This document shows positions 1-33,977 of a stretch of DNA of 33,977 nt, piece by piece; positions within the stretch are counted from its first letter, which is position 1, and the number at the start of each line of letters is the position of its first letter. Origin of the DNA: a virus. Its lineage: Duplodnaviria > Heunggongvirae > Uroviricota > Caudoviricetes. A model generated the notes under the pieces. The model was not told the DNA's origin. It made no database searches and worked only from the letters and a program-made list of their open reading frames with translations. Where the stretch lies: the IMG/VR virus record IMGVR_UViG_2563366805_000007; one strand, given 5' to 3'. The translations under genes were made by a program, and so were the position numbers.

Positions 1-948
1 ATGATTATGCAAAAAATATTACGTATCGACAGTAACGATAATCTCATTGTCGCGTTGAAAGACCTGCACGCTGGAGAATCGTTCTCGTGGGATGACGACA
101 ACATAACGTTAGTAACTGATGTTAAGGCTAAACATAAGTTTGCGACGCAAGATATTCCTCTGGATGGCATTGTTTCGATGTACGGTACGCCAGTTGGCAA
201 GGCCACGCGTCCCATCGTTAAGGGAGAAGCGATTACCGTTGATAATATTCGCCACTATGCAGCTCCTGTCACACTGGAGGATGTTGAACCCTACCACTGG
301 CAGGCACCGGATGTCTCTGAATGGAGCACCCGCACTTTTAAAGGTTATGTCCGTGACGATGGCAGAGTGGGTACTGCCAGTTACTGGTTAGTCTTTCCAT
401 TGGTATTTTGCGAGAACCGTAATGTCAGTACGTTAACCAATGCTTTGAATGATGCTTTGGGTTATACCAATAACTCACTGAAAAAGTTTGCTCTTAATCT
501 GACGTCCGGTAGCGATGAACTGATCGAAACCGCGAGAATGTTTCCGCATATTGAAGGTGTTCGCTGTATTACGGTCACCAGTGGTTGTGGTGGTGCAACT
601 TCAGACTGTGAAACTATGTGCGATGTATTAGCTGCTTATGCTGACCATCCGAATGTAATCGGTATGACGGTATTCAGTTTAGGATGTGAAAAAGCGCAGC
701 AGAAAATGTTTAAGGATGCGCTGGCGAGACGTAATCCTGAATTTGATAAACCTGCGCTCTACTTTCTCCAACAGGAGTGGGACAGCGAAGAGCGGATGAT
801 GCAGACCGCTTTACAGCAGACTTTCGAGGCAATGAAAGCGGTGAAGCCGACAGAAAGAGTAGAGGTCCCTCTTTCCTGTCTCAAAGTGGGTGCCGCGCGC
901 CAATCAAAACGCGACACATTGACAACTAACATTGGATCGCGTTTGTGA
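1..948 (+). CDS. UxaA/GarD-family (altronate/galactarate) dehydratase, N-terminal fragment disrupted by prophage insertion; host-derived part is 1..890, the frame then reads into the phage end to a stop at 946-948
   Basis: Translation shows the N-terminal SAF-like region and the GLGCE motif of the UxaA/GarD family. The protein ends ...PLSCLKVG, exactly where the C-terminal fragment at 33261 resumes with MKCGGSDG (compare E. coli UxaA ...LKFGLECGGSDG, from memory). Confidence 0.7.
   Translation: MIMQKILRIDSNDNLIVALKDLHAGESFSWDDDNITLVTDVKAKHKFATQDIPLDGIVSMYGTPVGKATRPIVKGEAITVDNIRHYAAPVTLEDVEPYHWQAPDVSEWSTRTFKGYVRDDGRVGTASYWLVFPLVFCENRNVSTLTNALNDALGYTNNSLKKFALNLTSGSDELIETARMFPHIEGVRCITVTSGCGGATSDCETMCDVLAAYADHPNVIGMTVFSLGCEKAQQKMFKDALARRNPEFDKPALYFLQQEWDSEERMMQTALQQTFEAMKAVKPTERVEVPLSCLKVGAARQSKRDTLTTNIGSRL
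886..890. repeat. Left copy of the 5-bp target-site duplication GTGGG
   Basis: GTGGG occurs immediately outside both prophage termini (886-890 and 33261-33265); removing the prophage plus one copy restores an in-frame dehydratase ORF. It fits the Mu target consensus N-Y-(G/C)-R-N. Confidence 0.6.
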
Positions 949-955
949 TCATGAT

Positions 956-1510
956 TTATATGTCAGATGCTGGGAATCGTTTGTACAGAGTTGAGATTCC
1001 GACGTCATAAATTAGGGCCACCCTCTGACGAGTTTCGCCAGCCGCTAACAATCTTCCAGCCTGCGCCCACTGTTCAGGTGTTAACTTAGGTCTTCGACCT
1101 CCCACGCGCCCCTCAGCTCGCGCAGCAGCCAGACCTGCACGTGTACGTTCAACAATCAGTTCACGTTCCATCTCGGCCAATGCCCCCATAACATGAAAAA
1201 AGAAGCGCCCCATTGGCGATGAAGTATCTATGCTGTCAGTCAGACTTTTAAAGTTGATACCTCGCTCGCGTAGTTCTTCCACCAGTCCAACCAGATGACG
1301 CATGCTGCGTCCGAGGCGATCAAGCTTCCAGACCACGAGGGTGTCACCTTCAGATAGCGTTCTGAGTACCCGTTTTAGTCCGGGTCTGTCTGAGGTTCTG
1401 CCGCTTATCTTGTCTTCAAAAATCAGCTCACATCCTGCACATTCCAGCGCATTACGCTGTAATGCCGTGTTCTGGTCATTTGTTGATACACGTACATAGC
1501 CAATAAGCAT
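956..1510 (-). CDS. gin: Gin-type serine DNA invertase (G-segment invertase)
   Basis: Translation MLIGYVRVSTNDQN...GDTLVVWKLDRLGRSM...MGRFFFHVMGALAEMERELI is near-identical in motif content to Mu Gin / Hin / Cin resolvase-invertases. The ORF-track start at 1546 is probably an upstream extension; the conserved start is MLIGYVRV at 1510. Confidence 0.9.
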   Translation of the reverse strand: MLIGYVRVSTNDQNTALQRNALECAGCELIFEDKISGRTSDRPGLKRVLRTLSEGDTLVVWKLDRLGRSMRHLVGLVEELRERGINFKSLTDSIDTSSPMGRFFFHVMGALAEMERELIVERTRAGLAAARAEGRVGGRRPKLTPEQWAQAGRLLAAGETRQRVALIYDVGISTLYKRFPASDI

Positions 1511-1527
1511 GGTTAAACTCACTTTAA

Positions 1528-1938
1528 ATGGCGGGAATAATGCCATTTGAGCGACTAACGATCATTATCGAAAACGTTGGTTTGGGAGAAGCAGCTAAAA
1601 GGAATGTAGGTACAGGGGCGAATCAGATACCTGATATGAGCCTGTTCGCGTCAAGTAATACCGCAACGGCTGCTGCGCAAAAATTTCCGTCTGGATTAAT
1701 TTTACAGTGCGGTCAGTTGAATGGCTCCCCGAATGTATCTTCAATATACGGGATGAGGTTCCCGATGACATTCTCAAGAGTCCTTGCTGTCACAGTTACA
1801 TTGAACGTTACTGGCGCGTCAGGGCAGCCGACTGTATCGGCGACAAATGTCCATAACACTGGATTTGATATTACAGTATCGCCCGGTTCAGGATACGGTT
1901 CATCTGCTGATGCGTATTACATTGCAATGGGATATTAA
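1528..1938 (+). CDS. Alternative tail-fibre variable segment (S-prime variable part), promoterless until G inversion fuses it to the constant 5' part of S
   Basis: The ORF runs through the gix site at 1565-1590 and encodes ...VGLGEAAKR..., sharing the GLGE crossover codons with S (...NLGLGEGS...). After inversion between the gix centres the frame is continuous with S codons upstream of 3448. Confidence 0.6.
1565..1590. repeat. gix-like recombination site (right boundary of the invertible G segment in phage orientation)
   Basis: TTATCGAAAACGTTGGTTTGGGAGAA is a 12-2-12 imperfect palindrome resembling Gin/Hin/Cin crossover sites. It is an inverted repeat of 3434-3459, conserved over AAAC-S-TTGGTTT-R-GGAGAAG. 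Confidence 0.75.
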
Positions 1939-1942
1939 CAAA

Positions 1943-2362
1943 ATGTCATATTTTTATTCTGCATCGACAAACGGATTTTATTCGACTGAATTTCACGGCA
2001 CCAATATTCCTGATGATGCAGTGGAAATCTCGGAATCAGAGTGGAAAACACTGATTAATGCACAGAGTGTAACAAAAATGATTACCTGTGGTGAGAACGG
2101 TCATCCTGTCATTGTTGACCGTCCTTCTCCAACACCAGAACAATTAGCCTTAATAAATGATGAAAAGAAATCTGCACTGATAGCAGAGGCAACGAATGTA
2201 ATAGCTCCGCTTCAGGATGCGGTTGATTTAGGTATGGCAACAAATGATGAAACGAAACTGTTACTGGCATGGAAAAAATATCGAGTGCTATTGATGCGTA
2301 TTAATACTTCAACAGCACTCGATATTGAATGGCCTACGCCTCCGGCAGTTCAGGCCAGATGA
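1943..2362 (+). CDS. Tail-fibre assembly protein, alternative copy (U-prime) inside the G segment
   Basis: ATG at 1943 immediately follows the S-prime stop; small acidic protein in the position of Mu U-prime; convergent with U on the opposite strand. Confidence 0.65.
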
Positions 2363-2936
2363 CATCCGGCGCTGTGCTGGTATCTGTTGCCATCACCGCG
2401 TCAATGTAATCCAGCACAGCGTTAAGGCGGGTTGTTTCTGCCTGCGTCAGCTTCCGCCCGGCCTGTAATTTCAGTTGAATCAGACTAATGGAAGCCATTG
2501 CAGCATCAATCAGTGACTGACGCTGTGCTTCTGCCGCTTCGACTGCTGCGCTATGCTGTGCCTCAGTATCTGTTACCCATTTCTCACCATCCCATTTATC
2601 GTATGGCGTTAACGGGGCGATAGTGGTCGTGTTTTCAGGATAATCACCCGGAGCTGTGATTTCTTTTGATTCTCCCGTTTCGGTGTTATAGACAACTTCA
2701 CCGCGATGGTCTGGCACATATTCCCATGAGTTAAAATCTGCTGAGCGGCAGATAGCATAACCAGCTTTATGTGTAACTGGCGCATCTAAACAAGAACATG
2801 CCGGGATACCGACGCCAACAGCAAGATATTCAGTTGATGTAGAAATATATTCCCGCGTTTCACCATCATAATTATAAACGGTAATATCTCCCGTCTTTGT
2901 GGCAATGAGTTCGTTATTTAATACGGCTTTATTCAT
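2334..2936 (-). CDS. Tail-fibre assembly protein (U-like)
   Basis: Immediately downstream of S with an ATGA stop/start overlap; size and position as Mu U tail-fibre assembly chaperone. Confidence 0.7.
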
Positions 2937-3754
2937 CAGGCAGCCCTCACGATATAATTAAAGGCAATGTTACGAGGACGGTTTTCGTTTGCAGTTGGAA
3001 CAATTCTTGAAGCATCAAGGCCAATCACTTTTGGGTAAACAGCGCCATCTGCTCTTTCAGTCACCATACTTCTGATTAAGGAGAAATAACTATTGTTCGT
3101 TGAGGGATTCAAAGGCACCACTGCCCCCTTAAACGAGTCTACTGATTCCCATATTGAATAATTTTCGGTGTTTACAGTCTTGAACTCACCATAGATATTA
3201 CGTATGGCATCGCCCTGAGCTGATAATATTGCCCTCCCCGTATCCATACCACGTCCGTCATCCCAGCCACGAATAAACTCACCACGTAAATCAGGCAATT
3301 TATTTGTCGGGTAAGCCTTTGCCAGTTCTGGGTATTCTTCAGCAGAAAAAGCTGCTCCGTTGCATTTTAGCCAGCCTGTTGGCGGAGTGGCTGAGGGCCA
3401 CGGAACAGGTACGCCAACAGGCAATGCTGAGCCTTCTCCTAAACCAAGGTTTGTGAGAGCCGCCGCGATTGCTGCCGCACCATCTGCTTTAATGTCGCCA
3501 AATGGATTGGAACGACTCAGAAACAGTTTTTTGAGAGCGACCAGAATCTGCGTGTTGTCCATTTTGTCAGGATCAATCCCAGCGGCCTTGAGAATATTGA
3601 GCAGCTCGCTTTGAATGACATTAAACCAGTCCGGTCCGGGATACGTCGGAGGAACGCCATTACCTCCTTCAGTAAAGAAAAGCTCGGTCTCACTGGTGAC
3701 AGGAGACGGTTGTGGCATAACCGGAACACCGGTTGAATTATCTACGTGAAACAT
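2936..3754 (-). CDS. Tail-fibre protein S (constant N-terminus outside the G segment, variable C-terminus with phage tail-collar domain inside it)
   Basis: N-terminus MFHVDNSTGVPVMPQ... resembles Mu S (from memory); the C-terminal part has a tail-collar-like motif LPDLRGEFIRGWDDGRGMDTGR; the gene spans the gix site at 3434-3459. Confidence 0.8.
   Translation of the reverse strand: MFHVDNSTGVPVMPQPSPVTSETELFFTEGGNGVPPTYPGPDWFNVIQSELLNILKAAGIDPDKMDNTQILVALKKLFLSRSNPFGDIKADGAAAIAAALTNLGLGEGSALPVGVPVPWPSATPPTGWLKCNGAAFSAEEYPELAKAYPTNKLPDLRGEFIRGWDDGRGMDTGRAILSAQGDAIRNIYGEFKTVNTENYSIWESVDSFKGAVVPLNPSTNNSYFSLIRSMVTERADGAVYPKVIGLDASRIVPTANENRPRNIAFNYIVRAA
3434..3459. repeat. gix-like recombination site inside S (left boundary of the invertible G segment in phage orientation)
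   Basis: TTCTCCTAAACCAAGGTTTGTGAGAG; its reverse complement aligns with 1565-1590. The centre dinucleotide falls in the Leu codon preceding GLGE. Confidence 0.75.
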
Positions 3755-4344
3755 CAGTTATCTCCTGAAGAATAAAAATATTCGTATGCTGTGCCGCCGA
3801 GACGGTATTTCGTCAGCACACACTCCAGTTCTCTTGCACGTTCGCTCAGAAGCGGTGTCATGACGTTATCGATACAGGTAAAACGTCCGCCGTTGATACC
3901 GATCACATCAATCTGTAACGTCCAGCGATAACGAGCTGGATAAAGGGGATACACGCAGCTACGCATGCAGTGGTGAGGCAGAATGACAGTAACCCGGATA
4001 GTAAATCCAAGCGCGGCAGCCACAGCTTCAATCTGCCACGGGGAAAGGCCACCTTTGCGGTGATACTTCTCCACGACAGCACGACGTCGGTCTTCTACAG
4101 TACCGCTTAACTGCCCACACTCCGGCAGTTCAAGGTATTCCTCCCATTCTTCCAGCAGCATAAATGTTGTTTCTGGCCGCATCTCCGGTAGCAGGTTTTC
4201 TGCATCAAATTCCGTCTGACTTAAACGCCTGGCTAACGCCCGTAAAAAACGGTTTAAATCACCATCCTCATCGCGTGACCACGCTTTGCCACGTGGCATG
4301 ACCTGCCATAAAGCGCCCAGCCATTCATCTACACTGTGGGCCAT
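3754..4344 (-). CDS. Tail/baseplate protein (Mu gp48-like)
   Basis: Position between the baseplate J-like gene and S; translationally coupled to both neighbours. Confidence 0.6.
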   Translation of the reverse strand: MAHSVDEWLGALWQVMPRGKAWSRDEDGDLNRFLRALARRLSQTEFDAENLLPEMRPETTFMLLEEWEEYLELPECGQLSGTVEDRRRAVVEKYHRKGGLSPWQIEAVAAALGFTIRVTVILPHHCMRSCVYPLYPARYRWTLQIDVIGINGGRFTCIDNVMTPLLSERARELECVLTKYRLGGTAYEYFYSSGDN

Positions 4345-5405
4345 GTCAGCACTCCGATAGTGATAAGTTCATTCTGAGCACAGGGAATGTCAGCGGTCAG
4401 ATTCAGCGTGTAATCCGTCACGCCAGATGCGGTGCCGATAGCAGTGCGAATCGCTGAAATGGGCAGCGTTTGTCCTGGTTGCAGCGTCTTCTGAAGCGTC
4501 AACAGGCGGGACTGGACAGCTTTACGCGTGGCCGGTGTATCCGGTGTTATGCCAATAATCATATTGACGGGACGGAGCACCAGTTCCACGGGCCAGACTT
4601 CTATTCCTCCAGGTTTACCAACCCATACGCCAGTCGCCGGGTCGGTATGACGGAAAAGGTAATCTTCCATATTTTTCCGGTCCTGATATCCGGGGGTAAT
4701 CACTGAACGATCGTCATAAACCCATGCCAGTCCGATTGTGCAGGGACCATGCCAGGCATCAAATGCCCACGCCCGACTGACACCAGCCATTTCTCGCGCC
4801 CAGATGACATAGTCATGCACAGCCCCACCAACGGGGGGATTGCGTTTACGGAATAAAAGCCGGTCAAGCAATTCAGAAACTGGCTCAATATCCGAACCAC
4901 CGATGATGCCTCCCGTACCCGTTAAACCAATACTTTCCACGCCGGGAACGGGGGACAGCAGGGTCAGGCTTTCACCTTCCGGAAGGTTTCCTGACGCGCC
5001 GGCATCGCTGGCCTGAATGGTTACAGTCATGACCCCATCTACAGGAACGCCGGAAGTCGTCACGGCATAAACAATACCGGTAGCGGTTTGCATCTCCATA
5101 TCTTCCGGCAGCGGTGTATTCCCTTTAAATACCGCCGGCCCCGTAGCAAACGTGGCCTGTTTTCTGACGACGCCTTCGCTGGCCGCAGTCTCAATGATGG
5201 TTTCATCATCAGATTTAACAGACGGAATAATCTGGTCTTTAATCCAGCTCTGATGGTCGTATAAATCACGAACCTGATTGCTGAATGAGGTATTTAGAGC
5301 TTTCTCAACGCCTACTGGCGGAAGTTTTTGCAGCCCCAGTTCAAAGGCAATATCTTTTTCGCCGTCAGTAATAAGCTTGCGCAGCGCGGGAACGTTATAA
5401 GGCAT
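4329..5405 (-). CDS. Baseplate J-like protein (Mu gp47-like)
   Basis: 358-aa protein in the baseplate module, of size and character typical of the Baseplate_J family. Confidence 0.75.
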   Translation of the reverse strand: MPYNVPALRKLITDGEKDIAFELGLQKLPPVGVEKALNTSFSNQVRDLYDHQSWIKDQIIPSVKSDDETIIETAASEGVVRKQATFATGPAVFKGNTPLPEDMEMQTATGIVYAVTTSGVPVDGVMTVTIQASDAGASGNLPEGESLTLLSPVPGVESIGLTGTGGIIGGSDIEPVSELLDRLLFRKRNPPVGGAVHDYVIWAREMAGVSRAWAFDAWHGPCTIGLAWVYDDRSVITPGYQDRKNMEDYLFRHTDPATGVWVGKPGGIEVWPVELVLRPVNMIIGITPDTPATRKAVQSRLLTLQKTLQPGQTLPISAIRTAIGTASGVTDYTLNLTADIPCAQNELITIGVLTWPTV

Positions 5406-5847
5406 TAGCAGTGGACTCCCAGCGTTTACTTATTTCAATCCGGAGCGTCGTTTTATCCGGGCGGGTTAGAATGACAATAAAATTAATTCGGTCATTGCCG
5501 CTTATAGTGGCTGTGACTGCTGCATTACGCGCATAACCAGAACGTAAAAGCGGTTGCATAGAAAGCAGTGCATAATCTTCCACCCGCATTCTGACGGATT
5601 CCGTCAGCTTCTCGCGATCCAGCAACCAGAGTTTCGATCCCCACGGATAATCACTAAATGTGTCGCCGGGCCAGCCTCTCGGGTCCGATGAGTTATCAGG
5701 AATAATGTCATCAGTATCAGCACGGACGTCGGTGAAAAGACAAATCAGAACCAAAGTGACCAGTCCTTCATCACGCGATAAACCATCATGGTTAATTGTC
5801 AGTTCACCTCTGGAGAGTTGATTATTCCAGCTGATACCAATAGTCAT
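5395..5847 (-). CDS. Baseplate protein (Mu gp46-like)
   Basis: 150-aa ORF overlapping both neighbours in the baseplate operon. Confidence 0.65.
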   Translation of the reverse strand: MTIGISWNNQLSRGELTINHDGLSRDEGLVTLVLICLFTDVRADTDDIIPDNSSDPRGWPGDTFSDYPWGSKLWLLDREKLTESVRMRVEDYALLSMQPLLRSGYARNAAVTATISGNDRINFIVILTRPDKTTLRIEISKRWESTANAL

Positions 5848-6386
5848 TTCATCTCCGATGTTTTTTTGCCATCCCCGTCCATATGGAAATGCTCAAGAAC
5901 AGATTTACCGGCGACCTGAATATCATTTGAAAATACAGATGGGCCGTTAACTTTTAATAATTTTGTATTTATCGCAAACAATTCGCCGGCATCGTAATTA
6001 ACCGATTTCCCTTTAACGTCGATAAGACCACCTTTTTTCAGGGTGATATAAGACTGACCATCGCCGTGATATAACCTGACCTCTCCATCCTCCAGACCTT
6101 TTGGACGACAGCGCTTGTCTTCAACAGCGATTGCCACCAGACCTTCCCGGCGTCCCCCCACTGCCAGAATGAGTGCTTCTGAACCGACTGGCGGCACAGA
6201 CGTCAGGCCGTAGTTCTGGAAACGTTCAACATCATCATTGGTGGAATCCGCCAGAGACTGGATCTGGAGGTTCTGACGCCCGAGACTGTCTGTAACGATA
6301 CGAACAACGGCCCTGTCAACGAGCAATCGCAGCCGGCGTCCAATACCTTCAAGTGTGCGACCGATATTTGCCGGATTCAGTCCCAT
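5844..6386 (-). CDS. Baseplate assembly protein V / spike-like (Mu gp45-like)
   Basis: 180-aa protein directly downstream of the hub gene P. Confidence 0.65.
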   Translation of the reverse strand: MGLNPANIGRTLEGIGRRLRLLVDRAVVRIVTDSLGRQNLQIQSLADSTNDDVERFQNYGLTSVPPVGSEALILAVGGRREGLVAIAVEDKRCRPKGLEDGEVRLYHGDGQSYITLKKGGLIDVKGKSVNYDAGELFAINTKLLKVNGPSVFSNDIQVAGKSVLEHFHMDGDGKKTSEMK

Positions 6387-7471
6387 GTTTCCTCCGTTTT
6401 TGCCTTTGATCTCTTGCCTTTCTTGCCTGCTTTTTTCGCACTGGTTTCAGGCATATCCATCGACTCAGGGGGAACCAGCGTCAGAACGCAGAGACGTCCG
6501 TTATCACCTTCAGTAAACGTGACGGTTTTAATCAGCCATGAGTCCTTCAGGTTCTGTACCGGGTCATCAATATCAACGCGCCTGTTTTTCTGCCATAACG
6601 GGCCTTCATCGCCATTCTCTCGCCATCCTGCCAGTGTAATTTCGGTGCTGTTGGCTTCGCCCATCATCCGCGCTTTGTACCATTCACCGCGTGTACTTGC
6701 GCCTCCGACGGTCAGGCTGTCTTCATTGACCAGAATTTTCGGGCGGTAACGGTTGATGTCACCATCATCAACGATGGTCTGACGTCCTCCAATCACTTTG
6801 ACTGGCTGATCGTCCCACGTGCTCCCACCCGCACTGGAGGTGCCTTTCACGATGTACTGGCTGTTTCTCTCACGCCAGCTGAACCGGCCGCGGGCTGCAA
6901 GAATATTGGTCCCGAAAATCAGAGGAACGCCGGCACGCTTTGTTGATGCACGGGTGATGATCAGATTACCCAGACCATCAGCAGTCAGCAGAACGCCGCG
7001 TTGTTTAGCCAGGCGGTCAAGAAGATCGAAGGCGGTCTCTCCCTGTTCAAGCACCACGCTACCGAAGGTTTCACCAGTGTCAGTTTCACTGATAACACTG
7101 ATGCCATAGGGTTTGCAGATTTCCACTGCCAGTTGCTCCAGTCGAACACCTTTCCACTGGCCGGATTTATGCACCACTGAGCTGTCAACGAGATCGCCGG
7201 TTTTATCCCGCCCCATAACGCGAATACTCATGTTTTCTGCGTCATAGCTGGGAATGAAATCATCAATATACCCCGTCAGAACCGTATCTTTTCCCAGCCT
7301 GACGATGCAGGGCATGCCCTGCTTAATCACGCGTGGTGATGCTTCTGACCATTGTGTGGTGACAGTGAGATCAAATTCGCCGGCAACAGCCTCCAGTGAG
7401 GAAGTGATGGACATCTCTGTCCATCCGTCCCACTGCTGGCCGTCAACCTCAAGCACAACCATTTCCATCAA
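6377..7471 (-). CDS. Baseplate hub / tail protein P (gpD-like)
   Basis: 364 aa, follows N as in Mu; lysine-rich C-terminus. Confidence 0.75.
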   Translation of the reverse strand: MMEMVVLEVDGQQWDGWTEMSITSSLEAVAGEFDLTVTTQWSEASPRVIKQGMPCIVRLGKDTVLTGYIDDFIPSYDAENMSIRVMGRDKTGDLVDSSVVHKSGQWKGVRLEQLAVEICKPYGISVISETDTGETFGSVVLEQGETAFDLLDRLAKQRGVLLTADGLGNLIITRASTKRAGVPLIFGTNILAARGRFSWRERNSQYIVKGTSSAGGSTWDDQPVKVIGGRQTIVDDGDINRYRPKILVNEDSLTVGGASTRGEWYKARMMGEANSTEITLAGWRENGDEGPLWQKNRRVDIDDPVQNLKDSWLIKTVTFTEGDNGRLCVLTLVPPESMDMPETSAKKAGKKGKRSKAKTEETWD

Positions 7472-8799
7472 TCTGTTACCTCGACAGGTTTACCCGGAAG
7501 AACGAACGCCGGGTCTTTCAATCGGTTCCTTGACGCGATGGCGTCACGGTTCTCGGTATTACCGGTTTCACGCCATGCAATCAGAGATACCGGGGACGTT
7601 GTGGTCAGAATGACCGTTCGTGTCTGTGGTAGCTGAGCGCTTCTGACCCGCACGTCATTGACGACGGCAAAGCGCAGCTCGCGCAGGGCATGCCACAAAT
7701 TCCGCTGACCGTTTTCTACGGCATACACAGCTTGTTCATTCAGTTGCTCAGCCAGCGTGTCACCCGCACTTATGGCTTCCTCACTACTTCTGAACTCGGT
7801 GCTGGCAACGGTCTCTGCCTGTCCAATTAGGCTGGCAACGACAATCAGCTGACGAAAATGAGTGATGTTGGCCTGCATGGCATCGGTCAGTTCAGGGACA
7901 ACGTCCGGAAGGCTGCTGGCAAAACCATACTTTCCGTCAGTCACTGAACCTGGTGTGACTGACATGTATTTGGGCAACTGGTGAAGTGCAGCGGCTGTCG
8001 CCCGGTCACTTGTATTTGTTGGCGAAACCGGCGACGACCACGGCGAAGATGAAGAACCGGAAAACTGATCTCCCTGCCACCGGTTGCGGATCTGATCATA
8101 AACCCGCATTGACCAAAGAGGTTCGGTCACGGTGTCGCGTACACCGCTGACAAGGTTCAGAACATCATTGATAAATCCGGCTGGTTTCGCGACGGCCAGC
8201 TCAATCAACCCACGAAAACGCCCTAAACGGTCAGTCCATTCAGTAATCGCGGAGGGCAGCGTCAGCACACCCACTACCAGATTTTCCATGTCGTCCATCC
8301 ACGTATCGGCCATCTCACCAAGACCATCAAGCAGGGCAAAGACATCGCCATTCGCCAGCGCAGCTTTGACCTTATCCGCTGCGCTGAGTACCGTCAGGCT
8401 GGTATTTTCTGCCGGCGCAGGAAACAGGCGCTCGCCCGCCTCAGATACCTCAAAAGAGATGTAGGCAATGCCGCCTTCCTCAGTGCTCAGACGGTGAGTC
8501 ACCTTACCAATCTGAACCTTCTGAATGCCGAACCACGGATGGATAAGTTCACCGGGTCCAGGTGTGTTCAGAGCCCGGAGAAGTGCCTCCAGTTGGCTCT
8601 GGTAGTTCTTTCCAATCAGCTTGCCGTTGATTTGCTGTTGGGTCAGAACGGCACCGTTATCCTCGGTCCAGCCCACTTCTTTTTTGGGGTAGGCGCGGGG
8701 AATTGCCCGACGGCCGCTGGTGCCTTCGTTATCGACCAGATAAAACGAGACGCCCCGGAACGAAGCATCGCGCAGGTCTTCCCATCGGGTAGCAGCCAT
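7468..8799 (-). CDS. DNA circularisation protein N-like tail protein
   Basis: 443-aa protein directly downstream of the tape measure, with stop/start overlap, as Mu N. Confidence 0.75.
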   Translation of the reverse strand: MAATRWEDLRDASFRGVSFYLVDNEGTSGRRAIPRAYPKKEVGWTEDNGAVLTQQQINGKLIGKNYQSQLEALLRALNTPGPGELIHPWFGIQKVQIGKVTHRLSTEEGGIAYISFEVSEAGERLFPAPAENTSLTVLSAADKVKAALANGDVFALLDGLGEMADTWMDDMENLVVGVLTLPSAITEWTDRLGRFRGLIELAVAKPAGFINDVLNLVSGVRDTVTEPLWSMRVYDQIRNRWQGDQFSGSSSSPWSSPVSPTNTSDRATAAALHQLPKYMSVTPGSVTDGKYGFASSLPDVVPELTDAMQANITHFRQLIVVASLIGQAETVASTEFRSSEEAISAGDTLAEQLNEQAVYAVENGQRNLWHALRELRFAVVNDVRVRSAQLPQTRTVILTTTSPVSLIAWRETGNTENRDAIASRNRLKDPAFVLPGKPVEVTD

Positions 8800-10718
8800 C
8801 AGCCTTGCTCCACGCTGGACACGCCAGCAGATGCACTAAGTTTGATATCCGGCTGGTTCATGGTGACGCTTTTAACACGGCCACCGCCACCCTCAAGGAT
8901 CACGCGGATTTCACCCTGCATTTTCTGTAGGGTTGTGGGTAATGCAGGTGGCTGAACAGGCTTATCAAACGCGTTTTTGTTTTCAATTGCGGCGTTGGTG
9001 CCACGCAGAAAATCAACGATGACACCAAACAAAGAATGATCACTCGTTTCAGGGCGCGGTCTGTCTGCCGGGGGATTTTCAGCCGCAGGAATGAACGGCG
9101 TCGCCGGGGTCAGTGATGCCCACGGGCGCGGGTCAATAACCGGTTTCTCATTTGCTTTGCGTTTGGCACGATCCTTTGCCCACTGAACCATGCCAGCTTT
9201 GTCATCACTGCTCAGTGATGGTTCTTCATAAAGGTATGGAATAGTTGACGCCAGCATGGTCAGGCCGACCATTTCCTGTGGGCTGCCAGGACGTCTGGGA
9301 CTATTAGGTTTACGGGGATTTTTTCCATCAGGTCCATCGGGGATTAAATCACCCGGCCCCCCCATCCCACCTTTGCCCATGTTCACGACATAAACGGGCA
9401 TAACACCGGAGCCAAAAACATCGGAGACGCCTTTAGGGATGCCTTTTCCGCCTTTTTCTGGCTGGAGAAACTCCCATGCACCTTTACCAATTTTAAATGC
9501 TTTACGTGCCGCAATGACTCCAGCGGTCGCAATGGCTATTTTCTTGCCGACTTCCAGCCAGTTCTGAACCGTCTTTTGATCAACTGAATTGATAGCATCA
9601 GCCAGGTCCTGTACCGGGCCGGCAAGATTGCTGTTAGAAAACTTCTTCCAGGTAACATTCAGGCTGGTCAGTGCCGAAGTAAAATCTTTCGCCGCATATT
9701 CAGCATCTTTCATGATGCCTGTGCCGTCCCCGACAACTGACTGGTATCGCTTGAGGTTTTCTGCTCCTTTACCAGAGGTGGCACTGCTGATAAGTAAAAT
9801 ACTGTCCTGGTTAAAACCGGCTTCCAGGAGTCTTTTATTCTGTTTCTCAGAACCTTTACTCCCTGATTTTTTAGCGATTTCCTCCAGGAGTGTTGGAAGT
9901 GATCGCATCTTCCCATCTTTGTCATAAACGTTGACACCATTCTTTCGAAGGGTGCTAACAACCTTTGGCAACTGCAGATCACGAATAAGGTTTTCAGTCG
10001 CCGTGGCTGCTGTATCACGGTTGCCTGTGGCATCAATGGCTGATTCCAGTACAACGCCTACGTCTTTGACTCCCTTAACGCCACTCCCGCCAGCAGCGGA
10101 GTACATAGAGAAGGCTCTGACGCCTTTTTCTGCAATGTCTTTCAGCTCAAATGCGCCTTCTTTTCCCAGAAGGTTTAACGTGTCCATAGCTGCAAGCGTC
10201 TGCTTTTCAGTCTGAAGACCAAATTTGGGGAACTGAGAAAACAGTCCGCCAATCGAATCCCCCTGAGAGCCTGATGCAGCGATAGAGGCGGCTATCATGC
10301 CCTTATTCTGAATACCGAAATCCAGATCACCGGTCGTTTTGTTGACATTCTCCAGTGCGGCCAACACCTCCGAGTCATCCACCCGGAATTTGATGGCGGT
10401 ATCCTGAATACCATCAAAGATATTGCGCATCTCATCACGAGTTTTACCGGCGGCAATACCCAGCCCGGTTAATTGTCGATCTGTTTTAGCAAATTCTCTC
10501 AGCGCTGCGCCGCTGGCAAGGCCGGCAATCATCGTTGTATAGCGATTACTGAGCATGTCCAGACCACGTCCGGCAGATTCAGACGCGGCCTTAACAACAG
10601 ACATTGCTTTCTGGTTACGGCTGGCAAACTCGCTCATGTTAGCGCCGTACTGGCGGGCTTTAGCCGTCAGGTTCCCGGCAAGGTTAATCAGAATTTCAGT
10701 GCTTAGGCGGTTTGTCAT
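8799..10718 (-). CDS. Tail tape-measure protein
   Basis: 639-aa ORF, Ala/Gly-rich and largely low-complexity, located after the tail-chaperone pair as in all contractile and siphovirus tail modules. Confidence 0.8.
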   Translation of the reverse strand: MTNRLSTEILINLAGNLTAKARQYGANMSEFASRNQKAMSVVKAASESAGRGLDMLSNRYTTMIAGLASGAALREFAKTDRQLTGLGIAAGKTRDEMRNIFDGIQDTAIKFRVDDSEVLAALENVNKTTGDLDFGIQNKGMIAASIAASGSQGDSIGGLFSQFPKFGLQTEKQTLAAMDTLNLLGKEGAFELKDIAEKGVRAFSMYSAAGGSGVKGVKDVGVVLESAIDATGNRDTAATATENLIRDLQLPKVVSTLRKNGVNVYDKDGKMRSLPTLLEEIAKKSGSKGSEKQNKRLLEAGFNQDSILLISSATSGKGAENLKRYQSVVGDGTGIMKDAEYAAKDFTSALTSLNVTWKKFSNSNLAGPVQDLADAINSVDQKTVQNWLEVGKKIAIATAGVIAARKAFKIGKGAWEFLQPEKGGKGIPKGVSDVFGSGVMPVYVVNMGKGGMGGPGDLIPDGPDGKNPRKPNSPRRPGSPQEMVGLTMLASTIPYLYEEPSLSSDDKAGMVQWAKDRAKRKANEKPVIDPRPWASLTPATPFIPAAENPPADRPRPETSDHSLFGVIVDFLRGTNAAIENKNAFDKPVQPPALPTTLQKMQGEIRVILEGGGGRVKSVTMNQPDIKLSASAGVSSVEQG

Positions 10719-10881
10719 ATTGCTTCCTCAGTTGCCTGACCTGAATAAGCAACTGCCGTAGGGGCAGTTGCTCAAGCCGGTTAACATCGAAACGCTGAGA
10801 GAGGTTAATCAGCAGTAGATTGAGCGCCGCTGCCATCGGCATCATGTCGCCCCCGTTCGGCAGTCTCCCCCAGCATGTCAT
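10696..10881 (-). CDS. Putative frameshift-extension ORF of the tail assembly chaperone
   Basis: In the +1 frame relative to 10805-11200 and overlapping its 3' end. The frame is open from just upstream of a CGGGGGCGA tract (minus-strand sense, about 10847-10856) to a stop overlapping the tape-measure start. Confidence 0.45.
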   Translation of the reverse strand: MTCWGRLPNGGDMMPMAAALNLLLINLSQRFDVNRLEQLPLRQLLIQVRQLRKQYDKPPKH

Positions 10882-11200
10882 CCATCGCCTGACCCTTTTC
10901 TGTCAGCAACTTCAAATCTTCCGGATGCAGGGCATAAATTTGATTCATGTCCAGCGGGCCGGGGATTTCTCCAATCTTCTTAATCTGCCGGCGCATCATC
11001 TCCAGACCCATCATGACCTCAGAGCAGTAGGCAACCGCCTTGCCGTTATCCCCAATCACAACGCGCTCGGAGGCCAGTTGTGATTCGATAACATCCCGTG
11101 ATGTCAGCTCGCGTAGCGTCACATCCTTGTGAAGCATTTCGTCGGTAGTACCTTTGCCGGTGCGCAGACCGTGTACCAGAGGGAATGTCAGTTCAGCCAT
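10805..11200 (-). CDS. Tail assembly chaperone (Mu gp41 / P2 E-like)
   Basis: Small acidic protein between the tube and tape-measure genes, with an overlapping out-of-frame downstream ORF, the hallmark chaperone arrangement. Confidence 0.65.
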   Translation of the reverse strand: MAELTFPLVHGLRTGKGTTDEMLHKDVTLRELTSRDVIESQLASERVVIGDNGKAVAYCSEVMMGLEMMRRQIKKIGEIPGPLDMNQIYALHPEDLKLLTEKGQAMDDMLGETAERGRHDADGSGAQSTAD

Positions 11201-11203
11201 GTC

Positions 11204-11560
11204 TTACACCTTCACACACTTGACGCCGATGAAGTTAGCCGAAACTGTCCCCGCGTCTTCGTCCAGTTCAGCCGGGTTATCGGTGGCCGCGCCGGTCATC
11301 ATGTAGTTGAGGCCGTTGTCACCGTAGAACATGACGGTCACGTCCTCCCAGTTACTGATTTCAATCACATCAACGTCACGATCCGCTGCAATGGTCAGTT
11401 TGATGGAGGGGGCAGCCATCTTGCGGGAATTCCCCCAGACCTTACCGCCGCCCATGTGTTGCTGGCGGGCATAGCCACCCGGATTCAGGGTGGACTTGCC
11501 TTCAGTTTTGATTTCACGGCCATTAATACGAATCGCCGCCATACCCAGAATATTTGCCAT
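11204..11560 (-). CDS. Tail tube protein (Mu M-like)
   Basis: 118-aa protein immediately downstream of the sheath gene. Confidence 0.75.
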   Translation of the reverse strand: MANILGMAAIRINGREIKTEGKSTLNPGGYARQQHMGGGKVWGNSRKMAAPSIKLTIAADRDVDVIEISNWEDVTVMFYGDNGLNYMMTGAATDNPAELDEDAGTVSANFIGVKCVKV

Positions 11561-11569
11561 GCTGGTTCC

Positions 11570-13051
11570 TTAAAGTTTGAACTGGATGAGACCGGCCAGA
11601 ACGCGCAACTGATTCACCAGATTCGGGTGGCAGATAAAGTTCAGACGGTTTGGGTCTTTGCTGTCGATGGTGACATCAAGCGTGTCTTTATAATCTTCGA
11701 AATCCTCCACCAGACCTGCCGGGATAAGCTCAGTCAGCGCAATATCCAGTAACTCAGCCCGACAGATTTTTGGCGTCATGACTGGCTGACCGGCATCGAG
11801 CAAATCAAGCACGTCATCACCCGCCAGCTTGTGGCGTGGGTAGCGACTGGTGAAACGGTTTTTGATGACATAACGGATACGGCCAAGCGTTGCTGGCGAC
11901 TGCACATCGAGGTATGAAATGTCCGTATCGCCATAGCGGTTTACGCGGTACATGGTGATTTCGCGCTCAATACAGACGTTATCTCCGGCATCAACAAAGT
12001 GCGTGGCGATACCGTCATGCAACAGCAGGTTACGCTCTGGCATATCCCAGCGGATACCGCGAGCGGGGGGCTTGATGCCTGTCAGGATCAGAGTCTGGAG
12101 AGGACGGGCCGGATCTATGGCAAGCTGGTATGCCGCCGTTGCACCGTAGCTGGCGGCCCACATCCATGACGGTTCAGGTGCGATGTTGGTGCCGATACAG
12201 GAAATCAGCCAGTCATTGCGGGTATGTCCGAATGTTCCGCTCTGGGCATGTGTTCCGCGATAAGCAGACCACAACAGCGCCTCCATCATCTTGAGCGGCC
12301 CCCAGCGTTCCAGCAGTTCGTCACGAATGGTGTTCAGGCTCTGGGCATCGAGGTACGGGAAGATGATATCCGTGTACCAGTCATCTCCCAGCGCCGCGAC
12401 AACAGACTGAATATCCGGCGTCCCCGTACCACCCGAAAATGCGGTCAGTGTTGCACTGATGCCGGCAGGTGTTTTTTCTCCGGCGTAATAGTTCAGGCGC
12501 ACATCACTGTCATTTCCCGTGACGCCTTTCCACTTCACGGTCAGCACTACCGTTGCAGCAGCTTCAGCTTTTGCTGTGGCAGTAACCTGAGTGGCAGGCT
12601 TTGCGGTAATTGCAGCGATGATATTGCCGGCAATGGTTGCCGCTTCATCACCGATGCTGACCCCGACCTGGACAGATACGCCATTGATCATCAGTGCCAG
12701 CGTACCAGCCTGAGTGGCGGTGCCGAGCATCGTGACTGTGGCACTCGCCGCGGCACCCTGGGCAATATCTTCCAGTCCCATCGCATACATCTCGGTGTAA
12801 CTGTTGGCCATACGGACCATCTTTGCCATTTCACCCAGCATGGAGCCACGGCCATAGAGTTCATCAGCCATGCTGTCGCCAGTAATACGGTTCAGCGTCA
12901 ACGGTAAAGCAGTCGCGCTGGCGAGCTGCTGACCCACAACCAGAATTTTTCGGGACTGTGCCGGCGCGGCACTCATCGCCATAGAGTTATCGATATCGAT
13001 CCAGACCAGCGGGACACGAATATCATCAGGAATATTACCGATGGACATCAT
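11570..13051 (-). CDS. Contractile tail sheath protein (Mu L-like)
   Basis: 493-aa protein followed by tube and chaperone genes; size and context of a myovirus sheath. Confidence 0.85.
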   Translation of the reverse strand: MMSIGNIPDDIRVPLVWIDIDNSMAMSAAPAQSRKILVVGQQLASATALPLTLNRITGDSMADELYGRGSMLGEMAKMVRMANSYTEMYAMGLEDIAQGAAASATVTMLGTATQAGTLALMINGVSVQVGVSIGDEAATIAGNIIAAITAKPATQVTATAKAEAAATVVLTVKWKGVTGNDSDVRLNYYAGEKTPAGISATLTAFSGGTGTPDIQSVVAALGDDWYTDIIFPYLDAQSLNTIRDELLERWGPLKMMEALLWSAYRGTHAQSGTFGHTRNDWLISCIGTNIAPEPSWMWAASYGATAAYQLAIDPARPLQTLILTGIKPPARGIRWDMPERNLLLHDGIATHFVDAGDNVCIEREITMYRVNRYGDTDISYLDVQSPATLGRIRYVIKNRFTSRYPRHKLAGDDVLDLLDAGQPVMTPKICRAELLDIALTELIPAGLVEDFEDYKDTLDVTIDSKDPNRLNFICHPNLVNQLRVLAGLIQFKL

Positions 13052-13236
13052 GCCTCCTTATCGGTTTTAGGTGTGCGGGACTTCGGTGGCTCAGTGATAT
13101 TCACATCGCCTTCTTTTTCACGGCGCAGCCAGTACGCATTGACCGGCAGCGTCTCGCCATCAGCGGCAAGGTGACTGCCATCAGCCTTACGAACGAGCAG
13201 GCCCGCCCGTGATGGCTTAATCATTTTCTTTGTCAT
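13048..13236 (-). CDS. Small conserved phage protein (Mu gp38-like)
   Basis: 62-aa ORF coupled to the sheath gene start (ATGA overlap). Confidence 0.5.
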   Translation of the reverse strand: MTKKMIKPSRAGLLVRKADGSHLAADGETLPVNAYWLRREKEGDVNITEPPKSRTPKTDKEA

Positions 13237-13840
13237 CAGTCTGTCCTTCTCTTACGTTTATGATTTGCGGCTCATCGCTTACAGGCTGTCCGTTCACCAC
13301 AATGGTTGCCCCCAGTCGCAGGAATTCCGGCAGCGTGGACAGGTCTATCTCATCATCAAGACGGAATTCCTGTTCCCATGTAACGGCCCACATGGTGATC
13401 CCGAGATTGTCCAGGCCACCCGACCAGAGGTTTTCAGCGGCGATGTTCTCAGCCATACGCTCAGCCTTCATGCCCGCAGCCGCTTCACGACAACTGATAC
13501 GACGGGCAAGGCGTCCGGCAATAACCTCACAGCGGGCATCGCGCGGGTATCCCCAGAAATCAGCCATCATGATGTAGGCCGCCCAGGTCACAAGTCCGGT
13601 CATGCCGCGACGGTTCTGGATATTCCTGACCCGTAAGGCCGCAATACGGATACTGCCGCCGCGCCCGGACATATAGCTTTTGACCTGATCCGGGGTGTTA
13701 AACTGACCGATGTGACGCTCCACCTTTTCAACCCGGTCAGGTTGCTTTTCACCCTCCAGTTCAGCTTTCAGCCAGTTAACAATATTCTCGGCGGCACTGA
13801 CCGTACTGCCCAGGGTGACGAACGCCGGACGTTCATTCAT
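13217..13840 (-). CDS. Head-tail joining / tail completion protein (Mu gp37-like)
   Basis: 207-aa ORF between the virion-morphogenesis gene and the sheath module. Confidence 0.6.
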   Translation of the reverse strand: MNERPAFVTLGSTVSAAENIVNWLKAELEGEKQPDRVEKVERHIGQFNTPDQVKSYMSGRGGSIRIAALRVRNIQNRRGMTGLVTWAAYIMMADFWGYPRDARCEVIAGRLARRISCREAAAGMKAERMAENIAAENLWSGGLDNLGITMWAVTWEQEFRLDDEIDLSTLPEFLRLGATIVVNGQPVSDEPQIINVREGQTDDKEND

Positions 13841-14382
13841 TGCAGAACCTCATTCCAGAAATCCCCGATGACGTGCAGCAGTTCCTGACTGTTCCCGGAG
13901 GACAGGCCGAGGAACTCACGCTGCGGGATGTTCAACATACGTTTATGCGCCCCCACGGTTTGCCATACCCCGTGTTTAAGCGCCCGTCCAAATGCCTGTG
14001 AGATGAGTCGCTTATGGGCTGACACAGACACCGAGCCGGAAAACCCCTCGTTGTGCGTCCGGCCATAATCAAGCGGCGTACCCACACGAACGACAGAGCC
14101 GCTGACCACATACTGGATACTGTCGAGCAGATCGCCGTTGCCCTGTAACAGGCTCTGGTTGCTGTGTCTGGTTTTCGCGTAGCTGTCAGACCAGTCCTGC
14201 CATTTCTCGCCGGCAGGACTGGATTTTTCGCTGGAGATGCGCCGGCGGGTCTGTGACTCCACCACAGCGCCAATGCTCTCCAGTAGCTCCTGTTGCAGCG
14301 ACTGGTCAGCCAGTCGCTCAATCGCACGGCGAATGTCCTGAAACTTCTGGTCTCCTCTGACCTCGACAGTAATTCCCATCAC
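13837..14382 (-). CDS. Phage virion morphogenesis protein (Mu G-family homologue)
   Basis: 181-aa ORF coupled to both neighbours; assigned by size and character to the Mu G virion-morphogenesis family. Unlike Mu it lies downstream of the capsid gene rather than between F and I. Confidence 0.65.
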   Translation of the reverse strand: MMGITVEVRGDQKFQDIRRAIERLADQSLQQELLESIGAVVESQTRRRISSEKSSPAGEKWQDWSDSYAKTRHSNQSLLQGNGDLLDSIQYVVSGSVVRVGTPLDYGRTHNEGFSGSVSVSAHKRLISQAFGRALKHGVWQTVGAHKRMLNIPQREFLGLSSGNSQELLHVIGDFWNEVLQ

Positions 14383-14819
14383 AGCACCCCTTTCAGGTTG
14401 TTACGGGTGAACAGACGACGGTTTTCACTGACGATGATCAGCTTTCCGGTGTCGGTCTCAGGGACCGGGGTGTCAGACGGCACACCGAGGTCACGGGTGC
14501 CGTTGGCGATTTCACGCAGGGTGCGGAGGGCTTCGTCGTAACGCTTCTGGATTTCATCGGTGATCTGATGGTCCCGTTCAGACAGCCAGTAGAACGCGAT
14601 GGAAACCGCCGCCCGGCGCAACGGACTCGGCAGGCTCGGAAGGTTCAGCGGCAACTGATAACGCTTTGCCAGAAAGGAATTAATTTCTGCATCAGTGTCA
14701 TCAATCGCACGCTGGATCTTTTCTTCGTCGAGCTGCTGCGTCTCTTTGTTGATTGCCATGTTCCAGACGCGGTCACCATCGGTTGCCAGCAGGTCCTCAC
14801 GCGTTACGTAGATGCCCAT
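14379..14819 (-). CDS. Head-tail connector protein (Mu gp36-like)
   Basis: 146-aa ORF in the head-completion block. Confidence 0.6.
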   Translation of the reverse strand: MGIYVTREDLLATDGDRVWNMAINKETQQLDEEKIQRAIDDTDAEINSFLAKRYQLPLNLPSLPSPLRRAAVSIAFYWLSERDHQITDEIQKRYDEALRTLREIANGTRDLGVPSDTPVPETDTGKLIIVSENRRLFTRNNLKGVL

Positions 14820-15412
14820 TATTTGCTCTCCACGTCGGCTTCAGTCCCGGCAACGGTCGCCAGTTCGGTCACAATCAGCATCTTTTCAGCCTTCAGACGC
14901 AGGGCTGTGTCGGTACTGATCACGCACCCCTGTAGCGGATTACCACCGGCATCTTCCAGAATCTGTTCATCCGGGTTATCGCTGACAAACACATGCACCG
15001 TATCGTGCGGCCAGAATCGGCCAGCCCGGCGAAAACCGTTTTCCGGAATGGCGCGGACCTCCAGCACCACGACATTTTCAGCAATGCGAACAGCCTCTGA
15101 ATGGTCATGTGCCAGCGTCTCCTGCCAGAGATGTTTTCTCAGGTCATCACCCGTGTTCTCACCCGGTATGGTGACAAGACTGACTGTGGCCGGGATAACC
15201 GTTATTCCATTGTCACCGGGTACAGGTTCCGGGTCAGATGCGACATCTGAAGCTGCAACCGCCGGTTGTGATGCCTGACTGTCATCAGTAATAACTGGTG
15301 CCACCGGTGCCGGTTTCGCCGGGACAGGCGTATCCTTCGTTGCTTTGTCGTCTTTCTTTTCCGAAGTGGTTCCGGTCTTACCAGCGGCTGACTTATTAAC
15401 TTTTCCACTCAC
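14819..15412 (-). CDS. Hypothetical head-associated protein (Mu J position), GTG start
   Basis: 197-aa ORF immediately after the major capsid gene; Lys/Pro/Ala-rich low-complexity N-terminus. Confidence 0.5.
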   Translation of the reverse strand: MSGKVNKSAAGKTGTTSEKKDDKATKDTPVPAKPAPVAPVITDDSQASQPAVAASDVASDPEPVPGDNGITVIPATVSLVTIPGENTGDDLRKHLWQETLAHDHSEAVRIAENVVVLEVRAIPENGFRRAGRFWPHDTVHVFVSDNPDEQILEDAGGNPLQGCVISTDTALRLKAEKMLIVTELATVAGTEADVESK

Positions 15413-15495
15413 TTTTTAAACCTCATTCAGGTTGGGTTTAAAGGAGGGTTAACCCCTCCTTAATCCGGCATTACGTGATTTTTTACGTAATGACG

Positions 15496-16389
15496 TCATG
15501 CTTTGACGTAAGGTGAGACCAGCAGGTCAACATCCTTGTAATAGATGTTTGAACCACCACCATCAGCCGTAACCGCTTCAATCAGCGCCTTGGCCGCACC
15601 ACGGTTGTTCTTACCGACGACCAGCAATGTCGGATTCATGCCCAGAGGTTCGCCGTTAGAGTCCGTGATACCCATCATTGCGGAGACAGCGGCTTCATAG
15701 TTCGCTTTGTTCAGTGCTGCTTTTGACCCCACACAGGTCTGCCAGAAACCAAAGCCAACGTTGCTGCGGCCATCGGTCCCGTAGGCGAATTCGTTCTGAA
15801 GGAACACACGCTCACTGGTGAGATCATCAAGGGCGATGAAGTTAAACGGACGGCGCTCCTGGTAAATGATGGGCAGCAGCGCATGCGTTGCATCAATCAG
15901 GAACCACGGCTCACCCGTATCGGTCGCCGGGTCGCCCACAACGTTCGATTTGGTGGATGTACCAACAGGGTGATCAGTATCGAAGAAATACTGACCGTCC
16001 CAGCACAGCGTATCGAAGCCTTTGCACAGCAACTCAAACGACAGCTTGTCCGGGAAAATCGTGGTATCGCGGCCAAGCTGCTCAGCAATCACGGAATACT
16101 GACCAATCTGATCGTCCTCGATTTTTTCGCGCTTGACCTTGACCGAGTTTTCCCAGGTCTTGTTGGTAATGACATACCCGGCCTGAGCCAGTTCTTTCAG
16201 CTGACGCGCCCCGATCCATTCTTTGATGGTCGGGAAGTCTTCAACCCAGCCATAAGTGTTAGACGCGCCGGAACTGGGGATGACCGTGGCGATGGATCGA
16301 TACTGCGGATTGACCCGACCAACACCTTTGGTAAAGGCGGCGCTCAGTGCGGTGGTCAGGGCATGCAACACTTCTGCGGATACCTGCAT
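15496..16389 (-). CDS. Major capsid protein (Mu T-like)
   Basis: 297-aa protein following the protease/scaffold gene I, as in Mu. Confidence 0.85.
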   Translation of the reverse strand: MQVSAEVLHALTTALSAAFTKGVGRVNPQYRSIATVIPSSGASNTYGWVEDFPTIKEWIGARQLKELAQAGYVITNKTWENSVKVKREKIEDDQIGQYSVIAEQLGRDTTIFPDKLSFELLCKGFDTLCWDGQYFFDTDHPVGTSTKSNVVGDPATDTGEPWFLIDATHALLPIIYQERRPFNFIALDDLTSERVFLQNEFAYGTDGRSNVGFGFWQTCVGSKAALNKANYEAAVSAMMGITDSNGEPLGMNPTLLVVGKNNRGAAKALIEAVTADGGGSNIYYKDVDLLVSPYVKA

Positions 16390-16392
16390 GAA

Positions 16393-17349
16393 TTATTTCT
16401 CCTGCTTACGAACGGAAAGGAATTCTTCTTCGCTGATGCCCATATGGCGGCACATCGCGAGGTCTTCGTCAGAAAGCGAGGCATGACCTTCGGTGCCTTC
16501 TTTTTTGGTCGTCGTGGTCTTGCTGACAATGACCGGTGCCGCTTTCACGAATTCAGCAAACCGCTTTCGGCCCTCTTCAGAGCGGCAGGTGGCGAGATAC
16601 ATTTCTCGGTTGGCCGGTGCGACTTTCCCCGACTCAATGGCGCTGTCCACCAGTGCTTCTGATTCTTTGATGGCAATCTCATTGAGTTTGTTTTCAGCGC
16701 TTTCCGCACGGTTAAGTGCTAACTGGTGGGTCTCTACCGGAATGAACTTCGTCAGGTCAGGATTCTCAGCGCGGTTAAGCGCCACCTGCTCGGCGGTCTT
16801 AATCTGCTGAATGGCTTTTACTGCGTCGTCTGCTGTGGCAGTGGCCGCGAGGCCAAGCACTGTCACAATCTGGACAGGTACGGTCATCGTGTTTTCCTCA
16901 GAGTTGAGTGCGGGTAAATCAAGGTTGGGTTTGTTGGTCAGCGCGGCGCTGGACAGGCGGGTGACCTGACCGTCCGCAGTGAACCGAAAGGCCGGACTGT
17001 AATAGAGGTACTTCTTGCCGCGCAGCTGCGCCATGCCGTCATCAGTCCATTCAACGTGCGCCTCCACCACGCCATCACTGACGCGATAGCCGTCAATCCA
17101 GCCATAAGCCGGGGCTTCATCGCCTTTCGGGCCTTTCAGTTCGGTAGAGTGCTCGATATCAAACGGGAGCTTTGGATAAGCCATCGAGGCACGAATGATG
17201 GCTTCCGGATTGTTGTTCACCCACGAACGGCCATCACGCCCTGTAAAGGTTCCCGCCGGTATCATCGGCAGCCATTCCGGCAATGCATCATCGGTAAGGT
17301 CAGGAAGCTGAAAGCAGAGCGCCAGCAGTTCCGTATTGTTCGGGTTCAT
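16393..17349 (-). CDS. Head protease/scaffold protein (Mu I-like)
   Basis: 318-aa protein with an acidic coiled-coil C-terminal half, directly upstream of the major capsid gene. Confidence 0.8.
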   Translation of the reverse strand: MNPNNTELLALCFQLPDLTDDALPEWLPMIPAGTFTGRDGRSWVNNNPEAIIRASMAYPKLPFDIEHSTELKGPKGDEAPAYGWIDGYRVSDGVVEAHVEWTDDGMAQLRGKKYLYYSPAFRFTADGQVTRLSSAALTNKPNLDLPALNSEENTMTVPVQIVTVLGLAATATADDAVKAIQQIKTAEQVALNRAENPDLTKFIPVETHQLALNRAESAENKLNEIAIKESEALVDSAIESGKVAPANREMYLATCRSEEGRKRFAEFVKAAPVIVSKTTTTKKEGTEGHASLSDEDLAMCRHMGISEEEFLSVRKQEK

Positions 17350-17552
17350 GGTGTTGTCCGGTCACGTTGTTTACTTCCGGACAGTGTGGGGGGGAACGGG
17401 GATGCAGGTGGATTAACCGGCTTCACTGTAAACGCGGCATGAAACCGCGTTTAAAACACGTTTAAAAACGCTGTGGCGCGTTTAACGATTTTTTCACGTG
17501 CCGTCATGATGTAATAATCGTTAATGCCGCCACGCGCGTTGTGGGATGGTTT
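17350..17552 (-). promoter_or_regulatory. Central intergenic region: candidate late promoter for the head operon and candidate strong gyrase site
   Basis: Only gap over 150 bp in the morphogenetic region. Contains three copies of TTAAACGCG-like motifs, an inverted repeat AAACGCGG/CCGCGTTT and a G7 tract. Lies within about 400 bp of the prophage midpoint (about 17075). Confidence 0.4.
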
Positions 17553-18347
17553 TTATCTTTGTGGCGAATGACTGTCAAACGCGTCCTGTTTTCTGCGTAG
17601 CTGTTCATCCAGCTCGCGACTGCGGGAGATTCCGGGGTTGTACGCCCAGCCGGGATCAATCCCCTCCGGAATGGTCTCTTCTTCGCCGGTGCGTTTGTTA
17701 ACCCATCTGACCGTACGCACTTCAGGGGCTTCCGTGTTGATAGTGCCGTTGGCCTTCATCTGCTCATACTCATACCGGCTGATTTGCCGTGTACCGCATT
17801 TGCATCCCCAGCCGTTCGGCCCCATGTGTGTTCGCCAGAACGGATGATCCACCGGCAGGCAGACATCCTTCCAGCGCAGATGCTCCGCACGGTGCTCACG
17901 TGAGGGGCCGACGGTGTAGACAAGATAAGGCATTGCCCGTTGGGTCCGTTCAATACGCTGCCATTGTCCCGCCGCGCGGGCTGTCCGCATGTTGGTGTCG
18001 TAGATAACGCGCATCCGGCGGTCACTGCCGAGCTGGACAGTACGGGTTTCACCGGTCAGTGGATCATCCATCAGTTGCTGTCCCCACCATCCACGTTTGA
18101 CCAGCATAGGTTTAAGAACCTCGCGAAATTGCTCAAAGGTCTGGCCGCTCTCCAGTGCGTCCTCCACGAGCTGGCGAACGTCCGCCAGCAAATCAAGCTG
18201 CGTCATCTTTGCCACAGTAAAGCCGATGCTGTGTTCTTCCATCCAGACATCGCGGTAATCAAATCCCGGCTTCAGCTTTTTCGCCTTCAGCCAGGCCAGT
18301 GCTTCCTGGGGAATAATGCTGTATTTATCGCTGACCGGCTTAGCCAT
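17553..18347 (-). CDS. Head morphogenesis protein (Mu F-like)
   Basis: 264-aa ORF directly downstream of the portal gene with overlap. Confidence 0.75.
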   Translation of the reverse strand: MAKPVSDKYSIIPQEALAWLKAKKLKPGFDYRDVWMEEHSIGFTVAKMTQLDLLADVRQLVEDALESGQTFEQFREVLKPMLVKRGWWGQQLMDDPLTGETRTVQLGSDRRMRVIYDTNMRTARAAGQWQRIERTQRAMPYLVYTVGPSREHRAEHLRWKDVCLPVDHPFWRTHMGPNGWGCKCGTRQISRYEYEQMKANGTINTEAPEVRTVRWVNKRTGEEETIPEGIDPGWAYNPGISRSRELDEQLRRKQDAFDSHSPQR

Positions 18348-19908
18348 CGTTTACATCTCCCAGCGACCGGGCTTTAAAACAGAGCATCGCCAGCTGCGTC
18401 GCAAACTCATCCGCATCAAGTTCTTTCTGAAGCGCCGGCAGGCCAGCAAGAAAAGATTCAAAGCTGTCAGATTTCTTTGCCAGCTCAAGCACCGGACTGG
18501 TGAACGCATCGCCGGTACGCTGCCAGTCATTCATCGCTTCATCCACCATCATATCAAGAACGTCAGGCTGGCTGCGGTTAAGCGCAGTCTGCTCACGGTT
18601 CATGGCCGGTAGTGGGTTAGTCATTTGCGCCGTTGGTGTCAGAATTTTTGCGCCTTTCTCCGGTTCAGACAGCCCGAATTTGTCACGGATCTCTGACATC
18701 TGAACTTCCATCCCCCGGTCAATCAGCGGCGACAGTGCATCCACCAGAACCTTAAGATCTTCCGGTTTGCTGATGCGCAGAACGACGCGGGGGTAATGCT
18801 CCTGTGGTCCGTAATTCATATCCACATAGGGACGAACAAGGAATTCAGACAGCGTGTTGGATAACTGCCAGGCATCCCATTTGGCGATGTCCATACGCAC
18901 ACCATTGTGGACTTCCGCCTGAGCACGTGAACTGCCGTCATCCGTGGTCATGGTCTGCCCCAGTACGGCCTTACTAATCTGCGCGTCACACCATTCGGCC
19001 ATCTCTTTAAAGAGAGTGCCACCGCTGTTACGGCTCGCCGCTTCCTGCATCTCCAGTTTCATCGAGTCGGGGATTGCGCAGCCGGCATCTGATGCCAGTG
19101 ATGCAATCGCATCCAGCAATGTCTGGATTTGTTCCGGGCTGGCGTTGTTGCCGTATTTACCCACCACAATCGGGATGCCAAATTTTTCAGCAAACGCCCA
19201 CCAGTCCCGGACTGTGTAGGACTTGAGCATATACATGACGGCCACCAGACGCGCCAGACCGTTACGCAAGGGCAGACCGGATTTCAGGCGGGGCTTATGG
19301 ACGATAAATTTCCCCGGTGACAATGGCTCACCATCGATGGGGTTCCTGTCCGTCAGTAGTCTGAAATCACGCAGCGTTTCCCGGTCAGGTTTCAGAAAAC
19401 GTGGATCTACCCATTCATAATCGCGGGGTTTCCAGAGTGTGGTGCTGGTATTCCAGAGGATTTCGCAGACACCAACGCCTTTACCAAGCCCGTCCAGCAA
19501 ATCGAACAGCAGTTCGGGAACCTGCGGTTGCGCCATGAGGTTACGGATATCATCTGCGATTTCCACATCCCGCGGGGAATCGCTCCCGGCCTCCACTGAA
19601 GGTTCAATCCCGGAAACCGTCAGCTTGCGTGTACGTAAAACGCTGGCGTAGTGGAGGTCACGTTCCTCCAGTTCCTCCGCCATAATGAAGAAATCACGGG
19701 CATGACCATCGGCTGCATTACGTAAGATCCCCGCAAGCCTGCCGGGACTCAGCGTACTGGCAACGCTGATACCTGCCGAGGGGGAACGTACACTCATTAC
19801 CGCCGCTGCGGATTGCGTCTGCTTCAGCTCATCCTTGTTCACGGTGACAACTTCTCCCGTGGCAGGACTGAGCAGCCGGCGAACGGCTCCGGTTAGTTGT
19901 TTAAACAT
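18340..19908 (-). CDS. Portal protein (Mu H / gp29-like)
   Basis: 522-aa protein immediately downstream of the large terminase. Confidence 0.85.
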   Translation of the reverse strand: MFKQLTGAVRRLLSPATGEVVTVNKDELKQTQSAAAVMSVRSPSAGISVASTLSPGRLAGILRNAADGHARDFFIMAEELEERDLHYASVLRTRKLTVSGIEPSVEAGSDSPRDVEIADDIRNLMAQPQVPELLFDLLDGLGKGVGVCEILWNTSTTLWKPRDYEWVDPRFLKPDRETLRDFRLLTDRNPIDGEPLSPGKFIVHKPRLKSGLPLRNGLARLVAVMYMLKSYTVRDWWAFAEKFGIPIVVGKYGNNASPEQIQTLLDAIASLASDAGCAIPDSMKLEMQEAASRNSGGTLFKEMAEWCDAQISKAVLGQTMTTDDGSSRAQAEVHNGVRMDIAKWDAWQLSNTLSEFLVRPYVDMNYGPQEHYPRVVLRISKPEDLKVLVDALSPLIDRGMEVQMSEIRDKFGLSEPEKGAKILTPTAQMTNPLPAMNREQTALNRSQPDVLDMMVDEAMNDWQRTGDAFTSPVLELAKKSDSFESFLAGLPALQKELDADEFATQLAMLCFKARSLGDVNDG

Positions 19909-21491
19909 CAGAGTAATCCCCGCTGATTTTTAAGACCCCGTGTGATGCGGACCTGACGGTGTTCATTACGCTCATCGGGGCGGGAAGGTTTCTTTAACTT
20001 GTGGACTTCATAACGGCGGCAGTCCTCGCGACTGGCGAGGAAACCGAGAAAAATAGCGATAGCAGAGTCACCGTGACGCTTGCGGCCATCGGTGCCGGTA
20101 GTTCGTGCATCATCAATGCCCGGTACGCCGCGATAAAGCTGAATTGCGCCGAGGTCTGTGATCACATCTTCATGCTTTGGCAGTACCAGCTCATTGTCTT
20201 CGAATGCCGCACGGAACCGTGGCATGTTCTCCCGGTAGTATTTGACGGAAAGCTGCACCTGCTCAACTTCATCACCGTATTTTTCCGCCGCCTGTTCTGC
20301 CAGATACTGACCGTTACCCCGCGCATCGAGCTTGATGCCGTCACGGCGGGGAAGCCTGTCACAGATATAAAACAGCGCCTGCTCCTGCTGTTTAAATGGC
20401 ACATTGCTGAGTTCCACCAGGAACGGGACGTTGCGCGTCGTGTCATCGTTGACTGTCACCGGTGCAAACACGGTCAGGTCACCATTACGCGCAAAGTCCT
20501 CCCCCAGACAGTGGCGCAGGTTCTGCGGCAGCTTCTCCAGTTCGGGTAGTACGACCGTCTCCAGCCATTCCTGCATTTCCACACGGCGCAGTCCGTCCGG
20601 CATCGCGTTAAAATCAGCCGTACCGGTGAAGCGCAGGACAACGGTCGGACCTCTGGCCGCACGTTCGCGCAGGGAACGTGCGATATAGACGCCACCGCCG
20701 TTCTTCGGCTCGCAGTAGTATTCCTCGCGGGCATCTTCCTCTGTGGCCGTGTCGCTCAGCAGGTTAGCCAGCCATTCCGCTTCGGCCTCCACAGACCAGA
20801 CTTTTTTTGTAACCTGACAGATGCGCTGATACAGCCCCTCTGCAATGGCCGTTTCAATATCGACGTGATGGACAGAGTAGCGTTTTTTCCCGGCCCGGCT
20901 GTCGGTGATGATGGTGTTAAACAGGTTATCAATACCGTTGTGAGTGGAAATAAGGCGAACATTATTCCCCCACATTGTCAGCGCCAGCGCCGCCTTGAGT
21001 ACCGCTGCAAGGTCAGCCTGGAATGCGGCCTCATCAATGATGACGTTACCCTGCATACCACGCAGGTTCGACGGGTTAGACGACAGCGCCTTGATTTTGT
21101 AGCCACTGGCGAACTGGATGACATAGACCAGGATGTCTTTGTCTTCATCCTTCAGCACTTCTTCACCAATGCCAGACGCGGCGCGGTCATAGGCTTTCGC
21201 CCACATGGCACAGGCATCAATAAACTCACGGGCCATGTCTTTCGTTGTGCCGACGTAGAATGTGTCGCACCCACCGGCCTCCACCGACATTGAGCCGTTG
21301 AGGGCCGCGTCAGCGGCTTCCGCCCAGGTCAGACCGGTACGACGCGACTTCTCGGCAATCTTCAGTTGAGAGGAGTCGGCAATCCACCGCTTCTGGTAGG
21401 GAAGCAGTAGCTGGCTTTTGTCGAACTCGCCCGACAGGATAGCCGCAGCGGACTGACTGGTGAGTGTTCTGTCCGGCGTCATCGTCGTCAT
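19908..21491 (-). CDS. Terminase large subunit (Mu gp28-like)
   Basis: 527-aa protein of terminase-large-subunit size, preceded by a small-subunit-like gene and followed by the portal. Confidence 0.85.
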   Translation of the reverse strand: MTTMTPDRTLTSQSAAAILSGEFDKSQLLLPYQKRWIADSSQLKIAEKSRRTGLTWAEAADAALNGSMSVEAGGCDTFYVGTTKDMAREFIDACAMWAKAYDRAASGIGEEVLKDEDKDILVYVIQFASGYKIKALSSNPSNLRGMQGNVIIDEAAFQADLAAVLKAALALTMWGNNVRLISTHNGIDNLFNTIITDSRAGKKRYSVHHVDIETAIAEGLYQRICQVTKKVWSVEAEAEWLANLLSDTATEEDAREEYYCEPKNGGGVYIARSLRERAARGPTVVLRFTGTADFNAMPDGLRRVEMQEWLETVVLPELEKLPQNLRHCLGEDFARNGDLTVFAPVTVNDDTTRNVPFLVELSNVPFKQQEQALFYICDRLPRRDGIKLDARGNGQYLAEQAAEKYGDEVEQVQLSVKYYRENMPRFRAAFEDNELVLPKHEDVITDLGAIQLYRGVPGIDDARTTGTDGRKRHGDSAIAIFLGFLASREDCRRYEVHKLKKPSRPDERNEHRQVRITRGLKNQRGLL

Positions 21492-22066
21492 TCTGCAATC
21501 CCCAGAATCTGACGTTTGATATCAGCCGCCGTCTCAGCAGACAGACCAGCAGAACGGGTTATGGTCTCTGCGGCCGCAGCGGCTTTTTTCGCAAACTCCT
21601 GCTGGATTTCTTTCTCGCGTTTGTGGCTTGCCATCGCTGCGGCTTCCAGTCGCTGGGCGACAAGCGCAAGCTGGCCCAGCGCTTTTGGTTCGACAGTTTT
21701 ATCGCTGTCAGCCATTTCCATTGAGGTTTCAAAGGCCAGTGTTTTGACAAACTCCAGCAGTAATTTTCCGACGTCAGACGTCGGCGCTGAGCCAAGTTTT
21801 GATGCCCATATTTCAGCCATCTCGCGTGAAGCGCGAATCTTTGACCCCATCGTTTCCATGCGGCTTGCGTAGCGGTTCAGACCGGTACGGCTGATTTGCA
21901 TGTCCTCCGGAAGGTTATATTCGTTGATCAGCTCGTTAATCGCTTCGCGGATTTCTTCCTGGGTATGTCGTTTGTCGCGCAGCATCTGATGAAGTTGCTC
22001 CCGGACCGCATCCGGGAGCAAATCAATCTTTGAGGGTCGTCCGCGCGTCTGGCGTTCACTTGCCAT
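21488..22066 (-). CDS. Putative terminase small subunit (Mu gp27-like)
   Basis: 192-aa protein with a basic N-terminus and coiled-coil C-terminus, coupled to the large terminase. Confidence 0.6.
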   Translation of the reverse strand: MASERQTRGRPSKIDLLPDAVREQLHQMLRDKRHTQEEIREAINELINEYNLPEDMQISRTGLNRYASRMETMGSKIRASREMAEIWASKLGSAPTSDVGKLLLEFVKTLAFETSMEMADSDKTVEPKALGQLALVAQRLEAAAMASHKREKEIQQEFAKKAAAAAETITRSAGLSAETAADIKRQILGIAE

Positions 22067-22355
22067 TCTCCCTCCTCATACGTTCAAGGAAGTCACGTTC
22101 AACGCTGGATTTGTCTTTCAGCAGCAACTTCCAGACGCGTTTGTATTCCGGGTTGCTGTTGAGGAATGTGTTCAGATACGAATCAGCGGATTCGGAGTTG
22201 TATTTTTTACCCGTCGATTTTTCAAACTGCGGTGCAATGGCTCTGACTTCAATTTCCGCACAGACGAGAATGGCGGCCATTTTCCGGATGATGTCGCGCT
22301 GGCTGCTGCTCAGTGGCTTAAGGGCTTTAGTCATGGCAGATGTTCTCCAGTTCAA
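22056..22355 (-). CDS. Hypothetical protein
   Basis: 99-aa ORF, in-operon with overlapping neighbours. Confidence 0.5.
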   Translation of the reverse strand: MNWRTSAMTKALKPLSSSQRDIIRKMAAILVCAEIEVRAIAPQFEKSTGKKYNSESADSYLNTFLNSNPEYKRVWKLLLKDKSSVERDFLERMRRENGK

Positions 22356-22707
22356 AAATACGCTCTGTCACATCGTTAATCGCATCCGTAAAACCAAATG
22401 CGCTGCTCCACTCAGGGGGCGCACCGGTTACAGCCTCATACATGCTGTCCAGTACGGCGATAACCTGATCGCGCTCTCCTATAAGCTGGGTTTCAGAGCG
22501 GTCCAACCGGGCAATGCCTTCCAGTGCTTTTTCATTTGCACTGATAAGGGAATCAATGATCACAGCGGCCTGAAAAAGCGCATTCGCTGACATGCCGATT
22601 TCACCGGACTCCCGACGCTCCGCCAGACCTGACAGGCGGCGCAACTGTTCCGCCTGCTGGCGGCAGGTCATTAACATTTGAAGTATTCTGGCCCGTTCCA
22701 TCGTCAC
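22327..22707 (-). CDS. Hypothetical protein
   Basis: 126-aa ORF coupled to neighbours. Confidence 0.5.
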   Translation of the reverse strand: MTMERARILQMLMTCRQQAEQLRRLSGLAERRESGEIGMSANALFQAAVIIDSLISANEKALEGIARLDRSETQLIGERDQVIAVLDSMYEAVTGAPPEWSSAFGFTDAINDVTERIFELENICHD

Positions 22708-22997
22708 TCCCGCGCACGTGGTTTTTTGACGCCGGGGACCGTCGCCAGCCCAAAGGCCACATCTTCACCGCGTCCTGTGATGCCGGCGACGTAACACCCG
22801 GAGACATCTGACAGGGTGACGAGTCCCTGTTCACGTAGCCACGCAAGGAGGGTGCGGACGGTGTCACGGGAAACCCGGTGGCCGTAGGTCTGGAGGCAGG
22901 TCTGTAGAATGGATTCGTTTGCACTGTCTCCGCACTCCACCAGTGAGCGCAGAATGACCAGACGCTGGTCGCTGTTGAGGATTTCTTGCATGCTCAT
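22704..22997 (-). CDS. Hypothetical protein, possible winged-helix fold
   Basis: 97-aa ORF; no confident family assignment from sequence alone. Confidence 0.45.
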   Translation of the reverse strand: MSMQEILNSDQRLVILRSLVECGDSANESILQTCLQTYGHRVSRDTVRTLLAWLREQGLVTLSDVSGCYVAGITGRGEDVAFGLATVPGVKKPRARE

Positions 22998-23003
22998 AGC
23001 CTC

Positions 23004-23309
23004 TTAATTTTTTTCCTTCAGTTCGTTTTCCAGCAACAGATCGCTGATACGTGTGGCCTGCCGGAGCATTCCGGAGAACTCCCGTATTTCGCCGCGCAGG
23101 TTGCTCATATCCAGTTGCAACTGGTGGAGTTCCTGCCGTGACGGCATCCCGTCGATGGCCTTTTCAAGTGCACTCATCCGGCTGTTAACTTTCTCCATCT
23201 CTTCCCGGCGGGCATAGGTTTTCACCAGCAGCAGGTGGATAATATTGATACCGGACATCAGTCCGGCCCAGATGACAGCCCAGTTACTTCTTACGGTTTC
23301 CCATTCCAT
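23004..23309 (-). CDS. Membrane-anchored coiled-coil protein (possible spanin-like lysis accessory)
   Basis: 101 aa with an N-terminal hydrophobic segment (WAVIWAGLMSGINIIHLLLV) followed by a predicted coiled coil. Confidence 0.5.
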   Translation of the reverse strand: MEWETVRSNWAVIWAGLMSGINIIHLLLVKTYARREEMEKVNSRMSALEKAIDGMPSRQELHQLQLDMSNLRGEIREFSGMLRQATRISDLLLENELKEKN

Positions 23310-23516
23310 TTATGCCGTCTCCCTGAGTGTCTGGCAGTCAATGCAGGTCACGGCATCCGGCATGGCCGCCAGTCGTTTCGGGTCAATTTCGTCACCACAG
23401 TCGTTGCAGTGGTCTGGCGTGTCAGGAGATTCTTTAACCCTGTTTAACTGAGCATTTAATGCCCGTTCACGGTCTGCCATCTCAAGGCCGCTGGCCTTGT
23501 CCAGTTCATCCGTCAT
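23310..23516 (-). CDS. TraR/DksA-family C4 zinc-finger protein
   Basis: 68 aa with CNDCGDEI...(17 aa)...CIDC, the TraR/DksA C4 signature. Confidence 0.7.
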   Translation of the reverse strand: MTDELDKASGLEMADRERALNAQLNRVKESPDTPDHCNDCGDEIDPKRLAAMPDAVTCIDCQTLRETA

Positions 23517-24121
23517 CTACCCGCCGCCATCGTTTTGTGTTTGCTGGATTTGCTGTACCGGGCGAACCCGTCAAGGGTACGAAAACCAAGATACCCAAGC
23601 GCCGGTGTCGCCAGCATGAGTGCGATATCCCAGTCCGGTGATGGCATGGAGAAGGCATGACCAAAAGCACCGGATACCGCGCCAGCCTGCTGACCCACAG
23701 ACATCAGCATCACATACGCAATGCTGCTGTATAGCGACAGCCGGGCCATCAGCGGTCTGGTCTGACGGACATATTCATCCGTGGCGTTGTCCCCGTTACG
23801 GATGGTTTCCTGCTGTTCATGGTGGGCAGCCTGACGGTCAGCCAGTACGGCTTTGTCCCGCTCAAGCTGGAATTGTTCAATCTGGACCTTCAGGGACTGG
23901 AGCTGGACGAACTGTTCTGGCGGCAGCGCCGCCAGTTTTTGCTCAAGCACCCGCTGCTGGTCCTGCGGGTTGATGACGCTGTTGACGTTCTCAACGATCC
24001 CCGCCACAGAATCTGCCGTTCTGGCGGTGTCGCCACCGAACCAGCCGCCCACGGTACGCAGTAACGACGGTCCTGCCTTCATCAGAACGCTGGCAACGGT
24101 AGAGATGGTTACTGGATCCAT
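23513..24121 (-). CDS. Membrane protein, possible holin-type lysis protein
   Basis: 202 aa with a soluble coiled-coil N-terminal half and hydrophobic C-terminal segments. Confidence 0.5.
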   Translation of the reverse strand: MDPVTISTVASVLMKAGPSLLRTVGGWFGGDTARTADSVAGIVENVNSVINPQDQQRVLEQKLAALPPEQFVQLQSLKVQIEQFQLERDKAVLADRQAAHHEQQETIRNGDNATDEYVRQTRPLMARLSLYSSIAYVMLMSVGQQAGAVSGAFGHAFSMPSPDWDIALMLATPALGYLGFRTLDGFARYSKSSKHKTMAAGR

Positions 24122-24516
24122 GCAAGAAGCCCCTTACGTTCAACCCACATACAGAAAAGAACGCCGATTGCAGCACCCACTGGTGTAAGAAGAATCAGGT
24201 ATAACGGGGTGGCATATAGCTGGCTCAGAATGAGAAGAAAACCGCCTACAACCCAGATGACCCACGCCCAGAAACGGGCATGCCGGCTGATATGCATTTC
24301 AGGTTTAAGAAGCCTGTACGGAAGATTGCCAAGAAAGATACTGAATCCGATCAGAACCACGCCGGAGAGTGCCAGCCACCAGACCATAAATGCCTGGCGG
24401 CCTGAGAAACTACAGATGAACAGCGACAGGCCGACGAGAATGACAATGCTCCATCCGGAGCGCAAAACCTGTACCAGTGCCAGCCTTAACCAGTCGCAGC
24501 TAAACGATTTAAACAT
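24109..24516 (-). CDS. Integral membrane protein (about 4 TM segments), lysis-cassette position
   Basis: Start MFKSF at 24516 is preceded by AAGGA; the ORF-track extension to 24648 overlaps the upstream gene and lacks an RBS. Confidence 0.55.
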   Translation of the reverse strand: MFKSFSCDWLRLALVQVLRSGWSIVILVGLSLFICSFSGRQAFMVWWLALSGVVLIGFSIFLGNLPYRLLKPEMHISRHARFWAWVIWVVGGFLLILSQLYATPLYLILLTPVGAAIGVLFCMWVERKGLLAWIQ

Positions 24517-24727
24517 TGTGTTTTTCCTTGTATCGCTGGCATTGCCAGACGATGTCTCTGATATCGACGGATGACCAGCCGCGCATGTAGTAACTGGCGT
24601 GTGTACCGTCATGACCTGCATAACTTGTCGGAACGGGGACGGGGCCACCTGCTATTCGGTGAAGAACTTCCTGCCTCAGCCGGTCACGTCGTCCCTGTTT
24701 CAGCGAAGCGTCCCATCCCTTGCCCAT
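24509..24727 (-). CDS. Small hypothetical protein between endolysin and membrane protein
   Basis: 72-aa ORF with GGAG five nt upstream of its ATG, starting 2 nt after the endolysin stop. Confidence 0.45.
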   Translation of the reverse strand: MGKGWDASLKQGRRDRLRQEVLHRIAGGPVPVPTSYAGHDGTHASYYMRGWSSVDIRDIVWQCQRYKEKHNV

Positions 24728-24728
24728 A

Positions 24729-25319
24729 TCAGCTCCGGGCTACCGAATAGCGGACACCGGAAATCTCACGACAGGCGTCAGCGAGGTTGTCAAGGCGGTT
24801 AAACCAGCCGTTGAGGAACTTGCCCTGCGAAGAGTTTGCTTTGATGATGTCGGCGTAATAGCGGGAACGTTGCAGAAACAAACGGTTCAGCAGCCAGTCA
24901 GGGTCAGCACGCTCAACGGCTGCACGGGTGTTTTTACCGGCGATACCGTCAACGCTTTTGCCAGTGAAACCCACAGCTTCCTGAAGCAACTGGACAGCCT
25001 TTTTGACGCCATGCTGGACGGCAGAATCAAAGACAAACAGGGCGATATCATCCGGCCATAACTGGCAATACGCCGGATACCAGTAGTCACGGAAGTAAAT
25101 CTGTCCGGCCTGTTCAACCGTTAAATCACGAATACGAGTATCAGGCTTGCCATCGCCATTAACGTCGGTCATGCCATCGGCAACACCGTCGCGTTTATCT
25201 GATATACCGAAGTTAGTTTCACCGCCACGGTCAGTGGGGTCATTGACATATCCGCGTTCTGCGCTGAGCACGAAAGCAAGAGCATTGCGAAATGCGGGAG
25301 AATCGGGGGTGTTGTTCAT
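24729..25319 (-). CDS. Endolysin, glycoside hydrolase family 108-like with C-terminal peptidoglycan-binding region
   Basis: N-terminal motif ...ERGYVNDPTDRGGETNFGI... matches the GH108 signature; located after mor as Mu lys. Confidence 0.75.
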   Translation of the reverse strand: MNNTPDSPAFRNALAFVLSAERGYVNDPTDRGGETNFGISDKRDGVADGMTDVNGDGKPDTRIRDLTVEQAGQIYFRDYWYPAYCQLWPDDIALFVFDSAVQHGVKKAVQLLQEAVGFTGKSVDGIAGKNTRAAVERADPDWLLNRLFLQRSRYYADIIKANSSQGKFLNGWFNRLDNLADACREISGVRYSVARS

Positions 25320-25370
25320 AAAACGGCACCTTTGGAAGTGGGTTAGATTTCCCTTCCATCATGTGCCGGA

Positions 25371-25397
25371 CGAAAAAAAAGCCGGATTAACCGGCTT
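25371..25397 (-). terminator. Rho-independent terminator downstream of the membrane-protein gene
   Basis: Minus-strand RNA: stem AAGCCGG, loop UUAAU, stem CCGGCUU, followed by U8. Confidence 0.6.
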
Positions 25398-25415
25398 CAT
25401 TGTATTGGCTATAAC

Positions 25416-25739
25416 TTAATAGAATAAATAATCTTTGTAGCGATAGAGCAACCATCCTGATACCAACAAAAGTAGAATAATAAAACTTACGCTTTTATCA
25501 GTCTTTACTGGATATTCTTCCGCAGCGATCAATAAAGATTTCCTGTTGATCAGATACCAAATAAAAGGAAGTATAAATATACTCAGCGCAGCCCAAACCA
25601 CAGGGTGTATGCCTCTGCGACATCCTTTTCGCACACCGTCTCTAACAACATAACTTCCTATGTTGTTAGAAGTAGCATCAAAGAAAACCCAAAAAACACA
25701 TATAATACAAACTATGTTAATAACAATCACACCAACCAT
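25416..25739 (-). CDS. Small integral membrane protein (3 predicted TM helices), AT-rich accessory (moron-like) gene
   Basis: 107-aa ORF, markedly more AT-rich than its neighbours; ATG 4 nt after the mor stop with GGAG upstream; three hydrophobic segments; followed by its own terminator. Confidence 0.6.
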   Translation of the reverse strand: MVGVIVINIVCIICVFWVFFDATSNNIGSYVVRDGVRKGCRRGIHPVVWAALSIFILPFIWYLINRKSLLIAAEEYPVKTDKSVSFIILLLLVSGWLLYRYKDYLFY

Positions 25740-25743
25740 ATTA

Positions 25744-26151
25744 TCACTCCATATTAAATGAGAGCTGCCTCTTACCTTGCTCTAACTTTCGCATTCTCCG
25801 GATTGCTTTATACACCGTTTTATAGGTAACACGGTAACGCTCAACCAACTCTGTGATGTTTCTGCCATTGAAATCACGCCAGATTTTCATATCACGAATC
25901 AATGACTCAAGAGTCTGGCCGCGTGGAAAATAAATCTGCATTCCACCAATCTGACAGCTAATCGCATAGACCAGCTCCAGAGAGATTCGTGGGTCAACAC
26001 CATGCTTTGTCAGTTCGCCACGCAACAGCGTATTCAGTTCTGTCAGCAGTGCAGGGAAACGCACAGTTTCCGCCGAACTGTCATCGTCCAGGTGCTCCAG
26101 AATGCTGTCATCCTGGATATCACCAAACAGGTCATTCTGCTTTTCGCTCAT
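25744..26151 (-). CDS. mor: Mor/C-family transcriptional activator (Mor-like by synteny)
   Basis: 135 aa; ...DLFGDIQDDSILEHLD...FPALLTELNTLLRGEL...IRDMKIWRDFNGRNITELVERYRVTYKTVYKAIRRMR matches the Mor/C family; overlaps the gemA stop as in Mu. Confidence 0.8.
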   Translation of the reverse strand: MSEKQNDLFGDIQDDSILEHLDDDSSAETVRFPALLTELNTLLRGELTKHGVDPRISLELVYAISCQIGGMQIYFPRGQTLESLIRDMKIWRDFNGRNITELVERYRVTYKTVYKAIRRMRKLEQGKRQLSFNME

Positions 26152-26675
26152 GTGCGCACCTTTCTTACTTTACTGGAATACAGGCTGTTGATGGCGTCAT
26201 AACCCCGATTATCCTGAAATGCCAGGTCTCGCGGACTCAGCGCCTCTGTCATTTCTCTCAGGTGCCATTGCTTGAGGCTTTCCAGCACCATCAGAAGATT
26301 ATCGCCACGGCACCATGCCAGGCTGGCGATACCTTTACCTTTGTTGGTTCTGACAGTCATCTTCGCGACGAACGAATCGAGTGAGGTATCGCTGCCATCA
26401 CGGATAAACCCATCAAGATGCATCTGCCGCCAGATGCTGCGGACCTTTGCGGTGATATCTGTCTCACGATGACGGCGAGCCGGAGAACGGGGACGGGTAC
26501 GAATGAAACCCTTATCCTCCAGTACCTTCAGCACATCCTCCAGTTGGCCGACTCTCAGGTCACGACAGCTTTGCTTTCCCGTCACTCGCATCAGTACAGA
26601 GCGGTAGGTGTCATCGTCCAGTTGTAGATTGCGACGGGCAACATGGATTAACTTAATCAGGGATGCGCGGCTCAT
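26148..26675 (-). CDS. gemA: GemA-like regulatory protein (Mu gp16 family)
   Basis: MSRASLIKLIHVARRNLQLDDDTYRSVLMRVTGKQSC... resembles the Mu GemA N-terminus (from memory); immediately upstream of mor. Confidence 0.7.
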   Translation of the reverse strand: MSRASLIKLIHVARRNLQLDDDTYRSVLMRVTGKQSCRDLRVGQLEDVLKVLEDKGFIRTRPRSPARRHRETDITAKVRSIWRQMHLDGFIRDGSDTSLDSFVAKMTVRTNKGKGIASLAWCRGDNLLMVLESLKQWHLREMTEALSPRDLAFQDNRGYDAINSLYSSKVRKVRT

Positions 26676-27324
26676 CGTTATTTCCCTCCGACTGGCGGTC
26701 AATACGCTCAATTTCTGCAATCAAAAGCGCACATGCTTTCACTAAATTTCGACGATAGTCTGACGGTTTGAAACTGTCATCATGCCAGTCAGCAGGCCAG
26801 TATTCTTCAGCCGCCAAAGGCTCTATGTAACTTATAGCCGCTGCGGCCAGCTCACCTTCAATATATGTGTCGTCCTGCTGTGTAGTGTACCCCTTAACCG
26901 ATATCTGCCGCTGGCGCTCGGCCAGAACATCAGATGCTGCTGGTGACAGTGAAAACGATGGAAGTGCGGCCCTAATAGCTTTGCCCAGATCGTCGTTTTT
27001 CTTTTCCAGGCATTCGATACGGTCTGCCTGCTGATTGATGTGATCGTCCTGGGCGGTGTTAGTGCGTTCCTGCTCAGCTATGCGTTTTTGGGCCTTGACC
27101 AGTTCATCCGCCAGTGTCCATTCTGATTTTGACAGGACGTCTATTTCACCCAGCAACAATTCCACGACTTCAAGAGTGAAACTGCGCTGGGTCTCATTGA
27201 TAGTTTTAAGACGATTAATACTGGTATCGGGGCCAAATGGCGGCATTGCTTTACGTTTGCAGATATCGTCACGTATCTGCTGGATATTGATAATCGTATG
27301 CCTGGTCATTCGCTTAAACTCCAT
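26653..27324 (-). CDS. Hypothetical coiled-coil protein (early region)
   Basis: Open frame 26653-27363; preferred start MEFKR at 27324 or MTRHT at 27309; central coiled coil; C-terminal region with conserved aromatic residues (EEYWPADWHDD). Confidence 0.5.
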   Translation of the reverse strand: MEFKRMTRHTIINIQQIRDDICKRKAMPPFGPDTSINRLKTINETQRSFTLEVVELLLGEIDVLSKSEWTLADELVKAQKRIAEQERTNTAQDDHINQQADRIECLEKKNDDLGKAIRAALPSFSLSPAASDVLAERQRQISVKGYTTQQDDTYIEGELAAAAISYIEPLAAEEYWPADWHDDSFKPSDYRRNLVKACALLIAEIERIDRQSEGNNDEPRIPD

Positions 27325-27398
27325 ATTTAGTTGCCTGCGGGTGCACGAAGCCCCGGCAGGCATACCGTATTAAAATTCTGAGAATCAAAGAAAGTTAA

Positions 27399-27926
27399 TT
27401 AATCAGTTACAGTTTGTTCAAATGGGATTATTTCAAAATCCTCAACATCTGATTTAATGGATATCCCTGCAATTCCCTTAACTTCATTCGGTGATGCAAG
27501 AATTGCCTCTTTATTAATTTCCTCTTTATTGCGAAGAAATTTACCCAGGCTGAATTTCTTGAGTAACGCAATAACATCTTCAACTTTGCGAATGGTGACG
27601 CTGGGCGGGCGCTTACGCCAGCGAACTTCGCCCGTTGTCAGGTTGGCCGTCTTGGTCTTACCGTCTTTCGTAAGCTCTGCACGGTTGGCTTCACACCACG
27701 TCTGGACGCCAGTTTGTAAGCGGCCCAGCTCTTTCTTGAGCGCTTCAATTCCGGGAGCGGCGTCGTTAGTCAGCTCGGCCAGTTTGTCATTCAGTTCTGT
27801 TTCACGGCGCAAAATGACACGGGTGATGTCGCCAATTTTTCGGATATCGTTAATCACGTCTTCACGTGACTGCGGAACGGCCACTGCCGCAGCAGACTTG
27901 GCTCGTGGTTTTTTAGGTGCTTTCAT
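27399..27926 (-). CDS. gam: Host-nuclease inhibitor protein Gam (Mu Gam, Ku-like DNA-end binding)
   Basis: 175 aa; ...VPQSREDVINDIRKIGD...GVQTWCEANRAELTKDGKTKTANLTTGEVRWRKRPPSVTIR...QEINKEAIL...IPFEQ tracks Mu Gam closely (from memory). Confidence 0.85.
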   Translation of the reverse strand: MKAPKKPRAKSAAAVAVPQSREDVINDIRKIGDITRVILRRETELNDKLAELTNDAAPGIEALKKELGRLQTGVQTWCEANRAELTKDGKTKTANLTTGEVRWRKRPPSVTIRKVEDVIALLKKFSLGKFLRNKEEINKEAILASPNEVKGIAGISIKSDVEDFEIIPFEQTVTD

Positions 27927-27933
27927 ATCAACC

Positions 27934-28185
27934 TCAGTGTTTGATTATTTTACGGTTATCCTGCTCCACCCTTGCTTTCACAAACGTGGTGACCTGCTGG
28001 ATCGCCATCGGGAAAATAGCTGACAGACCTTCAGCAACCAGAAACGAAAATGAACCATCATCATTTGTGTTATTAAGATGAAACTGAATATTGAGTTTCC
28101 CTTCAGGTAGTTCGTTATTAATTGATTTGTCACTTTTCTGAACGATGCCATCCTCAATGACAATGGTGATAACCTGTTTAGCCAT
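27934..28185 (-). CDS. Hypothetical early protein
   Basis: 83-aa ORF with AAGGA RBS; comparatively AT-rich; no family assignable. Confidence 0.5.
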   Translation of the reverse strand: MAKQVITIVIEDGIVQKSDKSINNELPEGKLNIQFHLNNTNDDGSFSFLVAEGLSAIFPMAIQQVTTFVKARVEQDNRKIIKH

Positions 28186-28189
28186 TGTT

Positions 28190-28465
28190 TTAATCCTTAT
28201 TCAGTAATGCGCGTTCAACATAAAAACAGAACTTTGTCAGAGCCACTCCGGCTTCGTTCTGGGTGGCTGCTTCAGGAATCCCCGGAACCAGTAGCTGCCC
28301 AGGGGCATATCCGTGGCGTGCGTAAACATTTATGACCTCCCGGAGCCGCTTGTGATGACGGGCGCTCGCGATAGGTAAAGCGCCTTCCGGGAGTGTCTGA
28401 CCAAATTCAATCAGCCCGCTGGCCCACGCATAAGCGATTAATATTGATTGCTGTTTCTCAGTCAT
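28190..28465 (-). CDS. Hypothetical early protein
   Basis: 91-aa ORF with RBS, coupled to its neighbours. Confidence 0.5.
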   Translation of the reverse strand: MTEKQQSILIAYAWASGLIEFGQTLPEGALPIASARHHKRLREVINVYARHGYAPGQLLVPGIPEAATQNEAGVALTKFCFYVERALLNKD

Positions 28466-28479
28466 AAAAAACCTTTAAG

Positions 28480-28770
28480 TTAGCTGTCGCGATAAACGAT
28501 GTTAAAAACCTGACGACGGGACATTTCCATTTTTTCTGCGATGATCGCAACGGTCAGCCCCTCCTTATAAAGCTCACGGCATAAATACGCATCATGCTCG
28601 TCCTCTGTACGAATACGCAGTGACAGTCCAAGACGAAGAGCGCAATTCTGAACGGACTGTTTTGTACGTCCCAGTTGCTGAGCCAGCCCGATAACACTGA
28701 CTTTCCCTGCACTCTGCTCAAGAATGCGAAGCTCTTCGGGGGACCATGTTTTACCCGTTCTCCACCCCAT
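28480..28770 (-). CDS. Putative helix-turn-helix DNA-binding protein (early region)
   Basis: Start MGWRTG preceded by GGAGG; two HTH-like segments, the C-terminal one (LTVAIIAEKMEMSRRQVFNIVYRD) resembling Mor/C-type HTHs. Confidence 0.5.
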   Translation of the reverse strand: MGWRTGKTWSPEELRILEQSAGKVSVIGLAQQLGRTKQSVQNCALRLGLSLRIRTEDEHDAYLCRELYKEGLTVAIIAEKMEMSRRQVFNIVYRDS

Positions 28771-28772
28771 GC

Positions 28773-29012
28773 TTACCTCCAGATAATCCGGCAACCTTCC
28801 AGACTGGCGACCCAGACGGAGCGGGTGCCACCGTTGTGTGATTCAGCAATGCGCTCTGCGCTGTTAAGCAGCTCAACCGGCGGGCAGGCAATCTCCAGCA
28901 GCGGGCGACGCATAAACACCCGAACGTCAGTCACGCGACTGCCACGCGCACGCAGCCAGTTCTGCGCCGCTTCTGCCATGCTGATGTGCTCTGCAATACG
29001 TTCGGCGATCAT
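28773..29012 (-). CDS. Hypothetical early protein at the position of Mu kil
   Basis: 79-aa ORF starting MIAERIAE with AGGAG nine nt upstream, directly after the B stop. The longer ORF-track version from 29090 overlaps B. Confidence 0.5.
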   Translation of the reverse strand: MIAERIAEHISMAEAAQNWLRARGSRVTDVRVFMRRPLLEIACPPVELLNSAERIAESHNGGTRSVWVASLEGCRIIWR

Positions 29013-29016
29013 GATG

Positions 29017-29955
29017 TCACTCCTCTCCGATACCGCTGTGGCCCAGCTCCAGCATGGCGGACTGGATGTGCGCCGTGCCAATGGTCTCACCCTTGCCCTG
29101 AGCGTAAATTCCGGCCAGCGGCAGGATGTGCGACAGAGAACGCAGCGCCCCCGGACGTCGGGCGATAGCCTTCAGCAGCTTGCGTTCGTCAGCGCCGGTG
29201 ACCTGCCAGGCATCGCAGAAGCTGTCCACGTCACCAGCGGAAACGGTATTGATGACGTACTTCTTGGACACGCGGGAGAACAGGCGGGCAAAATCCACGC
29301 TGCGCTGGCCGCCGGTAAGACGGTCATAGACCTTGTGGTTACCCACCAGTGCCAGCCCCACGCCACATTCCTCCTGGAGAATACGCAGCTCTTCCACCGC
29401 ATCCAGACTCAGCCAGTCGGCTTCATCCACCACTATCAGGCCGCGCGTGTCCGGCAGACGCTGGCGCAGCAGGCGAGAGAGTGCACCACGGCGGTATGGC
29501 GCATCGCTGATGCCCATTTTCAGGGCCAGTTCATACAGGGTCTCCAGCTCATTGCTGCGGGATTTGCTGGCGGTGATGTGCCAGACGTTATTACCGCCTG
29601 CGGCATACTGCCGGATAGCCTTTGTCTTACCCACGCCCGGATTGCCGTAAACCAGCACAATCGTCCCGGCCAGCTGCGCCCACGTCAGGGTGGCGAGGAT
29701 TTTCTGAGAGGTCGGTGTCTCAACGAAATCAGGGGCCACCGGAAGCGTGGTTTTCGCGGCGTTGTGACTTTCAAGCCAGGTATTCAGGCTGGCAGCTACG
29801 GTGTCATTGTCACCTTTGTATTTCCCGTTCAGGAACTGTGAAACCGTCGCGGTTGATGTACCGGTCTCACGCGCCAGCGCTGCACCGGAAATCGTCTTGC
29901 TGTCGATAAGTTCACGAATGGCACTGCGCACAACATCATGGTTAATTTGCGTCAT
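29017..29955 (-). CDS. B: MuB-like ATP-dependent target-DNA activator (AAA+ ATPase)
   Basis: 312 aa; N-terminal HTH, Walker A GNPGVGKT and Walker B LIVVDEAD; immediately downstream of the transposase. Confidence 0.85.
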   Translation of the reverse strand: MTQINHDVVRSAIRELIDSKTISGAALARETGTSTATVSQFLNGKYKGDNDTVAASLNTWLESHNAAKTTLPVAPDFVETPTSQKILATLTWAQLAGTIVLVYGNPGVGKTKAIRQYAAGGNNVWHITASKSRSNELETLYELALKMGISDAPYRRGALSRLLRQRLPDTRGLIVVDEADWLSLDAVEELRILQEECGVGLALVGNHKVYDRLTGGQRSVDFARLFSRVSKKYVINTVSAGDVDSFCDAWQVTGADERKLLKAIARRPGALRSLSHILPLAGIYAQGKGETIGTAHIQSAMLELGHSGIGEE

Positions 29956-30050
29956 GATTATTAATCCTGTATTTTTTAAATGGCCTGTAATTATTCAGGT
30001 GTTAAAACTGATTCACTTAATTCAGAAGCGGCGCTCACTACGTCGCTTTT

Positions 30051-32033
30051 TTATTTCCGTGCCTGTTTAGCCTTATTAACAAACTGCTGGAAAATAACGT
30101 CGTTTTCGCTCTGCGTTTCCTGTATGTCCTCCACGCGCTTGACGGTGTTGCCCAGGGTAAATACTCGCTCCACCACATGCCGCTCCGGCAGTTCTGCATG
30201 CTCAGTCTTCGGCAGCAGGTCATTCACCTCAATCGCCGTCATACGGTTCAGAGCCTTAGTCGCTTTCTTCGTACTCTTGATCATCTCGCGGCGTGCACGG
30301 TTGTGTTCACGTCCAGCCTCGGTATCGCCAAAGGCCACGGCGGCACGACACTCAGCCATGCAAAGGAAACGGCCGTCGAGGTCATAACAGGCGACTTCTC
30401 CGTGCAGGTTCCTTGGATCAAACCGGACGGTGATTTTGCGCGAGCGGTGGCTGACGAGCTGTTCACTCCAGTAAGTATTCTTACGGCCAAATAACGAGCC
30501 CCCGCACTCCATCGTAAATTCGCCTGTAGTCTTCACGCGTACAGCTTCCGCAGGCAGCATCAGTTGACGAATTTGCTCTTCGGTCATACGGGTGATGACT
30601 GACTGGCTGTAGCTGCGCTCAAACGCCTGGTCGAAGGACAGTTCCCCCCGGCACATCTCGGTCTCGCGCCCGGCCTTCGCGTTGAACATGGCGACACCTT
30701 CGCTGATGGTTTCCAGGAATGTATCCACATCCACCGCCAGGCTGCCGTAGTTCTCTGGCTTGGAGCTGACGTTTTCACCGGCAAATGCTCCAGCCAGCGC
30801 AGGATGTTTGTCGATATATTCGCCCAGACCGCCCACGCCGAAGGCACGTTCAACGGGCTTTGCCTGTCCCCAGCCCTTACCGCCAATCACCCCCGTCCAG
30901 TGCAGCTTCATTCCCAGCAGAGGGATGATCCCCATCGGGTCATCAGGTTTGACTTTGAAGCGGTAACGGTTAGGAACGCCACCGGACAGCCATTTATTTG
31001 CAGCAGCGCGGGTGTTATCGATGGTCACATGTTTAGGCTTACCGTAAGCGCGGATGGTATCCATCAGGGATAAACGGATGCTGTCACTGTTCTCCGACAA
31101 ATCAGCACGCCAGCCAATAATTTTGCGACTGTGGACATCCTGCCAGAACCACGTTTTAGGACGGATGATGTCGCCGTTAAACCAACGGACAAACACGTTG
31201 TGCTGGTAACCGTCGCCATTGATCCACTCCATCGCATGAAGATATGCCACGGTGCGCTGCTGCGACGGATACATCTGCGCCAGCGCGTTCTCGCCCTCAC
31301 GGGTGGCAACGACGATACGCGGATCAACTTCACGTTCTAGCTTGCGGCGCAGAGTGCGCTCAGCGGGAATAATCCAGCCATGAGCATCTGCCGCCTTTTC
31401 AAGGCGCTCATAGCTTTTGGAGAAGAACGGCGCTTCGTTTCGCAGATAATCGCCCAGGAAGAACTGCCAGGCATCTTCAGAGATATCGGCAGTCCGGCCA
31501 GTCTGACGTTTTTCACGCACACGGCGGTCAAGCAGTACCGGACCCCAGAGGTCAGGACTATGGTCTTTGACTTTGTAGTAAAGATTGCGCAGCGTACCTT
31601 CACTGATTTGCAGCTGTTTTGCTGCCAGCGTGATCGCCTTACGATTGCCGATGCCGGAAGCCATCAGTTCCGCCACCAGCGCGGCAGCTTTAGTCCGGCG
31701 TTCTGCATGCAGACGCTGCTCGCCGGTAGCTTTCTCCCATGCAGACCACAGTCGCTGGCGTTCCAGATCGTCAGCCGCCACGCGCTCAGGCTCCTGTGGC
31801 AATGTAATCAGCCCGGATGATGTTTCAATCAGGCCACGTGCGGCCAGCAGTTCAGCGCGGACTTCAGGTGGCAACACCGATATGTGGTATTCGAATGCTT
31901 TGGTGCCAGCACGTTTACGGCGTAGTTCACTACGTCCACTGACAAAAGACTCCAAATGTTTTCTGACGTTCTTTTCTGCATTAGGAAAAGAACAAATTCC
32001 TACGCATTCTTTTGCGGTAACCCAGAAATCCAT
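30051..32033 (-). CDS. A: MuA-like DDE transposase
   Basis: 660 aa; N-terminus MDFWVTAKECVGI..., internal ...WQFFLGDYLR..., ...HAMEWINGDGYQHNVFVRWFNGDIIRPKTWFWQDV..., ...GKGWGQAKPVERAFGVGGL... are co-linear with Mu A (from memory). Confidence 0.9.
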   Translation of the reverse strand: MDFWVTAKECVGICSFPNAEKNVRKHLESFVSGRSELRRKRAGTKAFEYHISVLPPEVRAELLAARGLIETSSGLITLPQEPERVAADDLERQRLWSAWEKATGEQRLHAERRTKAAALVAELMASGIGNRKAITLAAKQLQISEGTLRNLYYKVKDHSPDLWGPVLLDRRVREKRQTGRTADISEDAWQFFLGDYLRNEAPFFSKSYERLEKAADAHGWIIPAERTLRRKLEREVDPRIVVATREGENALAQMYPSQQRTVAYLHAMEWINGDGYQHNVFVRWFNGDIIRPKTWFWQDVHSRKIIGWRADLSENSDSIRLSLMDTIRAYGKPKHVTIDNTRAAANKWLSGGVPNRYRFKVKPDDPMGIIPLLGMKLHWTGVIGGKGWGQAKPVERAFGVGGLGEYIDKHPALAGAFAGENVSSKPENYGSLAVDVDTFLETISEGVAMFNAKAGRETEMCRGELSFDQAFERSYSQSVITRMTEEQIRQLMLPAEAVRVKTTGEFTMECGGSLFGRKNTYWSEQLVSHRSRKITVRFDPRNLHGEVACYDLDGRFLCMAECRAAVAFGDTEAGREHNRARREMIKSTKKATKALNRMTAIEVNDLLPKTEHAELPERHVVERVFTLGNTVKRVEDIQETQSENDVIFQQFVNKAKQARK

Positions 32034-32269
32034 TATGCAACCTCTTTGACTGATACAGCTTCATAACGTGAGGGCCAAATATCTCTGGGGGTAAGCCCCA
32101 GAAACTCAGCAATAATTTTTTCCCCTTTCGGCCAGTGGTGGCGGAATACATTTCGTAATGTTGATTCCGCTAATCCGTTGCTTCTGGAGAGCTGACTGGT
32201 AGTCATCCCACGTTTCCTAATCGCTGCTTTGATGTCTTCCGGGTGCCAGTCTTGGCTTTTGGTCATCAT
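32033..32269 (-). CDS. ner: Ner-like DNA-binding protein (early negative regulator)
   Basis: 78 aa; ...DWHPEDIKAAIRKRGMT...LRNVFRHHWPKGEKIIAEFLGLTPRDIWPSRY matches Mu Ner / Nlp family; its stop overlaps the A start (TAATG). Confidence 0.8.
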   Translation of the reverse strand: MMTKSQDWHPEDIKAAIRKRGMTTSQLSRSNGLAESTLRNVFRHHWPKGEKIIAEFLGLTPRDIWPSRYEAVSVKEVA

Positions 32270-32500
32270 TCTGCGATCCTTAAATGTTTACACGTTCAGG
32301 TCAGCAATATCGCTAACCACTACGAGTAAAGATTAGAACACAAAAGAACGAAAGTAAATACTTTTGCGTACTTTTATGGTTGATGAGGTTAACCATGATA
32401 TTTTATTTAAAATCAATTCGTTACTTGATTTTCCGTGGTTAATCACAAAAAAGTACCAGATGTATTTTTCAATAACACAGAAAAGTACGGTGAATGATAT
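32270..32500. promoter_or_regulatory. Divergent c / ner control region (operator, early promoter, probable transposition enhancer)
   Basis: AT-rich; GTACTTTT/AAAAGTAC motifs at 32359-32365, 32368-32375, 32449-32456 and 32481-32488, plus palindrome AAAGTAAATACTTT at 32351-32364; lies between divergently transcribed ner and c. Confidence 0.5.
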
Positions 32501-32963
32501 GGTTGATTTTAGTGAATGGGTGTCAGTTCAGGATTGTATTGGTCTACCAGGTTTCCCCAGTGGAGCGCCGAATGTCCGGCGGAAACTGGAACAACTTGTG
32601 AGTAATAATCCTAAGTTGAAACGTAAGAAGGCTAAATCGAAAGCATATGAATATCATGTATCGGTCTTGCCAGAAGAAACAAAGAAATTCTTGGGGGTAG
32701 AAGAGCGCTCAGTTATACCTGACTCAGCCTTATCGTCACCAAGCTCAACAGCTCGGGACCTATGGATAATGCTTTTCGACAACTTAACAGAGCGTCAAAA
32801 ACAGTATGTTATTAAGGTTTTCATGCAAGGTGGGCTGAACGCTTTAATGCCGATGGTAGCTGATTTGGAAGCCAGTGCAGATAGAGAGATTTTTGAACAA
32901 CGTGATCCCAATGAACAGATTCAAGCCGCGCCGAAGCTGAGCACGCGAAATAAAGCTGGCTGA
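32460..32963 (+). CDS. c: Mu-type repressor c (start uncertain; open frame from 32364)
   Basis: ...EWVSVQDCIGLPGFPSGAPNVRRKLEQL...KAYEYHVSVLPEE... is homologous to the N-terminal DNA-binding domain of the transposase in this window (FWVTAKECVGICSFP...KAFEYHISVLPPE), the known relationship between Mu repressor and MuA; transcribed toward the phage left end. Confidence 0.7.
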   Translation: MYFSITQKSTVNDMVDFSEWVSVQDCIGLPGFPSGAPNVRRKLEQLVSNNPKLKRKKAKSKAYEYHVSVLPEETKKFLGVEERSVIPDSALSSPSSTARDLWIMLFDNLTERQKQYVIKVFMQGGLNALMPMVADLEASADREIFEQRDPNEQIQAAPKLSTRNKAG

Positions 32964-33260
32964 TTGCAAAAGTGCTCAATTGGCTGGCTTTACCTTCGCA
33001 CCTCCTGTGGGCATTTTAAGCTGAGTTTAAATCCCGTTAAACGCTTTGAAATTAACTGCTATACGATCCAAATCTATGTGACACTTAACTGGCTTCGCTA
33101 TCGAATGATCCAAAATTGACGATATGCCAGATTTTCCACAAGTCGAGTAGCTTAACGTTGTGCGAAGCCTCACAACTCAAGCCTTCCTCCCGTTAATTCC
33201 CATGAATTCCCGGTTATTCCCGGGTTCTCTGTTTGATCCATACATCACTGTCACTAGTCA

Positions 33261-33265
33261 GTGGG
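33261..33265. repeat. Right copy of the 5-bp target-site duplication GTGGG
   Basis: Identical pentamer to 886-890, immediately outside the CA-3' prophage terminus at 33260. Confidence 0.6.
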
Positions 33266-33977
33266 GATGAAGTGTGGTGGTTCCGATGGTTTTTCTGGTA
33301 TCTCCGGCAACCCTGCAATGGGGCTGGTTTCTGACTGGTTGACAACGCTTGGTGGCGCTTCCGGGTTAGCAGAATTTCCAGAATTATGTGGGGCAGAAGG
33401 TGATATGGTTAAGCGTTGTATTAATCTTGAGGATAAAAAAAAGTTCCTCAATCTAATGCAAGGCTACGAAAAGACAGCGAACTTTTTCGATACCACCATT
33501 GCGGATAACCCAAGTTTTGGCAACATCGCGGATGGGTTGATTACTGACGCAATAAAATCTACCGGAGCAGCGAAAAAAGGCGGGCGAGCGCCAATTGTGA
33601 GTGTATGCGATTACGCTGAACCTATGCCCGATAGTGGATTATCGTTGGTGTGTACTCCGGGCAATGACGTGGACGCGGTAACCGGATTGGTAGCAGCAGG
33701 ATGTAATGTGGTTATCTTCTCGACGGGTCTTGGTACGCCCACCGGTAACCCGATTGTTCCGGTGTTAAAAATATCCACCAACAGCACGATTGCCAGACGA
33801 TTGTCTGACATGATTGATTTCGACTGTGGCCCAGTGATTGACGGCACTCCGCTGGAAGATGTGAGTAGAGAATTATTTGAAAAAGTTATTGAAACTGCCA
33901 GTAAGGACTACGTCGTGAAGGCAGACAAACTCGAACAGTTTGATTTTATGTTGTGGAAGCGGTCGTTAGACTTGTAG
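33261..33977 (+). CDS. UxaA/GarD-family dehydratase, C-terminal fragment (remainder of the gene split by the prophage)
   Basis: Contains the family motif MKCGGSDGFSGISGNPAMG (compare UxaA ...LECGGSDGLSGITANPMLG); in frame with the N-terminal fragment once the prophage and one TSD copy are removed; ends at the window edge. Confidence 0.7.
   Translation: MGMKCGGSDGFSGISGNPAMGLVSDWLTTLGGASGLAEFPELCGAEGDMVKRCINLEDKKKFLNLMQGYEKTANFFDTTIADNPSFGNIADGLITDAIKSTGAAKKGGRAPIVSVCDYAEPMPDSGLSLVCTPGNDVDAVTGLVAAGCNVVIFSTGLGTPTGNPIVPVLKISTNSTIARRLSDMIDFDCGPVIDGTPLEDVSRELFEKVIETASKDYVVKADKLEQFDFMLWKRSLDL

What the first reader, a model, noticed from the sequence alone, without database searches (positions are those of the whole stretch)
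886..33265. Mu-like transposable prophage inserted in a sugar-acid dehydratase gene, with both junctions resolvable to the base
The ORF at 1..948 and the ORF at 33261..33977 are the two halves of one UxaA/GarD-family gene (LKVG | MKCGGSDG). Joining 1..890 to 33266..33977 gives a continuous 534-codon frame. The intervening 32.4 kb begins TG (891) and ends CA (33260) and is flanked by direct GTGGG repeats, which fit the Mu target preference N-Y-(G/C)-R-N. Inside, gene order is Mu-like. This is a recent-looking, probably intact transposable phage that has knocked out a catabolic gene.
Basis: partly seen in the sequence, partly recalled or inferred. Interest (0 to 1): 0.7.

Follow-up and report, generated by a model that had tools for sequence, protein, structure and literature searches.

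The report
Mu-like transposable prophage splitting a dehydratase gene
An apparently intact 32.4-kb virus that inserts by transposition, like phage Mu, has split a sugar-acid dehydratase gene in one E. coli strain; the call is right and precise to the base, but it is an ordinary example of a well-known kind of element.

Summary
GTGGG lies at 886-890 and 33261-33265. The 32,370-bp insert runs from TG at 891 to CA at 33260. Joining 1..890 to 33266..33977 restores a 533-codon UxaA/GarD-family gene that is 100% identical over 1602 nt to an uninterrupted gene, found in 510 of 5426 complete E. coli genomes.

The same phage (99.9-100% identical, identical termini) sits at three other chromosomal sites in three other E. 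coli strains. A roughly 85% relative sits in narX. Each insertion has a different 5-bp duplication (GCCAT, GCCAG, ACCGT, GCCGT), and all five fit N-Y-S-R-N.

The element encodes a MuA-type DDE transposase (51% identical to MuA, catalytic D-D-E kept), MuB, Ner, a Mu-type repressor, Kil, Gam, GemA and Mor. It also has Mu-ordered head and tail genes and a Gin invertase with a tail-fibre segment that is found flipped in another strain. All 46 genes are open.

It is not Mu, D108 or SfMu. Its late genes are closest to Klebsiella phage Kp4866-3 and Vibrio phage martha, and it lacks com/mom and the late activator C.

Verdict: a real and recent insertion, and a new member of a known kind. Interest is modest.

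The parts
1..890 (+). 5' part of the host UxaA/GarD-family dehydratase gene (codons 1-296 plus two bases). The window ORF runs on into phage DNA and stops at 948.
   Evidence: The same truncated 315-aa product is called in GCA_000408565.1 and SRR640077.
886..890 (.). Left copy of the 5-bp target-site duplication, GTGGG
   Evidence: The empty allele has a single copy.
891..33260 (-). Mu-like transposable prophage, 32,370 bp. Genes run on the minus strand, so the Mu 'left' (c) end is at 33260 and the 'right' (gin) end at 891.
891..955 (-). Right end (attR side). The terminal sequence TGCCGCGCGCCAATCAAAACGCGACAC resembles Mu R1. No com/mom genes lie between gin and the end.
   Evidence: The terminal 40 nt are identical in 3 other insertions, and the terminal 30 nt shown in the ECONIH5 relative. 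An R1-like site scores 14/20 against the Mu consensus. No Mu com/mom homologue was found.
956..1546 (-). Gin-type serine DNA invertase (the PGAP start corresponds to 1510)
   Evidence: 80% identical to Mu Gin. Pfam Resolvase + HTH_7.
1565..1590 (.). gix-like crossover site next to gin (TTATCGAAAACGTTGGTTTGGGAGAA)
   Evidence: The homology breakpoint with the flipped ECONIH4 copy falls here.
1578..3446 (.). Invertible tail-fibre (G-like) segment. It holds Sv + U (2936-3446 and 2334-2936, minus strand) and the alternative Sv' + U' (1528-1938 and 1847-2362, plus strand).
   Evidence: The segment is inverted in ECONIH4 relative to the window. Flipping it in silico gives an in-frame 222-aa alternative fibre sharing 107 N-terminal residues, followed by its own assembly gene. 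PHROG tail fibre and tail-fibre-assembly hits.
3434..3459 (.). Second gix-like site, inside the tail-fibre gene. It is inverted relative to the first (20/26 identical), and the central TT matches.
2936..3754 (-). Tail-fibre gene S in the current orientation (272 aa)
   Evidence: The N-terminus is 40% identical to Mu S. PHROG tail-fibre hits.
3754..13236 (-). Baseplate and tail genes: gp48, gp47, gp46, gp45, P, N, tape measure, gp41, M (tube), L (sheath), gp38
   Evidence: Collinear blastp hits to Mu at 24-52%. PGAP names. PHROG tape-measure hit. Pfam DNA_circ_N.
13217..17349 (-). Head completion and head genes: gp37-like, G, gp36, an unknown gene, major head protein T (15496-16389), protease/scaffold I (16393-17349)
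   Evidence: Mu-like_gpT, E = 2e-109
17448..17483 (-). Block similar to the arm of the Mu strong gyrase site, lying in the central 203-bp gap
   Evidence: Local alignment score 37 against a shuffle mean of 16.5 (sd 2.3), with 0 of 1000 shuffles reaching it. It lies at fraction 0.488 from the c end, as in Mu (0.488). It is also conserved in Kp4866-3.
17410..17430 (-). Pm-type Mor box TACAGTGAAGCCGGTTAATCC, 60 nt upstream of gene I
17553..22066 (-). Packaging genes: short F (minor head), portal (DUF935/Portal_Mu), large terminase, gp27 small terminase
22056..25319 (-). Small late and lysis-region genes: gp26 and gp25 (DUF2730) homologues, a TraR/DksA zinc-finger protein, three unknowns, a gp18 homologue, and a GH108 endolysin (24729-25319) in place of Mu lys
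25384..25404 (-). Pm-type Mor box TACAATGAAGCCGGTTAATCC. It overlaps a terminator-like hairpin and lies 64 nt upstream of the endolysin gene.
   Evidence: The same element lies at Mu 9177, just after mor.
25416..29955 (-). Early and semi-essential region: unknown 107-aa gene, mor (25744-26151), gemA, unknown 218-236-aa gene, gam (27399-27926), three small genes, gp9-like, kil (28773-29012), and the MuB ATPase (29017-29955)
30051..32033 (-). MuA-family DDE transposase, 660 aa
   Evidence: 51% identical to MuA end to end. Pfam HTH_Tnp_Mu_1 + HTH_Tnp_Mu_2 + DDE_2 + Mu-transpos_C. The residues aligned with D269, D336 and E392 are conserved.
32033..32269 (-). ner homologue
   Evidence: 51% identical to Mu Ner. 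Pfam HTH_35.
32270..32498 (.). Probable operator/enhancer region between ner and the repressor gene. It is A+T-rich and contains repeated (A)AAAGTAC motifs.
   Evidence: Position only; function inferred.
32364..32963 (+). Repressor (c-like). The longest ORF is 199 aa, but the real start is probably the ATG at 32499.
   Evidence: Pfam HTH_Tnp_Mu_1. PHROG transcriptional repressor, aligned from residue 44. Translation.
32964..33260 (-). Left end (attL side). The terminus reads TGACTAGTGACAGTGATGTATGGATC..., followed by four GGGAA-type repeats with a 10-bp period (33186-33222).
   Evidence: The terminal 40 nt are identical in three other insertions, and the terminal 30 nt shown in the ECONIH5 relative. 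Sequence.
33261..33265 (.). Right copy of the 5-bp target-site duplication, GTGGG
33266..33977 (+). 3' part of the host UxaA/GarD-family dehydratase gene (the C-terminal GD_AH_C domain)

Best explanation
Positions 891-33260 are a complete, apparently functional, temperate transposable phage of the Mu type. It entered this E. coli strain (assembly GCA_000408565.1) by infection.

How it integrated: its MuA-family DDE transposase, helped by the MuB ATPase, joined the 3'-OH of the terminal CA at each phage end to staggered positions 5 bp apart in the target. Repair of the gaps produced the GTGGG duplication. The target lay between the second and the C-terminal domain of an accessory UxaA/GarD-family sugar-acid dehydratase gene, which is therefore inactivated.

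How it is maintained and grows (inferred): a Mu-type repressor at the c end keeps it silent. On induction it should replicate by transposition and package by the headful. It can switch host range by Gin-mediated inversion of a 1.9-kb tail-fibre segment.

What is shown: the exact ends; the restoration of the empty site; the same ends at four other sites, each with its own 5-bp duplication; the gene content and the catalytic residues; and the two orientations of the fibre segment.

What is inferred: present-day inducibility, replicative transposition, headful packaging, and the loss of a catabolic phenotype.
For: Empty site:
- The joined flanks are 100% identical over 1602 nt to an intact gene present in 510 of 5426 E. 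coli genomes.

Transposition, not site-specific integration:
- The same phage, with identical terminal 40-mers, lies in a lambdoid tail gene in ECONIH4 (TSD GCCAT), near yiiE/yiiF in EC09 (GCCAG) and in a DUF932 gene in CAVP776 (ACCGT).
- A relative, ~85% identical in the early-region query, with the same termini, lies in narX of ECONIH5 (GCCGT).
- With GTGGG, five of five duplications fit N-Y-(G/C)-R-N. The chance of that is (1/8)^5, about 3e-5.
- ECONIH4 carries the phage elsewhere and has an intact UxaA gene.

Machinery:
- The transposase is 51% identical to MuA over 660 aa, has all four Mu transposase Pfam domains, and keeps the residues aligned with D269, D336 and E392.
- The MuB homologue is 47% identical, with GNPGVGKT and DEAD motifs and the Phage-MuB_C domain.
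- Ner, Kil, Gam, GemA and Mor are 51-63% identical to Mu, and 33 of 48 ORFs hit Mu proteins in the same order.

Intactness and recency:
- The window has an open frame for each of the 46 PGAP CDS of EC09 with a window counterpart.
- The copies are 99.88-99.98% identical outside the fibre cassette.
- No complete genome shares the junction.
- The junction is seen in an NCBI assembly and in an independent Logan assembly of SRR640077.

Invertible segment:
- It is flipped in ECONIH4, bounded by gix-like sites with matching central TT, and both orientations are in frame.
Against: - There are no experimental data. Induction, virions and new transposition events are not shown.
- Relative to Mu it lacks com/mom, the late activator C and the Mu endolysin.
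- The Mu transposase-site consensus is recognisable only once, at R1, scoring 14/20, and not at the left end. The end-binding sites are therefore not mapped.
- A point mutation in a regulatory site or a missense change could make it defective without breaking any ORF.
- The source is a draft scaffold.
Confidence: 0.95

Rival explanations
1. It is a Mu-like prophage that integrated by transposition as described, but it is now defective (cryptic). It cannot be induced or form infectious particles and survives only as a passenger.
For: - Nothing here tests function.
- It lacks C and mom relative to Mu.
- One sister copy, in ECONIH4, has already been hit by an IS66 element in a fibre-assembly gene, so decay of this lineage does occur.
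Against: - All 46 genes are open.
- Four copies in four strains at four sites are 99.9% or more identical. That requires very recent movement of a working phage.
- The same single-activator, mom-less layout is found in Vibrio phage martha 12B12 and Klebsiella phage Kp4866-3, both deposited as phage genomes. The 'missing' genes are therefore normal for the lineage.
Confidence: 0.15
2. It is a prophage or island that integrates site-specifically, with GTGGG as the core of an attachment site recognised by a recombinase.
For: Direct repeats flank the element, and a serine recombinase gene sits at one end.
Against: - Five insertions lie at five unrelated loci with five different 5-bp repeats.
- The recombinase is 80% identical to the Mu Gin invertase, and its sites bound the fibre segment, not the phage.
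- No tyrosine integrase is present.
Confidence: 0.01
3. The junctions are an assembly artefact that joins a phage contig to two halves of a gene.
For: The source assembly is a draft scaffold.
Against: - The junctions are precise and symmetrical, with a 5-bp duplication, TG/CA ends and an exact frame. That is what transposition produces and not what misassembly produces.
- The left junction is reproduced in an independent assembly of the reads (Logan SRR640077).
Confidence: 0.01

Closest known systems
Escherichia phage Mu (NC_000929), with D108 and Shigella phage SfMu (genus Muvirus)
   Same: - Same mechanism and layout: TG...CA ends, 5-bp duplication at N-Y-S-R-N targets, and a divergent repressor/ner switch at the left end.
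- Same order of genes: A, B, kil, gam, gemA, mor, then packaging, head, tail and baseplate genes.
- A Gin invertase (80% identical) with an invertible tail-fibre segment.
- A Pm-type Mor box after mor, and a central block like the strong gyrase site at the same fractional position.
   Different: - Only 24-67% protein identity (80% for Gin), 51% for the transposase.
- About 2.2 kb of 32.4 kb aligns at the DNA level, at 68-76% identity apart from one 36-bp stretch at 92%.
- 4.3 kb shorter.
- No com/mom and no C.
- A GH108 endolysin instead of Mu lys.
- The repressor is not detectably similar to Mu c by blastp.
- G lies after gp36 instead of before I, and F is short.
- The fibre segment is 1.9 kb, bounded by 26-bp sites rather than 34-bp repeats.
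Klebsiella phage Kp4866-3 (OK490420, unverified record, 33.1 kb)
   Same: It is the closest deposited phage. It is collinear, with 50-87% protein identity across the late region (terminase 80%, sheath 76%), and has the same GH108 lysin, TraR/DksA zinc-finger gene, single Mor gene, Mor box upstream of the lysin, and central gyrase-site-like block.
   Different: It has no gin or invertible segment. Gam and neighbouring early genes are not shared. The transposase aligns only over the first 145 residues in that record.
Vibrio phage martha 12B12 (NC_021070) and Shewanella phage vB_SspM_MuM16-2: small (31-34 kb) Mu-like myoviruses
   Same: - The late genes are closer to these phages than to Mu (terminase 68-69% against 48%).
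- Same compact size.
- martha also has a single Mor/C-family activator, the DksA-like zinc finger followed by DUF2730, and no gin or mom gene annotated in its record.
   Different: They infect marine hosts. martha has a LexA-type repressor, no gin fibre switch, and different early accessory genes.
Identical or near-identical unnamed prophages in E. coli ECONIH4, EC09 and CAVP776, and the ~85% relative in ECONIH5
   Same: The same phage, 99.9-100% identical with the same termini, annotated gene by gene by PGAP.
   Different: The insertion sites and duplications differ. The tail-fibre alleles and the segment orientation differ. The ECONIH4 copy carries an IS66 insertion.

Membership tests
Mu-like transposable phages (transposition-integrating Caudoviricetes) | MuA-family DDE transposase with Mu end- and enhancer-binding domains and an intact catalytic D-D-E | tested here: met
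   Pfam HTH_Tnp_Mu_1, HTH_Tnp_Mu_2, DDE_2 (E = 7e-111) and Mu-transpos_C. 51% identical to MuA over the full length. The residues aligned with D269, D336 and E392 are conserved.
Mu-like transposable phages (transposition-integrating Caudoviricetes) | MuB-type AAA+ target-capture ATPase next to the transposase gene | tested here: met
   47% identical to MuB. Pfam Phage-MuB_C + AAA_22. Walker A GNPGVGKT and a DEAD motif are conserved.
Mu-like transposable phages (transposition-integrating Caudoviricetes) | Element ends 5'-TG...CA-3', identical in all copies | tested here: met
   Both terminal 40-mers are exact in three other genomes, and the ECONIH5 relative has the same termini.
Mu-like transposable phages (transposition-integrating Caudoviricetes) | 5-bp target-site duplication whose sequence differs from one insertion to the next | tested here: met
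   GTGGG, GCCAT, GCCAG, ACCGT, GCCGT
Mu-like transposable phages (transposition-integrating Caudoviricetes) | Many unrelated insertion sites with the N-Y-(G/C)-R-N preference | tested here: met
   Five loci: uxaA-like gene, lambdoid tail gene, yiiE/yiiF region, DUF932 gene, narX. Five of five fit the pentamer rule, p about 3e-5. The rule itself is taken from established knowledge of Mu.
Mu-like transposable phages (transposition-integrating Caudoviricetes) | Replicative transposition during lytic growth, and headful packaging with variable host DNA at both ends | not testable with these tools
   Needs induction and sequencing of virion DNA.
Mu-like transposable phages (transposition-integrating Caudoviricetes) | Mu-type order of regulatory, packaging, head and tail genes | tested here: met
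   33 of 48 ORFs hit Mu proteins, collinearly. Pfam Mu-like_gpT, Portal_Mu, Phage_Mu_Gam, GemA, Mor, DNA_circ_N.
Genus Muvirus (Mu, D108, SfMu) | High genome-wide nucleotide similarity to Mu (genus-level thresholds are about 70%) | tested here: not met
   Only about 2.2 kb aligns with Mu, at 68-76% identity apart from one 36-bp stretch at 92%. No Mu, D108 or SfMu hit appeared among the listed megablast matches.
Genus Muvirus (Mu, D108, SfMu) | com/mom DNA-modification module at the right end, and a separate late activator C | tested here: not met
   No blastp hit to Com, Mom or a second Mor/C-family protein. Only 65 bp separate gin from the end. Pfam Mor hits only 25744-26151 among the candidates tested.
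Gin/Hin/Cin (Din) invertible-segment host-range switch | Serine invertase, two inverted 26-bp crossover sites with identical central dinucleotide, alternative in-frame fibre C-termini, and both orientations observed | tested here: met
   The Fis-dependent enhancer inside gin was not examined.
UxaA/GarD (altronate/galactarate dehydratase) family: the host gene | SAF N-terminal domain + GD_AH_second + GD_AH_C domains in one polypeptide of about 500-530 aa | tested here: met
   Pfam E-values of 2e-11, 5e-31 and 1e-83 on the joined product. PGAP names it 'UxaA family hydrolase'. The substrate is unknown.

The most novel reading that the evidence does not exclude
This lineage may run its lytic programme with a single Mor/C-family activator. 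In that reading the Mor homologue (25744-26151) would act directly at Pm-type boxes upstream of the lysis operon (25384-25404) and the head operon (17410-17430), and perhaps at the core motif upstream of the tape-measure gene (10774-10784). That would make a two-step cascade (early, then Mor, then everything late) instead of Mu's three steps (early, Mor, C, late). Mu's separate middle stage would then be a later elaboration. The same lineage would also show that the central strong gyrase site is conserved, in sequence and in fractional position, far outside Mu itself.
Probability: 0.4. Interest if true: 0.4.

Novelty: new member of a known kind. Interest (0 to 1): 0.3.

Why it matters
For the scan, this is a clean positive control. 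A reader working from raw sequence placed both junctions of a 32-kb transposable prophage to the base, and the tools confirm it.

Biologically it documents a second, rarely seen lineage of Mu-like phage active in E. coli. The exact phage is in 3 of 5426 complete genomes, plus 2 relatives at about 85% identity. Five independent insertions reproduce Mu's pentamer target rule.

The phage is a natural insertional mutagen. It has knocked out a dehydratase gene here, narX in ECONIH5, and genes of other mobile elements in two further strains.

The lineage could also serve as a compact comparison partner for Mu on two questions: how late transcription is wired without C, and whether the central gyrase site is a general feature of transposable phages.

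None of this overturns current understanding.

Tried and rejected
- Megablast of 25 kb of the phage against 50,697 phage records found no full-length relative. The only matches were Kp4866-3 at 75% over 27% of the query and mosaic tail-fibre pieces. 'It is Mu, D108 or SfMu' is therefore rejected.
- A scan with the Mu 22-bp transposase-site consensus recovers all six known sites in Mu but only one weak site here (R1-like, 14/20). I could not map L1-L3 or R2-R3, and my by-eye motifs (ATCA.AAACGCGA) remain unproven.
- A search for long inverted repeats around the fibre segment found none. The boundaries came instead from a gix-like pattern search and from the homology breakpoints with the flipped copy.
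- Left-end DNA of the closest transposase relatives (Kluyvera and Phytobacter, 69-70% identity) shows no alignable att or immunity region. It was of no use for finding conserved end sites.
- A junction-spanning query found no complete E. coli genome with this insertion. The source was found instead through the truncated gene product.
- Rfam gave no hit at gathering thresholds.
- Pfam and PHROG searches of the genes between mor and the packaging genes found no hidden C homologue.
- Searches were input errors and gave no result.

Full report
**1. The observation**

The window has GTGGG at 886-890 and again at 33261-33265. The sequence between them begins with TG (891) and ends with CA (33260), and is 32,370 bp long.

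Removing it together with one GTGGG copy gives one open frame of 533 codons plus a stop. The frame reads ...SCLKVG|MKCGGSDG... across the joint. Pfam assigns the product the full galactarate/altronate dehydratase architecture: SAF, GD_AH_second and GD_AH_C. The break falls between the last two domains.

The joined 1602 nt match an uninterrupted 'UxaA family hydrolase' at 100% identity, without a gap. The gene is present at 99% identity or more in 510 of 5426 complete E. coli genomes. The two flanks are therefore one locus, and the empty site exists with a single GTGGG.

**2. Host context**

In strain ECONIH4 the intact gene is the last gene of a small accessory island between rlmB and yjfI. 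The island holds an IclR-type regulator, a DHDPS-family gene, an MFS transporter and the dehydratase.

That the island is catabolic for a sugar acid is an inference from these families. Because the gene is last in its cluster, polar effects on the neighbours are unlikely.

The window itself comes from NCBI assembly GCA_000408565.1, scaffold KE137155.1. An independent assembly of run SRR640077 reproduces the left junction. No complete E. coli genome in the collection carries this junction. The insertion is therefore private to one isolate, and the flanks are mutation-free relative to the empty allele. Both facts point to a recent event.

**3. What the insert is**

All phage genes except the repressor and the alternative fibre genes lie on the minus strand. 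The Mu 'left' end is therefore at 33260.

Reading from that end, the order is:
- a repressor carrying the Mu DNA-binding domain HTH_Tnp_Mu_1, and ner (51% identical to Mu Ner);
- a 660-aa transposase and MuB (47%);
- kil (55%), a gp9-like gene, gam (56%), gemA (51%) and mor (63%);
- a GH108 endolysin, and gp18, gp25, gp26 and gp27 homologues;
- large terminase (48%), portal, a short F, protease I and major head protein T (36%);
- gp36, G, gp38, sheath L (43%), tube M, gp41, tape measure, N, P and gp45-gp48;
- tail fibre S, assembly protein U, the alternative U' and S', and gin (80%).

The transposase aligns with MuA from residue 1 to the end at 51% identity. It has all four Mu transposase Pfam domains and keeps the residues aligned with D269, D336 and E392. 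MuB keeps its Walker A and DEAD motifs.

The window has an open frame for each of the 46 CDS that PGAP annotates in the near-identical EC09 copy and that have a window counterpart.

**4. Direct evidence for transposition**

The early region of the phage is 100% identical in three complete genomes. I located both ends in each. The terminal 40-mers are exact in all of them, but the sites differ.

| Strain | Insertion site | 5-bp duplication |
|---|---|---|
| Window source (GCA_000408565.1) | UxaA-family dehydratase gene | GTGGG |
| ECONIH4 | tail-assembly gene of a lambdoid prophage | GCCAT |
| EC09 | yiiE/yiiF region | GCCAG |
| CAVP776 | DUF932 gene of an island | ACCGT |
| ECONIH5 (~85% relative, same termini) | narX | GCCGT |

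All five pentamers fit N-Y-(G/C)-R-N, the known Mu target preference. By chance this would happen with probability (1/8)^5, about 3e-5.

ECONIH4 carries the phage elsewhere and has an intact dehydratase gene. This excludes site-specific integration and makes an assembly artefact very unlikely.

**5. The tail-fibre switch**

No long inverted repeats flank the fibre region. Two 26-bp sites of the gix/hix type lie at 1565-1590, next to gin, and at 3434-3459, inside the fibre gene. They are in inverted orientation, 20 of 26 positions are identical, and both have a central TT.

In ECONIH4 the DNA between them is inverted relative to the window, and the homology breakpoints fall exactly at these sites. 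Flipping 1578-3446 in silico replaces the last 165 residues of the 272-aa fibre with a different 115-residue C-terminus. The new C-terminus is in frame and is followed by its own assembly gene.

The variable parts differ between copies. They are 85-97% identical to fibre and assembly genes of SfI, SfII, SfIV, P2 and HK97, which is the usual mosaic exchange of host-range modules.

**6. Relationship to known phages**

It is not Mu, D108 or SfMu. Only about 2.2 kb aligns with Mu at the DNA level, and protein identities are mostly 25-63%.

The late genes are closer to Klebsiella phage Kp4866-3 (terminase 80%, collinear). They are also closer to the small Mu-like myoviruses Vibrio phage martha 12B12 and Shewanella MuM16-2 (68-69%) than to Mu (48%).

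Among species-representative genomes, the closest transposases are in Kluyvera and Phytobacter (69-70%), with about 90% on two short Trabulsiella contigs.

Compared with Mu, the phage lacks com/mom, since gin is only 65 bp from the end. It also lacks the late activator C and Mu's endolysin. martha has the same single-activator layout, and no mom is annotated in its record. These absences therefore mark the lineage rather than decay.

Every gene has a PHROG family, several with full-length near-perfect matches, and RefSeq already annotates the sister copies. It is therefore a new, unnamed member of a known kind.

**7. Features noticed on the way**

(a) Mor boxes. A 21-nt motif, TACA(A/G)TGAAGCCGGTTAATCC, occurs exactly twice in the window. 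One copy lies 64 nt upstream of the endolysin start and the other 60 nt upstream of gene I. None is expected by chance. Its core is also found upstream of the tape-measure gene.

The same element sits in Mu at 9177, immediately after mor and 56 nt upstream of gp18. That is where the Mor-dependent middle promoter Pm lies. A Mor dimer binds a dyad element centred at -43.5 in Pm (PMC4390567, PMC4287176). The assignment of that element to this sequence is my inference from its position.

Together with the single Mor/C gene, this suggests that Mor drives the late operons directly.

(b) Gyrase-site-like block. The 203-bp gap in the middle of the phage contains a 36-nt block similar to the arm of Mu's strong gyrase site. 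The alignment scores 37 against 16.5 +/- 2.3 for shuffles, with 0 of 1000 shuffles reaching it. The block lies at fraction 0.488 of the genome in both phages and is conserved in Kp4866-3.

(c) Periodic repeats at the left end. The left end carries four GGGAA-type repeats with a 10-bp period. Similar repeats occur at the Mu, ECONIH5-relative and Kp4866-3 left ends.

**8. Verdict**

This is an intact-looking, recently inserted Mu-like transposable prophage that disrupts an accessory dehydratase gene.

Confidence in the identity and mechanism of insertion is about 0.95. Confidence that it is still inducible is about 0.7-0.8.

It is a new member of a known kind, and interest is modest (0.3). The most novel reading not excluded is the two-step Mor-only transcription cascade together with a conserved central gyrase site (probability about 0.4).

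Noticed in passing
window 25384-25404 and 17410-17430 (minus strand); core also at 10774-10784: A 21-nt motif, TACA(A/G)TGAAGCCGGTTAATCC, lies 64 nt upstream of the endolysin gene and 60 nt upstream of protease gene I. The same element sits in Mu right after mor, in the region of the middle promoter. The phage has only one Mor/C-family gene and no C, so Mor may drive the late operons directly.
   Followed up: partly
window 17448-17483, in the central gap 17350-17552: A 36-nt block is similar to the arm of the Mu strong gyrase site. It lies at the same fractional genome position (0.488) as in Mu and is also conserved in Klebsiella phage Kp4866-3.
   Followed up: partly
window 1565-3459; L004 (ECONIH4): The Gin-invertible tail-fibre segment is bounded by 26-bp gix-like sites rather than long repeats. 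It is flipped in ECONIH4. The variable fibre alleles differ among otherwise 99.9%-identical copies and are 85-97% identical to SfI, SfII, SfIV, P2 and HK97 fibre-assembly genes.
   Followed up: yes
window 891-955: Only 65 bp separate gin from the right end, and there is no com/mom DNA-modification module. No mom is annotated in Vibrio phage martha, and none was found in Kp4866-3.
   Followed up: partly
window 33186-33222: Four tandem 10-bp-period repeats (CGGGAATAAC, CGGGAATTCA, TGGGAATTAA, CGGGAGGAAG on the minus strand) lie just inside the left terminus. Comparable periodic GGGA repeats occur at the left ends of Mu, the ECONIH5 relative and Kp4866-3. They might form a bend or a protein-binding array in the attL spacer.
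   Followed up: no
L004 774-3151 (ECONIH4, NZ_CP026399 597773-600150); L001 11261-11500: The ECONIH4 copy of the phage has an IS66 element inserted in a tail-fibre assembly gene. That copy is itself inserted in the tail-assembly gene of a lambdoid prophage, so mobile elements are nested within mobile elements.
   Followed up: partly
L093 3148-35125 (ECONIH5, NZ_CP026202): A relative, ~85% identical in the early-region query, with identical termini, interrupts narX, the nitrate sensor kinase gene. Its duplication is GCCGT. This is a second case of this lineage inactivating a chromosomal gene.
   Followed up: partly
window 30051-32033 and 32364-32963: Gene starts look mis-set in RefSeq sister copies. 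PGAP calls a 634-aa transposase, but the alignment with MuA begins at residue 1 of the 660-aa ORF. The repressor ORF of 195-199 aa probably starts at the ATG at 32499, because family alignments begin at residue 44. That start would leave a 229-bp operator region, like Mu's.
   Followed up: partly
window 32350-32490: Repeated (A)AAAGTAC / GTACTTTT motifs occur in both orientations between ner and the repressor gene. They are candidate operator/enhancer sites.
   Followed up: no
L009 (ECONIH4, NZ_CP026399 2618415-2634016): The disrupted gene belongs to a four-gene accessory island (IclR regulator, DHDPS-family gene, MFS transporter, UxaA-family dehydratase) between rlmB and yjfI. The dehydratase gene is present in only about 9% of complete E. 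coli genomes. In ECONIH4 an IS2 element sits between the regulator and the operon. The substrate is unknown.
   Followed up: no
window 26653-27363: A 218-236-aa early gene between gam and gemA has no Pfam hit and no Mu or Kp4866-3 homologue. Its C-terminal ~100-140 residues match the C-termini of eight other PHROG families of unknown function, several of them larger proteins, so this looks like a shared domain of unknown role.
   Followed up: no

Follow-up and report, generated by a model that had tools for sequence, protein, structure and literature searches.

One end of a Mu-type prophage carried on a viral sequence record of 33,977 nucleotides (IMGVR_UViG_2563366805_000007; hereafter the window) encodes two alternative tail-fiber C-termini beside an invertase gene, and the question raised by this locus is whether it is a working switch. 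Invertase-driven tail-fiber switching has been known since the studies of Mu, P1 and e14, and loci of this kind have been catalogued by the thousands. We conclude that the locus is very probably a functional switch of tail-fiber specificity, driven by a serine invertase of the Gin/Pin family, i.e. of the Fis/enhancer-dependent type. It is an ordinary switch of a well-known type and there is little new in principle; it does offer a clear case of a complete Mu-type phage, without a close deposited relative, bearing the type of cassette seen in e14, P2-like and lambdoid phages.

The host prophage and the architecture of the locus

The element hosting the locus is a complete prophage of E. coli (Table 1), with Pfam matches to MuA, MuB, a Mu-type repressor, and the Mu portal, sheath and baseplate. 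It is flanked by the two copies of a 5-bp target duplication, GTGGG (886-890; 33261-33265). Excision of 891-33265 restores a 533-aa UxaA-family ORF, the empty insertion site is found in 511 complete E. coli genomes, and the prophage sits at differing loci in different strains. A megablast search of deposited phages with the 25-kb backbone recovered just one distant Klebsiella prophage; hence, no named phage can be assigned.

Table 1. Features of the tail-fiber locus and its host prophage, in window coordinates
Feature	Coordinates	Strand	Basis or detail
Complete Mu-type transposable prophage of E. coli, TG...CA ends	891..33260	-	Pfam hits and target duplication
gin/pin-type serine DNA invertase, 184 aa	956..1510	-	Pfam domains and Gin structure match
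Putative Fis-dependent recombinational enhancer in 5' coding part of gin	1427..1489	-	Synonymous constraint
Orphan ORF beside gin, 136 aa; leader of 17 amino acids outside the segment, fused in frame to Sv'	1528..1938	+	ORF list
Recombination site L (gin-proximal, pix/gix-like)	1565..1590	+	Central TT at 1577-1578
Invertible segment, 1,869 bp between site centers	1578..3446	.	In-frame in-silico flip; natural flipped copies
Sv', alternative C-terminus (gp53-like/H-type-lectin-like), predicted to be silent in present orientation	1578..1938	+	Gp53-like_C, E 1.2e-13
U', tail-fiber assembly protein paired with Sv'	1943..2362	+	Caudo_TAP, E 4.7e-31
Strong hairpin and UUUUUU, starting 8 nt past the U stop	2271..2326	-	Folding
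U, tail-fiber assembly protein paired with Sv, predicted to be expressed in present orientation	2334..2936	-	Caudo_TAP, E 1.9e-32
Sv, variable C-terminal part of S (collar type), now joined to Sc	2936..3446	-	Pfam Collar, E 1.9e-15
Recombination site R (inside S)	3434..3459	+	Central AA at 3446-3447
Sc, constant N-terminal part of tail-fiber protein S, ~103 aa	3447..3754	-	Mu S N-terminus match

The constant part of the fiber, Sc, whose start overlaps the stop of a gp48-like gene, matches the N-terminus of the Mu tail fiber protein S (PDB 5yvq and 8ju3; E 2e-18). Sv matches PDB 9cuy, a 'short tail fiber' (E 1.4e-26), as well as the collar regions of T4 gp37/gp12. No relative of solved structure was found for Sv' by sequence, and AlphaFold2 prediction of the natural S' fusion, based on an alignment of 24 sequences, gave no usable model (mean pLDDT 43). 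The first-pass annotation had considered the two variable domains unrelated to each other; their assignment to distinct families (Collar vs Gp53-like_C) and the lack of any similarity between them in BLASTP agree with this.

An in-silico flip between the site centers joins Sc to Sv' in frame in a 222-aa product, S', and full-length E. coli proteins of 222 aa occur naturally with 95-99% identity to this fusion over 100% of the length. These natural proteins, along with the presence of every structural element named in it, support the earlier proposal that inversion exchanges both the C-terminus of S and U for U'. The residue counts offered with it need correction: rather than 167 residues of S being replaced by 120, the exchanged stretches beyond the shared G-L-G-E are 165 and 115 residues (169 and 119 from the crossover codon). 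The hairpin downstream of U (18-bp stem; dG -35.8 kcal/mol; z = -8.45), which was missed by a consensus scan and found by folding, probably acts as an intrinsic terminator for S-U transcription in the present orientation.

The recombination sites

Site L has the sequence TTATCGAAAACG TT GGTTTGGGAGAA and site R TTCTCCTAAACC AA GGTTTGTGAGAG, the reverse complement of the latter being CTCTCACAAACC TT GGTTTAGGAGAA. Both are imperfect palindromes (self-complementarity of 16/26 and 18/26), which as inverted repeats of each other agree at 20 of their 26 positions; their polarity is inverted, and the centers represent the identical dinucleotide when one is inverted. To search the window we used a consensus, TTMTCNNAAACSWWSGTTTNNGAKAA, derived from the Mu gix and e14 pix sites only, allowing up to 3 mismatches. 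It yielded two matches in the 34 kb, namely site L (no mismatches) and site R (1 mismatch), and none in 100 shuffles of the window. A third site, as in Min-type multi-inversion systems, was sought in the window by the same consensus and not found, leaving two sites only. A looser regular expression was discarded on account of dozens of spurious matches. The pair also escaped a generic repeat search seeded at 9 nt, since the longest exact run common to both sites is 7 nt. Thus, the two mutually inverted 26-bp imperfect palindromes of the first-pass annotation are confirmed as the sole consensus matches, and reading the encoded frames verifies that both encode G-L-G-E across the crossover, in each case toward the interior of the segment.

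The incomplete identity of the sites brings up the possibility that the locus is a frozen relic, wherein the layout was inherited from an invertible ancestor and the sites or Gin of the source strain have lost the capacity for inversion. Beyond the 20/26 agreement, the inner half of site R (GGTTTA) has an A that is absent from its relatives, the window presents one orientation only, and the authors of the SfMu study suspected that a single-base asymmetry beside the center blocks inversion in that phage (PMC4406740). However, the private A falls at an unconstrained position of the consensus, where Mu gix also has an A, and the G/C asymmetry beside the site center occurs likewise in e14, whose segment inverts at ~30% in culture (PMC12529663).

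The Gin invertase and a putative enhancer

The neighboring gene, previously noted as encoding Gin, is indeed an intact invertase gene, whose product contains the Resolvase (E 5.6e-51) and HTH_7 (E 6.2e-12) domains and shows identities of 87% to e14 PinE and 80% to Mu Gin. Residues 1-182 match the Gin crystal structures 3uj3 (80% identity) and 4m6f. The catalytic Ser9 is present within the sequence YVRVSTNDQ and, together with the conserved QAGRL motif, points to a protein free of disabling changes, which again argues against a relic. This Q-A-G-R-L aligns with the Q-A-G-R-L of Gin and would map onto the corresponding positions of Hin. In Hin, the residues Gln151, Arg154 and Leu155 of DBD helix 1 are the Fis/enhancer-contacting, invertase-specific residues (PMC3798978).

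Among 71 unique gin homologues, codons 7-31 show the lowest synonymous-codon entropy (0.51 vs 0.76), a value as low as which was reached in none of 5,000 amino-acid-matched permutations. The gene further shows two invariant clusters with an ATTAC..TAATG spacer and with centers 48 bp apart, which is reportedly the reference spacing between the Fis sites of such enhancers; the proximal cluster lies ~96 bp from the center of site L. The corresponding 15-bp cores are GTATCAACAAATGAC (1475-1489) and TGTGCAGGATGTGAG (1427-1441), and the same stretch is also conserved in Mu gin and e14 pinE. The combination of synonymous constraint and cluster spacing fits a Fis-type enhancer embedded in the coding sequence (cf. 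PMC3798978).

Natural copies in both orientations

The window itself shows one orientation, and the evidence on orientation is a comparison among genomes. After flipping of the segment, the window is matched at 99.95% identity over 8,157 bp by an independent contig from E. coli (L010), which aligns to the unflipped window in two blocks, one colinear (3433-9754) and one inverted (1572-3426). The strain ECONIH4 and a viral contig (L012) carry the same phage with the cassette inverted, ECONIH4 matching 891-1591 at 100% and 3433-8706 at 99.98%. In these flipped relatives colinear homology stops at 1591 and resumes at 3433, with the inverted homology beginning at 1572; the breakpoints are thus inside the sites. 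The same is seen with a cassette ~92% identical to that of the window in two further genomes, EC12 and EC15, which are identical over 8,142 bp save for its exact inversion, with breakpoints in the shared half-site beginning at the central TT. As IS66 interrupts the cassette of ECONIH4 and the L010 sequence stops 8 bp away from site L, no single relative combines both flipped junctions intact with an identical cassette.

The gin flank of the window, including site L, is 100% identical to those of ECONIH4 and L012, both of which have the opposite orientation. Taken with the features of the sites and of Gin discussed above, this makes a frozen relic very unlikely. A different explanation for the two orientations might be RecA-dependent recombination at short inverted repeats or errors of assembly, and the breaking of draft contigs such as L010 near the sites does show that assemblers struggle at this locus. 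We nevertheless regard it as exceedingly improbable: both states are found in the closed, complete genomes of ECONIH4, EC12 and EC15; at just ~15-20 bp, the shared repeat is short for homologous recombination to be efficient; the breakpoints are serine-invertase consensus sites adjoining an invertase gene; and inversion of the homologous e14 segment has been shown experimentally to need Pin recombinases (PMC12529663).

For annotation, the prophage is best described as the carrier of a P-type invertible cassette whose alternative products are S and S'. The cassette orientation in any assembly is arbitrary, and the cassette can break short-read contigs.

Mechanistic interpretation

In the switch that we favor, Gin dimers would bind the two inverted 26-bp sites with their identical TT centers, and a Fis-bound enhancer within the 5' portion of gin, at ~96 bp from site L, would assemble the invertasome. 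The central dinucleotide would then be cut with a stagger, and a 180-degree rotation of the subunits would result in inversion of the 1,869-bp segment. In the present orientation, the late tail operon is predicted to comprise Sc-Sv (collar type)-U, probably ending at the terminator after U, and following inversion it would comprise Sc-Sv' (gp53-like)-U'. With two such operon states, the virions from a lysogen population would therefore be expected to carry either of two unrelated receptor-binding tips, presumably with different host ranges.

Relationship to the e14 P segment and the Mu G segment

In terms of site sequence, invertase identity and cargo, the system resembles the e14 P segment (pix/PinE) more closely than the Mu G segment. 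The earlier description of the sites as gix-like is apt insofar as they match the joint consensus of Mu gix and e14 pix, but the nearer type is that of e14 pix/PinE. Sites L and R match the pin-side and stfP-side sites of e14, respectively, at 23/26 positions each; against the e14 core TTGGTTTGGGAGAAGG they match 15/16 and 14/16 bases. The two systems share the repeat core TTGGTTTGGGAGAAG(G), the encoding of GLGE at both sites, and a common gene order, namely gp48/YmfQ-like, Sc, the Sv-U/U'-Sv' block and the invertase. The cargo of the collar side is likewise related: U shows 92.5% identity to e14 TfaE, and Sv, at 57% identity to StfE, includes blocks that are 90% identical at the DNA level. 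Whereas e14 is a defective lambdoid element at icd, the present host is a complete Mu-type prophage in a UxaA-family gene, and in place of an StfP-like Sc it has a Mu-S-like version (47% identity to StfP over ~87 aa). U' has just 34% identity to TfaP, and the gp53-like Sv' represents another allele, in the same Pfam family but without BLASTP similarity beyond the ORF leader. The state of the window, with the collar joined to Sc, is the equivalent of the 'inverted' form of e14. The e14 P segment has been inverted experimentally by PinE, PinQ and PinR (PMC12529663; PMC4272514).

With Mu, the prophage shares the phage type (MuA, MuB, the Mu portal, the gp45-48 baseplate, TG...CA ends and the 5-bp duplication), the right-end position of gin and the cassette, the logic of Sc plus Sv/U or Sv'/U', the inferred position of the enhancer in gin and the 26-bp site consensus; Sc itself is ~40% identical to the N-terminus of Mu S. 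In contrast, the two gix cores of Mu are identical and belong to longer perfect repeats than those seen here, Mu and SfMu having 34-bp inverted repeats (PMC4406740), and the site center is TC/GA in Mu vs TT/AA here. No similarity was found between Sv or Sv' and their Mu counterparts. The com and mom genes are absent, with gin ending 65 bp from the prophage end. As initially noted, the segment of about 1.9 kb is shorter than that of Mu (1,869 bp vs 3,059 bp between annotated boundaries). However, its depiction as compact, if meant as unusual, does not hold, because it matches the median site-to-site distance of 1,866 bp in 37 related viral loci and is similar to the e14 P segment, which is 1,797 bp as published (PMC12529663) and 1,827 bp from center to center.

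The orphan ORF and a possible role in defense

The orphan ORF beside gin starts at an ATG of its own, its leader is conserved in e14 stfE (MPF...NVGLGE), and its architecture is that of the e14 'StfE2' (PMC12529663). It had been labeled promoterless. A consensus scan of 900-4400 for promoters and terminators gave fewer promoter-like matches than in shuffles, with none upstream of this ORF, and speaks neither for nor against the label, which is not established in light of the ATG, the conserved leader and the reported activity of the equivalent e14 product.

These parallels allow for a reading in which anti-phage defense is the selected role of the locus in the lysogen, with the ORF being made as a StfE2-like receptor mask and host-range switching of the virion being secondary. 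A 2025 NAR study reported that StfE2, made after inversion of the e14 P segment, lowers T2 adsorption (PMC12529663), though support for the published mechanism comes largely from overexpression and docking. Here, the gp53-like domain is a different allele from that of e14, dissimilar to it past the leader, and the scan revealed no promoter-like site upstream of the ORF. Moreover, the prophage looks complete and recently mobile, given its intact MuA/MuB, full structural module, 5-bp duplication and varied loci, so that a function in the virion is to be expected. We hence consider a primarily defensive role unlikely. A combined form, in which the switch would choose the fiber tip and each orientation would at the same time place one of the two receptor-binding domains behind the conserved short leader beside gin (ORF 1528-1938 in the present state) as a free StfE2-like masking protein, appears similarly doubtful. 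Were it true, Gin would toggle host range and superinfection defense jointly, with the lysogen excluding other phages, and any co-resident Pin-family invertase could flip the switch in trans.

Related cassettes and fixed tail fibers in other phages

Returning to the tail-fiber switch, cassettes 92-97% identical to the window segment occur in P2-like E. coli prophages (e.g. of strains EC12/EC15 and ML35), with the homology stopping at the sites; in these the backbone is P2-like and Sc belongs to a P2 H-type fiber. In EC12 and EC15 the invertase gene beside the cassette is truncated, implying that any inversion in them must be catalyzed in trans. Two-site and three-site versions of such cassettes vary within cultures (Goldberg et al. 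2014, PMC4272514).

Each half of the segment also has close cognates among fixed fibers: the Sv'-U' DNA is 94-97% identical to the 'short tail fiber' genes of the Shigella phages SfIV, SfI, SfII and SfV, and U-Sv is ~91% identical to the tfa-stf (side tail fiber) region of HK97. At the protein level, the 216-aa fiber of the SfV type shows 71-77% identity to S' over 88% of its length. The records of these five phages have a single fiber type and lack a match to the invertase part of the query, whereas here two fiber types are placed head to head between recombination sites. The occurrence in a Mu-type phage of a cassette common to e14, P2-like and lambdoid phages supports the exchange of fiber modules at the recombination sites.

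The tail-fibre cassette and its recombination sites

The cassette lies between two 26-bp sites, L beside the invertase gene gin and R within the tail-fibre gene S. Compared as inverted repeats, the two share 20 of 26 positions, and each alone is an imperfect palindrome (16/26 for L, 18/26 for R). A default repeat search of the window did not report the pair because their longest exact run in common is only 7 nt. A degenerate consensus, drawn solely from the reference-record sites of Mu (gix) and e14 (pix) and allowing up to three mismatches, matched the 33,977-bp window only at sites L and R (0 and 1 mismatch); it had no match in 100 shuffles of the window. On the plus strand the central dinucleotide is TT in L and AA in R, which gives the two the opposite polarity that inversion needs. 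Each site also codes for G-L-G-E when translated towards the segment interior. On the gin strand, L carries GATAAT in its outer half, a plausible -10 element for gin.

Features of the invertible cassette and its neighbourhood (window positions)
Feature	Coordinates	Strand	Description
gin	956-1510	minus	Resolvase and HTH_7 domains; site L next
Constraint cluster	1427-1441		TGTGCAGGATGTGAG; low synonymous variability in gin
Constraint cluster	1475-1489		GTATCAACAAATGAC; low synonymous variability in gin
Site L	1565-1590		TTATCGAAAACG TT GGTTTGGGAGAA (plus-strand letters)
Sv' (alternative C-terminus)	1578-1938	plus	Gp53-like_C
U' (assembly protein)	1943-2362	plus	Caudo_TAP
U (assembly protein)	2334-2936	minus	Caudo_TAP
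S	2936-3754	minus	Collar domain, residues 114-161; site R inside
Site R	3434-3459		TTCTCCTAAACC AA GGTTTGTGAGAG (plus-strand letters)
Mu gp48-like and gp47/J-like baseplate genes			Next after S

When 1578-3446 was flipped in silico, the constant N-terminal part of S (Sc) joined Sv' in frame, yielding a 222-aa protein. The C-termini Sv and Sv' show no similarity in BLASTP, and the likeness of U and U' is limited to a C-terminal stretch (34% identical). Thus, the first-pass annotation of an invertible segment with gix-like sites adjoining gin is confirmed as an observation by the consensus search, the domains and the in-frame flip. Its two unequal C-termini stand, with the lengths corrected to 165 residues past the common GLGE in S and 115 in the alternative. 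Its interpretation as a tail-fibre inversion switch is supported.

Both orientations occur in nature

Three independent comparisons show inversion of the segment. First, nine distinct 222-aa E. coli proteins match the in-silico fusion over its full length at 95-99% identity. The contig that encodes one of them (GCA_049820385.1; its end lies 8 bp away from site L) aligns without a break to 8,157 bases of the flipped window at 99.95% identity, but its alignment to the unflipped window falls into two blocks, one colinear (3433-9754, 99.97%) and one inverted (1572-3426, 99.78%). Second, the same phage is found in E. coli ECONIH4, a complete genome, with 100% identity over 891-1591, 99.98% over 3433-8706 and the interior inverted. 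The flipped state is also seen in a metagenomic viral contig whose gin is 100% identical, while strains EC09 and CAVP776 have the orientation of the window. Third, the P2-like prophages of EC15 and EC12 are identical across 8,142 bp apart from an exact inversion of a cassette ~92% identical to that of the window, the permissible breakpoints spanning the common half-site that begins at the central TT.

That the cassette is a frozen relic is unlikely, as gin and the flanks of site L are identical in both orientation states. Neither RecA-mediated recombination nor assembly artefacts explain the orientation differences, since in closed genomes the breakpoints fall exactly at invertase sites. The invertase gene adjoining the EC15/EC12 cassette (3000-3200 of the loci compared) is a truncated pseudogene; hence, inversion there must have been catalysed in trans by another Pin-family invertase of the genome, as PinQ and PinR are reported to do for e14. 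In e14, whose sites are of the same type as L and R, PinE, PinQ and PinR can each catalyse inversion, and cultures contain ~30% inverted molecules (PMC12529663).

The invertible segment of ECONIH4 has an IS66-family element within U' (5774-8151 of the extracted locus), the prophage being otherwise near-identical; in CAVP776, IS66 lies directly outside the prophage end.

Invertase, putative enhancer and transcription

The gin product shares 87% identity with e14 PinE and 80% with Mu Gin. Its residues 1-182 align with crystallised Gin (3uj3, 4m6f), keeping Ser9, and it retains the Q-x-x-R-L motif, which the Hin literature describes as peculiar to Fis-dependent invertases (PMC3798978). As a test for an enhancer, we profiled synonymous-codon entropy along the gene in the 71 unique sequences among 80 gin homologues drawn from viral contigs. 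The lowest-entropy 25-codon stretch is codons 7-31 (0.51 versus 0.76, degeneracy-normalised), and none of 5,000 amino-acid-matched permutations gave one as low. The centres of the two constraint clusters are 48 bp apart, which is the spacing of the Hin enhancer; the proximal centre is ~96 bp from that of site L. ATTAC and TAATG occur in the spacer. In native Hin, hixL is ~100 bp from the proximal Fis site, with ATTTA/TAATG tracts (PMC3798978). The clusters thus match the native Hin arrangement and represent a putative Fis-type enhancer.

We propose that Gin at both sites and Fis at the enhancer within gin would form an invertasome, in which the DNA would be cut at the central TT, the subunits would rotate and the ends would be rejoined, inverting 1,869 bp. 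The late operon would express Sc-Sv-U in the present orientation and Sc-Sv'-U' after inversion. Beside the centre, L and R differ in one asymmetric base, which is G in one of them and C in the other. The same asymmetry exists in e14, both forms of which were seen by whole-genome sequencing and PCR (PMC4272514), and is therefore no obstacle, unlike the asymmetry suspected of blocking inversion in SfMu (PMC4406740).

A minus-strand hairpin at 2271-2326, inside the antisense of U', starts 8 nt past the U stop and comprises an 18-bp stem followed by UUUUUU (dG -35.8 kcal/mol, z = -8.45). This predicted terminator probably ends the Sc-Sv-U transcript and, in the present orientation, would insulate the U'/Sv' antisense and gin from late-operon read-through. 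In the opposite direction there is only a weak terminator-like site past the U' stop (2366-2380, plus), so the level of read-through that reaches gin may depend on orientation.

A P-type cassette in a Mu-like vehicle

This kind of system is well known and the window presents a further member. The label "G segment" is not borne out: the system is closer to the e14 P segment by its sites, U/Sv, gene order and length. Each site matches its e14 pix counterpart at 23/26 positions, and site L has the 16-base e14 repeat TTGGTTTGGGAGAAGG intact but for one base. U is 92.5% identical to TfaE, Sv is StfE-like, and the genes follow the e14 order ymfQ-stfP-tfaP-tfaE-stfE-pinE. Between site centres the e14 segment spans 1,827 bp (its published length is 1,797 bp; PMC12529663), compared with 1,869 bp here. 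Nor is the segment "compact": the median site-to-site distance across 37 related viral loci is 1,866 bp, making this size the clade norm and the 3,059-bp Mu G segment a larger variant.

The Mu-like part is the vehicle. A 32,370-bp Mu-type prophage (891-33260) with TG...CA termini, flanked by a 5-bp duplication of its target (GTGGG, 886-890 and 33261-33265), interrupts a UxaA-family hydrolase gene of E. coli. When 891-33265 is taken out, an unbroken ORF of 533 aa re-forms, and 511 complete E. coli genomes contain the empty site. Copies of this phage occupy three other loci: yiiF in EC09, a DUF932 gene in CAVP776 and the inside of a lambdoid prophage in ECONIH4. It encodes MuA, MuB, a Mu-type repressor and a Mu portal, and Sc matches the Mu S fibre N-terminus (PDB 5yvq and 8ju3, E 2e-18). 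Both com and mom are absent, gin ending 65 bp from the prophage right end. A search of 50,697 deposited phage records gave no close relative for the backbone (4400-29000), the sole match being Klebsiella phage Kp4866-3 (74.6% identity, 27% of the query), and in two junction searches only three complete E. coli genomes matched Sc past site R at high identity. The phage is an uncharacterised Mu-like lineage without com and mom.

The cassette itself has wider affinities. Sv'-U' is 94-97% identical in DNA to fixed short-tail-fibre genes of Shigella phages SfI, SfII, SfIV and SfV, and U-Sv ~91% identical to HK97 tfa-stf; thus, the cassette is a head-to-head pair of fibre modules circulating among unrelated phages. 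Of 5,426 complete E. coli genomes, 2,835 match part of the region. In thousands of genomes of this species segment homology begins and ends at sites L and R, which also bound the homology to P2-like, lambdoid and e14 elements (query coordinates 666-672 and 2548-2563 in one search; 237 or 259-266 in another). These boundaries fit a swapping of fibre modules, at the recombination sites, by prophages that share a host cell.

One of the 80 related viral loci (IMG/VR 2695420595_000022) has two candidate partner sites upstream of its invertase, at 2,148 and 4,093 bp, and may be a three-site, multi-inversion variant as described by Goldberg et al. 2014.

The gin-proximal ORF

An additional role in defence, via the gin-proximal ORF 1528-1938, appears improbable. 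This ORF shares a leader-plus-gp53-like architecture with e14 StfE2, reported in 2025 to block T2 adsorption (PMC12529663), but the prophage in the window is complete, the gp53-like domain is a different allele from that of e14, and we found no promoter-like site upstream of the ORF. Even so, "promoterless", as the first-pass annotation has it, is only a putative description of this ORF. Its leader (1528-1577; ATG CCA TTT ..., MPF...NVGLGE) is common to the phage and e14 (~5620-5656 of the e14 locus compared), and an ATGGCAT motif overlapping it is also kept upstream of Mu gin.

What the first reader, a model, noticed from the sequence alone, without database searches (positions are those of the whole stretch)
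10696..11200. Probable programmed frameshift in the tail assembly chaperone at a G5 tract (+1 or -2 direction)
The chaperone gene (10805-11200) overlaps a 61-codon ORF (10696-10881) that is in the +1 frame, and the shifted frame is open only downstream of a stop just before a CGGGGGCGA stretch (about 10847-10856). The arrangement is the conserved G/GT-type chaperone frameshift, but the required frame change is +1 (equivalently -2) rather than the usual -1. I recall a -2 shift being reported for Mu itself but cannot verify that here.
Basis: partly seen in the sequence, partly recalled or inferred. Interest (0 to 1): 0.5.

Follow-up and report, generated by a model that had tools for sequence, protein, structure and literature searches.

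The report
Mu-type minus-two tail chaperone frameshift
The tail-assembly chaperone gene of this Mu-like prophage carries, in the same reading register, the exact slippery sequence (GG GGG CGA) on which phage Mu ribosomes are known to slip back two bases, so this is an unannotated copy of a known recoding signal, not a new mechanism.

Summary
On the minus strand a 131-codon gene (11200-10805, Pfam Gp41_Mu, E 2e-35) lies between the tail tube and tape-measure genes. It overlaps a +1/-2-frame open stretch (10902-10699). That stretch can only be entered in the 95 nt that hold C GG GGG CGA (10855-10847).

Phage Mu has the identical 12-mer GAACGGGGGCGA in the identical register. GenBank marks that site as a verified -2 frameshift, and the literature describes tandem -2 slippage on GG GGG CGA.

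I collected 173 gp41-type loci from Escherichia, Klebsiella, Serratia, Vibrio, Shewanella, Pasteurella and others. In 171 the octamer is present in register. It is invariant in 45 representatives, whereas the flanks vary. Sequence variation switches from frame-0 to -2-frame codon periodicity exactly at the site.

The Arg codon before GGG is always NGG. A Shine-Dalgarno-like GGAG sits 10 nt upstream, in 43/45 relatives though not in Mu. That spacing is typical of backward shifts. No convincing downstream RNA structure was found.

Most likely a minority of ribosomes slip -2 and make a 168-aa chaperone-T fusion, the lambda G/GT analogue.

This is a new member of a known kind. RefSeq does not annotate the fusion. 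Interest is low to moderate.

The parts
10805..11200 (-). Frame-0 tail assembly chaperone gene (Mu gp41 homologue, 131 aa, the lambda gpG analogue)
   Evidence: ORF list. Pfam Gp41_Mu PF23746 at 2.2e-35 and Phage_TAC_7 at 2.9e-06. phrog_508 tail assembly chaperone at 1.6e-36. 42% identity to Mu gp41 by tblastn.
10847..10854 (-). Slippery octamer GG GGG CGA: GGG (10852-10850) is the P-site codon and CGA (10849-10847) the A-site codon. It is preceded by C10855, so frame 0 reads CGG GGG CGA.
   Evidence: Only copy in the window. Identical sequence and register to the verified Mu site (PMC3458567). In register in 171/173 related loci and invariant in 45 divergent representatives.
10696..10848 (-). 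-2-frame extension ('T' segment): 50 codons, DMMPMAAALNLLLINLSQRFDVNRLEQLPLRQLLIQVRQLRKQYDKPPKH, plus stop TGA at 10698-10696. It ends 23 nt inside the tape-measure gene.
   Evidence: Translation. phrog_38797 at 2.1e-20. Length of 47-54 aa and an LP(L/I)RxL motif shared across lineages. Codon periodicity of variation follows this frame from the site onward.
10699..10902 (-). Whole open stretch of the +1/-2 frame (68 codons). The part 10902-10808 overlaps frame 0 and defines where a shift can be productive.
   Evidence: Stop map of the three frames.
10865..10871 (-). Shine-Dalgarno-like GGGGGAG (GGAG at 10868-10865), 10 nt 5' of the octamer. Inferred to be a 5' stimulator of backward slippage.
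   Evidence: Predicted duplex with the 16S 3' tail is -8.4 kcal/mol. The equivalent element is present in 43/45 representatives: mean -6.7 kcal/mol for 8-nt windows ending -10..-7 from the octamer's first G (-5.05 at -11), against a background of -1.1±1.7. Spacing is 7-12 nt in 41/45. There is an excess of G at the synonymous position -14. The spacing rule of 9-14 nt for -1 and 3 nt for +1 is from PMC5009743. No function has been shown.
10826..10840 (-). Small hairpin GCCG-AUGGCAG-CGGC, 6 nt 3' of CGA. Recorded, but not supported as a stimulator.
   Evidence: MFE -8.2 kcal/mol and z = +0.42 for the 47 nt after the site. Invariant in 19 enterobacterial relatives but with 0 compensatory changes. 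It lies in dual-coding sequence. It is absent at that place in the Vibrio group and in Mu.
8799..10718 (-). Tape measure protein gene (639 aa), immediately downstream
   Evidence: PhageMin_Tail PF10145 at 1e-13. phrog_973 tape measure at 2.4e-133.
11204..11560 (-). Tail tube gene (118 aa), immediately upstream
   Evidence: Pfam Tail_tube PF10618 at 1.4e-38.
11570..13051 (-). Tail sheath gene (493 aa)
   Evidence: Phage_sheath_1 at 4e-28. phrog_165 at 4.4e-195.

Best explanation
This is the Mu-type programmed -2 ribosomal frameshift of the tail assembly chaperone.

Most ribosomes read 11200-10805 in frame 0 and make the 131-aa gp41-like chaperone. A minority slip when GGG (10852-10850) is in the P site and the poorly decoded CGA (10849-10847) is in the A site. 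The mRNA slips so that the tRNAs re-pair two bases upstream: tRNA-Gly on GGG (10854-10852) and tRNA-Arg(ICG) on GGC (10851-10849). Reading then continues with GAC at 10848 in the -2 frame to the TGA at 10698-10696.

The product is a 168-aa fusion, ...GETAERGR|DMMPMAAAL...KPPKH. It has the chaperone domain at its N-terminus and a 50-aa 'T' segment at its C-terminus.

By analogy with lambda gpG/gpGT, the short form coats the tape measure protein. The rare fusion links the tape measure protein to the tail tube subunit to start tube polymerisation, and neither protein stays in the virion.

A GGAG 10 nt upstream probably pairs with the 16S rRNA tail and promotes the backward slip.

Shown here: the anatomy, homology to Mu gp41, identity of the site and register with Mu, family-wide conservation, and the switch of selective constraint to the -2 frame at the site. 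Inferred: that the fusion is made in this prophage, the direction (-2 rather than +1), tandem versus P-site-only slippage, the role of GGAG, and the roles of the two proteins.
For: (1) Synteny is sheath, tube, chaperone, tape measure.

(2) The gene is a Mu gp41 homologue (PF23746, 2.2e-35).

(3) Mu and the window share GAACGGGGGCGA in the same register, offset mod 3 = 1 in both.

(4) Mu_56 is annotated 'verified -2 translational frameshift'. PMC3458567 reports tandem -2 slippage on GG GGG CGA. Efficiency is about 2.2% in vivo (PMC3498833) and 14% in a purified system (bioRxiv 10.1101/2025.10.02.679949).

(5) 171/173 loci found with seeds that exclude the motif keep the octamer in register. It is invariant in 45 representatives that are under 85% identical over the surrounding 178 nt, and RGR is the only invariant stretch in a variable C-terminal region.

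(6) The +1/-2 frame extends 61-238 nt (median 121) past the frame-0 stop in the 173 loci. In 7 of the 45 representatives it opens only 6-9 nt before the octamer. In the Vibrio/Shewanella group the frame-0 stop lies 8-11 nt after the first G of the octamer, which pins the shift to the octamer.

(7) Upstream of the site variation peaks at frame-0 third positions (1.34 bits). From the site on it peaks at -2-frame third positions (0.81, then 1.17) and is lowest at that frame's second positions.

(8) Direction. The codon before GGG is CGG in 43 and AGG in 2 of 45, never CGU, CGC or CGA, although CGG and AGG are 13.9% and 2.7% of the prophage's Arg codons. The SD-like element lies 7-12 nt upstream, the range reported for backward shifts, not the 3 nt reported for +1.

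(9) The -1 frame is closed by TGA 10844-10842, and within 6 codons or fewer in 34/45 relatives.
Against: There is no experimental datum for this prophage, and its efficiency is unknown. Sequence alone cannot strictly separate -2 from +1, because both reach the same frame and the products differ by one residue.

No convincing 3' stimulatory structure was found and there was no Rfam match. The SD-like element is absent from Mu, the only relative tested by experiment, so its role is untested.

The related loci are phylogenetically linked, so counts such as 171/173 overstate the number of independent observations.
Confidence: 0.85

Rival explanations
1. The site and fusion are the same, but the shift is +1. 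P-site tRNA-Gly moves from GGG to GGC while the A site waits for the slowly decoded CGA. The product is a 167-aa fusion, ...AERG|DMMPM....
For: +1 and -2 reach the same frame. CGA is a minority codon, 6.5% of Arg, which fits a 'hungry A-site' +1 model. A contig with G4 instead of G5 (a one-base loss, equivalent to +1) gives an intact 164-aa fusion.
Against: The identical octamer in Mu was shown by experiment to shift -2. A +1 model does not need the two G's before the GGG codon, yet they are invariant, NGG in 45/45. GGG to GGC re-pairing mismatches at the third position, whereas -2 re-pairs GGG to GGG. The SD-like element is 10 nt upstream, not the 3 nt reported for +1 stimulation.
Confidence: 0.08
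2. There is no recoding. The downstream ORF is a separate small gene that starts at its own start codon, either ATG 10881 or ATG 10845/10842 with the G5 run acting as its ribosome-binding site.
For: Start codons exist in the window. 31/45 relatives have a start codon within 10 codons after the site. Annotators of D108 and others called the ORF a separate gene (gene 41.5; PHROGs 38797, 12783 and 10716).
Against: Only 15/45 relatives have an ATG in that frame upstream of the site, and 14/45 have no start codon at all within 10 codons after it. A ribosome-binding site would need neither an invariant octamer that includes CGA nor a fixed register with frame 0. The -2-frame constraint starts at the site itself, not at a later ATG. 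In Mu the fusion was verified.
Confidence: 0.04
3. The shift happens at the other G5 run, CUG GGG GAG (10873-10865), by +1 slippage of tRNA-Gly from GGG to GGG.
For: This run lies inside the 95-nt productive window, and +1 re-pairing would be perfect.
Against: The run is not conserved. Relatives have GAGGAG, CAGGAG, AAGGAG or ACGGAG at this position, which keeps only the SD-like GGAG. In many relatives the +1/-2 frame is still closed at this position: it opens 6-21 nt before the octamer in 19/45. The following frame-0 codon, GAG, is not a slow codon.
Confidence: 0.02
4. RNA polymerase slippage on the G5 run adds or removes a base in a fraction of transcripts, and normal translation then makes the fusion.
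For: A homopolymer lies at the junction. Transcriptional slippage is a known route to such fusions (PMC5009743).
Against: This argument rests on established knowledge and was not tested here. Productive bacterial transcriptional slippage uses runs of about 8 or more A or T, and five G's are too short. It would also not explain why CGA and the reading register are invariant. The Mu event is described as ribosomal.
Confidence: 0.01

Closest known systems
Phage Mu gp41 / gp41-T (Mu_41 / Mu_56) programmed -2 frameshift (Xu, Hendrix & Duda 2004, Mol Cell 16:11; PMID 15469818)
   Same: Homologous chaperone (PF23746). Same gene position between tube and tape measure. Identical GAA CGG GGG CGA in the same register. 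A -2-frame extension of 50 aa in both that ends at the tape-measure start.
   Different: Only 42% amino-acid identity in the chaperone and about 15% in the T segment. The frame-0 tail after the site is 13 aa here and 6 aa in Mu. The window has an SD-like GGAG 10 nt upstream, which Mu lacks. There is no experimental verification here.
Lambda gpG/gpGT -1 frameshift (Levin, Hendrix & Casjens 1993)
   Same: Same logic and presumed function: an abundant short chaperone and a rare C-terminally extended form made from a gene just upstream of the tape measure gene (PMC5009743).
   Different: Lambda shifts -1 on a heptanucleotide. Here the -1 frame is closed after 2-3 codons (TGA 10844-10842). No sequence homology was detected by the Pfam models that matched.
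P2 gpE/gpE+E' (Pfam Phage_TAC_7, 'E, or 41 or 14')
   Same: Weak family-level similarity (PF10109, 2.9e-06). It is the chaperone pair of a contractile-tail phage.
   Different: From my own knowledge, P2 uses a -1 shift on a U-rich heptamer. There is no such site here, and the productive frame is +1/-2.
E. coli dnaX -1 frameshift signal (5' SD-like element, slippery site, 3' hairpin)
   Same: An internal SD-like element 10 nt 5' of the slippery sequence. The 9-14 nt range for backward shifts is from PMC5009743. The exact dnaX N10 spacing is from my own knowledge.
   Different: dnaX shifts -1 on A AAA AAG and has a strong 3' stem-loop. No supported 3' structure was found here.

Membership tests
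Mu-type -2 tail-chaperone frameshift | The gene lies between the tail tube (major tail) gene and the tape measure gene | tested here: met
   Sheath 13051-11570, tube 11560-11204, chaperone 11200-10805, tape measure 10718-8799.
Mu-type -2 tail-chaperone frameshift | The chaperone is homologous to Mu gp41 | tested here: met
   PF23746 Gp41_Mu at 2.2e-35, 121 bits against a cut-off of 27. tblastn to Mu gives 42% identity at 1e-13.
Mu-type -2 tail-chaperone frameshift | Slippery octamer GG GGG CGA with GGG and CGA as frame-0 codons | tested here: met
   10854-10847, same offset mod 3 as in Mu. Motif as given in PMC3458567.
Mu-type -2 tail-chaperone frameshift | An open +1/-2 frame overlaps the 3' end of the gene and runs to the tape measure start, while the -1 frame is closed | tested here: met
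   The +1/-2 frame is open 10902-10699 and the -1 frame stops at 10844-10842. The same arrangement holds in 8 phage loci and in the 173-locus set.
   171/173 loci. The octamer is invariant in 45 representatives. Codon periodicity switches at the site.
Mu-type -2 tail-chaperone frameshift | A fusion protein is actually produced, and the shift is -2 (an extra residue relative to +1) | not testable with these tools
   This needs protein data. The indirect arguments for -2 are the invariant NGG codon before GGG and the SD-like spacing.
Lambda G/GT-type -1 frameshift | An X XXY YYZ heptamer with a productive -1 frame | tested here: not met
   The -1 frame terminates 2-3 codons after the G-tract, and only the +1/-2 frame reaches the tape measure gene. 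It works like G/GT but is not a -1 member.
SD-stimulated backward frameshift (dnaX / IS-element type) | A sequence complementary to the 16S 3' tail lies 9-14 nt 5' of the shift site | tested here: met
   GGAG at 10868-10865, N10, then the octamer. The duplex is -8.4 kcal/mol and the element is conserved in 43/45. The spacing rule is from PMC5009743.
SD-stimulated backward frameshift (dnaX / IS-element type) | The element measurably raises frameshift efficiency | not testable with these tools
   Only the excess of G at synonymous sites suggests selection at the nucleotide level: 14/20 against a background of 0.32, and 21/24 against 0.45. Phylogenetic non-independence was not corrected.
SD-stimulated backward frameshift (dnaX / IS-element type) | A 3' stimulatory stem-loop or pseudoknot | tested here: inconclusive
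   There is only a 4-5 bp hairpin. z = +0.42 for 47 nt and -1.78 for 97 nt. There is no covariation and no conservation outside the enterobacterial group.

The most novel reading that the evidence does not exclude
In most Mu-like phages, including this one, the -2 signal has two parts. A Shine-Dalgarno-like element about 10 nt upstream of GG GGG CGA acts as a 5' stimulator of the two-base backward slip. Mu, the only member tested by experiment, lacks this element. If so, Mu's roughly 2% efficiency would be atypically low for the family, and this family would be a natural system in which rRNA-mRNA pairing drives -2 rather than -1 slippage.
Probability: 0.4. Interest if true: 0.4.

Novelty: new member of a known kind. 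Interest (0 to 1): 0.25.

Why it matters
The practical value is annotation. The identical prophage in E. coli ECONIH4 is annotated by RefSeq with only the 131-aa protein and no fusion. In other phages the -2-frame segment is scattered over three PHROG families of 'unknown function'. A rule could recover the missing fusion across Mu-like prophages: a Gp41_Mu homologue plus an in-register GGGGGCGA near its 3' end.

For biology, natural -2 frameshifts are rare. This set shows that the Mu octamer is kept unchanged across Enterobacterales, Vibrionaceae, Shewanella, Alteromonadaceae and Pasteurellaceae phages. It also points to a possible 5' SD-like stimulator that could be tested with simple reporters.

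None of this changes the accepted picture of tail chaperone recoding.

Tried and rejected
- **3' stimulatory RNA structure.** The 47 nt and 97 nt after the site fold no better than shuffles (z = +0.42 and -1.78). The Mu region gives z = -0.19. RNAalifold on 19 enterobacterial relatives finds only an invariant 4-5 bp hairpin with no compensatory change. I rejected it as evidence.
- **Rfam.** No match at E ≤ 1 in 10500-11400.
- **Solved structures by sequence.** Only a chance hit at E = 0.2.
- **Nucleotide search in phage records.** Only one distant record, Klebsiella phage Kp4866-3 at 70.7%, so the comparison had to go through protein-seeded loci.
- **The diverse alignment A1.** It was too divergent for the search for related loci. 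I used the closer alignment A2 and four single-protein scans instead.
- **Single-ORF 'fusions' P0003 and P0034 as natural hard-wired fusions.** P0003 is a G4 variant on one short Logan contig. P0034 changes frame much earlier. Neither can be told from an assembly error, so I did not use them as evidence.
- **Xu et al. 2004.** The paper is not held in the library, so details of the Mu experiment come from secondary sources and the GenBank note.
- **Inverted repeats near the Gin-like recombinase.** A quick scan for G-segment-type repeats found nothing convincing.
Full report
**What is in the sequence**

All relevant genes are on the minus strand, in the order typical of contractile-tail phages:
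- sheath, 13051-11570
- tube, 11560-11204
- a 131-codon gene, 11200-10805
- a 639-codon tape measure gene, 10718-8799

The 131-aa product matches Pfam Gp41_Mu (PF23746, E 2.2e-35) and, weakly, Phage_TAC_7. It also matches PHROG 508 'tail assembly chaperone'.

That frame is open from 10902 to 10699, between TGA 10905-10903 and TGA 10698-10696. The third (-1) frame is closed by TGA 10844-10842. The sequence CGGGGGCGA is at 10855-10847 and reads CGG GGG CGA in frame 0.

The one imprecision is that the upstream stop of the shifted frame is 48 nt, not immediately, before the G-tract.

**Is it more than chance?**

GGGGGCGA occurs once in the window on both strands, against 1.16 expected, so its mere presence means little. 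Its position does mean something. It lies inside the only 95 nt where a shift would be productive, and in one particular register. The expectation for that is about 5e-4 (my arithmetic).

CGG, GGG and CGA are all minority codons in this prophage (13.9%, 14.1% and 6.5% of their families). An in-frame CGG-GGG-CGA is expected 0.003 times in its 7,367 codons.

**Identity with the Mu signal**

Mu has GAACGGGGGCGA 26 nt before its frame-0 stop, and the window has the same 12-mer. In both, the octamer starts at offset 1 mod 3 from the start codon.

Four papers bear on this:
- PMC5009743 lists Mu among the few -2 cases.
- PMC3498833 gives an efficiency of about 2.2%.
- A 2025 preprint measured 14% in a purified system.

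The predicted products are equally alike. Mu gives ...TQERGR|EWLRCRND... (50 aa in the -2 frame). The window gives ...TAERGR|DMMPMAAAL... (50 aa in the -2 frame, 168 aa in all).

**Comparative test**

I collected gp41-type loci using seeds that do not include the motif:
- eight phage records
- 17 loci from bacterial genomes: Serratia, Raoultella, Kluyvera, Klebsiella, Brenneria, Phytobacter, Pluralibacter and Trabulsiella
- 147 IMG/VR loci found with five different queries

Of 173 loci with a complete chaperone 3' end, 171 have GGGGGCGA in the xGG GGG CGA register within the last 200 nt. The two exceptions are truncated ORFs in a single Klebsiella assembly.

In 45 representatives that are under 85% identical over the surrounding 178 nt, the octamer is invariant. 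The base before it is C or A, and the flanks vary freely. In the protein alignment RGR is the only invariant stretch in an otherwise variable C-terminal region.

The +1/-2 frame always continues past the frame-0 stop, by 61-238 nt with a median of 121. In 7 representatives it opens only 6-9 nt before the octamer. In the Vibrio/Shewanella group the frame-0 stop lies 8-11 nt after the first G of the octamer. The shift therefore cannot be elsewhere.

Among 19 enterobacterial representatives, sequence variation is highest at frame-0 third positions upstream of the site (1.34 bits). From the site onward it is highest at the third positions of the -2 frame (0.81 in the overlap, 1.17 beyond) and lowest at that frame's second positions. 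Purifying selection thus changes frame exactly at the octamer.

The -2-frame peptides are 47-54 aa long in eleven of the twelve lineages sampled; the twelfth, L136 (32 aa), was left out of the alignment. They share an LP(L/I)RxL motif. The window's peptide hits phrog_38797 at 2e-20.

**Direction and mechanism**

Both +1 and -2 reach this frame. Three observations favour -2:
- The identical signal is experimentally -2 in Mu.
- The codon before GGG is CGG (43) or AGG (2) in all 45 representatives, never CGU, CGC or CGA. This is unexplained at the protein level. It is what -2 re-pairing of tRNA-Gly on GGG requires, and a +1 slip would not need it.
- A Shine-Dalgarno-like element lies upstream (next section) at the distance reported for backward shifts (9-14 nt), not at the 3 nt reported for +1 (PMC5009743).

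Pairing rules also agree. After a tandem -2 slip, tRNA-Arg(ICG) keeps two of three pairs on GGC. It would keep none on GCG (-1) and one on GAC (+1). This is my inference, and it agrees.

Whether slippage is tandem or P-site-only cannot be told from sequence. The products differ only in residue 118, R or G.

**A 5' element not seen in Mu**

I scanned 260 nt around the site in the 45 representatives for complementarity to the 16S 3' tail. Only two places stand out: the G-run itself, and windows ending 7-11 nt before it. Those windows average -6.7 kcal/mol for windows ending -10..-7 (-5.05 at -11), against a background of -1.1±1.7.

43/45 representatives have at most -4 kcal/mol there. Mu is one of the two exceptions (-1.7). 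In the window the element is GGAG at 10868-10865, exactly 10 nt from the octamer. The spacing is 7-12 nt in 41/45.

The element is built from different codon pairs in different lineages: GGG GAG, ACG GAG G, AAG GAG, CAG GTG. The synonymous position -14 is G in 14/20 four-fold codons (background 0.32, P = 5.5e-4) and in 21/24 A/G-ending codons (background 0.45, P = 2e-5). These probabilities ignore shared ancestry.

I read this as a probable 5' stimulator of the dnaX type. It is an inference.

**3' side**

I found no supported stimulatory structure. Fold z-scores are +0.42 (47 nt) and -1.78 (97 nt). A 4-5 bp hairpin 6 nt after CGA is invariant in enterobacterial relatives but shows no compensatory change, and it lies in dual-coding sequence. 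Nothing comparable exists in Mu or the Vibrio group. Rfam has no match.

**Rivals**

- Independent initiation of the downstream ORF is contradicted by the lack of conserved start codons (ATG upstream in 15/45; none near the site in 14/45), by the fixed register, and by the onset of -2-frame constraint at the site itself.
- The other G5 run (10871-10867) is not conserved as a run and is better explained as part of the SD-like element.
- Transcriptional slippage on five G's is unlikely on general grounds and would not require CGA or a register.
- A chance overlap is excluded by the conservation.

**Function**

By analogy with lambda gpG/gpGT (PMC5009743), the abundant short form should bind the tape measure protein, and the rare fusion should bridge it to the tail tube subunit. 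This is inferred from homology and gene position and was not tested.

**Context and novelty**

The window is a complete Mu-like transposable prophage. It carries MuA, MuB, a repressor-like protein, a Mu-type portal and a DNA circularisation protein. It spans 891-33260 between 5-bp repeats. It is 100% identical over the region studied to E. coli ECONIH4 and two other genomes, and is present in 5 of 5,426 complete E. coli genomes. RefSeq annotates no fusion product there.

The mechanism is known, so this is a new, unannotated member of a known kind. The family-wide invariance of the octamer and the SD-like element upstream are modest additions worth a reporter experiment.

Noticed in passing
window 886-890 and 33261-33265; prophage 891-33260: The window holds a whole Mu-like transposable prophage of 32,370 bp that starts with TG and ends with CA. 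It is flanked by a 5-bp direct repeat, GTGGG, as expected of Mu-type transposition. It is inserted into a UxaA/GarD-family dehydratase gene (N-terminal part 1-948, C-terminal part 33261-33977). MuA is at 30051-32033(-), MuB at 29017-29955(-), and a repressor-like protein at 32364-32963(+).
   Followed up: partly
window 10865-10871 (-); equivalent positions in L004-L173: A Shine-Dalgarno-like GGAG lies 10 nt upstream of the slippery octamer. It is conserved in 43/45 divergent relatives, with an excess of G at the synonymous position -14, but it is absent from phage Mu itself.
   Followed up: yes
L174 (Logan ERR10498928 contig) 229-723; protein P0003: One short contig has GGGG instead of GGGGG at the slip site, which fuses the two frames into a single 164-aa ORF. 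It could be a natural hard-wired fusion or a homopolymer assembly error, and the two cannot be told apart.
   Followed up: partly
L002 (E. coli ECONIH4 NZ_CP026399.1 589506-589901): RefSeq/PGAP annotates only the 131-aa 'phage tail assembly protein' for the identical prophage. The frameshift product is missing. Elsewhere the -2-frame segment is called a separate hypothetical gene (D108 gene 41.5) and is spread over PHROGs 38797, 12783 and 10716, all of 'unknown function'.
   Followed up: yes
L014, L016, L019, L023, L025, L026 (Klebsiella sp. WOUb02, several replicons): One Klebsiella assembly carries at least six gp41-type loci on its chromosome ends and on several 'plasmids'. Two have truncated chaperone ORFs and are the only loci that lack the octamer. 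This suggests either many Mu-like insertions or assembly problems.
   Followed up: no
window 956-1546 (-): A Gin-like serine recombinase (Resolvase + HTH_7, 7e-51) sits at the prophage end next to the tail-fibre genes, as in Mu. A quick scan found no convincing long inverted repeats that would bound an invertible segment.
   Followed up: partly
window 10842-10844 (-) and equivalent positions in relatives: The -1 frame is closed almost at once after the slip site: after one codon in 21/45 representatives and within six codons in 34/45. An accidental -1 slip on the same G-run would therefore give only a slightly shortened chaperone.
   Followed up: partly

Follow-up and report, generated by a model that had tools for sequence, protein, structure and literature searches.

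The window, by which we mean the whole stretch of 33,977 bp that was analysed, contains a Mu-like Escherichia coli prophage on its minus strand, at 891-33260 (length ~32,370 bp). Both ends, 891 (5'-TG) and 33260 (CA-3'), were set by comparison with a second insertion, the ECONIH4 copy, which lies at a different site, and they place the prophage midpoint at ~17076. Among 5,426 complete E. coli genomes, five carry the prophage with an identity of at least 97%. For the copy in ECONIH4, the RefSeq annotation shows a gene order of the Mu type: repressor, Ner-like protein, transposase and MuB-like ATPase, then Gam and Mor, followed by endolysin, terminase, portal, F-like head morphogenesis protein, I-like protease, major head protein, tail genes and invertase. 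Identities to the Mu proteins (transposase 52%, Mor 63%, F 35%, I 25-28%) indicate that the prophage is a distant relative of Mu. The ECONIH4 copy (locus L001, 2657-5034 and both flanks) sits inside a tail gene of a lambdoid prophage and carries an IS66 element within its tail-fibre region.

Between the F-like gene (stop codon TAA, 17555-17553) and the I-like gene (start codon ATG, 17349-17347), both on the minus strand, lies an intergenic gap of 203 bp, the largest of the late region, in which the remaining gaps measure 83-96 bp. Its centre (17451) is 375 bp from the prophage midpoint by the mapped ends. The sequence-only reading, which had singled out this gap as the one sizeable non-coding stretch among the structural genes, within about 400 bp of the midpoint, was correct in both respects. 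An Rfam scan of 17200-17700 (E ≤ 1) identified no RNA family, and a promoter and terminator scan of the coding (minus) strand identified no sigma-70 promoter and no terminator. The sequence TTAAACGCG has two exact copies in the whole window, both within the gap (17446-17454 and 17477-17485, minus strand), and three one-mismatch copies in or near it, at 17457-17465 (minus), 17428-17436 (plus) and 17575-17583 (plus, within the F coding sequence). Allowing up to one mismatch, the window holds 19 matches vs 7.4 expected, five of them inside 156 bp. The three repeats that had been claimed for the gap correspond to the two exact copies and one direct copy with a single mismatch, with start-to-start spacings of 20 and 11 nt; they are listed as tracts 1 to 3 together with the other features in Table 1.

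Table 1. Features of the F-I gap, related sites elsewhere in the prophage, and relative position of the predicted cleavage centre in six genomes.
Feature	Position in window	Strand	Basis or remark
Whole F-I intergenic gap	17350..17552	-	203 bp; open reading frame list, translations, RefSeq annotation of identical prophage
SGS-like element (predicted gyrase core and right arm)	17437..17527	-	Homologous to Mu 17885-17937; nhmmer, ungapped alignment of 20 relatives
Predicted 4-bp gyrase cleavage stagger GACG	17502..17505	-	Inferred from register with Mu stagger
Imperfect palindrome	17473..17533	.	Arms 17473-17496 and 17510-17533, 79% complementary, centred 17503.0
Tract 1, TTAAACGCG within AAAAAATCGTTAAACGCGCCAC	17477..17485	-	Counterpart Mu TTTTTTAAAACGCGCCAC
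Tract 2, TTAAACGTG	17457..17465	-	Counterpart Mu TTTTTAAACCGG
Tract 3, TTAAACGCG	17446..17454	-	11 nt past tract 2; counterpart Mu TATTTAACGG
Hairpin AAACGCGG-TTTCATG-CCGCGTTT	17430..17452	-	Arms 17452-17445 / 17437-17430; tract 3 and A/T-rich stretch upstream of Mor box
Mor box AGTGAAGCCGGTTAAT	17412..17427	-	Predicted activator site of I late promoter; 15/16 match to Mu Pm Mor site AGTAAAGCCGGTTAAT
C7 run (G7 on plus) in promoter spacer	17388..17394	-	Not conserved
Candidate -10 hexamer CACACT	17383..17388	-	23 nt past Mor box; direct sequence reading
Inverted repeat TGTCCGG...CCGGACA	17355..17383	-	Just upstream of I start codon
Second Mor box AATGAAGCCGGTTAAT (25401-25386)	25373..25401	-	Upstream of endolysin gene; AATGA-AGCCGG-TTAAT
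Only Mor/C-family activator gene of prophage	25744..26151	-	63% identical to Mu Mor, 35% to Mu C
Prophage right end, transposase end sites with AAACGCG	891..951	+	R1-like site from 891, inverted copy ~935-951
Predicted centre, window prophage			48.7% of genome length
Predicted centre, Mu			48.7% of genome length
Predicted centre, Klebsiella Kp4866-3			48.0% of genome length
Predicted centre, Shewanella MuM16-2			50.7% of genome length
Predicted centre, Vibrio martha 12B12			50.2% of genome length
Predicted centre, Vibrio 1.028.O			50.4% of genome length

In the Mu record, the equivalent 196-bp gap between G and I contains the gyrase cut of the strong gyrase site (SGS) at 17879/80, a predicted terminator and the annotated late promoter PI. 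Aligned against Mu 17897-17932, the gap of the window matched at 28 of 36 positions without a gap (Mu TTTTTTAAAACGCGCCACGGGATTTTTAAACCGGTATTTAACGG vs window minus strand AAATCGTTAAACGCGCCACAGCGTTTTTAAACGTGTTTTAAACGCGG), with a score of 37 vs 16.7 ± 2.2 for dinucleotide shuffles (z ~9). The matched Mu segment lies just right of the cut and thus represents the SGS right arm. This arm is the essential part of the Mu site (PMC13284261, PMC10052514); without it, the site loses its special activity. The arm presents the T-segment and is wrapped around a GyrA C-terminal domain (PMC13284261, PMC10052514, PMC6379681). A profile HMM (nhmmer) built from relatives, leaving out Mu, its close clade and the clade of the window, recovered a single significant site in each genome: in Mu next to the annotated cut, at 17885-17937 (E = 7e-6, with the next best at 0.15), and in the window at 17527-17437 (E = 1e-16). 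The motif comparison with the Mu SGS, which had been proposed as a check of the gyrase-site idea, therefore gave an ungapped alignment as well as reciprocal single HMM sites, and it indicates that the direct tracts are relatives of the Mu SGS right arm. Since the proteins flanking the element are merely 25-35% identical to their Mu counterparts, the DNA element is better conserved than the neighbouring genes.

Relatives were gathered via the I protease, yielding 15 viral contigs and 19 loci from species-representative genomes with 25-90% protein identity. The triple element was found upstream of I in almost all of them. Twenty relatives align over ~95 columns without a single gap, including loci from Brenneria, Raoultella, Klebsiella, Pluralibacter, Kluyvera, Marinomonas, Vibrio, Citrobacter and Apirhabdus, and the family consensus reads roughly aaaWWTyTTAAACGCGccACrGCGtTTTTAAACGnGGTTTAAACGnGGTTcc. 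The profile HMM detected the element in the Klebsiella phage Kp4866-3 (E = 9e-26) and in the F-I gap of isolated Shewanella and Vibrio phages (E = 3e-13 and 1e-9). A strict pattern of 23 positions covering the three tracts matched 117 viral contig stretches; 80 of these were fetched, and 63 of the 80 encode an I-protease homologue (23-98% identity) just downstream, with its start mostly 89-172 nt away. The sequence-only reading had tied its proposal to conservation of the motifs among related prophages, and there they are clearly kept. By these alignments, the tracts are among the best-conserved non-coding bases of the Mu-like phage group. The ungapped family alignment, built from over 100 contigs whose flanking proteins share as little as ~25% identity, can serve as a set of naturally occurring mutants of the SGS right arm. 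The positions held fixed are visible in it, and this could help to explain the much greater strength of the Mu SGS compared with ordinary gyrase sites.

In DMS3, a Pseudomonas siphophage of the D3112 type (locus L242, 456-799; record positions 18819-19162), the gap upstream of I contains G+C-rich repeats with a period of 11 bp (CCCCGTTAGA), and the match to the SGS model is not significant. The location corresponds to the insertion-free central segment proposed as SGS in phage Ab30 (PMC5977238).

Because the right arm aligns without gaps, the 4-bp stagger of Mu can be transferred to window positions 17505-17502; in Mu it is AATC at 17876-17879, as derived from the 133-bp fragment that the supplement of PMC6379681 gives centred on the cut. 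The corresponding bases are GATG in most enteric relatives and AATC or AATG in the Mu-proximal clade. The offsets of the A/T tracts from the predicted centre are about +16.5, +38.5 and +50, which fits the A/T patches of the published gyrase consensus at +19, +38.5 and +49.5 (PMC6379681). Between 17436 and 17484 the A/T content is periodic with 10.5-11 bp (z = 3.45, top 0.3% of the window), and the right arm of Mu gave a similar value (z = 3.26), both within the top 0.2-0.3% of their own genome. A crude match score to the published 133-bp consensus placed the window site in the top 0.85% of the window, but the Mu control failed: as the Mu SGS itself reached only the top 0.9% of the Mu genome, this score lacks power and the rank of the window site is uninformative. 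The imperfect palindrome around the predicted centre was given little weight and is only suggestive, since its level was reached by 27 of 1000 shuffles, making it marginal vs chance, and no equivalent dyad was found in Mu; a dyad profile computed over the whole family peaks just as high at another place. In enteric relatives (L019-L026, L033) the sequence GTGrTACGATG is conserved at the predicted cleavage centre, which can also be read as an extended -10 element (TGnTACGAT).

Counted from the left end, the predicted centre (17503) falls at 48.7% of the prophage (891-33260), the same relative position as in Mu, and the values for four further phages range from 48.0 to 50.7% (Table 1). This central position fits an SGS but is no independent proof of it, as conserved gene order alone could produce it. 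According to papers that cite Oram and Pato (2004, J Bacteriol 186:4575), the candidate SGSs of other Mu-like prophages are likewise central and intergenic and were proposed from position and similarity to Mu.

The element shares further properties with the Mu SGS: its orientation, its location ahead of the I protease gene with a late promoter for I coming next, and, in its homologous right arm, three A/T tracts that have the spacings of the Mu tracts (21 and 11-12 nt) and a similar periodicity. It differs from the Mu site in the predicted cut core (GACG vs AATC), in its upstream neighbour, which is F here and G in Mu (the G homologue of the window is located at 13867-14379), and in the distance from the right arm to the activator box, ~10 bp here vs roughly 40 bp in Mu.

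The homology of the tracts to the experimentally defined right arm of Mu, and a geometry that is fixed even in distant Mu-like phages, support the candidate strong gyrase site that the sequence-only reading had placed here, and from them we infer gyrase binding and cleavage as well as a role in replication. DNA gyrase would cleave around 17505-17502, that is, at 17503 ± a few bp, and the 50-65 bp downstream would wrap a GyrA C-terminal domain, with the three TTAAAC tracts supplying phased, bendable A/T signals for this wrap. A strong, processive gyrase site at the prophage centre would sit at the tip of a supercoiled loop, as proposed for Mu, and this loop would bring both prophage ends together for replicative transposition. 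The site of E. coli O157:H7 Sakai is the sole other Mu-like prophage site able to replace the Mu SGS (PMC10052514); thus, homology predicts the kind of element and does not guarantee equal strength.

The degree of conservation raises another possibility, namely that the TTAAAC tracts are recognised base-specifically by a different protein, either phage-encoded or a host architectural factor, forming a nucleoprotein site in place of, or in addition to, a gyrase wrap. From Vibrio to E. coli hosts, TTTAAAC is kept, frequently with a G after it, whereas the intervening sequences drift. Phased G/C content is the main determinant of the published gyrase motif, which is degenerate (PMC6379681), so tight conservation of TTTAAAC is not obviously required by it and exceeds what generic bendability seems to need. 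We nevertheless regard recognition by another protein as unlikely, because the homologous Mu segment is the arm that was experimentally found to be wrapped by gyrase and is needed for SGS activity with purified gyrase alone, because the literature cited here mentions no additional SGS-binding factor, and because the tract offsets fit the consensus patches. A related idea, speculative and rather doubtful, is that the SGS right arm carries a base-specific signature beyond bendable DNA, consisting of three TTTAAAC tracts at fixed offsets from the cleavage centre in Mu-like myophages of Enterobacterales, Vibrionales and Alteromonadales. If true, the GyrA C-terminal domain or another partner would be expected to recognise the sequence specifically. 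In this prophage the wrapped arm would end ~10 bp short of the Mor box, so that a mechanical coupling between gyrase occupancy and activation of the late promoter could exist.

Downstream of the gyrase-site homolog, the remaining part of the gap resembles the Mu middle promoter Pm. The sequence ACAGTGAAGCCGGTTAATCC, located downstream of the tracts, has a second copy ahead of the endolysin gene that agrees at 19 of 20 positions, and it also matches Mu Pm (ACAGTAAAGCCGGTTAATCCGGCTTTTTTT). The Mor box reads AGTGA-AGCCGG-TTAAT in the window (17427-17412) vs AGTAA-AGCCGG-TTAAT in Mu. In Mu Pm, the Mor-binding dyad extends over 16 bp from -51 to -36, with 5-bp inverted repeats flanking a G/C-rich hexamer and its centre at -43.5 (PMC4287176, PMC4390567). 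With zero or one mismatch, the box occurs in the window only at 17427-17412 and 25401-25386; all other matches have at least three mismatches. The candidate -10 hexamer implies a transcription start (+1) at ~17376, which places the centre of the Mor box at -43.5. Relatives keep the Mor box, the spacing and a CAyrCT hexamer, and the spacer sequence drifts. Mu Pm has TATCCT 22 nt past its Mor box. The predicted promoter of the window resembles it in the 16-bp site AGTrAAGCCGGTTAAT, in a candidate weak -10 element 22-23 nt downstream and in the absence of a -35 hexamer, and it has a cognate activator with 63% identity to Mor. At the I gene, the Mor box of the window comes without the downstream half of the terminator-shaped hairpin that is found in Mu Pm and several relatives.

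These similarities agree with the late promoter suggested by the sequence-only reading and specify its probable type, a Mor box with 15 of 16 bases of the Mu Pm site placed 23 nt upstream of a -10-like hexamer. A single Mor-type activator would bind AGTGAAGCCGGTTAAT, centred at -43.5, and recruit RNA polymerase to the proposed -10 element CACACT, which is weak; module 2 (17427-17376) would then act as the late promoter of the operon headed by the I head gene, with transcription predicted to start at ~17376. With the C-dependent PI of Mu it shares the position upstream of I, a similar -10 region (CAAACTG in Mu vs CACACTG in the window) and an inverted repeat right before the start codon; it differs in its activator box, which is of the Mor type here and of the C type in Mu PI. 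The arms of this inverted repeat (TGTCCGG...CCGGACA) are nearly invariant in 10 relatives and its loop varies, and at the equivalent place Mu has CTGCTCA...TGAGCAG (18026-18049). A covariation test on the repeat gave no support for an RNA structure, as the arms are too invariant. If transcription starts at ~17376, the repeat straddles the start site and may serve as an operator at the level of DNA, or its effect may be confined to read-through transcripts. Another sequence resembling the Mor box, with three mismatches (AGGGAAATCGGTTAAT, 5997-6012, minus strand), lies inside a baseplate gene, and ~24 nt further on comes an A/T-rich, -10-like stretch. Either the match is due to chance, or this is a weak internal late promoter similar to Mu PP.

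Alternatively, the repeats might themselves be parts of the predicted promoter, such as an upstream activator site, UP-element or terminator serving the I operon, and be unrelated to DNA topology. The Mor box follows them at a distance of 20-75 bp, Mor and C were reported to act as tetramers on extended upstream DNA (bioRxiv 10.1101/2025.05.02.651988), tract 3 can form a stable hairpin with the stretch upstream of the Mor box, and the Mu record predicts a terminator at the equivalent place. However, the Mor promoter of the endolysin gene has no tracts, and Mu Pm mutations upstream of -57 had no effect (PMC4390567). The linkers vary as well: among the relatives, the distance from the end of the element to the start of I ranges from ~100 to 254 nt, with each module internally ungapped, and the third tract is separated from the activator box by ~20 nt in the window and ~45 nt in the Klebsiella group. 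These three observations argue that the tracts are not part of the promoter. Together with a hairpin that is not conserved and the missing terminator call on the minus strand, they make a purely transcriptional role of the repeats quite unlikely.

The hairpin of the sequence-only reading is present and stable (arms AAACGCGG and CCGCGTTT, -14.7 kcal/mol, z = -5 vs shuffles), but its pairing is lost in a clade with 82% identity (L011-L013) and partly broken in the window's own clade (L005, L010, L014, L017). As an intrinsic terminator it was rejected: it has no U-tail, being followed only by TTTACAGT, and there was no terminator call on this strand. Similarly, the G7 homopolymer pointed out in the same reading exists at 17388-17394 (plus strand) but falls into the variable promoter spacer and is not conserved.

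The proposed promoter has a matching regulator. The product of the activator gene (25744-26151) is identical to Mor in the recognition-helix stretch, and tblastn searches of the window with the Mor and C proteins matched this single locus, with no second Mor/C-family gene. At the endolysin gene, the Mor box forms part of a terminator-shaped hairpin followed by T8, as in Mu Pm. Whereas Mu uses C-dependent promoters (PI, Plys), head and lysis genes follow Mor-type boxes in the window, and the prophage appears to drive both gene sets directly from these predicted promoters. With C missing from the prophage, its cascade appears to be two-tiered, compared with three tiers in Mu; a Mu relative without C protein would represent a simpler, two-tier version of the Mu transcription cascade.

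Altogether, we consider it likely that the gap consists of two modules sharing ancestry with Mu, an SGS-like element in its upstream part and a Mor-type promoter in its downstream part. Sequence homology, fixed geometry, deep conservation, central position and the presence of the activator gene support this interpretation. The gap is a further example of a known arrangement, a Mu-type central SGS combined with a Mor-type promoter, and no new kind of element; for the present prophage, the one large gap of the structural region is thereby explained.

The sequence AAACGCG, which is contained in the central repeats, also occurs near the right end of the prophage, at 907-913 (plus) and 938-944 (minus). 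The inverted pair described there in the sequence-only reading is thus real, yet the DNA-binding specificity that it was thought to share with the centre is not supported. The copies at the end belong to transposase sites (TGCCGCGCGCCAATCAAAACGCGACAC, homologous to Mu R1 TGAAGCGGCGCACGAAAAACGCGAAAG), and Kp4866-3 has end repeats of a different type (ATTTGATAC), with no AAACGCG at its ends, and keeps the central element. That the central AAACGCG copies are transposase-binding sites of the kind found at the prophage ends, and the centre a third synapsis site, is highly improbable in spite of their presence in both places and of a coincidence in Mu at 122, 17898 and 36695, since the match is merely 7 bp long, the central copies carry neither the ATCA flank nor the CGA(A/C)A core seen in the end sites, relatives conserve TTAAAC rather than CGCG, and Kp4866-3 keeps the central element (E = 9e-26) although its ends are different. 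Central repeats as transposase end-binding sites were accordingly rejected, with the full end-site consensus unmatched and no co-variation with the Kp4866-3 end repeats. A scan for the right ends of relatives via the Gin-like invertase gave 80 invertase loci, all unrelated, and the contigs sought were not among them.

Several minor observations concern other parts of these genomes. In Kp4866-3 (L120; 1-160, last 100 bases and 15870-15895), the end repeats cATTTGATACtg resemble the phage's own predicted SGS core GGCATTTGTGATACGATG. Weak, non-significant matches to the right-arm model (E = 0.35-2) were located ~210-240 bp from the left end in both the window (33023-33049, reading GCGTTTAACGGGATTTAAAC) and Mu (205-225). 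The strongest A/T periodicity of 10.5-11 bp in a 49-nt scan was found, in both genomes, in the gap past the major head gene (window 15413-15495, Mu 20054-20104), which contains a G+C-rich hairpin between TTAAA-type tracts. The Mu segment 20054-20104 was also among the next-best, non-significant matches to the SGS models, ranking second with model A (E = 0.22) and third with model B (E = 0.29). Finally, the left end of the prophage carries three GGGAAT(A/T)A repeats (33183-33225), 10-11 bp apart and 36-78 bp from the left terminus, and comparable GGGA repeats were present at equal distance from the terminus in Mu and Kp4866-3.

Follow-up and report, generated by a model that had tools for sequence, protein, structure and literature searches.

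Four small early genes between B and gam of a Mu-like Escherichia coli prophage: a kil homologue, a Mu gp9/E8 homologue and two cassette genes

The window, i.e., the whole stretch of 33,977 nucleotides that was analyzed, was found to contain a Mu-like E. coli prophage of 32.4 kb on the minus strand (positions 891-33260), with the early genes at the high-coordinate end. The prophage is inserted within a galactarate/altronate-dehydratase gene. Each prophage end starts with 5'-TG, a 5-bp duplication (GTGGG) flanks the element at positions 886-890 and 33261-33265, and a single ORF was regained when the prophage was excised in silico. The early region was 100% identical to prophages of three complete E. 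coli genomes. An Rfam scan of the window identified no RNA families.

Four ORFs, all on the minus strand, are located between B and gam: O1 (28773-29012, 79 aa), O2 (28480-28770, 96 aa), O3 (28190-28465, 91 aa), and O4 (27934-28185, 83 aa). The gene for the transposition ATPase B (29017-29955, minus strand) is the upstream neighbour of O1; its product matches Pfam Phage-MuB_C (2e-22) and AAA_22 and has 47% identity to Mu B. The downstream neighbour of O4 is gam (27399-27926, minus strand), the product of which matches Pfam Phage_Mu_Gam (1.3e-36) and has 56% identity to Mu Gam. The intergenic gaps from B through O1-O4 to gam are 4, 2, 14, 4, and 7 nt, and Shine-Dalgarno motifs (GGAG/GGAGG/AAGG/AAGGA/GAGG) were found 7-12 nt 5' of each ATG. 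This confirms the four tightly coupled ORFs with good ribosome binding sites that had been described in a first-pass annotation made from the sequence alone. The close spacing suggests translational coupling. A scan for promoters and terminators within the cluster gave no site above chance, which fits a single operon. By analogy with Mu, the four genes would be read on the long early transcript from the promoter upstream of ner-A-B (PMC3820752, PMC3325207).

In the identical E. coli prophage, RefSeq has the same four CDS, each named "hypothetical protein." Homologues were found for every ORF. Substitution rates were computed against one diverged relative, which has no O3 counterpart; this gave a dN/dS of 0.105 for O1 and 0.23 for O4, while O2 had a dN of 0.13 with saturated synonymous sites. 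Within O4 codons 10-36 were hyper-divergent and the C-terminal half was conserved. Because of the homologues, the low dN/dS of O1 and O4, the low dN of O2, the ribosome binding sites and tight spacing, and the independent CDS calls, we conclude that O1-O4 are genuine genes rather than chance ORFs.

The first-pass annotation considered none of the four assignable to a family. This did not hold for O1, O2, and O3. O1 matched phrog_2743 "Kil protein" (E 8.7e-36) and Mu Kil (Mup05; 55% identity over 74 aa, E 2e-28), and has a precomputed Pfam match to PF26843 Kil_protein. Its ATG is located 4 nt past the stop codon of B, and O1 is thus the first gene downstream of B, which is also the place of kil in Mu. 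The two proteins are of similar size, belong to the same PHROG and Pfam family and can be aligned over the full length, O1 differing by five additional N-terminal residues. By homology O1 is therefore Kil. The Mu orthologue is lethal to the host when expressed, and the same would be expected of O1. In the literature, a molecular target of Mu Kil was not found to be established. The published FtsZ data concern the Kil proteins of lambda and Rac, not Mu Kil, and according to the authors of the FtsZ study the lambda and Rac proteins resemble neither one another nor other phage FtsZ inhibitors. The four genes had been put forward as candidates for host takeover; homology supports such a role for Kil alone and not for the other three.

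O2 is the ORF that had been noted as helix-turn-helix-like, and it does match Pfam HTH_23 at residues 67-94 (29 bits, cut-off 24.6). Weak helix-turn-helix matches at residues 14-43 were below threshold. O2 has 46% identity to Mu gp9 over 87 aa (E 2e-25) and matches phrog_323 (E 3e-25), the group of Mu gp9/E8 (Mup09, "transcriptional regulator, D5-like"), with which it shares a similar length and the C-terminal HTH_23. On these comparisons O2 is a member of the Mu gp9/E8 family, and it presumably binds DNA through the helix-turn-helix. The gene position differs: gp9 adjoins gam on the upstream side in Mu, whereas O2 comes after kil. In other relatives an O2-type gene was found on either side of O3. 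A literature search identified no reported function for Mu gp9/E8.

O3 belongs to phrog_1518 (E 1.2e-34), a family with more than 145 relatives in the databases. These are found in Mu-like phages of Enterobacteriaceae (Escherichia, Salmonella), Pseudomonas, and Stenotrophomonas, and also in the Burkholderia phages KL4 and BcepMigl, neither of which is Mu-like. Mu has no counterpart of O3. The phrog_1518 proteins of Casadabanvirus (JBD24 gp12, JBD69 gp14, MP38 ORF13, and the C-terminal part of the D3112 "Gam") have approximately 50% identity to O3 and share with it the motifs WASGLI(E/Q)FG, PEGA, (A/S)RH, and LLVPG(I/V)PEA. They are likewise encoded in the early region near gam. In the Pseudomonas phages the O3-type gene comes after gam, while here O3 comes before gam with O4 in between. 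JBD69 gp16 is a distant O3 paralogue in Pseudomonas phages that has no equivalent in this prophage. An alignment of 28 family members contained 19 invariant columns. O3 had no match in Pfam or NCBIfam, and neither did any of the 28 members in a scan at E<=10, and a PDB sequence search with an O3 profile identified no solved structural relative. We predict a compact alpha/beta fold for O3, the family of which is conserved among transposable phages that infect gamma- and beta-proteobacteria. Since the charged residues R50, H51, and E65 are invariant, a catalytic or ligand-binding role is conceivable and may apply.

The early region resembles the semi-essential early (SE/SEE) region of Mu: in both, B is followed on the early transcript by a series of small ORFs, most of them uncharacterised, among which are kil, gam, gemA, and mor. 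The Mu SE region is toxic, and its deletion brings back host viability (PMC3325207). Between kil and gam there are three genes here (the gp9-like gene, O3, and O4) compared to four in Mu (gp6, gp7, gp8, and gp9), and Mu gp6 and gp8 have no homologue in this prophage. The assignment of the cluster to early, small genes of the semi-essential region was borne out, with co-transcription following by analogy to Mu, and so was the variability expected of this region, which proved to be highly mosaic across relatives. Among 80 loci carrying O3 we found 25 distinct gene orders. ECONIH5/VREC0864 lacks O3 as a clean one-gene indel, and O4 is absent from relatives with the order kil-HTH-O3-gam. In this comparison of presence and absence across related early regions, O3 and O4 vary independently, and both are cassettes gained or lost independently among close relatives. 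The cluster can be seen as a mosaic of four single-gene cassettes, i.e., kil, a gp9/E8-type helix-turn-helix gene, O3, and O4, each of which would be independent of the others.

O4, which lies immediately upstream of gam, is lineage-restricted. It is also AT-rich (40.1% GC compared to 52% for the prophage), and relative AT-richness had been noted in the first-pass annotation. It matched phrog_18464 (E 7e-56). In Mu, gp7/E6 is Gnarl2, an accessory protein which on heterologous expression causes an O-antigen downshift and sensitises wild E. coli to T5 (Silas et al., Nat Commun 2025, PMC12373910). O4 resembles gp7/E6 in size (83 compared to 87 aa), in an N-terminal MAK-V-I-x-I strand, in a terminal His and in its location in the kil-gam interval. 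The MAK-V-I-x-I motif and the C-terminal His are as in many members of the gp7 family. In 28 of the 80 O3-carrying loci one or two gp7-family genes are located between O3 and gam, which is the position of O4 here.

The similarity of O4 to the gp7 family did not reach an E-value significant by standard criteria, in sequence or in profile comparisons. A hmmsearch of O4 against the family gave nothing, and ranking by sequence-profile comparison gave a mild enrichment only. hhalign gave P-values of 0.005-0.03 with alignments collinear from end to end (E 0.031 and a probability of 1.6% in one run). Against a profile of 140 gp7 sequences, residues 1-83 of O4 aligned with positions 1-79 (score 15.6, P 0.005), a score reached by none of 200 column-shuffled profiles (mean 3.95, maximum 12.4). 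Profiles of narrow gp7 subfamilies could not be told apart from those of 158 control families. O4 thus possibly belongs to the Mu gp7/E6 (Gnarl2) family as a divergent member, with a similarity that is weak and not statistically secure. O4 evolves fast and takes the slot held by gp7/E6 (Gnarl2)-family genes in related phages. A Gnarl2-like effect on LPS/O-antigen synthesis is our best single guess for its function, with about an even chance of being right.

Alternatively, O4 could be unrelated to gp7/Gnarl2 and represent a lineage-specific orphan, recently acquired or arisen de novo, with a different or unimportant function. We regard this as a serious possibility, somewhat short of even. Only 14 relatives of O4 were found among 5.8e9 proteins, a scan of IMG/VR gave 10 loci without adding new diversity, none was present in 185,579 GTDB species representatives, and tblastn against 50,697 phage records gave no match. 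An exhaustive HMMER search identified no remote relatives; outside the family it returned two extra matches to repeat proteins (prealbumin-like and LRR repeats), which were judged spurious. The HH-suite probabilities for the gp7 comparison were at most 3%. The low GC content points in the same direction, as does the low-confidence fold: the AF2 model of O4 (pLDDT 53) was too poor for fold comparison, and Foldseek against BFVD gave no meaningful match. However, the purifying selection on O4 and its conserved C-terminal half speak against the orphan reading, as do the shared slot, size, motif, and terminal His, and a full-length collinear hhalign alignment that outscored every one of the 200 shuffled profiles and of the 158 control families.

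Small, early, and variable genes had also been proposed as typical sites for anti-restriction or anti-defence functions. The whole cluster, or O3 and/or O4 at the least, could accordingly encode inhibitors of intracellular defence (restriction-modification, CBASS, Gabija, retrons, etc.), which we consider unlikely. O3 and O4 are early, small, accessory genes gained and lost independently in close relatives, and the AT-rich O4 contains a hyper-variable segment. The equivalent region of Mu was computationally chosen as accessory, and one gene there has a counter-defence phenotype. Furthermore, in a Mu-like phage of Pseudomonas an interaction with Gabija is seen for Gam and GemA, which are encoded by neighbouring genes. 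On the other hand, none of O1-O4 matched known anti-defence or defence families (Ocr, ArdA, KlcA, Acr, Gad, Tad, PADLOC models) in Pfam, PHROGs, NCBIfam, or PADLOC. O3 (pI 7.9) and O4 (pI 6.1) are not strongly acidic, unlike DNA mimics. The high conservation of O3 across Escherichia, Salmonella, Pseudomonas, Burkholderia, and Stenotrophomonas fits a conserved target better than strain-variable immunity, and Gnarl2, the sole characterised relative, targets a cell-surface barrier and not intracellular immunity.

A more specific role is implied by the databases, where most of the named entries encountered for the O3 family are called "host nuclease inhibitor protein." We traced this name to a single source. 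The "gam" ORF of D3112 (266 aa) consists of Gam residues 1-155 followed by an O3-like part. Compared to JBD24, in which gam and the O3-type gene are separate, D3112 has a 1-nt deletion that shifts the frame, and the true C-terminus of Gam is found in another frame. Since this frameshift-made chimeric ORF is its one traceable basis, the name most likely goes back to an error of annotation. The deletion in the D3112 record also ruled out phrog_18351 as a "Rosetta stone" fusion of Gam and O3.

O3 might nevertheless truly inhibit host nucleases, together with Gam or in its place, and thereby shield phage DNA ends from RecBCD-type nucleases. O3 was located within 1 kb of gam, on either side, in 51 of the 80 loci, although such proximity is expected of any gene in an early region of 2-4 kb. 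In the early region of Burkholderia phage KL4, O3 precedes the exonuclease VIII and RecT genes by 1.5 kb, and in phiSHP3 of Stenotrophomonas rdgC is found two genes downstream of O3. No gam was detected within 4 kb in the remaining 29 loci, and a gene-by-gene PHROGs check of one of these (L025) found none in the early region. This rules out a dependence of O3 on gam, and the retention of O3 in gam-less Mu-like phages would suit a substitute role. Against this, O3 resembles neither Gam nor any known RecBCD inhibitor, Pfam Phage_Mu_Gam (PF07352) matched none of the 28 family members, and O3 is neither acidic nor DNA-mimic-like. With the name traceable only to the chimeric ORF, and with a literature search finding no function and no experiment reported for any O3-family member, we consider this role improbable.

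That some of the four ORFs are chance reading frames, as their short length and the uniform RefSeq name could suggest, is effectively refuted already by the homologues of all four, the dN/dS values far below 1 for O1 and O4, the low dN of O2 at saturated synonymous sites, and the ribosome binding sites, spacing, and independent CDS calls in public assemblies.

Altogether, the cluster is part of an ordinary semi-essential early region. We consider it likely that the four ORFs form the section of the SEE operon nearest to B in this Mu-like E. coli prophage, as a mosaic of single-gene cassettes. Enzymatic roles seem unlikely for all four, which are small and motif-less, with the invariant charged residues of O3 weighing against this. 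Most likely, O3 and O4 would act by stoichiometric binding of host or phage proteins in lytic growth. The four did not all turn out to have conserved homologues with known housekeeping roles.

These results leave the basic picture of Mu biology unchanged. Much of the semi-essential early region of Mu-like phages still lacks an explanation, and the phenotype of Mu E6/gnarl2 was described only recently. Counts of "anti-nuclease" genes in prophages are misled by the name given to the O3 family. O3 itself, being apparently well folded and strongly conserved without a solved relative, is a clean target for functional study. Where the slot between O3 and gam is occupied in O3-carrying Mu-like phages, it holds rapidly diverging gp7/Gnarl2-type genes, and O4 may be an extreme variant of these. 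If the link between O4 and Gnarl2 is true, the Gnarl2 family would be extended, and its natural allelic diversity could help to find the target of Gnarl2.

Four small ORFs occupy the minus strand between B and gam: O1 (79 aa, 28773-29012), O2 (96 aa, 28480-28770), O3 (91 aa, 28190-28465) and O4 (83 aa, 27934-28185). They are genuine protein-coding genes. The intergenic gaps from B through the cluster to gam are 4, 2, 14, 4 and 7 nt, and a Shine-Dalgarno-like motif was found at every start. Promoter- or terminator-like sites within the cluster were not found above shuffled expectation. Relative to ECONIH5, which has about 80% nucleotide identity in the region, dN/dS was 0.105 for O1 and 0.225 for O4, compared to 0.027 for B and gam; for O2 dN was 0.13 with synonymous sites saturated. 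The GC content of O4 is 40.1% versus 52% for the prophage. The first-pass annotation had described tightly coupled ORFs with good ribosome binding sites, one of them HTH-like and the 83-aa one AT-rich, in a variable early region, and these observations were confirmed. Its statement that no family could be assigned did not hold, since O1 is Kil, O2 is a homologue of Mu gp9/E8 and O3 matches phrog_1518. Its interpretation is partly supported: context and variability were judged correctly, host takeover is supported for Kil by homology, and anti-defence is a conjecture.

The cluster belongs to a Mu-like prophage of 32,370 bp (891-33260) with the early genes on the minus strand and both ends beginning 5'-TG. 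The insertion site lies in a galactarate/altronate-dehydratase gene (SAF and GD_AH domains) and shows a 5-bp target duplication, GTGGG (886-890 and 33261-33265); excision in silico restored the dehydratase reading frame across the junction. From high coordinates the early gene order is repressor (plus strand), ner, A, B, O1-O4, gam, a 218/236-aa ORF, gemA and mor. Of 5,426 complete E. coli genomes, three contain prophages with a 100% identical early region, where RefSeq annotates O1-O4 as hypothetical proteins.

The acidic 218/236-aa protein after gam (26653-27363, minus strand) matches phrog_9763; its C-terminal approximately 100 residues match many other PHROGs without known function, which suggests a shared domain. 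RefSeq and the present ORF call differ in its start codon. A very AT-rich ORF (107 aa, 25416-25739, minus strand, 35% GC) just after mor had no family match in Pfam or PADLOC, and its sequence appears hydrophobic. The same position holds different ORFs of 169-172 aa in two relatives (ECONIH5 and L011), and the slot is moron-like and variable. At the opposite end, a gin-like serine invertase gene (956-1546, minus strand) stops about 65 bp short of the prophage's right end, leaving no space for com/mom. Beside it, on the opposite strand, tail-fibre C-terminal and tail-fibre-assembly ORFs suggest an invertible G-like segment near 891-1546.

O1 is kil, with a match to phrog_2743 ('Kil protein') at E 8.7e-36, 55% identity to Mu Kil across the full length of the latter, and a precomputed Pfam match to PF26843 (Kil_protein). 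It directly follows B, as kil does in Mu. O2 is a homologue of Mu gp9/E8 (46% identity over 87 aa, E 2e-25) and matches phrog_323. HTH_23 was found above the Pfam threshold in its C-terminal part, together with weak sub-threshold HTH matches in the N-terminal half. Whereas gp9 abuts gam in Mu, O2 comes after kil here, and in other phages the O2-type gene follows O3, so its place is not fixed. No functional study of the gp9/E8 family was found in the literature. The ECONIH5 homologue (NZ_CP026202, 5243-5533) is intact but absent from the RefSeq annotation; the VREC0864 copy of the same gene is annotated.

O3 matches phrog_1518 (E 1e-34); the large protein collection contains more than 145 relatives, and IMG/VR a further 297. 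Relatives of about 50% identity occur in Pseudomonas Casadabanvirus (JBD24, JBD69, MP38, D3112 and DMS3), and relatives of 45-49% in Stenotrophomonas Mu-like phages and in two Burkholderia phages outside the Mu-like group, KL4 and BcepMigl. Across the family, 19 positions do not vary, among them W-A-S-G-L-I-E-F-G, A-R-H and L-L-V-P-G-I-P-E-A. The AF2 model of O3 is confident (pLDDT 92) and shows three strands and a helix besides a long C-terminal helix. JBD69 gp16 (L005, 4992-5273) is a distant paralogue (hhalign E 2.8e-4, full length); thus Casadabanviruses carry two members, two genes apart. Proteins identical to O3 are listed for over 2,000 blocks of a public assembly collection; in the places examined, the gene arrangement is the same or closely similar.

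In all 80 O3-carrying IMG/VR loci the gene lies between B and gemA. Gam was within 1 kb of O3, on either side, in 51 and undetectable in 29. Gene-by-gene inspection of one gam-less phage (L025, 3756-7292) gave B-kil-O3-HTH-phrog_846 and more, with no Gam; the phrog_846 protein is 205 aa, and an ORF matching a 'nucleoside triphosphate pyrophosphohydrolase' PHROG also follows the kil, O3 and HTH genes. Compared with ECONIH5 and VREC0864, both kil-HTH-O4-gam, the cluster differs by a clean indel of the O3 gene alone. On this evidence, O3 is a conserved, mobile early cassette.

Most O3 relatives named by their source in the large collection are termed 'host nuclease inhibitor protein'. In the D3112 record (NC_005178; L014, 1970-2770) 'gam' is annotated as 266 aa, of which residues 1-155 align with Gam and 178-246 with O3, and the genuine Gam C-terminus (ending IEDFAIVPFEAEVQ and a stop) lies in another frame. 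In JBD24 (L016, 1469-2270), gam (172 aa) and an O3-like gene (93 aa) are separate. DNA alignment of the two phages revealed a 1-nt deletion in D3112 near L014:2434, some 50 nt upstream of the stop codon of gam. The 'fusion', and the composite phrog_18351 that joins a Gam part to an O3 part, thus rest on a frameshift. Judged by its sequence, the D3112 'gam' ORF is a chimera of gam and a downstream O3-like gene. The functional name of the O3 family is most likely a transferred annotation, and the chimera seems to have given rise to the label on most named members seen here.

O4 is rare. Its only family match is phrog_18464, and 14 relatives were found among 5.8e9 proteins, none in 50,697 phage records and none in 185,579 GTDB species representatives; it is present in 10 IMG/VR loci. 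Two additional exhaustive-HMMER matches were repeat proteins and considered spurious. In 28 of the 80 loci the interval from O3 to gam contains one or two small genes. Transitive phmmer and profile searches place these together with Mu gp7/E6 in a single divergent family, of which 36 unique members are local and 126 come from the large collection; all are termed 'hypothetical' and none has a Pfam match. Genes of this family adjoin O3 in 36 of 80 loci. Many enterobacterial Mu-like prophages (L006, L040-L069; for example L040, 4267-4837) carry two tandem, overlapping paralogues of 90 and 97-106 aa between O3 and gam; one such prophage sits in an Stx2c phage. O4 and many members have in common an N-terminal MAK-V-I-x-I strand, a C-terminal His, length and slot. 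A local hhalign of O4 to a 140-sequence gp7 profile aligned end to end (score 15.6, P 0.005); 200 column-shuffled profiles scored no higher than 12.4 (mean 3.95, sd 2.25), and the best of 158 control families scored 9.98. Another hhalign run gave E 0.031 and a probability of 1.6%, hmmsearch between O4 and the family gave no match, narrow subfamily profiles were not significant, and ranking tests gave mild enrichment only. The AF2 model of O4 is poor (pLDDT 53) and Foldseek with it was uninformative. We consider the chances evenly balanced that O4 is a member of the Mu gp7/E6 family.

Deletion of the semi-essential (SE) region of Mu restores host viability after infection, and its ORFs are largely uncharacterised. 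By analogy with Mu, O1-O4 would be transcribed from the early promoter along with ner-A-B and the remaining SE genes. Kil most likely kills the host or blocks its growth and O2 most likely binds DNA. The small size of O3 and O4 and their lack of motifs argue against enzymes and make binding to proteins of the host or phage their most likely mode of action. An intracellular anti-defence role, as the first-pass annotation proposed, is possible; against it, none of O1-O4 matched a known anti-defence or defence family in Pfam, PHROGs, NCBIfam or PADLOC, and neither O3 nor O4 resembles an acidic DNA mimic. Mu E6/Mup07 is 'gnarl2' in an accessory-gene screen; its expression in wild E. coli shifted O-antigen bands down and raised T5 plating by up to 10^5-10^6-fold (Silas et al., PMC12373910; bioRxiv 10.1101/2023.04.06.535777). 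The library of that screen contained Mu gp7, and motif searches of it found no homologues of Kil, gp9 or O3. O4 may modify LPS as Gnarl2 does. The region is a further case of an already known kind of early region, and two by-products are usable: the likely mislabelling of the O3 family and, tentatively, the link between O4 and Gnarl2.

Follow-up and report, generated by a model that had tools for sequence, protein, structure and literature searches.

The window, a 33,977-nucleotide stretch of viral DNA, carries at its right end the left end of a Mu-like transposable prophage, in reverse reading. An intergenic region there separates ner, the first gene of the early operon, and the transposase gene A from the divergent repressor gene c (Table 1). 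Ner is 49% identical to Mu Ner, and c aligns with Mu c over its full length, with 22% identity; compared with the MuA I-alpha structure 1tns, it gives a weak match (E 0.41). The phage end lies at 33260, where homology among four independent insertions ends exactly. Past this point the window continues into an interrupted host gene (33261-33977), which we take, by eye, to resemble an altronate/galactarate dehydratase (UxaA-like). Repeated units of the GGGAAT type near the left end (33185-33235), which read CCCGGGAATAACCGGGAATTCATGGGAATTAACGGGAGG on the minus strand, are mostly kept in the related prophages L006 and L002. They are probably the transposase end-binding sites, unlike the CGAAA-type consensus of Mu.

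Three complete E. coli genomes carry identical copies of the element, at differing places in the chromosome. In strain ECONIH4 the same phage is inserted in the tail assembly gene of another prophage, and a heteroimmune relative in strain ECONIH5 interrupts narX. The insertion sites of the phage and its relative are consistent with near-random, Mu-like transposition. A sensitive blastn search with 32000-33260 against 50,697 phage records gave no match.

Table 1. Genes, predicted control elements and conservation blocks at the left end of the prophage (positions in the window; changes are counted against L006 and L007)
Feature	Position	Strand	Remarks
Transposase A, 660 aa	30051..32033	-	Pfam PF02316, PF09039, PF02914, PF09299
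ner, 78 aa, first gene of early operon	32033..32269	-	PF13693 HTH_35, E 8.6e-31
Imperfect palindrome GGTCAGC-AATATC-GCTAACC, in Pe leader	32299..32318		candidate Ner operator
Left block	32330..32375		changed: L006 1/46, L007 1/46
Pe -10 hexamer TAATCT	32330..32335	-	kept across the family; homology to Mu Pe
GTTCTTTT, one-mismatch copy inside Pe spacer	32342..32349	-	unchanged in L006, L007
Pe -35 hexamer TTTACT	32353..32358	-	TTTACA in L006 and L007
ATACTTTT, copy adjoining Pe -35	32358..32365	+	unchanged in L006, L007
GTACTTTT, copy 10 bp from the ATACTTTT copy	32368..32375	+	unchanged in L006, L007
Spacer, sequence variable, length fixed at 65 bp	32376..32440		L006/L007 alignment; changed: L006 29/65, L007 18/65
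AATCAATTCGTTA, exact match to IHF consensus WATCAANNNNTTR	32411..32423	+	between the two clusters
Right block	32441..32498		changed: L006 7/58, L007 5/58
GTACTTTT, copy in right, c-proximal cluster	32449..32456	-	unchanged in L006, L007
GTATTTTT, one-mismatch copy, inverted pair with 32449-32456	32462..32469	+	unchanged in L006, L007
GTACTTTT, copy ending 1 base before c ribosome-binding site	32481..32488	-	GTGCTTTT in L007
Shine-Dalgarno-like GGTGA	32489..32493	+	GAGGA in L006, L007; 5 nt before ATG 32499
c repressor, 154 aa from best-supported start	32499..32963	+	PF02316, 35.6 bits (cut-off 23.3)
Phage left end	33259..33260		terminal ...CA; 5'-TG on - strand; homology break

The intergenic region is AT-rich (32% GC) and contains a repeated 8-mer. 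GTACTTTT occurs in three exact copies in the window (0.59 expected), all within 32358-32488. Since ATACTTTT adds a fourth, RTACTTTT has four copies in the whole window, in both orientations and all inside one 131-bp stretch, which bears out the claim of the sequence-only reading of at least four copies of an 8-bp motif in both orientations. None of 20,000 dinucleotide shuffles of the intergenic region reached four copies, and the local excess, corrected for testing every k-mer, has a p of about 0.007 for the 7-mer and about 0.012 for the 8-mer. With the one-mismatch copies GTTCTTTT and GTATTTTT, the six copies form two clusters, a left one at 32342-32375 and a right one at 32449-32488.

The sequence-only reading had also named a palindrome in this region, and AAAGTA-AA-TACTTT is indeed present at 32351-32364; the left arm of this palindrome is the Pe -35 hexamer read on the other strand. 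As a separate operator, AAAGTAAATACTTT was rejected, because base 32353 differs in both L006 and L007 in a way that improves the -35 and breaks the palindrome, which is thus probably incidental and not an element of its own. Two more candidates were rejected. AAAATCAA-N8-TTGATTTT (32409-32432) loses its second arm in L007 and its first arm is the IHF core, and GGTTAACCA and GGTTAATCA, considered as repeats, have no conservation in L006. Within the transposase gene, 31968-31993 form a perfect inverted repeat, GTTCTTTTC-N8-GAAAAGAAC. It spans roughly codons 14-22, in the immunity-variable part of the A N-terminal domain, and uses the same 8-mer as the Pe-spacer copy. It is present in L006 and L007 and absent from the heteroimmune L002 and L008, and could be an extra operator or a mere result of the coding sequence.

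The left cluster covers a promoter that reads towards ner, TTTACT-17-TAATCT, which has a weak match to the sigma-70 consensus (7/12 positions). A promoter scan of the window reported nothing in the intergenic region and missed it. This element is taken to be the early promoter Pe because the arrangement is family-wide and has a counterpart in Mu. TTTAC(A/T)-17-TA(A/T)TCT is found at the same place in the relatives, among which the scan detects Pe in L008 and L012, and the Mu equivalent, TTTACA-17-TATCTT at 993-1021, lies within the annotated Mu early promoter. The Pe transcript would start near 32323. For the opposing promoter towards c, Pc, no candidate reaches the scan threshold, and the sole one seen by eye is TAATCA-17-TATTTT at 32440-32468 (7/12 positions).

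Relatives with a similar repressor are few, since only seven homologues of c are present among the 5.8 billion non-redundant protein sequences searched. A single-protein scan of genome contigs found no relative, and a profile scan found 12 distant loci, eight of which are transposase N-termini and not c as judged by reading-frame length. When metagenome and viral contigs were scanned for the pattern of the operator layout, every copy that came up was identical to the window. Two homologues, P0002 (86% identity to c) and P0003 (84%), belong to the prophages L006 and L007, which have the same layout as the window. Absence of the motifs from relatives with the same repressor would speak against an operator role, and in these two prophages they are retained: the six 8-mers have a single change in 96 positions across both, as opposed to 47 changes in 130 positions of the spacer between the clusters. 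The left block also differs from the spacer in each comparison (Fisher p 1.6e-7 for L006 and 2.5e-4 for L007). This phylogenetic footprint is shallow, because the databases searched hold only three sequence variants of the immunity type.

The spacer itself shows an unusual pattern. Free of indels, it differs from L006 at 45% of its positions and from L007 at 28%. This exceeds the divergence of c at third positions of codons, which is 18% and 14% (Fisher p 8e-5 and 0.02), and only the IHF core survives within the spacer. This suggests that the spacer is constrained in its geometry and not its sequence, or that it is a recombination patch. By consensus match, the IHF site is the only WATCAANNNNTTR in the whole window, and its core is kept in L007, L012 and L013 and has one mismatch in L006.

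The organization of this region resembles that of phage Mu, where the operators O1-O3, or internal activation sequence, likewise lie between divergent c and ner-A-B genes. In Mu two clusters of short repeats with a CTTTT core surround an IHF consensus, with one of the clusters over Pe, as in the window. The sequence-only reading had linked the CTTTT core to Mu repressor sites, and reading the Mu sequence itself makes it visible there, in the same order and orientation. CTTTT occurs at 891, 906 and 922, followed by the IHF consensus at 947-959, AAAAG at 984 and 999, and CTTTT at 1004 and 1019 over Pe. The window, read from c to ner, has two GTACTTTT, the IHF site, AAAAGTAC and AAAAGTAT, the -35 and then GTTCTTTT in the promoter spacer, so that the order of sites and the strand pattern are those of Mu O1-IHF-O2/Pe. 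The distance of about 0.8-1.0 kb from the phage left end, which the sequence-only reading had compared with Mu, is also close. With the left end at 33260, the sites are 772-918 bp from it (right cluster 772-811, IHF 837-849, left cluster 885-918 bp), and in Mu the CTTTT cluster, IHF site and Pe-side cluster are at 891-926, 947-959 and 984-1023 bp.

There are also differences from Mu. The repeat is a longer and specific 8-mer, RTACTTTT, and A is 23-55% identical to MuA by segment, with about 55% outside the N-terminus. The cluster nearer to c precedes the start codon of c in the window but is part of the c coding sequence in Mu, the IHF consensus is on the opposite strand, and the gap from the IHF site to c is 76 bp, compared to about 18 bp in Mu. 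Equivalents of Mu O3 and Pc were not found in the region; there are no more clusters between Pe and ner. D108, a heteroimmune relative of Mu, has its own immunity-specific repeat, TGAAATCA, both between c and ner and across the start of c, as well as a Ner-side palindrome. This motif differs from that of the window and is without the CTTTT core, and the 1.6 kb of D108 that were read have no exact match to the IHF consensus.

Other heteroimmune prophages have the same architecture, with other repeated 8-mers at the same relative places. L002 (E. coli ECONIH5), L008, L009 (MN855778.1), L012/L013 and L015, all uncharacterised Mu-like prophages of Enterobacterales, share with the window the order of genes, the hexamers of Pe, the leader of ner, the place of the palindrome on the Ner side and the arrangement in two clusters, but each has its own repeated 8-mer and a c DNA-binding domain that is 45-55% identical. 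The repeated motif is AAAAATCGAAT in L002, AAAAGAAAG in L008 and AAAAGAAT in L012 and L013. L015 (Apirhabdus) has two occurrences of GAAAAGTATG, seen by eye in the printed sequence, and L025 (Aeromonas) has GAATCGGAA. L003 (3251-3434; E. coli VREC0864, NZ_LR536431.1) is a natural hybrid, which combines the Ner and A N-terminus of L002 with an unrelated XRE-type repressor and has a palindrome, GCGAAT-AAAA-ATTCGC, in its Pe spacer. L002 and L003 have identical Ner proteins and identical A N-termini but different repressors, and their sequences diverge right after the Pe -10. Across these sequences the motif appears to follow c and not Ner.

The transposase is related to the repressor in its DNA-binding region. 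The N-terminal 60 or so residues of A (about 31851-32033) are 48% identical to the c DNA-binding domain over 61 aa (E 2e-21), and the same comparison gives 41% in Mu and 53% in L002; this part of A is a paralogue of the c domain. Mu is alike in this respect, with a repressor from the same family and a transposase whose N-terminus is paralogous to the repressor DNA-binding domain. The A N-terminus of D108 also resembles its own repressor, a resemblance that the title of Mizuuchi et al. 1986 reports. Between the window and the heteroimmune L002, A is 70% identical in residues 1-40, 97% in residues 41-100 and 90% in the rest, and the low identity of residues 1-40 is the pattern expected if the domain reads immunity-specific DNA. 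In Mu, the enhancer overlaps O1-O3, has two clusters of MuA sites with an IHF site between them about 1 kb from the L end, and shares overlapping sites with the repressor (PMC3145075); it is bound by the MuA subdomain I-alpha (PMC3362531). The homology of the A and c domains, the layout of two clusters with IHF and the published work on Mu together make a dual operator/enhancer role likely in the window, and we lean towards the repeats acting also as a transposition enhancer.

The sequence-only reading left the start of c ambiguous among 32364, 32376, 32460 and 32499, and this affects how the right copies and the spacer are understood. If c had an N-terminal extension from 32364, 32376 or 32460, their conservation might reflect coding. 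All four codons exist in the c frame, a TTG at 32364 and ATGs at 32376, 32460 and 32499, and RefSeq/PGAP does call a 195-aa repressor from ATG 32376 (WP_016243429.1; 32376-32963; L001 3377-3964), which is labelled a "MerR family transcriptional regulator" in two genomes. The window, L006 and L007 moreover all keep the c frame open over the 47 codons that precede 32499, an outcome with a probability of about 0.02 per sequence. In Mu and most of the heteroimmune relatives a stop interrupts the frame 1-22 codons ahead of the start, so the open frame is treated as chance or shared ancestry. The ambiguity is largely resolved in favour of 32499, since the P0002 and P0003 homologues are 154 aa long, this start has a Shine-Dalgarno-like sequence while 32364, 32376 and 32460 have none upstream, and ATG 32376 reads GAT in L006. 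Substitutions in the spacer fall 11/10/8 and 8/5/5 by codon position, with no third-position bias, and the translated changes are non-conservative; in the first 64 codons of c they fall 5/4/15. Family members have just 4-15 residues before a conserved Trp, which also favours 32499. As no such frame would take in the copies of the left cluster at 32342-32363 either, an extended coding sequence is a highly unlikely explanation of the repeats, and the best-supported c start is 32499, not the 32376 of RefSeq. The repeats could also be sites for Ner, a Cro-like early regulator whose gene adjoins the region and which is a DNA-binding protein. L002 and L003 have different repeat sets with an identical Ner, however, and the Pe leader holds a separate palindrome, at the place of the Ner-side repeats of Mu and D108, which makes this reading extremely improbable. 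Each relative, and D108 too, has a palindrome of its own sequence at the position of 32299-32318, and those of L002 and L003 differ at one base. The palindrome in the window may be the Ner operator, or just as well a hairpin of the leader RNA. No RNA family in Rfam matched credibly (best match 13.5 bits, gathering score 77).

A different possibility is that c reads other sequences and that the repeats are sites for the transposase only, as an enhancer, or part of an A-tract or UP-like architecture of Pe. Two A-tracts phased by 10 bp upstream of the -35 are similar to an UP element. L003, with its XRE-type repressor and Mu-type A N-terminus, keeps a tandem CTTTT pair by the -35, GTCTTTTGCAATCTTTTAT, that is almost the TACTTTTGCGTACTTTTAT of the window, and in L002 the motif with the most copies, AAAAATCGAAT, is not the one seen in the pair at the -35, which reads ATCTTTTT and GTCTTTTG. 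Because the pair is kept in L003 despite the unrelated repressor, it may serve the transposase or the promoter, instead of or besides the repressor. Yet the same 8-mer recurs 80-120 bp away, inverted, beside the c start and far from Pe, and no other repeated motif is still present in L006 and L007. The variable bases by the T-tract change with the immunity type, and in Mu the repressor and transposase sites overlap anyway (PMC3145075). A role for the repeats that leaves out c is thus unlikely. Whichever protein uses the tandem pair, the overall classification is unaffected. Ner binding, coding constraint and chance are all poorly supported as explanations of the repeats.

The repeats are therefore best read as operators for the c repressor that control Pe, and this is very probable on the evidence of their position and conservation. 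The wider model, in which 32299-32498 controls immunity and early expression in a transposable Mu-like prophage by means of two operator clusters, is probable as a whole. The gene families, the two clusters with IHF, the homology of Pe and the conservation agree with the Mu-type operator region that the sequence-only reading had proposed, and the enhancer part of that proposal is likely by analogy. In the model, the left cluster lies over the Pe spacer, the -35 and the immediate upstream DNA of a promoter that reads leftward into ner-A-B, and the right cluster sits directly before the c start, ending 1 base before the ribosome-binding site. In a lysogen, c, a winged-helix protein of the Mu c family, would occupy both clusters, and a bend made by IHF in the spacer would allow bridging between them. 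Pe would then be off, and c would probably limit its own expression. In the lytic phase, the N-terminal domain of A would bind the same clusters and make them a transposition enhancer, so that repressor and transposase would compete for one piece of DNA. We infer the looping, the autoregulation, the enhancer activity and the assignment of each protein to particular copies.

A more speculative idea, which is rather doubtful at present, is that the sites are modular. The shared CTTTT would be combined with 3-4 adjacent bases that track the variable helix of the c and A domains, and CTTTT would probably be read by the conserved basic wing, (K/R)RK(R/K)...KAxEY. The hybrid L003 suggests that enhancer and operator sites may be separable and that the pair at 32358-32375 may be primarily a transposase site. 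If this were true, the family would be a natural recognition code for winged-helix domains of the Mu type and would offer a way to separate immunity from enhancer function. In that case the spacer, whose length is fixed while its sequence changes more quickly than synonymous sites do, would point to a constraint of geometry alone.

The predicted specificity, (G/A)TACTTTT, has not been described previously; the design itself is well known and ordinary in kind, and the established picture of Mu regulation is unchanged. The analysis defines the control region of an uncharacterised lineage of Mu-like prophages that transposes in E. coli. It corrects the annotated start of the repressor and offers the 8-mers, the promoter and the IHF site as concrete targets. 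It also supplies a heteroimmune panel whose repeats vary together with the repressor. These may be of use in annotating Mu-like prophages, in predicting immunity groups and in building mini-Mu-type tools with orthogonal repressor/enhancer pairs.
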